A stretch of 41,869 nucleotides of DNA, from contig JACPIJ010000042.1 of assembly GCA_016188145.1 (NCBI GenBank), forward strand, positions 1-41,869, in the 5' to 3' direction. The stretch is from Candidatus Woesearchaeota archaeon. Lineage in GTDB: Archaea > Nanobdellota > Nanobdellia > Woesearchaeales > UBA10216. A program made the translations under genes and the position numbers. Positions 1-41,869 of the stretch are shown here, piece by piece; position 1 is the first letter of the stretch; the number at the start of each line of letters is the position of its first letter. Below the pieces are notes generated by a model. It had not been told where the DNA came from, did no database searches, and worked only from the letters and a program-made list of their open reading frames with translations.

Positions 1-225
1 GACCACGTTGCAGCCATGCTGGAGGAGAAGCTCATCAGGCCCAACCATCTTCACAGGAAATACGCCGATACAGTGAGGAAGTTTTACCTTCTCCAGAAGA
101 GGATAATGCACAGGGAGCTAAGGGAAGTCAAAGGCGCACACCTTGACGTGCTTTTCAAGGAAGCCCAGGACTTTGTTGCAAAGATTGACGACTTCATCAA
201 CAAAAGGTCCACGGTCAGGAAATAA
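1..225 (+). CDS. 3' end of a nucleotidyltransferase/HEPN-like protein (partial, runs off window start)
   Basis: Open frame from base 1 (DHVAAMLEEKL...). It resembles by eye the HEPN-like helical region of the 25676-27766 protein (KYADTVRKFYLLQKRIMH..EVKGAHLD vs TYVNTLEAVIKTRKELEH..DMSGVEVD). Followed by a T-rich tract. Confidence 0.55.
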   Translation, partial: DHVAAMLEEKLIRPNHLHRKYADTVRKFYLLQKRIMHRELREVKGAHLDVLFKEAQDFVAKIDDFINKRSTVRK

Positions 226-231
226 GCGCTG

Positions 232-325
232 TTATTTCTTTTTTTTGCGGCAATAGGAATCAAGGATAGAACAAAGAATAATAAAAATAAGAAGGAAGAA
301 ATAAAAGATAATAAAAAGAAAAAAT
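232..325. terminator. Bidirectional T-rich/A-rich terminator region between convergent genes
   Basis: Poly-T run after the stop at 225 on +; long purine-rich tract (T-rich on -) after the stop at 332. Confidence 0.5.
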
Positions 326-331
326 TGCTGC

Positions 332-2104
332 TTACTGCGGCTTCATCAGCTTGATGAGCAGTGCTGCCCCGCCGCCAAGCACGACAACGTAGCCAAGCAC
401 AAGCAGCGCCACATACTGCGGCGTTTCAAGGAATGACTTCTTTGCTGCAGGCTGTTCCTGAGGCGTTACGTTCACCTGAGGCTGCGTAGGCGGAACGGTT
501 ATTACCGTTACCTCGTCCTTCTTGCCTTCCTCAGGAGGAGTTACCTTTTCCTTCTCATCTTCGGCACCGCACTTTGCAACGCTCAACAGCACAACCTCGC
601 TGTTGCTCTTGGTGTCCGTGTTGAAGTAAGTGTCAACCGTTACCCTGTAGTTCGCAGGCCTTGTAATGCTTTCAGCTACTGGCACAGTGAAGCTTACACT
701 GTCCTCGTCATCCTGGTCAAGTGAGAGCTTGTCGCTTACTGCGCCAAAGCTGAGCTCAGGGCTTGCTAGCCTCACAAGGACATCTTCCTCATCCCTTCTG
801 CCGGAATTTCTCAGGTTTGCCGTGAGCTTCGTTTCTTTCTCGCAGCTTACAGTTGGCGGGTTAAGAGTTACGCTCTTTATCTCAATCTCGTGGCTTTTCC
901 TCTTGATTTCAAAGTCAACGCTTATCTTCTCGCCGTGCCTTGCGCCGAACTCGTCAGTGCCTTCCGCGCTTATTTCAACGCTGAACGTGCCGTCGTCCGC
1001 GTCGTCATCTATTACTGACTCAACCTTTATTGTGTCCTTGTCCTCTGCGCCAAGGTCGCCAAGATCTTCAGATTCGTCAATGTCCAGCTCGCCGTTGCTT
1101 ATGACCTTGACCTCAACATCTTCTATGGTGACGTCTTCCTTGCTCTTAAACCTGTTTTCAACCTCTATCTCAATCTCAATATTCATGCCAGGCTTCAGGT
1201 CCTTGACATTATCGCCGTTGTCAACATTCTCGGACTTGCCGTCAAACCTTACCTTGACATCCTTTAGCTTCAGGTTGTTTTCTGCCCTGACTTCGAGCTG
1301 CGTTGTGCCGCTTACTGCGCCCCCGGTGATGGAAGGCGTCGCCTCAAACTTTATTGAGCCAACATTCACAGCGGAAGCAACAAGCGCCTTTGTTACGGCA
1401 TTAAGCTTCTGAGGCACCCTGACGCTGATTGGCACGCTTACGCTTTCGCCAACTGCCAACGTTGTCTTTGGCAGCGTGAAATTAATCTTAAGGTCGCTTT
1501 CTGTAAAGCCACTCGCAACACTAACAGTACCCTTAAGGCCATTTAACTGTTCCGGACCGTCGTTCTTCAAAGTAATTGTGCCTGTTAAGTTAACCTCCCT
1601 CTTGTCTTCTGTGTCGTGGTTTGGGTCGCTCCTTTCCTGAGTCTCGCTGCCAAGAGTTAATGTTGATGTTACGGCCAGCTTTGGAGGGACGTCAACGACT
1701 GTTACGGTTACGTCCTCAAATGAGTTATTTGTATCATCATCTGTGACGTTAAACCTGAACTTGTAAGTTCCTGACTGCGTGAAGTCTGGTGTCCAATTGA
1801 AACCCATCTGCGTGGTGCTTAAGTAAGAATAGTTTACTTTTGTCGAGCCTATTGTTATCTGTTGGTCCTTGGACAATGCGTTAACCTTTGTTCCCGCACA
1901 TGGCGCATCTAAGCATACGCTAAAGTTTATTGCGCCAACATCCGCAGCAGTTGAACTCACGACAAAGTTTAAAGGCTGGCCTTCATTTACCGATTTAGCT
2001 CCTATTGCAGGAGAAAAAGCCGGAGCGCTAGCAGCTGCGTAAATCATAGCCGCTGACAACACGAGAACTAACATGAACAAAACACTTTTGAAGACGTTTT
2101 TCAT
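332..2104 (-). CDS. Putative S-layer/cell-surface protein with Ig-like/CARDB-type domains
   Basis: Signal peptide MKNVFKSVLFMLVLVLSAAMIYA from ATG 2104, Ig-like motif FNWTPDFTQSGTYKFRFNVTD, acidic beta-rich repeats, P/T/Q linker, C-terminal TM helix. TATA box at about 2186-2195 on -. Confidence 0.75.
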   Translation of the reverse strand: MKNVFKSVLFMLVLVLSAAMIYAAASAPAFSPAIGAKSVNEGQPLNFVVSSTAADVGAINFSVCLDAPCAGTKVNALSKDQQITIGSTKVNYSYLSTTQMGFNWTPDFTQSGTYKFRFNVTDDDTNNSFEDVTVTVVDVPPKLAVTSTLTLGSETQERSDPNHDTEDKREVNLTGTITLKNDGPEQLNGLKGTVSVASGFTESDLKINFTLPKTTLAVGESVSVPISVRVPQKLNAVTKALVASAVNVGSIKFEATPSITGGAVSGTTQLEVRAENNLKLKDVKVRFDGKSENVDNGDNVKDLKPGMNIEIEIEVENRFKSKEDVTIEDVEVKVISNGELDIDESEDLGDLGAEDKDTIKVESVIDDDADDGTFSVEISAEGTDEFGARHGEKISVDFEIKRKSHEIEIKSVTLNPPTVSCEKETKLTANLRNSGRRDEEDVLVRLASPELSFGAVSDKLSLDQDDEDSVSFTVPVAESITRPANYRVTVDTYFNTDTKSNSEVVLLSVAKCGAEDEKEKVTPPEEGKKDEVTVITVPPTQPQVNVTPQEQPAAKKSFLETPQYVALLVLGYVVVLGGGAALLIKLMKPQ

Positions 2105-2304
2105 TGTATAACCAACCCCCAACCGTTTTTGCAAAATCTGCAAAATCATCTGCCAGTAATTTATTAATTCCTGAGTAGTTACAAGTTATATATAAACCTT
2201 TTGTTTTTTTGAAATGCATTTCTCAGAATATGCTGGCTGCGTGCTTGTAAACTCTGGCTACAGCTGCAGCAGCCGCAATGGCAGCACGCAACTGCCATAT
2301 ATTA

Positions 2305-2395
2305 TAGCAATTCGCATTAATTATCGAAATTTTGTGCGAATTGCTAAATAGCAGATTGCAGGAAGAATTTACGAAAATTTATGCAATCTGCTATT
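2305..2395. repeat. Two abutting perfect inverted repeats (12 bp and 14 bp stems)
   Basis: TAGCAATTCGCA (2305-2316)/TGCGAATTGCTA (2335-2346), immediately followed by AATAGCAGATTGCA (2347-2360)/TGCAATCTGCTATT (2382-2395). Confidence 0.85.
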
Positions 2396-2445
2396 ATATA
2401 GGAAAGATGGAAATAAGAAAAGAAGGAAAAAAATAATGAATAAGA

Positions 2446-3036
2446 TTATTTGCCGAAGTAGAATATCTTTTCTATTGCAACGTCCTCGGGCCTGAACTCT
2501 TCCCTGCCTGCCCTTGCGGTCACTCTGGGCTGCTCTGCTTTCGGTGCCTGAGCTTGGGGCGCTTGCACTTGCGATTCATGAACAAAAGTGGGGTGAACTG
2601 CTGCCTGTTGAGCTGATTCTGCGGCTGCCGCATCATGATGTGCTGCAGCAACAGGGGAAGGAGCGCTTACTGGCTGTTGCTGCTGGATTGACATCCTCAT
2701 GACCTGCTTGTTCACATCGCCAAGCCCTCCACCCAGCTTTTTAATCTCATCTTTCAGGCCAATAACCTCCCGCACAATGGCTTCAAGCCTCACTCCCAGT
2801 GAGCGCACATCCATGTTAAGCTCAGACAGCGCTTCGTTGGAAATGCTTGCCGGCTCTGATCTTGCAATATGGCTGTTCGAAGCTATTGCTGCTGACATGG
2901 AACTAACGCCGTTGCCTCTCAGCATTTCTTCTGCCTTCAATACAGCTTCATCCGATGTCTGTGCTATTCCATGCCTCATAAGCTCCCTTGCCAAAGCGTT
3001 AATCCTCTGAATCTCCTCAACACCCATTATGCCCAC
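2446..3036 (-). CDS. Hypothetical protein with coiled coil, Q/A/P-rich linker and C-terminal DVAIEKIFYFGK peptide
   Basis: 196-aa ORF with GAGGTG near the start; architecture recalled from Woesearchaeota hypotheticals. Confidence 0.7.
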   Translation of the reverse strand: MGIMGVEEIQRINALARELMRHGIAQTSDEAVLKAEEMLRGNGVSSMSAAIASNSHIARSEPASISNEALSELNMDVRSLGVRLEAIVREVIGLKDEIKKLGGGLGDVNKQVMRMSIQQQQPVSAPSPVAAAHHDAAAAESAQQAAVHPTFVHESQVQAPQAQAPKAEQPRVTARAGREEFRPEDVAIEKIFYFGK

Positions 3037-3251
3037 CTCTCACTCTGAACAACCAAGCCTTCATTCGGAACGCTGCCGGAATATAGCCGATAGCGATGCC
3101 TGCTGCTTTTGTTCGACGCTAGTATACAAATATACGGACTATCCCCTTTAGTATACTGCTATATAAATGTTTTGGTTTTCAAAACTTTTAGCTGAAAATA
3201 TGGTATATGCAAAAAGCTTAAATATAAGCATTCTTACTCATTAGTGACAAT

Positions 3252-3677
3252 ATGAGACTACCTACGGCCGGCTCTGAAGGCTTGGTGAAGATTGTTGAAG
3301 GATTTGTTTCTAATTACAATGCTAGTGGCAACTTTTCAGGGTTAAGGGTGATTGCTGACATCCTTTACCATACTGCTATGGAGCACAGGCAAACGGGCAA
3401 CATTTCTAGAGCTGGTGTTTGTGACTGGCTGGAAGCTGCTAAATCAGCTTATGCTGCAGCTTTGGAAACTTACGGGATGCAGCAGGAACAGGTTCCAGGA
3501 TTTGCCGAACAGATTGTAGCCAGCATTGCAGAGATTGATAGAATGATCGGTTACTCATCGCCATACGGCACTCAGCTTACACCCAAGGAAGGAGACTCGA
3601 TTGGATCGGAGTTTCAGTTAATGCCGCAGCCGCTACCTGAACAGAGGCGGTTGAGGGTTGCTGTGATGGAGAGGTAG
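3252..3677 (+). CDS. Hypothetical protein
   Basis: ATG ORF about 30 nt downstream of a TTAAATA TATA-like box; no motif recognised. Confidence 0.55.
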   Translation: MRLPTAGSEGLVKIVEGFVSNYNASGNFSGLRVIADILYHTAMEHRQTGNISRAGVCDWLEAAKSAYAAALETYGMQQEQVPGFAEQIVASIAEIDRMIGYSSPYGTQLTPKEGDSIGSEFQLMPQPLPEQRRLRVAVMER

Positions 3678-3728
3678 GTATAGTTCTAGCATAATCTTTA
3701 AATAACCTTTCTCTTGCTGTAGTAAAAC

Positions 3729-4040
3729 ATGGCGGAACTCGTAAAAGTTGCAGCGGTAAGCGACATACCGTCAGGAACGGCAAAGGTTGTTGATGTAAAG
3801 GGCGAGCCGGTTGCCGTTTTTAACGTGAAGGGAAAGTTTCTTGCAATCCACAACACCTGCCTTCACAGGGGAGGGCCATTGGGCGAGGGCTTTGTCAACG
3901 ATTCCGAGCTTACTGTTGAATGCCCCTGGCACGGCTGGGTTTACAGCCTGGAAAGCGGTGAGACGACCTTCAATCCAGGGGCAAAGGTTAAGACTTACGC
4001 GGTTAAGGTTCAGGGCAGCGACGTATTCTTAGAAATTTAA
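3729..4040 (+). CDS. Rieske [2Fe-2S] ferredoxin (NirD/dioxygenase-ferredoxin-like)
   Basis: Rieske motifs CLHRGGPL and CPWHGW; TTTAAATA box about 30 nt upstream. Confidence 0.92.
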   Translation: MAELVKVAAVSDIPSGTAKVVDVKGEPVAVFNVKGKFLAIHNTCLHRGGPLGEGFVNDSELTVECPWHGWVYSLESGETTFNPGAKVKTYAVKVQGSDVFLEI

Positions 4041-4073
4041 GCAGCAGCAACAATCTTTATAAATTGCCCAGTA

Positions 4074-4154
4074 GTTTTCTGATTGACCTCTCCACATCGC
4101 CTATGGCGATGGGACCAGTCGTGCATGCACGACTTGGTTTACTAAAGAGGTCAT
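4074..4154 (+). repeat. Double-hairpin element copy 1, in the 5' leader of tRNA-Leu
   Basis: Outer stem GACCTCT (4085-4091)/AGAGGTC (4146-4152) encloses CC-A-CATCGCC/GGCGATG-GG and ACCA-GTCGTGC/GCACGAC-T-TGGT. TATA TTTATAAA at 4056-4063. Confidence 0.8.
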
Positions 4155-4292
4155 GCGGGGGTAGCAAAGCCCGGCTAAATGCGCAGGACTTAAGACGTTT
4201 TTCCGCCAGCGCTTTTGCGCCGCAGCGGAAAAGGGCTGTGATCCTGTGGGTTAGTCCCTTCGGGGGTTCAAATCCCCTCCCCATTAAGCGCA
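4155..4292 (+). tRNA. tRNA-Leu(TAA) with anticodon-loop intron (~4195-4240) and a 6-nt insertion in the 3' acceptor strand (possible pseudogene)
   Basis: GCGGGGG-TA-D arm, CAGGA-CT-TAA-G[intron]A-TCCTG, long variable arm, GGGGG-TTCAAAT-CCCCT, then CCCC[ATTAAG]CGC-A. Confidence 0.8.
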
Positions 4293-4330
4293 TCAAGCCA
4301 GATTCGGCTGTTAATCCTGAGAAAGTAAAC

Positions 4331-5068
4331 ATGGAAGCATACGCTAGGCTTGCCGCTGCTTATCAGGCGAGGACAGACGTCCTGCCTATTGCAGATCCTT
4401 TTGACGATTTTGCCAAAGTGCTTTCACTCAATCGTATTATGGATGTTGGATGCGGTCCTGGCAGGGATGTTGAAACAATCCTCCAGAAAGGGCACAAGGT
4501 TGTCGGGATTGATTTATCAAAAGAAATGCTGCAGCTAGCGCGCCAGCGGCTTGATGCATTTCTGCAGCAACAGGAAGATCCGCTTGGGTTTCTTCGCGCA
4601 AGGGGTTACGAGTCAAAGTCGATTGATGGTGTTTTGGATGCCATGTTTTTCCAAGCCACAATGCAGGGCATGCCTATTGGTCGGCCGGGATTTGAAGTGG
4701 AATCTTATGGCGGGCTTTGGGCTGTTACGAGTGTGCAGCACCTGCCTTATGCGCAGCTGCCAAAATTTTTAGCTAACGCATCAGCACTTCTCGCTCCAAA
4801 AGGGGTTTTGTATGTAAAGACACGGGCACCTTTCGACAATCAACCTAAAGATCTTCTTGAGTGTTTAGAGACGTCTTCAGAGAACCAAGGATTGCCATTC
4901 ACTCGTTTCTTTGCCTATTATGTGCCATCTGATTTCCTTAATAGCCTTGAGCAAGCTGGGTTTTCAGTTGTAAGGACGTCTAAAGGACCAGATGGCAGGA
5001 TTCAGTATCCTTCAACAAACAGTGGCGAACGTGGTTACAAATTCTGGGTCATTGCCCAAAAGAAATAA
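4331..5068 (+). CDS. Class I SAM-dependent methyltransferase
   Basis: Motif I IMDVGCGPGRD, acidic GIDLSKEML, QHLP...LAPKGVL. The start is placed at ATG 4331 because the longer ORF runs through the tRNA. Confidence 0.85.
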   Translation: MEAYARLAAAYQARTDVLPIADPFDDFAKVLSLNRIMDVGCGPGRDVETILQKGHKVVGIDLSKEMLQLARQRLDAFLQQQEDPLGFLRARGYESKSIDGVLDAMFFQATMQGMPIGRPGFEVESYGGLWAVTSVQHLPYAQLPKFLANASALLAPKGVLYVKTRAPFDNQPKDLLECLETSSENQGLPFTRFFAYYVPSDFLNSLEQAGFSVVRTSKGPDGRIQYPSTNSGERGYKFWVIAQKK

Positions 5069-5084
5069 GCAATGTGCTTGATTG

Positions 5085-5585
5085 TCACTGAATTATCTCA
5101 ACCCTGCTGTCGCCTTCTTGGATTCCGTATGCAGTGGTAAGGTTTCCGTTCACTTCGAGAACATATCTGATGGGCTGCCCTGAGTTGTAGAGGGGGCACG
5201 GGTCTGCATGGCAGGGCACGGCGTGGTGAATCTTAACCACTGTGAAGTCTTCAGAAATGAACACGATGTCCAGCGGAATCAGCGTGTTTTTCATCCAGAA
5301 GTTTTGCACTGACGTTGTTGGGAATATGAATAGCATGCCTTCGTTTTCGCCGAGGGATTTTCTGAACATGAGTCCGGTTTCTATCTCTGTTTCGTTGTTT
5401 GCAACTTCAGCGTTTATTATCAGTGATTCGGGATAAAAGGTTACAATTGCCCTGTCATTTGCTGTCTGGGTTGTGCCTGTGGCATCGCCAGATTTATGAA
5501 CCAGATTGGGAAGTCCAACAGCAAAAAAGAACAGGATGAAAAACAGCACCGATGCAGAGATAATAACTGTTTTGAAATCTGTCAT
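5085..5585 (-). CDS. DUF192 domain protein with N-terminal membrane anchor
   Basis: Signature GLMFRKSL..EGMLFIF..FWMKNTLIPLDIVF..YVLEVNG. Confidence 0.9.
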   Translation of the reverse strand: MTDFKTVIISASVLFFILFFFAVGLPNLVHKSGDATGTTQTANDRAIVTFYPESLIINAEVANNETEIETGLMFRKSLGENEGMLFIFPTTSVQNFWMKNTLIPLDIVFISEDFTVVKIHHAVPCHADPCPLYNSGQPIRYVLEVNGNLTTAYGIQEGDSRVEIIQ

Positions 5586-5648
5586 GAGCAGCCCTGCTGA
5601 CAAATACCTTTAAAAATCATTTGCATATGCGAGAATTTAGTAAGGTTG

Positions 5649-5725
5649 ATAAGGGCGCGAGCATTGCGAGTGCAAGTTGGCGGTAGCCAACTGCACAATC
5701 GGCGAAAGCCGATTTGTGCCCTTAT
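5649..5725 (+). repeat. Double-hairpin element copy 2, in the 5' leader of tRNA-Thr
   Basis: Outer stem ATAAGGGC/GCCCTTAT encloses GC-A-AGTTGGC/GCCAACT-GC and ACA-ATCGGC/GCCGAT-T-TGT. Same bulge pattern as the other copies. Confidence 0.75.
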
Positions 5726-5876
5726 GCCTCTGTAGCACAGCCAGTAGTTGCGCCACCTTGGTATGGCCTTTTAGGAAAATGTCACCGGAAAGGTGACATT
5801 CTTCGTCTCTAAGACGAAGAAAGGTCAATCAAAAACGAAAAGGTGGAGGTCCGGGGTGCAAATCCCCGCAGAGGCT
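5726..5876 (+). tRNA. tRNA-Thr(GGT) with 77-nt intron (~5764-5840)
   Basis: Acceptor GCCTCTG/CAGAGGC, anticodon stem CCACC/GGTGG with TT-GGT-A, T arm CGGGG-TGCAAAT-CCCCG. Confidence 0.85.
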
Positions 5877-5974
5877 TTATTAGCTCTAATTGAGAGCTCC
5901 GAGAACTTTAGTTTCTAACCCGTTAGCAGCGGCCACTTGTTGCACCTGATTAAGATACCTAGGCTGGCACACGA

Positions 5975-6364
5975 TCAGATCGGGCTTGCTACCAAGTCGC
6001 AAACCGTCATCAGTAAGGTGTTTTTTAGCTCATAGGGTAATTGTGCATCACTAACAAAATTTCCAATACGTGTTCCTGAAGAGTAAGCAACACTAAACAC
6101 GTGGTGGATTCTAGGCGGCAGTCGCTCAACTTCTTCCGCTACGCCCAGTTGTACACTAAATAAATGGAGAGAAGCTTGTACTTCTGCTGGTAAGCTTGGT
6201 GCTCTCCGCACGGCTATATACCATGAAACATCAGTATTTAAGCCGTAACGCTTTAATGTAAGAGCAGCTTCCTCAATTTCGATTTTATGTGCTTCGCTTC
6301 CTCTACCATCAGTTGCGTGCAAATCACCTGAATCAGTAACGATGATTGGTAAACTAGGTTTCAT
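5975..6364 (-). CDS. Hypothetical protein
   Basis: 129-aa ATG ORF with a TTTTATAAA box upstream on -; no motif recognised. Confidence 0.5.
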   Translation of the reverse strand: MKPSLPIIVTDSGDLHATDGRGSEAHKIEIEEAALTLKRYGLNTDVSWYIAVRRAPSLPAEVQASLHLFSVQLGVAEEVERLPPRIHHVFSVAYSSGTRIGNFVSDAQLPYELKNTLLMTVCDLVASPI

Positions 6365-6600
6365 GAATAAAGCGAATCAAACATAATTTATAAAACTATC
6401 CAAACAATTATTTTTGCCTCTCGGTTCAAATGGCAAAGAAAGATAAGAATATTCGTAAGCAGGATAGCAAATAATTAGGCAACTGTTCCATTAAAGCCCT
6501 GATTATGAACATTTTAGTATAGCTCCCAGCAGAGGCTTATAATTTTCTGAGCCGAAGCGAGTAAAATTTATAATCTGACTAGTGTTACTAACACGGAATA

Positions 6601-7089
6601 ATGACAAGTGACCCTGAGATGACAAGTGACCCTGAGGGCTTGGCAGAGCGAATAGAAAAGCAGTATTTGGCAATGCAGGAGCAGTTGCCAAGTAACGTGC
6701 AGAGCTGGAAGGCGAGCGCCAGCGGCATAATTCATGCGTTAACCGGTAGAGTCAGCATTGAATTGGTCGTCCCGTTGAATGGCGCTTTTAGTCGCCACAC
6801 TGAATTTGTAAACTTACTCTTTGTTAACAATGTTCCAATTACGGGCAGTTACCGAGAGGAGGTTTTTTATTCAAGTGAATATGATAAGGCAGGGTATTCC
6901 GGGGAGTCTGAACATGTAGGAAAGTATAGAATTGAAATTATGAGCAAGCATGGCGGTAGGAGCTTGGAAGGGCAAGTTATTCTGCGTGCCGAAAGAACAA
7001 AAGATTTCGGTCAGATGCATACCTTGGTGAAGGTTATTAAGGAGTACGTTGCTCTCTTTGGCCAAAAAGACGAGCCTAGTGACAGATAA
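6601..7089 (+). CDS. Hypothetical protein (first 18 bp duplicated in tandem)
   Basis: TTTATAA box at ~6568; ATGACAAGTGACCCTGAG x2 at 6601-6636. Confidence 0.55.
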   Translation: MTSDPEMTSDPEGLAERIEKQYLAMQEQLPSNVQSWKASASGIIHALTGRVSIELVVPLNGAFSRHTEFVNLLFVNNVPITGSYREEVFYSSEYDKAGYSGESEHVGKYRIEIMSKHGGRSLEGQVILRAERTKDFGQMHTLVKVIKEYVALFGQKDEPSDR

Positions 7090-7145
7090 GCAAAATCTTT
7101 TTATCTTCAGTGGCATTCCTCAACGCTTTAAACGTTCAGTAACAT

Positions 7146-9437
7146 GTGAGGGGTTTTTGCGTGGAAAAGGCAGGTTCATTGCTGGAGAGATATGCGCATG
7201 TCAGGACAGGTCAAGACCTGATTAATGCAGGAGTAATTCCTAAGAGCTCGGCAGCGTTTCTCGCATGGATTGCATTTTCACGCCTTTCAAATTTGAAAGC
7301 CGCGATTACGCAGTCTGTTGAGCCTGAGATGCTCGGAAGCTGGTTGCCTGCTTTTGCTCCTGTTATTAAAGAAGTTGGCGAAGTCATATCAAACCGGAAT
7401 GACATAGGTGAATACGCCAAGGTTGGCATGAGGGTTCGTGGCGATGTTGCAACTGCAGACAACCCTTCAGCAACGCTTGAAGGGACTATTAGAGATGCAG
7501 CACGCGGGTCTTACCTTGCGGTTGAGTGGGACCGTCCGATTATTAACAGCAGGTCAATTAAAGGGGTTAAGGAAGGTTACGGAAGTTATGTGTCTTACGA
7601 AAACGGACAAGTCCATCTCCTTGTCCCAGGAGGCAAGGTTGTAGACGGCTACCAGCTCGCAAATGGCGTGGTTGCTGATGAGAAGCTCGGACACAGGGTA
7701 AGGTTTGTAGAAGGCTACGAGTCAACTAGGCGTCGGCGGGATTCCCCGGATGCTGAGGTTAAGATTCCTAAAGGGGCCCTTGCAACGCTTACCAAGTATG
7801 ATGCCGAGAGGCAACGGGTAACAATTAGGCTTGATGAAAAGGTTGAAAGCTTGCGCTCTAACGAGCTTACGATTGGCATGGGTGAAGCCCTGACAAAATT
7901 GCAAGTGTCGAGCCTGGGCCAGATTGAGCCTAAGAGCCTTGAGCACGAAGTTATGAAGGCAGCTTTTTCCGGTTTCTTCCCAACGACTGTGCTCGACATT
8001 GGCACGGCAAGGGATATCGTTGTGGGGTTGCTGATGGGGAAAGACATGGTTTTTTACGGACCTCCAGGATCTGGCAAGAGCCAGGCCGCTAAGGACATCG
8101 TGGCCATCGCACAGCAGCAGGAGGTCATCTTCCACGTTGAAGGCTGCAAGGTCCAGTGCAACCCGTTCAGCCTGTTTGACCCCTCCTTCGCAAAAGTTGT
8201 GCCGGCCTGCCCGGAATGCAAGATAAATTATGATTCCGGATTTAAAGAAACTGGAAACTTTACGCCTCCCAAACCGCAAAAGGTTAAGGTAACCACAGCA
8301 AGATATGGGGAAGGAAAGGGCATTGAAATGTTGGAAGGCACGACAGGGCTTCAGCGCATGCACCTTGCGGGCTTTAAGATACCAAACCTTAGCGACGCAA
8401 ACATGGTGGACCTGGAAAACGAGTTTGACCCGCAGGGCTTTCATCCTGGCGTCTTGAGCAGGACCAACAATGGCATCCTGTTTGCCGAGGAGTTTGACAA
8501 GTGGCGGCCTCAGGCGTGGGAAAGCCTCTTGGCAGCTTCTCAGGACAGCGCAATCAAGCCTGACCAGCTCAGGTTCTCTTACCCGGCAAATGAGGCTTTT
8601 TTTGGTACAGCAAACGACCCTTCTGTTTTTCCAGAAACAATCAACGACCGTATGCTGCTGATAGCCATTGGGTATCCTCAAAACCGTGATGACAGCTACC
8701 TCATCACCAGGCGAGCTTACCACAAGGAAACAGCAATCCTTGAAGCCGTTCCGGTTGGAGACTCTCACACCCAGACCAACCAGGCGCTGAGGCAGGTGCC
8801 CATGCCAGTAATTGTCGAACGAGCAGTAGACGCATTTTATCTGAAATTCAGGAAAGAGTACACCGGACCGGGAAAGACCCAAATATCAGGCAGCAACCGT
8901 TCCAAGCTTGACGCGCTTGATGCGGGAAGGGCAGAGCTCTTTCTGGATTCAATATTTTTCGAAGCCACGCCCGCTACTGCAACTGCTGAATACGCGATGC
9001 GCGGCATTAGGTTTGCACTTGTTACCCGGCTTCAGGAAAGCAGCCCTGAAAAGGTAGCACAGGCAAAGTCGTCTTTGGACGAATACCTGCTGAAGGAGTT
9101 TCCAAAAGCCATGCACGAGGAAGAAGACACGTGGTGGTGCAGGGTGTTCCAGAACATGGCAATTAAGGAGACTCAAGCGCCAGGCATTGAAGGCGCTTTC
9201 CGCGCTGAAATAGCAAGTTACAAGGAAGACCCGAGGAAGGCATTGAAGCCTTTTCAAAAGGTGAAGGCTGCCAATGAAAGCCCTCAGAATCCTAGACTCC
9301 AAAATGCCTTATTGGACCACCCATTTATGGCTTACCTGTTTGGGGAGCAGCCTAAAATGTCAATGGTCAACGAAAGGCAGCTGACCGAGCTTGTGTCATA
9401 CCTGATGGCAAGTCAGGCAAGCTCATCCTGCAAGTAG
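7146..9437 (+). CDS. ChlI/MoxR-clade AAA+ ATPase with long N-terminal extension (SH3-like domains) and Cys insert
   Basis: Walker A GPPGSGKS; ChlI-like GCKVQCNP...CPEC insert; FHPGVLSRTNNGILFAEE (Walker B region); sensor-1 GTAN; arginine finger NDRM; sensor-2-like SNR. The start may be GTG 7161. Confidence 0.8.
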   Translation: MRGFCVEKAGSLLERYAHVRTGQDLINAGVIPKSSAAFLAWIAFSRLSNLKAAITQSVEPEMLGSWLPAFAPVIKEVGEVISNRNDIGEYAKVGMRVRGDVATADNPSATLEGTIRDAARGSYLAVEWDRPIINSRSIKGVKEGYGSYVSYENGQVHLLVPGGKVVDGYQLANGVVADEKLGHRVRFVEGYESTRRRRDSPDAEVKIPKGALATLTKYDAERQRVTIRLDEKVESLRSNELTIGMGEALTKLQVSSLGQIEPKSLEHEVMKAAFSGFFPTTVLDIGTARDIVVGLLMGKDMVFYGPPGSGKSQAAKDIVAIAQQQEVIFHVEGCKVQCNPFSLFDPSFAKVVPACPECKINYDSGFKETGNFTPPKPQKVKVTTARYGEGKGIEMLEGTTGLQRMHLAGFKIPNLSDANMVDLENEFDPQGFHPGVLSRTNNGILFAEEFDKWRPQAWESLLAASQDSAIKPDQLRFSYPANEAFFGTANDPSVFPETINDRMLLIAIGYPQNRDDSYLITRRAYHKETAILEAVPVGDSHTQTNQALRQVPMPVIVERAVDAFYLKFRKEYTGPGKTQISGSNRSKLDALDAGRAELFLDSIFFEATPATATAEYAMRGIRFALVTRLQESSPEKVAQAKSSLDEYLLKEFPKAMHEEEDTWWCRVFQNMAIKETQAPGIEGAFRAEIASYKEDPRKALKPFQKVKAANESPQNPRLQNALLDHPFMAYLFGEQPKMSMVNERQLTELVSYLMASQASSSCK

Positions 9438-9456
9438 GCTGCCATATGCGTGGTGA

Positions 9457-10224
9457 TTGGTGGTTATGGAAACAAACAGCGCCAGTAAAGGCATTCACGT
9501 TGACGACGTTGACGTAAAGCGATACGAGCGCGCAGATTGCACGCTGTTCAGAACACCGCCAGTTGATGTTTCTTCAGTTGGCAGCATTATTGAGAAAGCG
9601 CTTGTGCGCGCGTGGGAGCAAGGCGAATCTGCCGATTATGCGCTCGATTATTTGCTGCGTGAAGGCAGCATAACAGACAAGCTTGCCCAGCAGATAGCCC
9701 AAAGCCTCCAGTTTCAGAGGCAGCGCGCCTTGGAAACAGTAGATGAAGAAAAGGCAAGAGCCATTGGCCAGTACGCTGCTGAAAGGGAGCAGCTGTTGCA
9801 AAGCATAGAAGAAGCACTTGGAACCAGTATCCGGCAGAGGCAGGAAGGGCTGCAAAGGACTATGGGGGAAGCTCGCCAGCAAACAGCAGCGTACAGTGCA
9901 ACGCAGTTACAGCTGAATGAGCTGCGCACTCGTGTTAAATCGCAGATAAGCGAGCTTGGCGGGGTTCAAGGCTATAATGTGCTTAGCCGGATTAGGGAAG
10001 AGTTAATTCAAGACCAGGACCAAGGCCAGGAAGAAGGGCAAATAGGGCAAGTGAAAAAAGGCGAGGAAGGCAGGGATTACCGTAAGCGGCCAGTGCGCCA
10101 AAGGCAAGAGCTGGCCGGAAGCGCAAGCGACCTTGAGGAAATAATTGAGCGCGAGCCAACCAAACTTGGCCGCTTGTGGAAGACGCTGGTCAACGTGGTA
10201 ACTTTAAGGTACTTGAGGAAGTAG
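9457..10224 (+). CDS. Coiled-coil hypothetical protein with C-terminal amphipathic/basic helix
   Basis: E/Q/R/A-rich heptads; ends KLGRLWKTLVNVVTLRYLRK; tightly spaced in the operon. Confidence 0.75.
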   Translation: MVVMETNSASKGIHVDDVDVKRYERADCTLFRTPPVDVSSVGSIIEKALVRAWEQGESADYALDYLLREGSITDKLAQQIAQSLQFQRQRALETVDEEKARAIGQYAAEREQLLQSIEEALGTSIRQRQEGLQRTMGEARQQTAAYSATQLQLNELRTRVKSQISELGGVQGYNVLSRIREELIQDQDQGQEEGQIGQVKKGEEGRDYRKRPVRQRQELAGSASDLEEIIEREPTKLGRLWKTLVNVVTLRYLRK

Positions 10225-10260
10225 TGAAGTAGTGGAGTAGTGGAGTAGTGGAGTAGTGGA
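10221..10260 (+). repeat. Tandem repeat of 8-bp unit GTAGTG(G/A)A x5
   Basis: Directly visible; the first unit contains the TAG stop of the upstream gene. Confidence 0.9.
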
Positions 10261-10283
10261 ATGGTGATGGGTGGCTATAAAAA

Positions 10284-11660
10284 ATGACAGCAAGAAACGC
10301 TCAAAACTCTCCTGCTATTTTAACGCTTGAGGAGTTTACAGAAAGGTTTTCGAAGCGGTATCGGGCAGAGCAGTCCTTCCGCGAGATGGTGCACAGCTAC
10401 ATGAAGCTGTCCGGAATCAGGAAGGCGGCGCTTTCGGTGGCAAAGGCCCTTCACATTCCGTGGTATGGCACAGAAACAGGCAGGATAATCACGAATTATG
10501 CTACGATAATCTATGAAGGAATGTTCAAGCTGCAGAGGGTTGAAAGCGCTATTGGCGAATTTAAGCAGACAAGTGGGGTATTGGGAAGCCAGGCTCAGGC
10601 AGTAGGCAGACTTGAAACTGCAGTTCAGGAGGCTGAAAGTGAGCTCAGAGTTACTGAGGCAGAGCGGCGGGCAGCATTGCAGCAGGCTGACGAGTCGTAC
10701 CTTGCGAAGACAGAGGGGGAAGAGCAAGCCGCCCAGCAGGCAGCAGGGGAAGTAAGGAGAAAAACCGATGAGCAGGAAATCGTAAGGGGGAAGTTGAGGG
10801 AGTTTGTTGTTAATTCCCCACTCGTCAAAATGTCAGAACATGGCACACTTACCTTTGACGAGGAAAGAATTATGAGGCGGCTTGAAGAGGTTGCTTTAGA
10901 CGAAATAGTTGAAGGAATTGAAAGCGAAGGCTCCACAGGTTTTATGGCAAAAATGAGGGCTTCTTATGATGGGCTCATAGCTTACTGGGCAGAGGTTGAA
11001 GACTTCTCCGAACTGCCAAACGTTGACTGGATACAGTCAGCCATCCTTTCAAGGACAAAAGGCTACAGGGTTCCGACATTCCCTTACTGGGTAGCTGGGA
11101 AACCCGAGGATAAAGCCAAAGCCAGGGTCTCTGTTGACACTGCCATAAGCCTTGACGTCAGCGGCAGCATGAGGGAGAATAACCGCATGGTTGCCGCAAG
11201 AAAAACAGCCACGGCAATGGTTGCACTGATGAGGCGCCTAAACTCTCGTAACGAAACATTCCTTTCTGTTTTCAGTTACGAGATTAACCCAATAACAACC
11301 AAAGACCTGAGGACAATCGTGCCTAATGGGGGTACAAGGACAGAATACGCGCTTGATTGGATGATACAAACGCTGAAAGACAGGGGGCCAAGCCTTGCCT
11401 ACCTTATAACCGATGGCGCCCCAAACTACCTCGATGCTACTGTAAAGGCGGCAAGGCGGTTTCAGGATCATCCCTACATAATGCTGAGAATCTTCCTTAT
11501 AGACGGGGACAAGGAAACAGAAGAAAATGTGCGAAAATTCGGCAGTGCTGCCGGGCTGCAAACCAAAGTCGTGCCCGTCAGGAACTACCAGCTTGGCGGC
11601 AAGGTTATTGCAGACATGTCGAAAGCCATTGGGGAGATGCGCGGAATAGCGGAGTTTTGA
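10284..11660 (+). CDS. vWA (MIDAS) domain protein with N-terminal coiled coil
   Basis: MIDAS DVSGS, GGT, LITDG. Typical partner of ChlI/MoxR ATPases. Confidence 0.88.
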   Translation: MTARNAQNSPAILTLEEFTERFSKRYRAEQSFREMVHSYMKLSGIRKAALSVAKALHIPWYGTETGRIITNYATIIYEGMFKLQRVESAIGEFKQTSGVLGSQAQAVGRLETAVQEAESELRVTEAERRAALQQADESYLAKTEGEEQAAQQAAGEVRRKTDEQEIVRGKLREFVVNSPLVKMSEHGTLTFDEERIMRRLEEVALDEIVEGIESEGSTGFMAKMRASYDGLIAYWAEVEDFSELPNVDWIQSAILSRTKGYRVPTFPYWVAGKPEDKAKARVSVDTAISLDVSGSMRENNRMVAARKTATAMVALMRRLNSRNETFLSVFSYEINPITTKDLRTIVPNGGTRTEYALDWMIQTLKDRGPSLAYLITDGAPNYLDATVKAARRFQDHPYIMLRIFLIDGDKETEENVRKFGSAAGLQTKVVPVRNYQLGGKVIADMSKAIGEMRGIAEF

Positions 11661-11848
11661 CGTATGCAATGAATTTTCATCCACGGGAATTCTATGCCAA
11701 CCATCAAGCATAACATTTATAAAAGTGTCTTAATTCCTCAGTTGTTAATTAAAGGTTTTAGGGTTTGGGGTGAAGTGGCATCACAACAGAAGGCAACAAT
11801 CCAGCACAACAGGCAGCCAGCAAGCCAGCAAGCCCTGGCGAACAGGCT

Positions 11849-13057
11849 TTGGAGAGAATTCTTGAACGTTATAAGGGTCCTCAAGCGGCAGCGCACCGTG
11901 CTTTTGACGCTACTTCAGGGCAGGCAACAAGAGCCCAAACGCGGATTAGCCGCGGACCGACTCAGACTATAGGCGAGGAATCAGGGCTCGCTGAGCATTA
12001 TGCAAGGATGGCTGAGATAGAGCAGCAGCTAATACAGTATGCAGACGACCACGGCAAGCTTACCAAAACCTTTCAGGAAATATTGGCTGATAAGGGCTTG
12101 TCCATGGGTGATAAGTTCAGGATTGTTCTGTACAATCTAACCCTTCGGGCAAATAAAGCGAAGCAAGTGCCGATTGAGGCTGCTCGGAGAAAGGGCACGC
12201 TTCTTGAATCGCTTGTTAACGACATAGCTGAAGTGTTTGACGAACAGCATCAGACTAGTATCAACGGGGTTGCGCGTTCAAGAGAAATGCAGACAAGAAA
12301 CATTGCCCACATGAAGTACCTTGATGACAAACTTGTGAAAAGCCTTACGGACAGTTATAAGGGTCAGCCAGACTACCTTGCTGCGGAGCAGGAAGTAGGG
12401 CGTTTGGAAAAAGAGCTTTTCGAAATACAAACCGTAATGGAAAGCGTGGAGGCAGAGGTACAGGCTGCCAAGGACGTGGGAGACCTTGCAAGGGTTTCCA
12501 GCCTTACCCAAAAACTAACCGACCTCCTTGAAGTCAAGAGAGGGGTTTATGACGGCAGGTATGGTGCAGAAGGCGCAGTGCTTGAAATAAGAAGGAATAT
12601 GCTTGACAAGGCAGAAGGAATACAGTCTGCTAAGGGTGCGCTTGCTGCTTCAAGAGTGAACTACGAAGCAATAACTGCCTTAATAGACGCCTACACCAAG
12701 CTTGAGATAAAATACAGGCATGCCAGAAGCGACATGATACCAGTTTTCAGAATACAAGCCCAAATAGGAGCTGGGGCTATGCAAGCCGCTAAACTTACGG
12801 ACTCCCTAATCAGGGCTGCAGCTATTTCAGAGCAGCTCATGGCGTTTAACGAAAGCATTGTCAGGCAGATTGGGCGTTCTGTTCAGGACCTCCTACAGAC
12901 TCAGCTGTATGATGAGCAAAGGGCTGCAGCAATCGAGGACAGGTTAAAAGAACACATGAGACAGCTGGCAAAAAACGATATTGAATGGGCTCAGAATCTT
13001 ACGACTGTAAGGAGTACTCCCGGAAATGTAGGCGGCGGATACGCACGCCCTTCATAG
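11849..13057 (+). CDS. Long coiled-coil protein (true start possibly upstream, near 11780)
   Basis: 402-aa all-helical heptad pattern; own TATA (TTTATAAA ~11717). The frame is open back to 11774 without an ATG. Confidence 0.75.
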   Translation: MERILERYKGPQAAAHRAFDATSGQATRAQTRISRGPTQTIGEESGLAEHYARMAEIEQQLIQYADDHGKLTKTFQEILADKGLSMGDKFRIVLYNLTLRANKAKQVPIEAARRKGTLLESLVNDIAEVFDEQHQTSINGVARSREMQTRNIAHMKYLDDKLVKSLTDSYKGQPDYLAAEQEVGRLEKELFEIQTVMESVEAEVQAAKDVGDLARVSSLTQKLTDLLEVKRGVYDGRYGAEGAVLEIRRNMLDKAEGIQSAKGALAASRVNYEAITALIDAYTKLEIKYRHARSDMIPVFRIQAQIGAGAMQAAKLTDSLIRAAAISEQLMAFNESIVRQIGRSVQDLLQTQLYDEQRAAAIEDRLKEHMRQLAKNDIEWAQNLTTVRSTPGNVGGGYARPS

Positions 13058-13115
13058 GCCCTTCATAGGCAAATCCTGACCTGTTTTTCTTACTGCTGCG
13101 GCATGCTCTCTTAAA

Positions 13116-14249
13116 ATGGTAAATGTAACGCGTTCGCACCGGCTGACTGGCAGTGAAAAGGGTAATTACACGTCTGCACTTGATTCAGCACTTGAAGTTC
13201 TTGCAAACGGGCTGGCAGAATTGCCTGAGCAGCACCCAGGCCAGTTCCGCGCTTTTGGAGAAAGAAACAAGTGGGATTGGGATAGGCTGCCAAAGGAGCA
13301 GAACACTTACCAGACATTGGCTGACATGGTTAGGCGAGTTCAGCAGGAGTACAGGTGGTTTATGCCGGTTCTGGATTCTGAAGCTCCCGAGCATAACAGG
13401 GCGTATTTCGAAGAGGTTGAAGTAAGCGCAGAATCAGGGCTTCCCTGGGTTTGGGAATTCATTCGCTTAGCCAGCCTGAAAAGAGACGCTCCGCAACTGC
13501 TTCAGGTGATGCCAACGTACCAAAGGGCTGTGCAAACTTTTCGCTCTTTGCTGCTTGAAGATTACGTCAAGCCCGAGGAAGTCCCGGAAAGGGTTGAAGC
13601 CCTTCACAGGGATGCGTTGCGAAGGAGTTTTATTGAGCAGTTACGAGGCGCAGAGCTGCTTGATTGGCACCAGGGAAAAAACAGCTCTCCGGTGAAGGCA
13701 AGAAAACTGCTAACCCTTGGCGCAGAGCAGCTATGGAACATAACAGTTATTAAGTATTCGGCAGCAAGCAGCCTGTTTCACTTGTACGCGATTGACGCTT
13801 GGCAGGACGTTCGCGAGCCCGTATTTAACGAAGTGGCAGCAGGAAATGTTTCAATATCCCCTTCGTTTGAAGCGCAGTTCGAGTTCGGAACCCAGAACGA
13901 GGCATGGTACATGCTTAGGCAGATTGACCAAGCTTTCAGAAGCCTCCACCCAGTGCATGTTTCCAGAGCGATTGTAGGACCGTTTGAAGGCAGGTATTCG
14001 ACAAGCCCAAGGGAAATACCTATGCTTCCAGTAACAAAACAGCTGCTGGCAGAAGACTTTGGCGTAAAACTTTTTAGGTTTTCAAGGCAATACGCCTTTG
14101 CGCCCAACCACGTTGAAGTGCTTGGAGAGCCTCAACAAGTTGTCCACAGGGAGGACTGGCGGGATGAAGTTATCGTATGCCCTGCGAAATACGCCTCGCA
14201 GGTTGCAAGCTCTGTAGCAGGAACTAACATAAAGATTTTCAAGATGTAA
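13116..14249 (+). CDS. Conserved hypothetical protein of the AAA/DUF6638-like cluster
   Basis: 377-aa ORF in the operon. Motifs ESGLP and ID..F..LHP....R..VGP resemble, from recall only, proteins encoded next to DUF6638 genes in bacteria. Confidence 0.7.
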   Translation: MVNVTRSHRLTGSEKGNYTSALDSALEVLANGLAELPEQHPGQFRAFGERNKWDWDRLPKEQNTYQTLADMVRRVQQEYRWFMPVLDSEAPEHNRAYFEEVEVSAESGLPWVWEFIRLASLKRDAPQLLQVMPTYQRAVQTFRSLLLEDYVKPEEVPERVEALHRDALRRSFIEQLRGAELLDWHQGKNSSPVKARKLLTLGAEQLWNITVIKYSAASSLFHLYAIDAWQDVREPVFNEVAAGNVSISPSFEAQFEFGTQNEAWYMLRQIDQAFRSLHPVHVSRAIVGPFEGRYSTSPREIPMLPVTKQLLAEDFGVKLFRFSRQYAFAPNHVEVLGEPQQVVHREDWRDEVIVCPAKYASQVASSVAGTNIKIFKM

Positions 14250-14289
14250 TGTGTAATGTAAGATGTAGCGTATGGCATAAGTGGTACAC

Positions 14290-16002
14290 ATGGCTGAAGT
14301 AAAAACGATAGTGCTTGATGAGTTGGTTGCTTCAGAGGTAAAAACTGTGCAAGCAATCGTATCAAAAAGCGGGCAGCCTTTGAACAGGTCGCTTTACGAC
14401 GCAGTGGTTCACGAGCTTTCCGACGGAACAAGAAACACACCCAACCAGATTCAGTACCTTGACGCTTATGAGCAGGCGGTTTCTGTATTCAGGGCTGCTG
14501 CCTTGCAGCTCAGGGTAGAGATGGATGTCCTCACGCTTGAGCAGAGGCTTGCTGCGAGGCAAAGCCCAGCCCCAGCCGCTGGCGCTTCAACTCAAGACGA
14601 GCTTCAGAAGAGAATCACCGACGCGATAGTCTTCAGCAACCGCTATGCGCTCTTCCTCGCAGGTAATGTTGGCCTTGCACTTCTTAGCTCAGAAAAACCG
14701 GCAGAGGTTAAGAGCCACTTCACTTTTACTGATTACGAAGCAAGCAAGGATAGGGACCAGCATACAGCGAGCCTGGCAAGGCAGAACAGTGAAGACTTGC
14801 TCAGGGTAATTTCGGAGAAAAGAAGCCAAGGAATGCCCGTAAGCGATGACGACCTTAAATACACACTTGAAGGAATCTTTGCTTCGTGGATTAACCAGTT
14901 TAAGTGGGACACCTTTAGGGAGGTTGCGGAGCCATTCGGTGCTGATAAGATAAGGCTACAGTACCGCCAATTTTCAGTTGAGGCAGGAACTTTCCAAAGA
15001 AAGCATACCTCTGTTGTCGTTGACGAGCGCTTCATGAACGCGCGAAGAGCAGACATTATCAACAGCGAGGAATATACCGGAAGGATATGGAACAACATGA
15101 TTAAGCTCCTCGCGTACGACCACCAAAGGAGGAGAAACCCTTACGACCCTGCATTTTGCGTATTTACATTCGGCGCGCCTGGAGGGGGCAAGACGTTTAT
15201 TGCCCATGCCCTGGTAAGAGAGCTCGAAGAGTTATGCAAAGATCGTGGCGTTCCGTTCTGGGCTTTAACGCACAGCACTACGGACTACGCCTCACATTTC
15301 CAGAACCTGACTGCCAACCGTCTTTCGGAGCTTGCAGCACAAATAAGGGATTTCCCTGGCCCTGTAATCATGTACGTCGCCGATGCTGACAACCTCTTCC
15401 AGTCGAGGAAAGACCCAAGGTTAACTTCTGAGCAGCAGCAAACCCTTGCCGTGTACTTTAAAATGTTTGACGGCCAGCTCATTCCGAAGAACGGGAAGTT
15501 CATGGCAATCATGGACGCAAACTACATAGAGGGCATTGACGACGCAACCAAAAGCCGGCTTTTCGATGAAATACTTGAGCTGCCGAGGTTTGTAAGTGAA
15601 GAGGATTTTGCAAGGCTTGCGAGGATGCAGCTGACAAAGGGCTTGGAAGGAGGCATACCAATTCCAGAGCAAGACTGGCTTGAGGTTGGGAAGTATCTTT
15701 TGGAATCGCCTCTGAGCAACAGGGAAGTAGGGCACGTGATAAACGGCCTCAGGAGGGGTTTTGATGTGCCTGAAAGCATGGTTGGCGCGCCTTATGAAGA
15801 GCACGTGGCTTACCGGAACCATCAGTTACAGGGCATTACGAAGGCATTTGTGATAGCAAAGTTTAACGATTACATAACAACCCGAATGATGGTGGAAAGG
15901 GCCTCGCGCGAAGCGCGTTTGCGTGATGACACGCAGCGGTTCCTCGACTTCCTCCAACTGCCAGGCGGCGGAGCTACCACCCCTCCTCCTTCAGCAGGCT
16001 AG
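14290..16002 (+). CDS. AAA+ ATPase with helical N-terminal domain and atypical Walker B
   Basis: Walker A GAPGGGKT; Walker B position VIMYVADAD; sensor-1 DANY; IDDATKSR arginine-finger region. In-frame GTG at 14281 is an alternative start. Confidence 0.82.
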   Translation: MAEVKTIVLDELVASEVKTVQAIVSKSGQPLNRSLYDAVVHELSDGTRNTPNQIQYLDAYEQAVSVFRAAALQLRVEMDVLTLEQRLAARQSPAPAAGASTQDELQKRITDAIVFSNRYALFLAGNVGLALLSSEKPAEVKSHFTFTDYEASKDRDQHTASLARQNSEDLLRVISEKRSQGMPVSDDDLKYTLEGIFASWINQFKWDTFREVAEPFGADKIRLQYRQFSVEAGTFQRKHTSVVVDERFMNARRADIINSEEYTGRIWNNMIKLLAYDHQRRRNPYDPAFCVFTFGAPGGGKTFIAHALVRELEELCKDRGVPFWALTHSTTDYASHFQNLTANRLSELAAQIRDFPGPVIMYVADADNLFQSRKDPRLTSEQQQTLAVYFKMFDGQLIPKNGKFMAIMDANYIEGIDDATKSRLFDEILELPRFVSEEDFARLARMQLTKGLEGGIPIPEQDWLEVGKYLLESPLSNREVGHVINGLRRGFDVPESMVGAPYEEHVAYRNHQLQGITKAFVIAKFNDYITTRMMVERASREARLRDDTQRFLDFLQLPGGGATTPPPSAG

Positions 16003-16016
16003 AGCAGGATAATATC

Positions 16017-17429
16017 ATGGAACCAACACTGAAAGATTTGCTAGAGCTTCATAAGCTAAGGAGATTAAGCAGAAGGAGGCGTGGAGAGCCGGACACAAGT
16101 CGGCTTGAGGAAGAATTTCTGTTGTTTTCCTCACAGCTTCCAAAAAGTGCCTTAACTGTTCAGATTCCAAAGCAATATACTCTTGAAGGCGATGAACGGC
16201 AACATTTTGCCGAGGCACTGGAAAGTCTTGGATTGCTGCCAGGAACTGTACCAGCGAACAGCGCAGTAACAACGGTAGACATTTCCGGAGCTACACACCT
16301 GTTATTCCCCTACGATGTATTGCTTTTTGTTTCAGATAAGCAACTTGCAGCTGACCATGTTTCCACTGAGAGATCTTACCTTAATCCGCTTATCGAGCAG
16401 ATTTATACTAAAGGACGGGCATTGTTAATGGACTTTACGATTCACGAAGCTCTCTTCGGAAATGTGGTTGCAAAACGTGACAAGCTTGACCTTCAAGAGG
16501 TGCATCTGTTTCCTGAAAGGTTCAAGCAGGGGCCCTATGAACTGCATGTAGAGCTTGATACGCCACGCCAGACAGTTAGGCAGTTCAGAAGTCTTGCAGA
16601 TGTTTTGGAAGAGATTGGCTCTAATCCGGAATCCTCCTTGCTTAATCCTGCACTGCTCAAACAGGCAACTGCCCTTGCACTTGGCCTAAGGGAACGATTA
16701 GGCTCGTTATCGAGGTACTCCCCAGCTTCCCAGACTTTTGCTTCCCAAACGAATTCTTGCTTGGTTCGAACAGAAGAAGCGGACCTCTTCTACCTGTATG
16801 CGCCATTGCACAACAGGAATGTTCTTGTCTGCTTCGGCAGCTCCCCGTTTAACCCAGCCAATAAGCCAGCTGATTTGATGGTGCTTGATGGCAGCAACTA
16901 CCAAAGCACGTTGATAAAACTATTAGAATTGGGGATTTTTCAAGTGAGCCAGCAAGTGCTGAAATTGAGGATTGAAGACCTTACAAAAATGTATGAACGG
17001 GCATCACGGGCAGCTTCAACATCCCTAAGAGGGCTTTACCCTGACTTTGAAGGGCTTATGGGGCAGTTGAGGACAGCAGAAGACACCCTCGAGCGCATCG
17101 TTAACCCTGACGCGAGAAGGGCATACGCCGCCGGAATTACTGCCGAAGTGCTCGAATTTATGGTTTATCCGAACACAGAAGACCCGGTTGTTCATGAGCT
17201 GCTGCCCAGACTTTCGTGGAACAGGGCACTAAGAGAGTACCACAACACAAGGCAGTTCATAAGGGTTTTTAGTGCGGCAACTGATGAGAACAAAAGGGCT
17301 ATGCTTGATGAAGTTACAGCAAGCACCATGTTCCGTAATCAGCAGAACAACAACGTAAACCAGTGGCTATACCAACAGCACAGGGACTTCTGCGAGGCTG
17401 CAGGCATAAAATTTGTAGCATCAGGGTAA
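16017..17429 (+). CDS. Hypothetical protein, possibly DUF6638-like
   Basis: 470-aa ORF closing the operon. VDISG and VELDT motifs recall DUF6638 proteins (unverified recall). Confidence 0.65.
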   Translation: MEPTLKDLLELHKLRRLSRRRRGEPDTSRLEEEFLLFSSQLPKSALTVQIPKQYTLEGDERQHFAEALESLGLLPGTVPANSAVTTVDISGATHLLFPYDVLLFVSDKQLAADHVSTERSYLNPLIEQIYTKGRALLMDFTIHEALFGNVVAKRDKLDLQEVHLFPERFKQGPYELHVELDTPRQTVRQFRSLADVLEEIGSNPESSLLNPALLKQATALALGLRERLGSLSRYSPASQTFASQTNSCLVRTEEADLFYLYAPLHNRNVLVCFGSSPFNPANKPADLMVLDGSNYQSTLIKLLELGIFQVSQQVLKLRIEDLTKMYERASRAASTSLRGLYPDFEGLMGQLRTAEDTLERIVNPDARRAYAAGITAEVLEFMVYPNTEDPVVHELLPRLSWNRALREYHNTRQFIRVFSAATDENKRAMLDEVTASTMFRNQQNNNVNQWLYQQHRDFCEAAGIKFVASG

Positions 17430-17596
17430 ACTATATCTGGGCGAGCTATAAATCCGCGCAAGTGTTTTCCAAACCAAATTATAAAATCCATCAACTTTTA
17501 TAAAATCAGCTTTTTTTATAAGTTTTATAATATATAAGCCAAAGTTATTTATGAGTGTAAGCCTACATGCCCCTTTAGTTGAATAGTTTCACATTT

Positions 17597-17647
17597 CCCA
17601 AGTCGCTACTGCGACTGGGCCCAATCGGCTGCTGCGATTTGGGTTTC
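17597..17647 (+). repeat. Double-hairpin element copy 3, in the 5' UTR of the 17722 gene
   Basis: CCCAAGTCGC-tact-GCGACTGGG-CCCAATCG-gctgctg-CGATTTGGG-TTTC; near-identical to copies at 22714 and 35936 except in the loops. Confidence 0.88.
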
Positions 17648-17721
17648 TTTAGCAACAGCAATAACGGCGAATTAGGCGAATTGGCAGGGCTGTTATTGTC
17701 GCAGGGGAGGCGGTATGGGTG

Positions 17722-18075
17722 ATGTTTGAGGACTACGATACAGAATTCGGGTACTCGTTCAGCGACTTAAGGCGGGACTACAGCAGGAAGGCCTATGCGG
17801 TGCCTGACTACGACGCGCACAGCCTGGAGGAGATTGAGCTGAGCCTTGCAACCAGCAAATACGCCGAGCGCGGCGAGTGCCTTGAGCATTCAAAATTCCT
17901 TGAAGACCTGCAGAAGCGGCTTTCAATGATTGCCCTCGCTGAAGAGCGCGAGGGAATAATGAACTGGGAGCTTCGCGAGGTCCTTGAAAAGGTCAGGCGG
18001 CTAACAAGGCAGCTTGCGGCAGTGATGGAGAAGTTGCCTGAAGTGGTTGTGTATAAGACGCCAAAAAAGGAATGA
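17722..18075 (+). CDS. Hypothetical helical protein
   Basis: GGGGAGG Shine-Dalgarno-like site upstream; 117-aa ORF. Confidence 0.65.
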   Translation: MFEDYDTEFGYSFSDLRRDYSRKAYAVPDYDAHSLEEIELSLATSKYAERGECLEHSKFLEDLQKRLSMIALAEEREGIMNWELREVLEKVRRLTRQLAAVMEKLPEVVVYKTPKKE

Positions 18076-18278
18076 AATTCAGGTTTCAAGGTAAAAAGGG
18101 TGGGGTGCTGGCGAAGGGGCTGTGGCTACTCATTCTGAACCGCTAATGTGACAAGGCAATACAAGATTATACGTATTTTATATCGTAAAGTTTAAATAGT
18201 CGGAAAGTTCAGAAGGCCACATAAGCCGTTTAATGTCGTAAGGCTGAAAATAAAAACGAAAAAGGAGGGTGTGCAAAA

Positions 18279-18665
18279 ATGGCTAAAGCTATGTCAATGT
18301 CTAGAGCAGGTGACAACTCACTGCAGTCTATTGGAAGCTGGGCTTTCCTGCTTGGCGTCTTTGTTGCAATTATCGCAGGCGCCCTGTTGCCTGACAAGTC
18401 AACCACGCCAACTGTGACGTCATTCCTTGTGCTTCTCGGTACAATAGTTGGGCTGCTGAATGTCACAACAAAGGAAACCAACTCGTTCCTGCTGGCTTCG
18501 GTAAGCCTCGTGCTTGTTACAGCGCTTGGCGGCTCAGTGGTTAGCGGCGTTGTTTCAGTCGGCCAATACCTCGGGTCGATGCTTGACTCGATCCTGGTGT
18601 TTGTTGTGCCGGCAACGATAGTTGTTGCGCTGAAGTCAATCTTCGCGCTTGCTGAGCGCAAGTAA
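18279..18665 (+). CDS. Small multi-pass membrane protein
   Basis: Four hydrophobic segments, GSWAF and VGLLNVT..E...FL motifs; GGAGGGTG upstream; poly-T downstream. Confidence 0.8.
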   Translation: MAKAMSMSRAGDNSLQSIGSWAFLLGVFVAIIAGALLPDKSTTPTVTSFLVLLGTIVGLLNVTTKETNSFLLASVSLVLVTALGGSVVSGVVSVGQYLGSMLDSILVFVVPATIVVALKSIFALAERK

Positions 18666-18813
18666 ACGCTCAGCTTTTTTCCTTTCTTTTTCTTTATTTT
18701 CCGGTTATTTTAACGATTATTGATGCTGCTGGCTGCCGTTGGCTGCGCCTGCCTCATTGCAAAAGTTTTATATATCATTTCCAAGTTCGCAGAAATTGGA
18801 AAAATCGGATTTC

Positions 18814-18946
18814 GGGCTCGTGATCTAGTGGTTATGATGCTTCCTTGACGTGGAAGATGTCCCCAGTTCGAACAACCTTTTTCCTCGCTGCGGCGAGCAA
18901 AAAGCTTGACCAAAAAGGAAAAGGTGCGAATGTCTGGGCGAGCCCA
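18814..18946 (+). tRNA. tRNA-Val(GAC) with 60-nt T-loop intron at position 59/60 (18873-18932)
   Basis: Acceptor GGGCTCG/CGAGCCC-A; CTTCC-TT-GAC-GT-GGAAG; BHB with TTCG/CGAA helix and AA|C, TG|T bulges. Confidence 0.92.
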
Positions 18947-19139
18947 CTTAACTTTTTTACCTAAAAAAGTCAATCAAAAACGTGTCTTATGCAAAAAGTT
19001 TATAATGTTCTATTTGTTCTTTCTTCTGAAATTTAGGAAAATTTTATCAGGGCATAGTTACGAAAACAGCCCTTAATGGCAAAAAGGTCGGGAAAATGGC
19101 AAAAAAAGGCTGGATAAACCGGGAAGGAGGGCGGGCAAC

Positions 19140-20204
19140 ATCAAGCTGACCATAAGGTATTCAGTAATCCTCGTCATACTTCTCGGATTTGTGGCTGCCT
19201 TAATAGTCAACTCATTGTTCAAAACAGTGATTGCGGGGCTTATTCTGAGCTACGTCTTTTTCCCCTTGTACGAGTTCGTTTACTCAAGGCTGAGGATGAA
19301 GACGGTTTCCGCGTTGCTTGTTACTGTGCTCGTTCTGCTGCTTCTCACAGTGCCTTCGTTTTTCGTCATAAACAAGCTTTCAACCGAGGTTTCTGTGGCT
19401 TTTGTGATAGCAAAGCAGTACTTGGAAGGAGGGAGCAAGGCGGTCAAGTGCGAAGGCGATGGCTTGTGCCAGCTTATACCTGAAAACCTGAAAGACGCAA
19501 GCCCTAAAGTCAAGGCGGTGCTGACGAACACGCTTGGAAAGGGCACGGAGTACATAGTTAACAGGGCAACGCAGACCATTCTTTCTTTGCCATCGATTTC
19601 CCTTCACCTTTTCATCGTCTTTTTCATCATGTACTACATGTTCAAAGACGGAGAAAAATTCATCGATAAAATCAAAAACGGCCTCCCTTTAAGGAAACAT
19701 AGGCAAGACGCTATTATAGGGCAGTTCAACCAAGTTGCTTCTGCTGTGCTTTACGGCACTGTAATCGTTGCCCTGCTTCAGGCACTGCTTGCCGGTGTAG
19801 GCTTTTTCCTGTTCGGCGTTCCCTCTCCTATTATCTGGGCAATCATCACCCTGATCGTTTCATTAGTGCCTTTCTTGGGGCCCTTTGTCATCTGGCTGCC
19901 GGCTTCGGCGCTCCTTATACTAAACGGCTATTACGGGGGCGAAGGACTTGTTCTGCTAAGAGGCATCGGGCTGTTCTTTTACGGCATGCTCATCGTCAGC
20001 GGGATAGACAACGTGCTTAAGCCGAGGCTAATAGCTCACAAGGCAAGAATCCACCCTGCGCTTGTCCTTTTGGGAATAATAGGCGGGATTAATTTCCTCG
20101 GCATAGTGGGCTTTGTAATAGGCCCTGTGATTCTGGCAATGTTTGCCACAGCCTTTGAAGCTTACATTAAAGAAAGGGCGCAGGCAACGTCGGAAGGGCA
20201 GTAA
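19140..20204 (+). CDS. AI-2E family (UPF0118) transporter; start codon uncertain
   Basis: Many TM helices, YYMFKDG, IDNVLKPRLI, IHPALVLLGIIGG..FLGIVGFVIGP. The first TM helix begins upstream of GTG 19191. Confidence 0.88.
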   Translation: MKLTIRYSVILVILLGFVAALIVNSLFKTVIAGLILSYVFFPLYEFVYSRLRMKTVSALLVTVLVLLLLTVPSFFVINKLSTEVSVAFVIAKQYLEGGSKAVKCEGDGLCQLIPENLKDASPKVKAVLTNTLGKGTEYIVNRATQTILSLPSISLHLFIVFFIMYYMFKDGEKFIDKIKNGLPLRKHRQDAIIGQFNQVASAVLYGTVIVALLQALLAGVGFFLFGVPSPIIWAIITLIVSLVPFLGPFVIWLPASALLILNGYYGGEGLVLLRGIGLFFYGMLIVSGIDNVLKPRLIAHKARIHPALVLLGIIGGINFLGIVGFVIGPVILAMFATAFEAYIKERAQATSEGQ

Positions 20205-20232
20205 GAAGCCAAGGTGAAGAAATAGATTTCTG

Positions 20233-21093
20233 CTAGGCAGTTCCTGATGCTTCTTTCGCTTCTTTCACCGCGTCAACACAACTCTGCCTGAAAACTACAG
20301 GAATCCTGTCACACAAGGCCGCATTGCCTGTCTTCTTGGCCACCCTGTGATAGCACGTCCATCTGGTGGCTGGCTCTCCTATCTCTGCGCACAGCAGCGG
20401 GTCAGCGTTGGCAGCACCTACTGCGAGGAAACACCCGTCTTTTTTCTCCTGGTTAAGTATGTAGGCGCATGTAGGGCCATAGCTGATGTTCTTGGCCAAT
20501 GCAACGTAGCAGTCAGCAACTCCAGTCTCGCCTTCTATCTTCGTGCAGGCTTCATGTTTCTTGCTGACCAGCGCCAGCTGGGCATAGCAGTAATTCCTCC
20601 AGCCAAGGTCATCGACATTGCCGCACAAAGGCAGCTCTATCTTGTTTATCGCGAGCAGTGCGGTGCAGTAGCTCCTCGCCTTAACCTCCTCTATCTGCTC
20701 GCACGCTTTCCTGCTATTGGCTTCAACAGCCAGCTTGGCATAGCAACTCGAACTTATGGATGAAGAGTTAAACACCTTCCCGCAGAAATACGTTTTGTTC
20801 ATGGAAAATGCCAGCTCCCTATAGCAGTTGTTTTTGGCTGCCTGGTCTGTTTCGCCCTTGCACGTGTCAAGCTTTTCAAGCGAGCGGTCAAAAATCCCTT
20901 TCTTAATGACCTCAGTTCCAAAGCGGGAAGGCCACGTTACAACAAGTATTATGGCAACAAGCACAGCTAACGAGAGCAGAAGCTTTCTGTTGCCCAGAAC
21001 ATTCATGGCTGCGTTCTGCTCTGCTTGCCCATTAGCTTCCTTCGCGTTAGCTGCTGCCTTGGAAGCAGCCTTTTTCCTGATCATGATTTTCAT
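20233..21093 (-). CDS. Membrane-anchored protein with Cys-rich repeats (C..I......R..CY...A)
   Basis: One N-terminal TM helix followed by about 8 repeats of ~26 aa, each with two cysteines. Confidence 0.8.
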   Translation of the reverse strand: MKIMIRKKAASKAAANAKEANGQAEQNAAMNVLGNRKLLLSLAVLVAIILVVTWPSRFGTEVIKKGIFDRSLEKLDTCKGETDQAAKNNCYRELAFSMNKTYFCGKVFNSSSISSSCYAKLAVEANSRKACEQIEEVKARSYCTALLAINKIELPLCGNVDDLGWRNYCYAQLALVSKKHEACTKIEGETGVADCYVALAKNISYGPTCAYILNQEKKDGCFLAVGAANADPLLCAEIGEPATRWTCYHRVAKKTGNAALCDRIPVVFRQSCVDAVKEAKEASGTA

Positions 21094-21167
21094 CGTAAGA
21101 GGAGTTGTTTGTGTTTAAAATTACTATAAAAAGCTTGTGAATGGGAAGGATGAACCTGATGGGACTC

Positions 21168-21959
21168 TTACTTCTTGCGCTGCTCCCTTTCCGCTTTCTT
21201 TGTTTCTTTGAGCTTGAAGTAGTTAGCCAATGCCCTCATCACTTCCACAAAAGGCACTTCCTCAGCCAGCAAAGGTATCATGTCCCTGTCCCACCTGAAT
21301 TTGAGCTTGTCCGCCCTGCTGAACATTCTAGGAATATTAAATTCCACTCCGGATTGCTTGCATTTCTGCTTTACCAGTTCAAGATTGATTGGCAAGCCAG
21401 CCTTGATAATAGTATAAACGTCGTAGTGGTCCCTTGGCCTGTTCCTGCCTACCATTGCAGCTACCTTCTCTGCAAACATCTCGTCCCTGGCAAGGGTGTT
21501 CATAGAGAACTTTGGAATATGCCCCTCATAGAAATGAGAAATTTCGTGCATTTCAGGTGTTTGAATAAGCTTGGCACGTTGGTTAATGTCAACAAACACA
21601 ACATCAGCCCTGTTTGAGAAGTTCGTGTAGTGGGCAACGATGCGGGTAAAACCCTCCACGTCCTTGTCGTATGAAATTTTATTGAAAAGCTTGCTTTCTT
21701 CAAGTAATTGCTCAATCGCTTTTTTGACTTTACTGATATCCCCTGTTACGGTAAAGTCCGCATCCTCGCTAAGTCGTGAGTAATTGAGGAATATCTTTTG
21801 TAATGCTGTGCCGCCCTTAAAGTAGATTCCTCGTAGGTCTTTCAAGAGGTAAAGAACTAGAGTCACGTAATAATCTTTCAGCATGAGATCAATGCCAAAA
21901 TTATGCTCAGCAGCTATTTCCTTAATTTCATCGTAGCTTATCTTTTTGATTTCAGCCAT
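21168..21959 (-). CDS. AbiEii-family nucleotidyltransferase toxin (type IV TA)
   Basis: FKGGTAL, RLSEDADF, AEKVAAM..RNRPRDHYD motifs. Confidence 0.9.
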   Translation of the reverse strand: MAEIKKISYDEIKEIAAEHNFGIDLMLKDYYVTLVLYLLKDLRGIYFKGGTALQKIFLNYSRLSEDADFTVTGDISKVKKAIEQLLEESKLFNKISYDKDVEGFTRIVAHYTNFSNRADVVFVDINQRAKLIQTPEMHEISHFYEGHIPKFSMNTLARDEMFAEKVAAMVGRNRPRDHYDVYTIIKAGLPINLELVKQKCKQSGVEFNIPRMFSRADKLKFRWDRDMIPLLAEEVPFVEVMRALANYFKLKETKKAEREQRKK

Positions 21960-22438
21960 TTTTTTGTCTGCTCCTTATCCAAAATTCTAAATGGGTGTTC
22001 TTCAATCTTTTGCAACACCGCTTTATGTAAATTTTTCTTGGTTGTGCGATGGAAGACAAAACGCGTGTTCATGATAGTGACTCTTCCTTGGCGTTTAGTT
22101 GTGTAGATATCTGCCTGAAAGGGAATCTGATCAGTTAGATGCCAGTAATTTGCTGCATACCAGCCTCCGACATAATACTCTTTCCCATTAAGCATTTCAT
22201 CAGCAATGATGAGAGGATTATCAACCCACTTGCCAGTGCGCGCCTTGATAGGAACCAGAAAATACTTGTTTTTGTTAAGCCGATGAACGCGCCCTTTTTT
22301 GTGCAGCGTATACAATGTGTTAATCATCTGACGCTTGTCCTTGAAAAGATGAGCAATATCCTCCCGTGAAAAGTAATATTTCCCATCAAATTCAAGATTC
22401 GCAACCGCCTGCACTTCCTTCTTGGAGAGTCCTTTCAT
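21938..22438 (-). CDS. AbiEi-like antitoxin/transcriptional regulator
   Basis: N-terminal wHTH (LHKKGRVHRLNKNKY), YYVGGWYAANYWHLTDQIP; overlaps the toxin start. Confidence 0.85.
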   Translation of the reverse strand: MKGLSKKEVQAVANLEFDGKYYFSREDIAHLFKDKRQMINTLYTLHKKGRVHRLNKNKYFLVPIKARTGKWVDNPLIIADEMLNGKEYYVGGWYAANYWHLTDQIPFQADIYTTKRQGRVTIMNTRFVFHRTTKKNLHKAVLQKIEEHPFRILDKEQTKKWLKSKR

Positions 22439-22447
22439 TTTAACACC

Positions 22448-22489
22448 AACATGTTAGATTTTAAGATTCTAATGTTACAACTATATAAA
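22448..22489 (-). promoter_or_regulatory. abiE promoter with imperfect inverted repeat (candidate AbiEi operator)
   Basis: TTTATATA on - at 22482-22489; AACA(TG)TTAGA...TCTAATGTT between the TATA box and the start codon. Confidence 0.45.
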
Positions 22490-22541
22490 TATTGCGATTT
22501 TAAGAAGAACGCTGGGACAGGGTGGCGGTTTTGAAAGTTAA

Positions 22542-22695
22542 CGCCGCGGCAGGGACTTTCAAGCCTTTGCACAACTCATTTTTGGTTGAGCTTTTGCCGT
22601 GCAAAAGGTCATTTGAACCCCGAAGCCCTTGCGGGCACCAGTTTGCTTTTCTGAAAGTTCAAGACTGGCGCACTACCAGGTTATGCGACCGCGGC
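22542..22695 (-). tRNA. tRNA-Ser(TGA) with two introns: 14 nt at 37/38 (22644-22657) and 56 nt at 59/60 (22556-22611)
   Basis: Acceptor GCCGCGG/CCGCGGC-G; CCAGT-CT-TGA-A[..]A-ACTGG; variable arm GCCC-GCAA-GGGC; T-loop BHB TTCA/TGAA with AA|T and AG|T bulges. Confidence 0.92.
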
Positions 22696-22806
22696 ATGAC
22701 CCCTTTTGCGAAACCCAAATCGCTGCTGCGATTGGGCCCAGTCGACTGCTGTCGACTTGGGAGCGGTCAATCGGAAAACCGCCTCTCGAAGAAGGTCAGT
22801 CAAAAA
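22696..22806 (-). repeat. Double-hairpin element copy 4 (core 22714-22761) in the 5' leader of tRNA-Ser, with tail motifs
   Basis: On -: GTTTTCCGATTGACCGCT-CCCAAGTCGAC-agca-GTCGACTGGG-CCCAATCGC-agca-GCGATTTGGG-TTTCGCAAAAGGGGTC-AT-tRNA. The flanks match those of the tRNA-Leu leader. Confidence 0.88.
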
Positions 22807-22858
22807 TGGTTGAGAAGTTGTTATTTAAACTTAATTGTTGCCATCAGGCCTTGGCAGC

Positions 22859-23398
22859 CTACATCCTGAGCTGCTCCGGCCTTCTCATCAGGCCGTACTC
22901 GTACTGGTAGAGGTTCAGGAAGGACTTTATCGTTGAAAGGAGCTGGAGAACGTTCTCTACCAGTAGCTCCTCGTACTGCGTGCTGTAGGTCCTGTAAACG
23001 AACTTGTCAAACACCGTCCTGATGAAGAAGTAGAACGGCTTGGATTCCCAGCGGTCCTCGTAGTCTGTGTCAAGGTAGCCATCCATCACGACAGATATCT
23101 TGCCCCTGTTAAGGTTTGCCCTAATGTTGTCCTGCTCAACCACGACATCCTTCAGGTCCCTTATCCTGATGTTTATCCTGATGACGTGCCTGGCGTAGTC
23201 TGTTATCTTCTTCCACGGGAGAAGCTCCAGCTCTATGTATTTCCCGCCTGGCCTGACGTGCTCCTGATTCCTCTGCTCCCTCAGGTCAAAGCCCTTGTCC
23301 TTCAGCCACTGGTTTATCAAGCTGTAAAATTCGTGAAGGTCAAAAAGCCCGTCGTAACTGACCTTCATGTGGTCTATGACAAGCCTTCTTTCAGCCAT
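22859..23398 (-). CDS. Conserved hypothetical protein (paralogue of upstream gene)
   Basis: YDGLFDLHEFY..I..WLKDKGFDLRE motif shared with 23400-24089. Confidence 0.8.
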   Translation of the reverse strand: MAERRLVIDHMKVSYDGLFDLHEFYSLINQWLKDKGFDLREQRNQEHVRPGGKYIELELLPWKKITDYARHVIRINIRIRDLKDVVVEQDNIRANLNRGKISVVMDGYLDTDYEDRWESKPFYFFIRTVFDKFVYRTYSTQYEELLVENVLQLLSTIKSFLNLYQYEYGLMRRPEQLRM

Positions 23399-23399
23399 T

Positions 23400-24089
23400 T
23401 TACCGTGCTCCGAACTTTAAGTGTTCCTTCAGCGTGCCGTAAAGGTCGTAAAGCTCGTAATAAAGCCTGTCCCAGTACAGGCCCTGCCACTCCCTTTGCA
23501 TGACCCAGTTCCTGAAGAGCTGTGAAAGCCTTCTTTCCAAGTTGTTTGCGGTCCATCTCGGCTCGCCGAAGATGTCCGGATAGGGGGCTTCCAGGTCGCC
23601 GTTTATCGTTATTATCATCCTGACCTTTGCCATTTTTTTAGTCTTGCCATTCACGATGGCCTCAACGTTGTACTCCCCCCACATATGCACAGTCACTTCC
23701 ACTATCTCCTTCACCCAGCTCGTCCTCTTCCTTTCAGCATACCACTCTACTCGCAGCTCAGGAGGCTTTGCCTTGTAAAGCCTTTCATGCAGCTCAAACC
23801 TTCTCTCCTTGAACCACAGTGCCATGACCTTGTAAAAGCTGTCAAGGTCAAACATTCCCTTGTACTTTATCCTGTGAGGGAACCAGCCGAACTTCGTCTC
23901 GTGCTTGTAAGCCTTTGGGACATGCACAGGCACAGGCCCCTTTGCAGGCAGACCTTCCTCTTCCCCCTTCGGTCCTTTTAGAATAGTCCTCAACCCTGCC
24001 GTAGACCTGACTGCGCGAACAACACCTCGAAGGGCTTCAAGAACACCTGCACTTTCGTCGGCCATGCCTCTATCCATGCTGAAAATCAT
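23400..24089 (-). CDS. Conserved hypothetical protein (paralogue of downstream gene)
   Basis: YKGMFDLDSFY..M..WFKERRFELHE; exact start uncertain (ATG 24077 or 24065). Confidence 0.75.
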   Translation of the reverse strand: MIFSMDRGMADESAGVLEALRGVVRAVRSTAGLRTILKGPKGEEEGLPAKGPVPVHVPKAYKHETKFGWFPHRIKYKGMFDLDSFYKVMALWFKERRFELHERLYKAKPPELRVEWYAERKRTSWVKEIVEVTVHMWGEYNVEAIVNGKTKKMAKVRMIITINGDLEAPYPDIFGEPRWTANNLERRLSQLFRNWVMQREWQGLYWDRLYYELYDLYGTLKEHLKFGAR

Positions 24090-24142
24090 TTATAAAGATT
24101 TCGGATTGCAATATTTGGGAATAGCTGAATTAAGAAAGCAAG

Positions 24143-24727
24143 CTAGAATCCGATGGTTGAAACATACTTCTTCCTGCTCGTGGAGCACTTTGTGCAGAGA
24201 AAATCGCCCTCAACCTCGTAAAGCTTCGGGAAGAACTGGCCGCAGTTGTCACACGTTCCTTCAACAGGATGGTGGCTGCCGGTGAGCTTCTGCTCCTCCT
24301 CCCTTAGGATTATCTTGTCAACAAGCAAATCAAACAGTTGCGGCTGAATCTTCAGCACGTCCTTCAGCGTCAGCAGGCCAACTAGCTTGTTGCCGTTTTC
24401 CACGTCAACCACGGGCAGCTGCCTTGTCTCGTAATCGCGCATCGTCATAAGGGCATCGTAAATATCATTCTTCGGCTCAGTGGTGGGGACCTTTACAAGC
24501 ATGACATCTGCAGCGGTTGTCCTGTCAACGTTCAGCCCGTCAGCAAGGACATTCCTTATCAGGACATCATCTGTTATGTGCCCTCTGAGCGAATCGCTTT
24601 CCTTGACAACAAGCGAGCTTACATTATTGGTCCTCATCAGCCTGGCGCACTCCCTCACGCTCGTCTGCGGGGTAACTGCAATGGGCTTCCTCGTCATAAC
24701 GTCACAGACCCTGTAACCGGTTTGCAT
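24143..24727 (-). CDS. CBS-pair protein with C-terminal Zn ribbon
   Basis: Two CBS domains (VCDVMTRKPI.., QLPVVD..LVGLLTLKDV), CDNC/CTKC. Confidence 0.88.
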   Translation of the reverse strand: MQTGYRVCDVMTRKPIAVTPQTSVRECARLMRTNNVSSLVVKESDSLRGHITDDVLIRNVLADGLNVDRTTAADVMLVKVPTTEPKNDIYDALMTMRDYETRQLPVVDVENGNKLVGLLTLKDVLKIQPQLFDLLVDKIILREEEQKLTGSHHPVEGTCDNCGQFFPKLYEVEGDFLCTKCSTSRKKYVSTIGF

Positions 24728-24882
24728 TTTTTCCCCCGCCCAGCTTCCAAAACTCCCTTTTGAAAATGCCTTAGGCTTTATCATTAATAAACTTAATGGT
24801 AAAACGAAATATAATTTTATATAAAATTTATATGTCGCACTGTGTAAAAAAGTTAATAAGCAGCAAAAGCTTTCACTTTAAT

Positions 24883-25056
24883 ATGGCTTCAGCAGTAGCT
24901 GCGGATGGAAAAAACAGGGACGGCAAGAACGGAAAAAACAAAAAAACGTACGAGCCGGAGCGCTGCGCAAGATGCGGAACTCCAGTGGTTGAAACCCACT
25001 GCAGGGTCCTCTGCACCAACTGCGGCTTCATGAGGGACTGCAACGACCAATGGTGA
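24883..25056 (+). CDS. Small C(P)xCG-type zinc-finger protein
   Basis: CARCG...HCRVLCTNCG..RDC; ATG 24883. Confidence 0.7.
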   Translation: MASAVAADGKNRDGKNGKNKKTYEPERCARCGTPVVETHCRVLCTNCGFMRDCNDQW

Positions 25057-25062
25057 ATTTGA

Positions 25063-25650
25063 ATGAAGTTTAGGAACGACGATAACATTCGCAGCAGCCG
25101 CGATTTAACCGACGCGGTAACAAAGGAGCACCCAAAACACTTCATTGCCGTTGCCGAGCAGCAGATAATGGCAATGCACAGCCACAAGGATGGCTCGGCT
25201 GTCGAGCTTCACCAGGTCGGCTCGCGGGAATTCATACAACAGTCGCAGCAATCAGCAATGGCAAGCCTGGAAGGAAAGCTTGGTGGCAGCGAGGGGCACA
25301 ATGAAAAGCAGTTCTGGCAGAAAGAAAACGAAAGCCCTTTTGCAGCAGCGAAGATAGAGTATGAAAGGAAAGGGCAGCAACCTGGACAGCAAGCCATATA
25401 CGGCGCCCAGCATGACCTTTTAGCAAAAGGTCAATCAAAAACGGAAACAGCCATGATGGGCTGCAACTGCGGAGCTGAATGGACAGTAACAGGGCAAAGC
25501 ACAAAAGCACAGGGCGCAGAAGGCGTAAAGGTTGAGCAGTACGGCCATGGCATGGCAGGACAGCCCGGGGGCTACAGGGTTTCAGGGGCAGGCGGTGAAA
25601 AGGCAGAGTACAGAACAGGAGCGGGGCAGCAGCAGGATTATAAAGGATAA
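25063..25650 (+). CDS. Hypothetical protein (Q/G-rich, one CNCG motif)
   Basis: 195-aa ORF directly following the zinc-finger gene. Confidence 0.65.
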   Translation: MKFRNDDNIRSSRDLTDAVTKEHPKHFIAVAEQQIMAMHSHKDGSAVELHQVGSREFIQQSQQSAMASLEGKLGGSEGHNEKQFWQKENESPFAAAKIEYERKGQQPGQQAIYGAQHDLLAKGQSKTETAMMGCNCGAEWTVTGQSTKAQGAEGVKVEQYGHGMAGQPGGYRVSGAGGEKAEYRTGAGQQQDYKG

Positions 25651-25675
25651 AAAAGGATAAAATTAGCAATATAGC

Positions 25676-27766
25676 TCAGTAATTAACCAGTATCTCCACA
25701 TCCTTCCCGAATATCCGCTTGAGGTCCTCAAAGAGCTTTTCCTTGATGAACGTCTTTGGAGGGATGGGCTTGTTTGCCAGTGCAGACTCCATTTCCTCAG
25801 CGCTTGATTCGGTGACTGCCGCAAGGCCACCCTCTTCAGTTACCTTCGCCTTTGAAACCTCCTTCTGGGGCTGGTCAACGTCCTTGATTATGAAAGCATC
25901 AGACTCCAGCAGTATCACTTCGCCGAACTTGCTGCCGTGCTTCACCCTTATCTTTGCCCGTTCCAGTTCCCTTCCTCTTTTTCGCTGGATGTACTCAAGC
26001 AGGGCAGTTGAGAACTCTGCAGAGTCCTTCTTGACCCTTTCAATCTCCGCCTTGTTAAGCTTCTTGGCCTCATAGTCCTTCTTTGCCTTTATTATCGCGT
26101 TGAGCATCCTCAGGTATTTGGCAGCTATCCTGTTCTTGCTTATGAGCTCGTCCTCAAAGGTGCTTACAAGCTCGGCATCGTCAACCTTGTCAATGCCCTC
26201 TAGCTTTAACGCATCGCGAATCATCGTTACTGCCGTATCGTACAGCCTTACTATGTTCTCCTCCTCCTTCACCTGCGCAATCTCCTTGAAAAGCTGGTCA
26301 ATCCTCTTCAGGTATTTATCGCAATCCGCCAGGAGTTTGTCAACCTCTACACCGCTCATGTCCTTCCTGTCGCCGTGCTCAAGCTCCTTCCTTGTCTTAA
26401 TCACCGCCTCAAGCGTGTTAACATACGTTTCTTCCAGCAGCTTTTCCTTCCTGACAAATATCTCCCTCACAACTTCAGGAGTTTCCTTTGGGGTTGGTGG
26501 TGGTATGCCGTAAAGCATGATGGCTGCCTGTGTTGGCGTTATTATTGCCCAGAACATGTCCTCCATCCCAATCTCCTTAAGCTTAAACCTCACTCTCTCC
26601 AGCAGCTGCTCTCCTGAGCTCATGTAAAGCTCAATAGCCTCAGAGCTTGGCTTAACCCTGCCCATCTGAAGCAGCTGCTTCCACGGCATGAAAATTCCTC
26701 GGTCATACAAAGGCACACCATCCCTCAGGAAAGTGAAGATAATAGGGTTAGCGTCCTTTATGGACTCCCAGAAGTCCGTCAGGATGTAAACCTGGATGTT
26801 CAGCTTGTTCCTGACGCCGGTAAGCTCGCCAGCCTCGATGCCCATCCCGATAATGATGGCGCGGAGCTTGTCCTTCAGCTCAACCCTGGTCATCCTCTTG
26901 ACATCGGTATCGTCAACGACAATGAAAACGTCAATGTCCGACTTTTCCGTAGCGCGGCCCTGGATGAGCGAGCCGGCAAGCACATAGCTGACTATGTAGC
27001 GTTCAAACTTCTTGATGACCATCTGCTTGTGAATCTCGGAAATCCTCACAGCAGCGAGCATTCCCGTATCGTAAATCGGCGCAGAGGAGGCAATTACCTG
27101 GGTAAGCTCGTACTTTCCGTCATAGCAGTTCTGCCAAAGCTCCGAAAGTATTATTGCCTGGACAACAAACTTCTTGTCAACCTCAGAAGCCATTCCCTGG
27201 ATTATGCCTGAAAGCTTTGTCTTCAGCTCATCCTTGGTCATCTTCTTGCTGTCAGTGTCATCAACCAGAATCAGGATGTTAACCTGGTCCTGTGGTGGGA
27301 TTTGCTGCTGTAATTGTTGCGGCGTTTGCATTTGCTGCTGCATCTGCGAATTATTGTCGCTGCCATCCGGGCTTTCAGTCGCCTGCTGCTGTTGCTGTGT
27401 CGCCTGCATCTGCGGCTGGAGCGTTGGAGGAAGCTGACCCAGAGCAAACATTCCCTGGCCGGGCTGCTGCGGCATTGGCGGAGGAAGCAAGGCAATGCCC
27501 ATTATGTACTTGTCAAACTTTGCCAACACAGCAGACTTGAACTTGTCAAGCTTAACCTTGATGTCGCGAAGCTTTTCCTGCGCCTCCTTTGGCAGTTTTG
27601 ATGCCAGAAGCTCGAATTCGTCCACAGGAGCCCCTGCAGCTGCCGTTGCCGTCGCGCCTGCGGCCTTCTCAATCGCGGAAGCGTCGTACTTTGGCTTTGC
27701 ATCTTTTGCAGCAACTTTATAATCGCTGCCGTCGCCTTTTTTAACGTCACTCTTCTTTTTTGCCAT
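25676..27766 (-). CDS. Pol-beta-fold nucleotidyltransferase plus HEPN-like protein, internally duplicated, with Q/P-rich insertion
   Basis: Intact LAGS..GRATEKSDIDVFIVVDD motif; degenerate N-terminal copy (VNILILVDDTD); two helical C-terminal repeats. Confidence 0.8.
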   Translation of the reverse strand: MAKKKSDVKKGDGSDYKVAAKDAKPKYDASAIEKAAGATATAAAGAPVDEFELLASKLPKEAQEKLRDIKVKLDKFKSAVLAKFDKYIMGIALLPPPMPQQPGQGMFALGQLPPTLQPQMQATQQQQQATESPDGSDNNSQMQQQMQTPQQLQQQIPPQDQVNILILVDDTDSKKMTKDELKTKLSGIIQGMASEVDKKFVVQAIILSELWQNCYDGKYELTQVIASSAPIYDTGMLAAVRISEIHKQMVIKKFERYIVSYVLAGSLIQGRATEKSDIDVFIVVDDTDVKRMTRVELKDKLRAIIIGMGIEAGELTGVRNKLNIQVYILTDFWESIKDANPIIFTFLRDGVPLYDRGIFMPWKQLLQMGRVKPSSEAIELYMSSGEQLLERVRFKLKEIGMEDMFWAIITPTQAAIMLYGIPPPTPKETPEVVREIFVRKEKLLEETYVNTLEAVIKTRKELEHGDRKDMSGVEVDKLLADCDKYLKRIDQLFKEIAQVKEEENIVRLYDTAVTMIRDALKLEGIDKVDDAELVSTFEDELISKNRIAAKYLRMLNAIIKAKKDYEAKKLNKAEIERVKKDSAEFSTALLEYIQRKRGRELERAKIRVKHGSKFGEVILLESDAFIIKDVDQPQKEVSKAKVTEEGGLAAVTESSAEEMESALANKPIPPKTFIKEKLFEDLKRIFGKDVEILVNY

Positions 27767-27956
27767 TGAAAAAGCGGTGTTGTGGAGAGTATTTAAATGT
27801 TTGCAGCCACAGTTTTGTATCTACAAAATAGTGGTTAAAATAGAAAGATTTATATAGCCCTTAGTTTCTTTTTATGATAAAGTATTTAAGAAACGTCAGC
27901 GCGTGTGGATGGCATAACTCAACCAATTTATGATTGCGAAAACGGAGGGATTGAAA

Positions 27957-28772
27957 ATGGTTAATGATAAAAAGAAAGTTACTCTTGATGATGTTGTTAA
28001 CCAGAGTGCTGGTGAAATTGTAGAATATTTTCAGAGCCATACTTCTGCAGATTTTAAGACGAGAATGGCTAAATTTGAGGAATTCCACCACCCGAAGCAC
28101 GAGATTCCTGAAATCTTTGGGCAGCATGTCGAAAACGTAGTGCGTGGCAATCCTGATGACAGGGAAAAGTCGCCTGGCGCTTATGATATCGCTTACAAAA
28201 AAATGGCTTCAATGCTTAAAGGGCGTTTTGATAAGTTAGAAAATCGCGATGACGCTCTTGCAATTATAGAGGCTTATGTTGACCAGTTCCTGACGAAAGC
28301 CCACAGCAACAGATTCGAAGAAGCGATGAAGCATGCAAAGGAGGAGGGCTTAACACCTGACCAAATAAGAAGCATGAAGGGTGTATATTTCATGATGTAT
28401 CACCCGCCTGACCAAAGAACAGGCAGGAGATTGAACCCATTCAGCGAGGAATTCATAAAGGGCCTTGTTGGAAAAACAAGACTGAAGATTGAGCAGCAGC
28501 TTAGAGCAATGGCAAACTCCAGCGTATCAGCATACAGCCAATACTTGATTAGCAAAGCCACTGAAGGTTTGCTGAAGGAGGAAGAACACCTCGAAATTGC
28601 CAAATATGTCGGTGGAAAGTTCAAATCAGCAGGTTTCCACGATCCAACACGCCCGTCTCTAACAAAAACGGTGGACGACCTAGTTGCGGATTACTCTACA
28701 CTGCTTCAAGGCGGTAACTTGCAGGAAAGAGGTTATGAGAAAACGGTTGAACAGCCTGCGAAGAAAAGCTAG
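27957..28772 (+). CDS. Hypothetical helical protein
   Basis: GGAGG upstream of ATG 27957; poly-T terminator downstream. Confidence 0.7.
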   Translation: MVNDKKKVTLDDVVNQSAGEIVEYFQSHTSADFKTRMAKFEEFHHPKHEIPEIFGQHVENVVRGNPDDREKSPGAYDIAYKKMASMLKGRFDKLENRDDALAIIEAYVDQFLTKAHSNRFEEAMKHAKEEGLTPDQIRSMKGVYFMMYHPPDQRTGRRLNPFSEEFIKGLVGKTRLKIEQQLRAMANSSVSAYSQYLISKATEGLLKEEEHLEIAKYVGGKFKSAGFHDPTRPSLTKTVDDLVADYSTLLQGGNLQERGYEKTVEQPAKKS

Positions 28773-28802
28773 ACTTACTCTCTCTTTTTCTTTTATTTTT
28801 TA

Positions 28803-28822
28803 TTTCAGAAACCTATAAATAC
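28803..28822 (+). repeat. 20-bp direct repeat, left copy (TTTCAGAAACCTATAAATAC)
   Basis: Identical to 29546-29565; the two copies flank the vapBC module. Confidence 0.9.
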
Positions 28823-28882
28823 CACTATACCCGCCGAAGCAGTTAGGCTGCAGTCGTAAGCAACTGGCGTTTACAGGTCAGA

Positions 28883-29272
28883 TCACCATATTACCTCAGC
28901 GTATCCTGAATTTTTTATCTCGCTGTCACGGCTTATGAGCTTGGCAGAAATTATGTTTGCAGTTGCCACGATAATCCTGTCATGCATGTCCTTCAGCTTT
29001 TTCAAGTTCTGCGTTTCAATAAGAACGATGAGGCTAAGGTTATATACGATGTAGTTCGCGCTTTCTTCCAGCTTTTTCAGCAGCGCATTTAGCTGGGCGC
29101 TTGCGCCTCTTTTTTCTGCTATGTACAAAACTTCTGCAATCACTATCGCGGGGATAACAATAAGCGCTTTGCCTTCGTCAGCGCTGCGGAAGGCGCTCAG
29201 CGCATCTTTCCCAAGCTTTGGGTCGTTAGCCAGAAACCAAACAAGGCTGTGCGTGTCTGTAACGTAAATCAT
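28883..29272 (-). CDS. vapC: PIN-domain toxin (VapC)
   Basis: YVTDTHSLVW, VIAE, HDRIIVATA, LISRD. Confidence 0.9.
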   Translation of the reverse strand: MIYVTDTHSLVWFLANDPKLGKDALSAFRSADEGKALIVIPAIVIAEVLYIAEKRGASAQLNALLKKLEESANYIVYNLSLIVLIETQNLKKLKDMHDRIIVATANIISAKLISRDSEIKNSGYAEVIW

Positions 29273-29472
29273 GCTGCATCGACTTTAAACAGGGATTTCT
29301 TCGCGCTTTCGATATCGTTTTCTGTGATTGAAAGCCCTTTCAGCGAGCCTTCTAGCCTAACCACTTTGTCCTGAGCTTTTGCTTGCGATAGTTTAAGCAC
29401 CATGGATTTTAGGCTCGTAAGCTCGCTCTCAAGCGAATTTAGCTTTTTCTTAATTTCAACCTCTTGCAGCAT
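29269..29472 (-). CDS. Putative antitoxin (VapB-like)
   Basis: 67-aa ORF with ATGA overlap to vapC. Confidence 0.7.
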   Translation of the reverse strand: MLQEVEIKKKLNSLESELTSLKSMVLKLSQAKAQDKVVRLEGSLKGLSITENDIESAKKSLFKVDAA

Positions 29473-29545
29473 TTTTTTCCACCAAACGGCTTTTTGGCAG
29501 TTTAACTATTTAAACCTTTCATTTTTTGGCTTGCCTCGGTAAACC

Positions 29546-29565
29546 TTTCAGAAACCTATAAATAC
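29546..29565 (+). promoter_or_regulatory. BRE/TATA-like promoter of thrS; right copy of the 20-bp direct repeat
   Basis: GAAAC-CTATAAATA about 60 nt upstream of the thrS ATG. Confidence 0.65.
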
Positions 29566-29621
29566 AACTGCCGCTGAGTGGCAGCTATAGCTACTTTGTA
29601 AATAGCTTGAGAGATTTTGAA

Positions 29622-31553
29622 ATGGCAACAGCAAAGAAGGGTAAGGGCGCAGCAGCCACAATTAAGATTACTTTTCCTGACGGCGCTTCCAAGGAGTTTC
29701 CGAAAGGCACGACAGCGCTTGACATTGCCAAAACCATTAGCAGAGGGTTGGCTGAGGAGGCCGTTGCTGCGAAGGTTAATGGCATTCTTTACGACCTGAC
29801 AAGGCCGATTGACTCTGACGCAGCATTGCAGCTGCTCAAGTTTGACTCTGTCGAGGGAAAGAGCGTTTTCTGGCACTCCGCTGCACATGTCATGGCACAG
29901 GCAGTCACGAGGCTGTTCCCCTTTGCGAAGCTCACAATCGGGCCTGTGTTTGAAAGCGGATTCTACTACGACATCGAGCATGACCCCTTCAAGCCTGAAG
30001 ATTTAGAAAGGATAGAAAAGGAAATGGCAGCTGTAGTTGCCGAAAAACTCGACATAAAAAGACGCGTGCTGACAAAGGCAGAGGCGCTCAAGGTTTTCAA
30101 GGACAACCTGTACAAGATTGAAATAATAAACGAGGATGTAAAAGAAGGCGAGGAAATTTCAGCTTACCAGCAGGGCGACTTTATCGACCTGTGCCACGGT
30201 CCTCACGTGCCGAACACGAGCTGCGTTAAGGCATTCAAGCTCACGAAAATCTCTGGGGCTTACTGGAGGGGGGACGCGAAAAACAAGCCTCTGCAGCGGC
30301 TTTACGGAATAGCGTTTCCTTCAAAGAAGCAGCTGGACGATCACTTCGCAATGCTGCAGGAAGCTGAAAAGAGGGACCACCGAAAGCTTGGGAAGGAGCT
30401 TGAGCTTTTCATGTTCCACGACTGGTCTCCAGGGAGCGCGTTCTTCCTGCCAAAAGGAGCGATAATCTACAACGAGCTCGTCAGTTTTGTTAGGGAAGAA
30501 TACCGCAAGAGGGACTATAAGGAGGTCATAACGCCCCAGCTGTTCAACAAGGCACTCTGGGAGTCGTCAGGGCACTGGCAGCACTTCAAGGAGAACATGT
30601 TTGTCCTGAAGGTTGATGAGGACGAGTTCGCCCTGAAGCCCATGAACTGCCCAAGCCACGTGCTGATTTTCAAGAACAGGACAAGGAGCTACAGGGAGCT
30701 GCCGCTGAGGATTGCTGATTTCTGTGCGTTGCACAGGAACGAGCTCAGGGGCGTGCTTGCAGGCCTGACACGGGTCAGGAAGTTCGCGCAGGACGATGCG
30801 CACGTCTTCTGCGCAAAAGAGCAGATAAGCTCGGAAATAATGCAGCTTCTGGACTTCGTAAAGTTCGTTTTCGTTGATACGCTGAAGTTTGAGTTCAGGA
30901 CAAAGCTGAGCACAAGGCCTGAAAAGTTCATGGGGGACATAAAGCTGTGGGACCTGGCCGAGAAGGCGCTTGAAGAAGCCCTTAAGGCAAGCAAGCTGAA
31001 ATACGAGGTAAAGCCCGGTGAGGGGGCGTTTTACGGCCCGAAGATAGACTTTGACGTGAGAGACGCGATTGGAAGGGACTGGCAGCTAGCCACAATCCAG
31101 CTGGACTTCCAGATGCCCCTCAAAATGGAAGCAGAATACGAAGGCCAAGACGGGAAGAGGCACCCTGTTGTGATGATTCACAGAGCAATCCTTGGCAGCC
31201 TGGAAAGGCTGATTGGCGTGCTTACAGAGCACTACGCAGGCAAATTCCCGCTGTGGCTGAGCCCTGTGCAGGTCAGGATTCTGACAGTAGCTGATAGGTT
31301 CAATGACTACGCCCGCAAGCTGCAGCAGCGGTATTTTGATGCTGGAATAAGGGTTGAAGTTGACGACAAGGCAGAAAGCGTGCCCTACAAGGTAAGGGAA
31401 GCTGAATTGGACAAGGTTAACTACATAATCGTTGTTGGTGAGAAAGAAGTTGCTGCGAATACGGTGACTGTGAGGAAAGGCAAGGAGCAGTTCACTCTGG
31501 ATGCGGATAATTTCATGCGGCAGGTGGTGGAAGAGGTAGAAAAAAGAGCTTAA
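29622..31553 (+). CDS. thrS: Threonyl-tRNA synthetase (bacterial/eukaryote-type with TGS and editing domains)
   Basis: HSAAH, DLCHGPH, RDHRKLG, KPMNCP, HRNE, GAFYGPKID, MIHRAILGSLER. Confidence 0.97.
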   Translation: MATAKKGKGAAATIKITFPDGASKEFPKGTTALDIAKTISRGLAEEAVAAKVNGILYDLTRPIDSDAALQLLKFDSVEGKSVFWHSAAHVMAQAVTRLFPFAKLTIGPVFESGFYYDIEHDPFKPEDLERIEKEMAAVVAEKLDIKRRVLTKAEALKVFKDNLYKIEIINEDVKEGEEISAYQQGDFIDLCHGPHVPNTSCVKAFKLTKISGAYWRGDAKNKPLQRLYGIAFPSKKQLDDHFAMLQEAEKRDHRKLGKELELFMFHDWSPGSAFFLPKGAIIYNELVSFVREEYRKRDYKEVITPQLFNKALWESSGHWQHFKENMFVLKVDEDEFALKPMNCPSHVLIFKNRTRSYRELPLRIADFCALHRNELRGVLAGLTRVRKFAQDDAHVFCAKEQISSEIMQLLDFVKFVFVDTLKFEFRTKLSTRPEKFMGDIKLWDLAEKALEEALKASKLKYEVKPGEGAFYGPKIDFDVRDAIGRDWQLATIQLDFQMPLKMEAEYEGQDGKRHPVVMIHRAILGSLERLIGVLTEHYAGKFPLWLSPVQVRILTVADRFNDYARKLQQRYFDAGIRVEVDDKAESVPYKVREAELDKVNYIIVVGEKEVAANTVTVRKGKEQFTLDADNFMRQVVEEVEKRA

Positions 31554-31568
31554 AAACAGTGGTGTAAA

Positions 31569-31706
31569 ATGCAATTTAAAACAAAAATAGGGAAAAAGTG
31601 GGAAGTAATAATCCCAAAGGCAATTCTAGATGATTTTGGAGTAAGCCCGGGGGAGGAAATAATTATGATTTATGAAGAAAATAAGCTGATAATAAGGAAA
31701 CCCTAA
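31569..31706 (+). CDS. AbrB/MazE/SpoVT-family small DNA-binding protein (below the ORF-track cutoff)
   Basis: MQFKTKIGKKWEVIIPKAILDDFGVSPGEEIIMIYEENKLIIRKP; GGTGGTG-like site upstream. Confidence 0.75.
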   Translation: MQFKTKIGKKWEVIIPKAILDDFGVSPGEEIIMIYEENKLIIRKP

Positions 31707-31766
31707 CACTCTTTAAAAACAGGTAGGTTTAAATATTAGCGTGCAGCGCCATACCAGAGAACAAAT

Positions 31767-31961
31767 ATGGGACAGCAGGAAGTAAGCGATTTTTTAAAAA
31801 AGCACAGGGCAAAGTGGTTCACTTCTAAGGAGATTGCCAAAAACCTTAAGGTGTCAACAGGCTCTGTAATAAACAACCTTTCAAAGCTCAGGAAGAGCAA
31901 GCAGGTGCTGTTCAAAAAAGCAGGGCGAGCCAACCAGTACATTTACAAGTATAAGGCATAA
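31767..31961 (+). CDS. Small winged-HTH protein
   Basis: FTSKEIAKNLKVSTGSVINNLSKLRK; TTTAAATA upstream. Confidence 0.8.
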   Translation: MGQQEVSDFLKKHRAKWFTSKEIAKNLKVSTGSVINNLSKLRKSKQVLFKKAGRANQYIYKYKA

Positions 31962-31992
31962 ATAAGGCACAAAACTCAATGCTGATGCGGGC

Positions 31993-32277
31993 ATGATAGT
32001 GAGGTTCTCAGCTTCAAACATCGTGGCAATGATTTTCTTCATCCCGCTTCTCCTGCTACTGGGCCTGATAATGGCTTTTCTTGTTCCGCTGCTTGCGCTA
32101 ATAATAGCAGCTGCCTCGATTTTATTCTTGGGCCTGTACACCTTTGCAAAGATTGGCTTCGTTAGGAAGCAGCAGGGTCGCATTGGCGGCAGCAACAGCG
32201 ATAGCGGAGAGAATTCTTCAGAATCCCATAAAAAGAAGAAATCCACGCTGGAAGTGAAGGATTACAAGGTCAGGTAA
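31993..32277 (+). CDS. Small membrane protein
   Basis: Long hydrophobic N-half, charged tail ending LEVKDYKVR. Confidence 0.65.
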   Translation: MIVRFSASNIVAMIFFIPLLLLLGLIMAFLVPLLALIIAAASILFLGLYTFAKIGFVRKQQGRIGGSNSDSGENSSESHKKKKSTLEVKDYKVR

Positions 32278-32319
32278 GCAGAAATACTCCTAAGGCAAAG
32301 AATAAAAAGGAGAGATTCT

Positions 32320-32853
32320 TTGCCACATCCCATGGAGCAGGTAGTGCTTGTTGACAGGCAGGACAAAGAACTTGGTTCTGAGGAGAAGCTTGAAGCCCAT
32401 AGACAGGGAAAATTGCACAGGGCGTTCTCCATCTACGTTTTAAACAAGCAGGATAAGCTGATGCTGCAAAAAAGGCATAGCGCAAAATACCATTCCGGTG
32501 GCCTCTGGACCAACACGTGCTGCAGCCACCCCAGGCCTGGCGAGACAGTATTGGAAGCAGCCCACCGTAGGCTTAAGGAAGAGATGGGCTTTAGCTGCGA
32601 GCTGAAAGAAAAGTTCAGCTTTGTTTACAATGTAAAGCTTGACAAGGGCCTGACAGAGCACGAGTATCTGCATATCTTCATTGGAAGATTTGATGGCGAG
32701 CCTATCCTAAACCCGGAAGAAGCTGAAGGCTGGAAGTGGATGGACTTCAAAGAACTCCACAAGGATATGAAGAAAAACCCGCAGGTTTACACTAAATGGT
32801 TTCGGCTAACAACAGACAGGCTGGCACCGTATCTTGAGTCATATTCAAGGTAA
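32320..32853 (+). CDS. idi: Isopentenyl-diphosphate delta-isomerase, type 1 (Nudix fold)
   Basis: LHRAFS, WTNTCCSHP, RRLKEEMG, EHEYLHIF, PEEA, YTKWF. Confidence 0.95.
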   Translation: MPHPMEQVVLVDRQDKELGSEEKLEAHRQGKLHRAFSIYVLNKQDKLMLQKRHSAKYHSGGLWTNTCCSHPRPGETVLEAAHRRLKEEMGFSCELKEKFSFVYNVKLDKGLTEHEYLHIFIGRFDGEPILNPEEAEGWKWMDFKELHKDMKKNPQVYTKWFRLTTDRLAPYLESYSR

Positions 32854-32858
32854 TCCAT

Positions 32859-33914
32859 ATGGACTTTTTTGAAAACCCGCACAGGGAACGCATTGAGAAA
32901 GAGCTCAGGTCATTCCTTCCAGCGGAGCTGACTGCTAATTGGGCAGAAAAGGCTGTTGGAAAAGCAAAGTGGAAGCAGGATGTTGAGGCGCTGACAAAAG
33001 CCATCAGCGAGCCAGTCTGGGACTTCCTGAGCCGGGGAGGAAAGAGGTGGAGGCCTATGCTGATGTTGATGTGCTGCGAGGCAGTAGGAGGAAAACCTTC
33101 TGAGACTCTGCCATTCGCAGTAATCCCTGAGCTTATCCACAACGGCTCGCTCATTGTTGATGACATAGAGGATAACTCGGATTTGAGAAGGGGCAAGCCC
33201 GTGCTTCACAGGATTTTCGGGGTAGACATTGCTGTCAATGCCGGCAATGTGCTTTATTTTCTGCCACTTATTGCCATAAGAGACTCTGACCTGCCTGAAA
33301 AAACAAAAAGCAAGGCTTATGAAACAATAATCACACAGCTTCTGAAATGCCATTTGGGGCAGGCCACTGACATATACTGGCATAGCGGTAAAGCACAGAA
33401 TATTCCGACAGAAAAAGAATACCTTCAGATGTGTGCAAATAAGACGGGGTCAGTAGCTTGCATGGCAGCAAAGCTCGGCGCATTGCTGGGCGGAGGAAGC
33501 GAGAAGCAAATCGGAGCCCTTGGAGAGTTTGCAGAGGCAGCAGGAGTGGCTTTCCAGATTAAAGACGATATCCTTAATGTCGAAAGCAGCGAAGGAATAG
33601 GCAAAGAATTTGGCGATGACATCAGTGAAGGAAAAAGAACGCTGATGGTTATCCATACGCTAAATACTGCCCATGCTTCAGCTACTGAGAAGAAAAGGCT
33701 TCTTGAAATATTAAACTTGCGCACGAAAGACAAAAGCCTCATCGCAGAGGCTATTGCGGTAATAAAGAAGCATGGCTCTATAGATTACGCAAGGAAAACT
33801 GCCCTGCAGCTTCTGGAAGAAGCGTGGCAGGAAGCAGACAAAGTGTTGCCAGAATCAGAAGTTAAGAACCAGATGAAAGGGTTCGCGCAGTTGCTGATAA
33901 ACCGTTCTGTCTAA
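32859..33914 (+). CDS. trans-Polyprenyl diphosphate synthase (GGPP synthase-like)
   Basis: GGKRWRP, VDDIEDNSDLRRGKP, GQATD, KTG, FQIKDDILN, GDDISEGKRT. Confidence 0.93.
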   Translation: MDFFENPHRERIEKELRSFLPAELTANWAEKAVGKAKWKQDVEALTKAISEPVWDFLSRGGKRWRPMLMLMCCEAVGGKPSETLPFAVIPELIHNGSLIVDDIEDNSDLRRGKPVLHRIFGVDIAVNAGNVLYFLPLIAIRDSDLPEKTKSKAYETIITQLLKCHLGQATDIYWHSGKAQNIPTEKEYLQMCANKTGSVACMAAKLGALLGGGSEKQIGALGEFAEAAGVAFQIKDDILNVESSEGIGKEFGDDISEGKRTLMVIHTLNTAHASATEKKRLLEILNLRTKDKSLIAEAIAVIKKHGSIDYARKTALQLLEEAWQEADKVLPESEVKNQMKGFAQLLINRSV

Positions 33915-33929
33915 TTTACTTTTTTACTT

Positions 33930-34661
33930 TCATCTGCCGAATCGTCTGTGCCTTTGCTTGTATTCATCAATAACCTGAATGAGGTCTTCCTTCTCGAACT
34001 CCGGCCACATCTTCTCAAGAAAGAACAGCTCTGAATAGGACGACTGGTAAAGCAGAAAGCCGCTCAACCGCTTTTCCCCCCCTGTCCTTATTATCAGGTC
34101 GGGGTCATCGGGCATGTAAAGGTATTTTTTGAGCGTATCGTCATTAACAGCAGCAGTGGATAGTTTGCCTTTCTGCACATCCGTAGCCATCCTTTTCGCT
34201 GCATCGGCTATCTCCTGCCTGCCGCCGTAAGCCATGCAGAAATTGACAATAAGGCCGCTGTTCTTTGCAGTTTTTTCCATTAGCTCGCGCATCAGCTTCA
34301 TTATGTCTCTAGGGAACATCACAAGCCTGCCGAGGAACTTTATCCGTATTCCTAATTTATTGCCTTTTTCCTGCAGCCGCTTGTCTGTTCTGAGCTGCTC
34401 GCAGGCCTCCCTGAAGAGCTTCATGATGTAGTCAAACTCCTCCTTAGGCCTGTTGAAGTTGTCAACAGAAAAGGCGTACAGCGTGAGTTCCTTTATCCCA
34501 AGCTCGCTGCACCAGTCCAGCAGCTTCTCTACCTTCTTCTTGCCCCACTCGTGCCCCCTCCAGGGCTTCAGCATCAGCCTTTTGGCAAACCTTCGGTTGC
34601 CGTCAAGGATTATTGCAACATGTCCAGGGCCCTCGTTTACTGAAGCATTTTGTCCCGCCAT
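33930..34661 (-). CDS. uppS: cis-Prenyltransferase (undecaprenyl/polyprenyl diphosphate synthase)
   Basis: HVAIILDGNRR, YAFSVDNFNRP, YGGRQEI, DLIIRTGGEKRLSGFLLYQ, RRFGR. Confidence 0.95.
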   Translation of the reverse strand: MAGQNASVNEGPGHVAIILDGNRRFAKRLMLKPWRGHEWGKKKVEKLLDWCSELGIKELTLYAFSVDNFNRPKEEFDYIMKLFREACEQLRTDKRLQEKGNKLGIRIKFLGRLVMFPRDIMKLMRELMEKTAKNSGLIVNFCMAYGGRQEIADAAKRMATDVQKGKLSTAAVNDDTLKKYLYMPDDPDLIIRTGGEKRLSGFLLYQSSYSELFFLEKMWPEFEKEDLIQVIDEYKQRHRRFGR

Positions 34662-34834
34662 TTCGCTTTTGTTGTAGTTTCCACAGGGGATTTATAAATA
34701 TTTTTGTCTACAGGCAGTACAAACCGGTTCGTGTTCCGAAACTCCACAGCAGCAGCTGCGGCAATAAGATTTAAATAATACTGCTGGTGCTGTATTTCCA
34801 ATAAGCTCATGGTGAAAAAGATGGTGAAGATTAC

Positions 34835-35503
34835 ATGGTGAAGATTGCCCCTTCAATACTTTCTGCGGACTTCGGCAAGCTGGCTGACGAGATAAGGCGG
34901 GTTGAGAAATACGTTGACATGCTTCACATTGACGTCATGGACGGGCATTTCGTGCCAAACATAACATTTGGGCCTCCTGTTGTGAGGAGCATTAGAGTTG
35001 TTACGAAGCTGCCTTTTGACGTGCATCTCATGGTGGAAAACCCGGACAACTACGTTGAGCAATTCATTGACGCAGGCGCAAACCTCATTACTGTGCATGC
35101 AGAGACTGCAGTGCACCTCAACAGGACAATAAGCAACATCAGGAAAAAAGGCGCAAAAGTCGGAGTTGCATTGAACCCTTCCACGCCCCTCACCGCGCTT
35201 GACCACGTATTGCCCGACATTGACATGGTTCTCATCATGACCGTAAACCCCGGCTTCGGGGGCCAGTCCTTCATAAAAAGCATGCTGCCGAAGATTAAGG
35301 CGCTAAGGCAGATGATTGACAGGGCAAAGCTTGACGTCGAGATAGAGGTTGATGGCGGGATAAACGGCGACACCGCAAGGCAGGTCGTAGCTGCCGGCGC
35401 TGACATACTCGTGGCAGGCTCATACATCTACGAAAGCACAGACCCTCTTACGGCAATTAACAGCCTTAGAGGAACAACCTCATCGGCAACAAAGAAAAGA
35501 TAG
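34835..35503 (+). CDS. rpe: Ribulose-phosphate 3-epimerase
   Basis: IAPSILSADF, HIDVMDGHFVPN, DVHLM, MTVNPGFGGQ, EVDGGIN. Confidence 0.97.
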   Translation: MVKIAPSILSADFGKLADEIRRVEKYVDMLHIDVMDGHFVPNITFGPPVVRSIRVVTKLPFDVHLMVENPDNYVEQFIDAGANLITVHAETAVHLNRTISNIRKKGAKVGVALNPSTPLTALDHVLPDIDMVLIMTVNPGFGGQSFIKSMLPKIKALRQMIDRAKLDVEIEVDGGINGDTARQVVAAGADILVAGSYIYESTDPLTAINSLRGTTSSATKKR

Positions 35504-35671
35504 AAGAGCTTATTCTGCTTTTCTTGCAATCTGCACATTTATAACAGCAGCTCATTATAGCTGCAGCAACGAGAGGAGAATGTTATTTACGGAAATCTAG
35601 CTCCTCTCCTATAAATAATAAAAATAAAATAAATATAAAAGAAAAAGTTTGAAGTTTTCCTATTTTTCTTT

Positions 35672-35902
35672 TTACCTTCCCCGTGCCATCTTGGCCCTGG
35701 AGATGTCGCCCTGCTTGTCGATGAAGTACAGGTATCCCTTTTCCTTCCTGACTCCGACCTTGGCAACTACTTCCTGCTTCTGGGCTCCTTTCTTCTTTCC
35801 GCCCCTGACCATCTTGGCCCTGGCAACATTCCCTCTCTTGTCCACAAAATAGAGGTAGCCGTTCTGCTTCCTAACGCCTGCTTTAGCAACTTTCTGCGCC
35901 AT
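35672..35902 (-). CDS. Small basic protein made of two ~32-aa repeats
   Basis: VAK.GVRK..GYLYF.DK.G...RAKM twice; GGGGGTG Shine-Dalgarno 6 nt before ATG. Confidence 0.85.
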   Translation of the reverse strand: MAQKVAKAGVRKQNGYLYFVDKRGNVARAKMVRGGKKKGAQKQEVVAKVGVRKEKGYLYFIDKQGDISRAKMARGR

Positions 35903-35935
35903 CCCTTACACCCCCGATTTTTTATTTTATTGTTG

Positions 35936-35989
35936 CCCAAGTCGCCGCTGCGACTGAGGCCCAATCGGCACTACCGATTTGGGTTTCGC
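35936..35989. repeat. Double-hairpin element copy 5, in the 5' UTR of the small basic protein gene
   Basis: CCCAAGTCGC-cgct-GCGACTGAGG-CCCAATCGG-cacta-CCGATTTGGG-TTTCGC. Confidence 0.88.
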
Positions 35990-36102
35990 GTTTAGCGCGA
36001 CATTTTTCTCCTCGCTGAAACCCTTTTCTTCCAGATTTTCTCGAGGAGAGAATTTTCTTTTGCACATACTTCTATTTAAATCTTGCTATTTTACGACGGA
36101 AT

Positions 36103-36582
36103 TCACCTTTTGGCAAAAAGCTCATCAACTGATGCAAGGTATTCCTTTACCCGCTGCATAATCCCCTGAAGAAGGAACTTTTCGATTTTTTCGCTGAAAA
36201 TATCCGAAAGCCCGAGAAATTCCGTGATTCTGTACCTGCTTTTTAGCTTCTCAACAAGCATAAGGTTTCTGAGCCGCTTCAGCTGGCGCCTTATGTTTGA
36301 AGGCGCAATGCCCTGAAGCTGGAGCTTGTGGAGCTTCCTGTTGATTATAACCTTCTTTTCCAGCTCTTCGACGCTGAGAAGCTGCTTCTTCCTCCTGCTT
36401 TTGAACAGAACGTGGAGAATATCAACAATAACATCCCTGGAATCGCCAGGCTGCAGCAAACCAAGACTGAGGCAAAGCCTCTTTATGAGCTCGCGCTCCT
36501 TCCTCGACTGTGGCTTTTCATACTTCCTCAGAGTCAGCTCAAAAAGAGGCGTATCACTCAAAACCTTCCTGGCGCTTTTCAT
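36103..36582 (-). CDS. Conserved hypothetical protein, probable wHTH
   Basis: ELTLRKYEKP, SLGLLQPGDSRD, SNIRRQLKRLRNLMLVEK..YRI. Confidence 0.8.
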   Translation of the reverse strand: MKSARKVLSDTPLFELTLRKYEKPQSRKERELIKRLCLSLGLLQPGDSRDVIVDILHVLFKSRRKKQLLSVEELEKKVIINRKLHKLQLQGIAPSNIRRQLKRLRNLMLVEKLKSRYRITEFLGLSDIFSEKIEKFLLQGIMQRVKEYLASVDELFAKR

Positions 36583-36743
36583 TTACAAATCAACCCATGC
36601 ACACCCAAAACAATAGCCAACTAATTAAAACTTTTAAGAATTAAGTATAAATAGTTTTCTATCTGCTTCCGTCTTCCAGTATCGGCTTGCGCTGATGGTT
36701 TTTGGTAAATTTTATATAACATTGGGCTTTACAGATTGATAAG

Positions 36744-37724
36744 ATGGAAAATAATGACGACAAAGGCGCTGATAAAAATAACCTTGACGCTTCGCCAATT
36801 TCTGACATACACATCAGAAAAAACATGACAGTTGCTGAAATGGTGGGGCAGTTCAAGAACTCGGCGTTCCAGACTCACAACATAGCAATTGCTGCTGAGA
36901 TTCTTGCAGAGATGGTCAGGGAAAAAGCCACGATATTCCTGAGCTTTACTTCCAACATAGCTGCTTCCGGAATCAGGGGAATAATCATTGACCTCGTCAG
37001 GAACAGGAAAGTCCACGCGCTTGTGGTAAGCAGCGGCGCCCTGGACGAAGACGTTGCGCGTGCAAAAATGCCTTATTTTCAGGGCACGTTTGAGGCAGAT
37101 GATGCTGAGCTTGGCAGAAAAGGCATCAACAGGATGGGGAATATTTTAGTCCCAAATGAATGCTATGGCTACCTTGAGGAAAAAATTTCCCAGCTGTTAA
37201 GAAGAATTTATTCCACCAGCAGCAAGGAGTTTACGGCAACTGAGCTTATAAGGCAGATTGGATTAAATCTTGATACCGAAAATTCGTTTGTTTACCATGC
37301 CGCGCGCAACAATGTTCCAATATTCTGTCCAGGCGTAAGCGATGGCGCGGTTGGCCTGCAGCTTGCATTCTTCCAGCAGGCGCATGCAGATTTTAAGGTT
37401 AACGAGCTCAAAAGCGCAATTGAGGCGATAGACTTTGCAATGAGTGCAAAGAAAAAAGGGAAGGTTGGTGCAATAATCCTTGGCGGCGGAATAGCGAAGC
37501 ATCACACGATAATCTCAAACATCCTTGGAGGCGGCCTTGATTACGCAATTTACGTCAACAGCAGCTCGCCATACCACGGCTCATTGTCAGGAGCTACGAC
37601 AAGCGAGGCAAAATCCTGGGGAAAAATCAGCGAAAATGCGAGAGACATCACGGTTTACGGAGATGCCGCCGTGATTTTCCCGCTCCTGATAGCATCAAAC
37701 AATTATTTTTTCGAACAAAAGTGA
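36744..37724 (+). CDS. dys: Deoxyhypusine synthase or DHS-like homospermidine synthase
   Basis: FTSNIAASG, GINRMGNI, DGAVG, LGGGIAKH, GSLSGA..EAKSWGK with the catalytic Lys present. Confidence 0.9.
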   Translation: MENNDDKGADKNNLDASPISDIHIRKNMTVAEMVGQFKNSAFQTHNIAIAAEILAEMVREKATIFLSFTSNIAASGIRGIIIDLVRNRKVHALVVSSGALDEDVARAKMPYFQGTFEADDAELGRKGINRMGNILVPNECYGYLEEKISQLLRRIYSTSSKEFTATELIRQIGLNLDTENSFVYHAARNNVPIFCPGVSDGAVGLQLAFFQQAHADFKVNELKSAIEAIDFAMSAKKKGKVGAIILGGGIAKHHTIISNILGGGLDYAIYVNSSSPYHGSLSGATTSEAKSWGKISENARDITVYGDAAVIFPLLIASNNYFFEQK

Positions 37725-37960
37725 TTTCTTGCAAAAATTTATCAAAACTTTTTAACAAAATCTTTTCAGGAAAAACGAAAAACAGTTAAGTTTAAATATA
37801 AGCGTTTCCATAACTGGTTCACATAAAAAATTGGTGCAGATGAACTCATATATCAAGCCAGTAAGCAATATGCATTTATGTGGCAATTGCGGTATTCTTG
37901 ACCCAAAGAATAGCTTAAGCTTTCCCCTGATTGAAAAAAACGAGGTGAGCATTTAGCAAA

Positions 37961-38395
37961 ATGTTCGGACCACACCTGACGCTTGACTTGTACGGATGCG
38001 ATAAAAGGAAGCTGGATGATTACGATTTCATTTATGGCGTTCTGGATGAGATGCCTGAGATGCTTGGCATGCACAAGTTCTCAACGCCACAGCTTACAAA
38101 AATCCCAATACAGCCGAACTCCTTTGACAAAGGCGGTTTGACGGGCTTCGTAATACTGATAGAGAGCCACATCGCAATACACACCTTCCCAAGTGATGGA
38201 TTTGCATCCTTTGACATATTCTCCTGCAAGTACTTCAGCGAGGAAGCCGCCACAAAGTATCTCATGGAGAAACTCGAAGCCAAGCGGGTAGAGAAAAACA
38301 TGATTGAGCGCGGCAGGGACTTTGTCAAGCACTACCCGAGGAATGTCCAGAAGGCAGCAACTATAGTGCGAAAGGAAAGGGAGCTTGTCCAGTAG
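37961..38395 (+). CDS. speD: Pyruvoyl-dependent AdoMetDC-family decarboxylase (AdoMet or arginine substrate)
   Basis: GPHL..DLYGC, cleavage motif IESHIAIHTFP, DIFSC; GAGGTGA upstream. Confidence 0.88.
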   Translation: MFGPHLTLDLYGCDKRKLDDYDFIYGVLDEMPEMLGMHKFSTPQLTKIPIQPNSFDKGGLTGFVILIESHIAIHTFPSDGFASFDIFSCKYFSEEAATKYLMEKLEAKRVEKNMIERGRDFVKHYPRNVQKAATIVRKERELVQ

Positions 38396-38492
38396 TGCGG
38401 CAGCCTTGCATGGCAATATTGTAGAGGCTTATTGCAGCAACAGATTTCTTGGAAAAATTTTTAATGTAGCCCCATGTAGCGATTAACTTAAG

Positions 38493-39428
38493 ATGGCAAC
38501 CAAAAACCCGCACTTTTACATCCCGTTCAATTTTGGGGCAATACCGCACGAGCTCGCAGACTACGACAAGGCAAAAGTGGCAATACTGCCTGTGCCGTAC
38601 GACGCAACCACCACTTACCAGCCTGGCACCAGGAACGGCCCAAGGGCCCTGATTGAGGCCTCACGGTGCCTTGAATTCTACGATGAGGAGACTGAAAGGA
38701 GCTTTACCTGGATTGGTGTGTGCACTTTGGATGAGGTGGAAGCGGTTGACGATGCAGAAAGAATGGCCGGCAGGGTTTACGAGGCAGTCAAGGTTCTGCT
38801 GGATGGCAATAAAAAAGTCGTGGTTATCGGCGGCGAGCACTCCATCAGCAGCGGCTCTGTAAAGGCTCACAAGGAGAAATACCCCGACATGGCAGTGCTT
38901 CACATAGACGCGCACGCTGACATGAGGCATGAACTCGCAGGGAACCGCTTCAACCACGGCTGCGTTGCTAGGCGCATTTCAGAAATGTGCCCTCTTGTAT
39001 CTGTTGGAGTGAGGAGCATTGCTGAAGAGGAGATGGAGCACATTCGCAGCAGCAACGGCAAAATCAGGATTTTCTTCGCAAAGGACATGCACGACAGCAA
39101 CAGCTGGATGGATGCAGTTGTCAAATCGCTTGGGGAAAATGTTTACATTACAATTGATCTTGACGCTTTTGACATTTCCATCATGCCATCCGTCGGCACT
39201 CCTCAGCCGGGAGGGCTGCTCTGGTACCAGATGCTGGAGTTCATGAAAAAAATTGCCACAGCGAAAAACGTGGTGGGATTTGACGTTACCGAACTTATGC
39301 CGATTCCAGGCAACAATGCTCCGAATGTTCTCGCAGCAAAGCTCGTTTACAAGCTCATCGGCTACTTCTTTACCTCTTTTCCAGGCAGTAGCTCTTCAGC
39401 AGCCGCGCAGGGTGGTAAGAAAGCTTAA
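38493..39428 (+). CDS. speB: Agmatinase (ureohydrolase)
   Basis: GGEHS, DAHAD, TIDLDAFD, GTPQPGG, DVTEL. Confidence 0.93.
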   Translation: MATKNPHFYIPFNFGAIPHELADYDKAKVAILPVPYDATTTYQPGTRNGPRALIEASRCLEFYDEETERSFTWIGVCTLDEVEAVDDAERMAGRVYEAVKVLLDGNKKVVVIGGEHSISSGSVKAHKEKYPDMAVLHIDAHADMRHELAGNRFNHGCVARRISEMCPLVSVGVRSIAEEEMEHIRSSNGKIRIFFAKDMHDSNSWMDAVVKSLGENVYITIDLDAFDISIMPSVGTPQPGGLLWYQMLEFMKKIATAKNVVGFDVTELMPIPGNNAPNVLAAKLVYKLIGYFFTSFPGSSSSAAAQGGKKA

Positions 39429-40317
39429 CCCTCTTTAGGTAGTCCACTCCAAAATCGTCCTGGGCGTTGAGAAGCTCATAAGAGGACCAGTATCTCGCGA
39501 ATTCCCTGAAAATGAATTCGGAAGCGCCATTCAGCGCAGGCTTTGTTTTTTCTATGATGTTGCTGCACATATTTGGTGCTAATTGCTCACCCAGGCTTAT
39601 TCCGGCAACCGTTCCTTCAACTTTCAAAACAATCCCTTTAACATCAAGTTCCCCTGAAAATTCAACAACAGTTCTTGCAACCTCAGTTTCAGCTTCCAGC
39701 TCGTACCTCCACGAATCCGAAATAACATCATCCTTCTGCTCTCTCCACAGGCCTATCAGCTTCAAACAGTCATTTGCGTGGCTGTCAAAACTGAATTCTT
39801 CAATTTTGTAATCGTAATTCTTCGCAAAGAAGTTTGCCTTGTTCCTTTTTGAGTCAAAATTCTTGCCCTTAAGCTCTATCAGCTCTTTTGTGGCGTAGAC
39901 GTAGTCCTGAGTCCAATAATCGAATGCCCAGCCTTTCTCAGTTGCAATTGCCTCGTAATTGCCTTTCAAACACTCAGGAATGTAAATTGCAACAGGATTT
40001 GCGTTAATGCCCTTATCGCCGTTGAGCTTCTCAACAACGTCAAAGCAGCTGCCAAGTGTTTCACCCTGCTTTGTGCCGCCGACAGGAGGTCCCCAGACAA
40101 CGTATTTATCTTTCAGAAAACCGAAAACGCAGAGATTGCCGTTGATGATTGCCCATGTATGCTTCAAGGGCTCTGCCCAAATAAAGCGCATAGTAAAAGT
40201 GGTATCGGCAAGCGGCTCCTTCACGGCAGCAAAGAATTTATGAAACGTTTCCCTGTCACTCAGAGTTACTTTTCTTAGTTCTGATAAAGGCATTGTCACG
40301 GTATTAACAGCTGCCAC
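39370..40317 (-). CDS. DUF2156 / aminoacyl-phosphatidylglycerol-synthase C-terminal-like GNAT protein
   Basis: DYVY....L..LKGKNFDSKRNKANFF, IEK, NAQDDFGVDYLKRVKLSYHP. Confidence 0.85.
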   Translation of the reverse strand: MAAVNTVTMPLSELRKVTLSDRETFHKFFAAVKEPLADTTFTMRFIWAEPLKHTWAIINGNLCVFGFLKDKYVVWGPPVGGTKQGETLGSCFDVVEKLNGDKGINANPVAIYIPECLKGNYEAIATEKGWAFDYWTQDYVYATKELIELKGKNFDSKRNKANFFAKNYDYKIEEFSFDSHANDCLKLIGLWREQKDDVISDSWRYELEAETEVARTVVEFSGELDVKGIVLKVEGTVAGISLGEQLAPNMCSNIIEKTKPALNGASEFIFREFARYWSSYELLNAQDDFGVDYLKRVKLSYHPARLLKSYCLEKR

Positions 40318-40379
40318 GGCTGTTTATATTTTTTTGCAAACGAGATGGAAATGAAAAAATGAAAAAAATTAAATAGGTA

Positions 40380-41339
40380 ATGCGACATACGGCTTTTGTA
40401 ATGGAATTGGTAGAAACGCCGGAGAAATCAGGCGGTGAAATAAAGAGGTGCATAGAGAAATTCGGCTGCACACCAGAGCACAACTACGCATATTTCCTGA
40501 CTGCAGCCGATAATGGAGCGAGAAATATTTTCCTGAAGTCGGATGATGGCTTTGGCATTTTTGCGAACTACAGGGAAAGTGCAAGAGAGGTTGTAATGAT
40601 CTCAGAGGTCATTGCCCCAAGAGAAAAGCAGGTTGGTGTCCTGAAAGAGGCTCTTGACATGTGCTTCAGCCAGCTTAAAATCCGGAAATTTGTTGTTGAG
40701 CAGGACGATGCCCTGCGGGCAAAAACGCTTATGTCGTTTAAAGGCAACGGCTACGCTGCATTGCAGCCAAGGTTCTCGCTTTACTGGCCGGTTTTTAACA
40801 TGGAAAAGTGGGCTGGAGATGAAATGCCTGGCGACGACTGGAAAAAGCTCAGGAACATCAAAAACAGGTTCTACAATGAGCACTCTGTTGAGGTTGTTGA
40901 CAGCAGCACTGTTGGCAGCGAGAAGCTAAAAAAAATTGTTGCTGACTGGGTGGAGCGCAGGAAGCTGATGGGGCTTGGCACAAACCGCAAAGATTCCAAC
41001 CTTGCTTACCATGAAAGATATCTCAAGATGATTGAGCTTGGCTTTGAAGGCACAAAATTCGCCACAACAATGGTCGTTGACGGAGAGCCATGCAGCATAA
41101 CTTGCGGCTGGGAGATACCAAACTCGGATGGCTCATACTATTCCGCAATCGGAATATCCAACTACAGCTGTGAAGGGCTGGGTGAAGTGGCAAATCTTGA
41201 CGACCTTCACAGGCTTAAGGAAAGCGGCTACAGCACAGTCGACTTCGGAGGCAGCCCCATGCCGCTTTTGAAGTTCAAGCTCAAGTTCAGGCCGCACTTC
41301 GTCTATGTGACGCACACGTACGCGATTGTGAAGAAGTAA
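40380..41339 (+). CDS. Divergent DUF2156/FemABX-like GNAT protein
   Basis: MPGDDWKKLRNIKNRF and VDFGGS...LLKFKLKFRP align by eye with the divergent neighbour; alternative ATG 40401. Confidence 0.65.
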   Translation: MRHTAFVMELVETPEKSGGEIKRCIEKFGCTPEHNYAYFLTAADNGARNIFLKSDDGFGIFANYRESAREVVMISEVIAPREKQVGVLKEALDMCFSQLKIRKFVVEQDDALRAKTLMSFKGNGYAALQPRFSLYWPVFNMEKWAGDEMPGDDWKKLRNIKNRFYNEHSVEVVDSSTVGSEKLKKIVADWVERRKLMGLGTNRKDSNLAYHERYLKMIELGFEGTKFATTMVVDGEPCSITCGWEIPNSDGSYYSAIGISNYSCEGLGEVANLDDLHRLKESGYSTVDFGGSPMPLLKFKLKFRPHFVYVTHTYAIVKK

Positions 41340-41350
41340 AGATAGAATCC

Positions 41351-41752
41351 TTAGTACGGTGCCTTTACCTTCAGGTTTTGTATCCTTGCATAATCAGAAA
41401 TGTTCCTTGTACAAAGCACAGCATTTACCTGTAATGCGGTTGCGGCTATTATGGCATCTACAATCGACAAGCCATACACTCTTCTCAGCGCACCGCCTCT
41501 CCTTGCTAATTCGTTGGTTACCAATACTTTTTTGCCAATCGATAAAAAGGCAATAGCCTTATCCTCGTTTTCCTTGTCCTCACATGCTTTTCCGGCTAAA
41601 ATTTCAGCCTCTGTAAGTGCGGAGTAATAAAGCTCAAACTTGTCGCTTTTCACAACGGCATCGAACCATTCTGTTGATTTTTTAAAATCTCGGAGGTTGT
41701 CGATAAACAGGTCTGTGTCTATTACAAGTGAGATTGGTTCCTCCTGTTTCAT
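41351..41752 (-). CDS. vapC: PIN-domain toxin (VapC)
   Basis: VIDTDLFID, TEAE, DAIIAATA, TRNISDY. Confidence 0.9.
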   Translation of the reverse strand: MKQEEPISLVIDTDLFIDNLRDFKKSTEWFDAVVKSDKFELYYSALTEAEILAGKACEDKENEDKAIAFLSIGKKVLVTNELARRGGALRRVYGLSIVDAIIAATALQVNAVLCTRNISDYARIQNLKVKAPY

Positions 41753-41869
41753 ATGCCAAGCCTCTTCGCCCTTTTCGCATACTCGGCCCTCATTTCCCTC
41801 ACGTACTTAACCGAGTCCTCAACACTTTTCCAAGTGCCGGCTGCAGCTTTAACGACGTCTTCTTCAAAC
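41749..41869 (-). CDS. Antitoxin, partial (3' end)
   Basis: FEEDVVKAAAGTWKSVEDSVKYVREMRAEY..LGI*, with ATGA overlap to vapC. Confidence 0.75.
   Translation of the reverse strand, partial: FEEDVVKAAAGTWKSVEDSVKYVREMRAEYAKRAKRLGI

Follow-up and report, generated by a model that had tools for sequence, protein, structure and literature searches.

We conclude, with a probability of about 80%, that the double-hairpin elements described here (DH) are non-autonomous mobile DNA that belongs to a single family-level lineage of Woesearchaeota (DPANN) from groundwater. They would jump into A/T runs, among them those in the leaders and introns of tRNAs and in protein genes, which argues that they are not a conserved RNA leader signal. 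The host is a tiny groundwater archaeon with a 1.18-Mb genome, represented by a metagenome-assembled genome (MAG; 84.6% complete, 81 contigs), and the window is the whole 41,869-nucleotide stretch that was analysed. An earlier note on the window described five double-hairpin copies with a bulged A and a bulged T, and both folding and a model search bear this out: all five cores lie where they had been placed, each folds into two abutting hairpins with an A bulged on the 5′ arm of hairpin 1 and a T on the 3′ arm of hairpin 2, and a covariance model trained on 6 copies recovers all five on both strands and finds no sixth copy in the window.

DH are 46–53 bp long, roughly 48 bp, and consist of two units. 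A unit is one hairpin whose conserved foot consists of NCC, one extrahelical base, and NNTCG paired to CGANN-GGN; the distal stem and loop vary freely, and across genera the foot reads CCC-A-NNTCG ... CGANN-GGG. A whole DH combines one unit with a second in reverse complement, so that either DNA strand folds alike; there is no pairing between the units. This pseudo-palindromic folding had been proposed previously and is seen both in model matches on the two strands and in the near absence of G-T pairs, with 643 G-C, 300 A-T, and 10 G-T (~1%) among the 953 pairs of 50 copies. The stem covariation claimed before is very strong: in an alignment whose 87 rows represent both strands of ~45 places, pairing holds in 99.5% of 1,357 cells, and double changes occur at 12 of 16 stem pairs (144 cells) versus 5 single-sided changes, a level reached by none of 500 shuffles.

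Three of the window copies lie in tRNA leaders; none of the five is assigned a strand. Copy 1 (4091–4138) sits in the loop of an outer hairpin repeat (4075–4153, plus strand; T-run and GAT at 4075–4083, arms at 4084–4091 and 4146–4153, then T|G, with G being +1 of the tRNA) before an intron-bearing tRNA-Leu(TAA) gene (4155–4286, plus strand) that scores 27.7 bits as an Rfam tRNA (gathering score 29) and is placed at 4154–4286 by ARAGORN with introns allowed. Copy 2 (5670–5719), a diverged subtype without an A/T run on its flank, lies within a second-type leader hairpin (5644–5725, plus strand) composed of GGTTGAT, an 8-bp outer stem, and AT before tRNA base 1. The tRNA that follows (5726–5876, plus strand) has an intron of ~85 nt; ARAGORN assigns it Phe(GAA) and an intron of 77 nt, whereas the stem CCACC/GGTGG, read by eye, leaves the anticodon GGT, and the gene may thus be a tRNA-Thr. 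Its intron is a reverse copy of the outer repeat with a different twin-hairpin cargo, the intron region has 95% identity to intergenic DNA at C18:15649–15731, and orthologues of this tRNA have other introns. Copy 4 (22714–22761), which differs from a copy at C68:97–144 at 1 of 48 positions, occupies the loop of a minus-strand outer hairpin repeat (22696–22778) that ends in AT right before base 1 (22695) of a minus-strand tRNA-Ser(TGA) gene (22542–22695). We read this gene by eye from its acceptor, its anticodon loop CTTGAA, and its long variable arm, with two introns, at the canonical site and in the T-loop (22556–22611); ARAGORN makes no call at 22542–22695, and the block 22507–22696 is conserved in the congener G008. 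The outer stems and the AT before tRNA base 1, as noted earlier, are correct for the copies at 4091, 5670, and 22714.

The two other copies are outside tRNA leaders. Copy 3 (17597–17643) lies in a spacer or probable 5′ UTR, with the next gene starting at ~17716–17725. Copy 5 (35936–35983) is intergenic between two minus-strand genes, farther upstream than the TATA-like run that precedes the gene starting at 35902 and ~120 nt downstream of the gene ending at 36103; it lies outside any predicted leader, and the claim that every copy falls between a TATA box and a gene fails here.

The flank shared by the Leu and Ser leaders, GTTTTCYGATTGACC...GGTCAT, is real, but it belongs to a separate hairpin repeat and is not part of DH. 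This outer hairpin repeat (a T-run, GAT, a 10-bp stem rich in T5/A5, then TGC) is a second repeat, limited to the genus and distinct from DH, with 38 exact-pattern copies in the genome, many of them without DH. One such copy in the window, a pattern match at 25413–25442 (minus strand), has a very high summed contig depth (657–1124), consistent with a repeat. The outer repeat occurs at many tRNA 5′ ends, often with DH inside it, and DH are common in ‘leaders’ because it offers a preferred A/T-run target there. The second-type leader hairpin is likewise found without DH, before a tRNA-Ser at C18:24077 and in the G008 orthologue. The placement of DH in 5′ leaders therefore stands only in part: four tRNA genes of the genome have DH in their leaders (the three in the window and a tRNA-Arg at C17), but DH are also found in coding sequence, in tRNA introns (a tRNA-Ser at C18:23946 and both introns of a tRNA-Gly on C4), and in a tRNA 3′ trailer. 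At C74:1575–1626, a DH lies between T-arm-like halves, where the lineage has T-loop introns.

A genome-wide model search gave 83 matches over both strands. They amount to 48 distinct places, spread over nearly all larger contigs, and 44 of these places have E<0.01. A strict Watson-Crick scan found 37 twin hairpins in the genome, compared with 0, 1, 1, 1, and 0 in five simulated genomes. Near-identical copies, with 1–3 of 48 positions differing, are present at unlinked loci. All 10 congeners carry DH, with 5 (G007) to 88 matches each in MAGs that are 67–92% complete; all genomes are incomplete, and repeats break assemblies. Outside the genus, DH are found in 5 of 15 genomes of the same family, and outside the family in 1 of 35 genomes of the order. 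A strict-pattern scan of one genome per species (185,579 species) matched 76 stretches, 65 titled Candidatus Woesearchaeota archaeon and 11 ‘uncultured Methanosarcinales’ MAGs. As anticipated, DH have no Rfam family: there were no matches at the gathering score, and relaxing to E≤1 gave a tRNA and two chance matches elsewhere. We found no description of the DH family in the literature searched.

An A-run immediately precedes DH (read on the other strand, a T-run follows), with AA directly 5′ or TT directly 3′ in 103 of 113 distinct copies (background 0.17). Copies are also nested, DH within DH within the outer repeat. At C31:2405–2452, a DH adds exactly 48 nt (16 aa) in frame to a gene for a metallo-β-lactamase-fold (MBL-fold) protein, and this insertion is missing from all four orthologues found. 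In-frame DH, 48 or 51 nt long and stop-free, are present in four genes with Pfam matches above cut-off (an FAD-binding oxidoreductase, a CCA-adding enzyme, a PAP2 phosphatase, and the MBL-fold protein), the orthologue comparison covering the MBL-fold gene only. A long open frame spans just 13 of 50 copies and leaves 37 unspanned, whereas 87.5% of the genome is in long open frames, which points to purifying selection against most genic insertions. Among 25 copies with lengths that are not multiples of three, removal of 19 joins no reading frames, and these are thus intergenic.

Genus-wide conservation holds for none of the five copies in the window; in congeners, the orthologous tRNA leader or spacer is either precisely empty or has another DH at another position. 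For copy 1, the G007 orthologue has the outer hairpin without DH, and G008 and G006 carry other DHs at other positions, such that four genomes show four different states of the tRNA-Leu leader. At the copy 2 site, the G008 leader hairpin is otherwise identical and lacks the DH, and G006 and G010 have no leader hairpin. The syntenic spacer in G007 lacks copy 3, although this alignment is poor, and contigs from three of four runs diverge exactly at 17596|17597. The G006 orthologue of copy 4 keeps the outer hairpin with exactly the copy 4 piece missing, runs X1–X3 have co-occurring contigs that skip 22707–22761, and a loose contig end after 22713 runs on into the sequence following 22761. The copy 5 site is occupied in G005 and empty in G008, G003, and G007. 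No target duplication was seen at the three precise filled/empty junctions compared. Some of these presence/absence differences could come from precise loss.

We propose that DH would move as folded single-stranded DNA, recognised by an enzyme supplied in trans that is specific for a hairpin with an extrahelical base, in the style of IS200/IS605, REP, or attC. Copies persist only where harm is small, in spacers, tRNA leaders, introns, trailers, or in frame in tolerant parts of proteins, and the stem covariation would reflect selection on DH for recognisability, not host RNA function. The strong conservation of the foot and the clustering of copies at tRNA genes mean that mobility could be accompanied by a host use, for instance as a site bound by a protein or as a stabiliser of RNA. 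The earlier suggestion of a REP/BIME-like dispersed unit is supported in kind by the high-copy, lineage-restricted twin palindrome with its site polymorphism, nesting, and in-frame insertions, but the HUH (RAYT/TnpA-like) driver is not supported. Extrahelical-base hairpins, lack of target duplication, and a fixed flanking oligonucleotide are hallmarks of single-strand HUH elements, as set out in parts of PMC3119063 and PMC2817692, and the genome has a lone Y1_Tnp-like ORF (C18:28456–28950, 165 aa, HVH motif; a weak match of 34.4 bits). We nevertheless consider it unlikely that DH are REP/REPIN- or PATE-type elements moved by a genome-encoded Y1 HUH transposase (RAYT or IS200/IS605 TnpA). The family of these enzymes, PF01797 (Y1_Tnp), is matched in only 1 of 10 congeners; the nine without a match include the six DH-richest (G001, G008, G006, G009, G004, and G005, with 41–88 DH matches in MAGs 67–92% complete). 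The hairpins flanking the host ORF are unrelated to DH, and its real homologues are in 7 of 25 family genomes, the best (65% identity) in another genus. DH hairpins are inverted whereas IS605 ends are direct, and neither a GTAG nor a CGTC tag is present in DH. No mobilising enzyme was found: the host genome gave no TnpB or IS110-type match above cut-off, and its second, and only extra, tyrosine recombinase is strain-specific.

Could DH instead serve the host? A domesticated DNA site bound, for example, by a topoisomerase or by a chromatin or partition protein, a role suggested for bacterial REP/BIME, with mobility secondary, would fit a foot conserved across genera, a two-fold symmetry that suits a dimeric binder, and copies over nearly all larger contigs. 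We regard this as quite improbable, given that copy number varies widely in close relatives (down to 5 in G007), no tested site is conserved genus-wide, DH insert into genes, and no candidate binding protein was found. The earlier note also offered a conserved structured RNA of 5′ leaders, acting in pre-tRNA/mRNA processing or stability. The four tRNA leaders and the very strong covariation speak for such an RNA, which would be new given the lack of an Rfam match, yet comparison with relatives does not support the proposal: orthologous leaders have no DH or another DH elsewhere, and congeners range from 5 to 88 matches. DH also occur in both orientations and in coding sequence, tRNA introns, and a 3′ trailer; copy 5 is outside predicted transcript leaders; and G-U would make up 1% of pairs. 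Together these leave it very improbable. Least probable of all is a mobile mini-intron, cut from RNA by the splicing endonuclease or another nuclease so that insertions are harmless. The DH in the tRNA-Ser (C18:23946) and tRNA-Gly introns, the C74 copy at a T-loop-intron position, and the fast turnover of tRNA introns here are in its favor. By inspection, however, DH bulges are single-base and form no bulge-helix-bulge (a pair of 3-nt bulges flanking a 4-bp helix made with the exon flanks), and there is no exon-DH pairing at C74 or at the coding-sequence copies. In the four genes with Pfam support, DH contain no stop and measure 48 or 51 nt, as if translated, and the 19 of 25 that join no frames on removal also count against splicing.

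Taking DH as non-autonomous mobile DNA, several known systems offer comparisons. Integron attC sites are folded single-strand hairpins whose foot is conserved and whose centre varies, and they are recognised through structure and extrahelical bases, not through sequence. DH may be analogous in their extrahelical bases, conserved foot, and variable centre, but lack a cassette array or an integron-type integrase context, the sole extra tyrosine recombinase being strain-specific. Rickettsia RPEs are bacterial and ~100–150 bp long; DH are shorter and archaeal, and have no sequence relation to them. RPEs are described in part of PMC3733652 as palindromic repeats inserted in frame such that genes stay open, and DH are similar in being in frame in four Pfam-supported genes with the ORF open, and in being absent from the MBL-fold orthologues.

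REPs, in the parts of PMC3733652, PMC3116915, and PMC2817692 drawn on here, are short imperfect palindromes of high copy number, mostly extragenic and often in inverted pairs, forming lineage-specific families with occasional copies inside genes. DH resemble REP/BIME/REPIN sequences as short, high-copy, mainly extragenic palindromes that are paired in inverted orientation and lineage-specific. In its treatment of REP/REPIN-RAYT criteria, PMC3733652 gives a GTAG or CGTC tetranucleotide tag at one palindrome end and stresses G-T pairing in the stems. DH differ in that they end in NCC...GGN without this tag, the units are not paired together, G-T is almost absent, the host is archaeal, and no co-inherited, repeat-flanked RAYT gene was found.

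The archaeal PATEs and SMR-A of Haloquadratum walsbyi are described in part of PMC3119063 as transposase-free, palindrome-based elements down to 52 bp that do not duplicate their target; one end of a PATE bears a short targeting oligonucleotide, and its direct palindromes correspond to the ends of IS605-type transposons of the same genomes, and SMR-A insert into palindromes of other mobile elements, with mobilisation termed ‘enigmatic’. Likened to PATEs by description, DH also lack target duplication and lie next to a fixed short oligonucleotide (AA/TT, 103 of 113), but their units are inverted, an IS605-type parent element was not found, and the phylum is another. Classical MITEs share their terminal inverted repeats with a parent IS and have a target duplication; for DH, no parent IS was found, and the three junctions show no duplication. 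As small non-coding repeats, DH together with the outer repeat are similarly dense here to the MITEs in a survey that, in the part cited, ranks ‘a Woesearchaea genome’ with the archaea in which conserved MITEs are most dense, at 105 per Mb (PMC11602168). The MITEs of that genome may include DH itself.

The double hairpin (DH), a repeat of 46 to 53 bp made up of two abutting hairpins, is a small mobile DNA repeat of palindromic type rather than a leader RNA. All five cores described in the window by an earlier note (copies 1 to 5, at 4091-4138, 5670-5719, 17597-17643, 22714-22761, and 35936-35983) have the two abutting hairpins, with an extrahelical A in the 5′ arm of hairpin 1 and an extrahelical T in the 3′ arm of hairpin 2. 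The hairpin foot is conserved (NCC, a bulge, and NNTCG pairing with CGANN-GGN), and the distal stem and loop are variable. Hairpin 2 is the reverse-complement form of the hairpin 1 type, such that either strand folds in the same way, and a covariance model matches the DH on both strands, in keeping with the pseudo-palindrome proposed for it.

The genome to which the window belongs (1.18 Mb in 81 contigs, 84.6% complete; the window is contig C65) contains many further copies. A strict Watson-Crick scan found 37 twin hairpins, three of them unrelated and AT-rich, and the same scan of five simulated genomes found 0, 1, 1, 1, and 0. The covariance model gave 83 matches over both strands, which we count as 48 places; a single-unit regular expression added 13 units to a list of 50 copies, the majority of them from a diverged subfamily, and there is one clear case of a solitary hairpin (C47:19739). 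The foot covaries very strongly, with 99.5% of 1357 alignment cells paired and double changes at 12 of 16 pairs (144 cells), although each of ~45 places contributes both of its strands as rows and the alignment had been fitted to the model, which biases these figures toward structure. Within the foot, just five cells have a single-sided change, and none of 500 shuffles equaled the observed value. Rfam has no match at DH sites, either at the gathering score or at E≤1, consistent with the expectation that no known family would be found.

A covarying, strand-symmetric structure preceding tRNA genes resembles a new leader RNA, and the choice posed was between a conserved leader of this kind and a mobile unit similar to REP or BIME elements. 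Base pairing in 50 folded copies favors the latter, with 643 G-C, 300 A-T, and only 10 G-T pairs; scarce wobble pairs together with strand symmetry are the pattern of a DNA palindrome, and not of an RNA made from one strand. Across the genus, no copy of the five in the window is conserved, and copy 5 lies outside any leader, contrary to the claim that every copy lies in one. At the tRNA-Leu leader (copy 1), one congener (G007) has the outer hairpin only, G008 has a different DH upstream of the outer hairpin, and G006 has a third DH type within a different outer stem. G008 has the identical leader hairpin at copy 2 without the DH, and G006 and G010 lack the leader hairpin; the spacer syntenic with copy 3 in G007 has no DH, albeit in a poor alignment, and contigs from three of four metagenome runs part ways exactly at 17596/17597. 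The sequencing runs listed are all groundwater DNA metagenomes, from two studies. At the tRNA-Ser leader (copy 4), the outer hairpin of G006 is the same but for the DH, which is precisely absent, and contigs from three runs (X1-X3) omit 22707-22761; in two of these runs (X1 and X3) a 10-letter loose end past 22713 runs into the sequence following 22761, which is weak evidence. The site of copy 5 is filled in G005, and empty in G008, G003, and G007.

DH insertion is precise, and there is no target duplication. On C31, a 48-nt DH (2405-2452) is inserted in-frame within an MBL-fold gene; exactly these 16 codons are missing from all four orthologues found, and nothing is duplicated at the junction. 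Among 113 distinct DH copies, 103 have AA directly 5′ or TT directly 3′ (background 0.17), and as the A-run is already present at empty sites, it is the target and not a part of the DH. Eight of the ORFs that span a DH were compared with Pfam, and four score above the cut-off (a FAD-binding oxidoreductase, a CCA-adding enzyme, PAP2, and MBL); one other has only sub-threshold wHTH matches and three have no match. The DHs in the four Pfam-supported genes are 48 or 51 nt long, and purifying selection acts against insertion at most genic sites. Copies with a length not divisible by three were removed in silico, and a permissive test gave some joinable frame in 6 of 25 cases. Unlinked copies differ at 1 to 3 of 48 positions, and some are nested within other DHs. 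Nested conglomerates, with a DH in the loop of another DH inside an outer repeat (a second hairpin repeat that often hosts the DH), are seen at C23:337-464, C31:7495-7577, and C56:19991-20250, the last with several units in succession.

We presume that a DH would move as folded single-stranded DNA, with an enzyme reading the foot of the hairpin and its extrahelical base. The mobile-unit proposal stands, but the HUH/RAYT driver suggested with it is not supported: PF01797 occurs once in this genome (34 bits), not beside any DH, and was not found in the assemblies, themselves incomplete, of nine of ten congeners, including the six richest in DH. This one match is a lone Y1_Tnp-like ORF of 165 aa that adjoins a tRNA-Ser gene at C18:28456-28950 (L049:1396-1893, minus strand). 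The best homologue of the ORF, at 65% identity and with a TGA in frame, belongs to a different genus (G019), suggesting an IS200-like remnant that moves horizontally. The TnpB-type zinc ribbon (PF07282) gave only sub-cut-off matches in this incomplete genome and the IS110 DEDD family none. There are two tyrosine recombinases; a non-Xer tyrosine recombinase on C56, considered as a DH mover, is strain-specific and has no orthologue in 25 genomes of the family, so its occurrence does not follow that of the DH. Paired DHs on C78 enclose host genes, by eye TFS-like and signal-peptidase-like, and not a transposase.

The covariance model identified DHs in all ten congeners (5 to 88 matches apiece), in 5 of 15 genomes from other genera of the family, and in 1 of 35 from other families of the order; related MAGs are from groundwater and have the title Candidatus Woesearchaeota archaeon. 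With the strict pattern, one genome for each of 185,579 species yielded 76 matching stretches, 65 of them with this same title and 11 titled 'uncultured Methanosarcinales', and the viral contigs scanned yielded none. For a 763-aa ATPase-like gene in the window (7146-9437), the ten congeners yield no orthologue at E≤1e-50, although flanking synteny is kept farther downstream; the gene has the look of a strain-specific cassette.

The flank shared by tRNA leaders (a T-run, GAT, an outer stem, and AT before G) is real, as had been noticed, but it belongs to the outer repeat and not to the DH. The consensus is (G)TTTTTTGAT, a 10-bp stem of the type TGACCTTTTT rich in T5/A5, a loop of 3 to 5 nt, and AAAAAGGTCA, followed by TGC. 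The exact pattern has 38 copies in this genome and 0 to 50 in each congener, being present in 8 of 10; the 50 other genomes searched have none, and neither has a reversed control. A loose scan gave 169 matches, many of them chance 7-bp stems, and counts use clear 10-bp copies and the exact pattern. Window copies lie at 4075-4153 (plus strand), and at 18968-18980, 22696-22778, 22794-22806, and 25413-25442 (minus strand). ARAGORN in default mode calls no tRNAs in the window because all three contain introns, and intron mode was used in its place. The repeat lies immediately before base 1 at ~12 of 33 ARAGORN tRNA calls, ending one base ahead of +1 at about a dozen tRNAs; in reverse orientation it occurs at tRNA 3′ ends and in the interior of tRNA introns. 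It is also found remote from tRNAs, where the ATG that follows opens no long ORF. In at least 12 cases a DH lies within or at the T-run, and a DH landing there creates the 'three-helix leader'. Where a TATA box accompanies the repeat, its spacing would probably put the start of transcription at the GAT/TGACC junction; candidate roles are a promoter-proximal or 5′ hairpin, a terminator, or a purely selfish element.

The tRNA at 5726-5876 has an intron (5754-5839) that is a reverse outer-repeat copy loaded with another twin-hairpin cargo (stems CTTCGTC and AATGTCACC); an intergenic copy at C18:15649-15731 matches this intron at 95% identity, relatives have many matches to it, and in the orthologous tRNAs of G008, G006, and G010 the introns differ in number, place, and content. 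By eye, T-loop (59/60) introns made of related hairpin modules are seen in tRNA-Ser(TGA) (window 22556-22611, minus strand) and tRNA-Gly(GCC) (C4:13594-13880), the latter having two introns with one DH in each. At C74:1575-1626 (L029:201-252), a DH lies exactly between the T-arm-like halves GCGGGTTCAAA and TCCCGC. The surroundings have no bulge-helix-bulge or matching tRNA 5′ half, and no complete tRNA was parsed; candidate readings are a pseudogene, a split tRNA, and a DH serving as an intron.

Searches of the genome turned up no convincing archaeal RNase P RNA (top score 18 bits, where the gathering score is 84) and no p30 subunit; a PIN_5-family fragment scoring 48.5 bits sits at the edge of a contig (RNase P search loci C59:590-636 and C26:6-146). 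Protein-only HARP RNase P is a member of the PIN_5 group, so leader removal here may be protein-only. We speculate, at roughly one chance in eight, that the DH and outer repeat, together with related modules, move as DNA and are disposable as RNA, forming tRNA leaders and introns, with a mover outside the transposase families searched. Repeats landing in tRNA genes would form leaders, canonical introns, and T-loop introns or lengthen existing ones, for the processing enzymes of the lineage to excise; the T-loop-like copy on C74 would be a DH serving alone as an intron. If so, this would be a concrete DNA-transposition route to the gain and quick turnover of archaeal tRNA introns, and the DH suggests a link to rapid intron turnover in these genomes.

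The two nested families together amount to ~100 copies per Mb of this 1.2-Mb genome, inserted in the leaders and introns of tRNA genes and in genuine enzymes, a CCA-adding enzyme among them. Such repeats fragment MAG assemblies and mislead gene and tRNA callers, and can be used as strain markers; recognizing the DH as mobile DNA also removes a false lead toward a leader RNA. Literature searches found no description of the DH family; one survey places 'a Woesearchaea genome' among the archaea with the highest density of conserved MITEs (PMC11602168). MITEs are defined by target duplication, which the DH lacks. Haloarchaeal PATE and SMR elements are similar to the DH in having no duplication, a short target oligonucleotide, and insertion into other palindromes, and some of them have no known transposase (PMC3119063); PATE is nonetheless defined by direct palindromes and a parent IS, whereas the DH units are inverted and no parent IS was found. 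Bacterial and haloarchaeal counterparts are driven by a RAYT or IS605 gene, whereas the DH and outer repeat appear to be without one in these incomplete assemblies. The DH works like REP/REPIN elements, but without their defining tag and with no RAYT gene found, and it shares in-frame copies with RPE (PMC3733652); a REP/RPE-like system is now documented in DPANN archaea.
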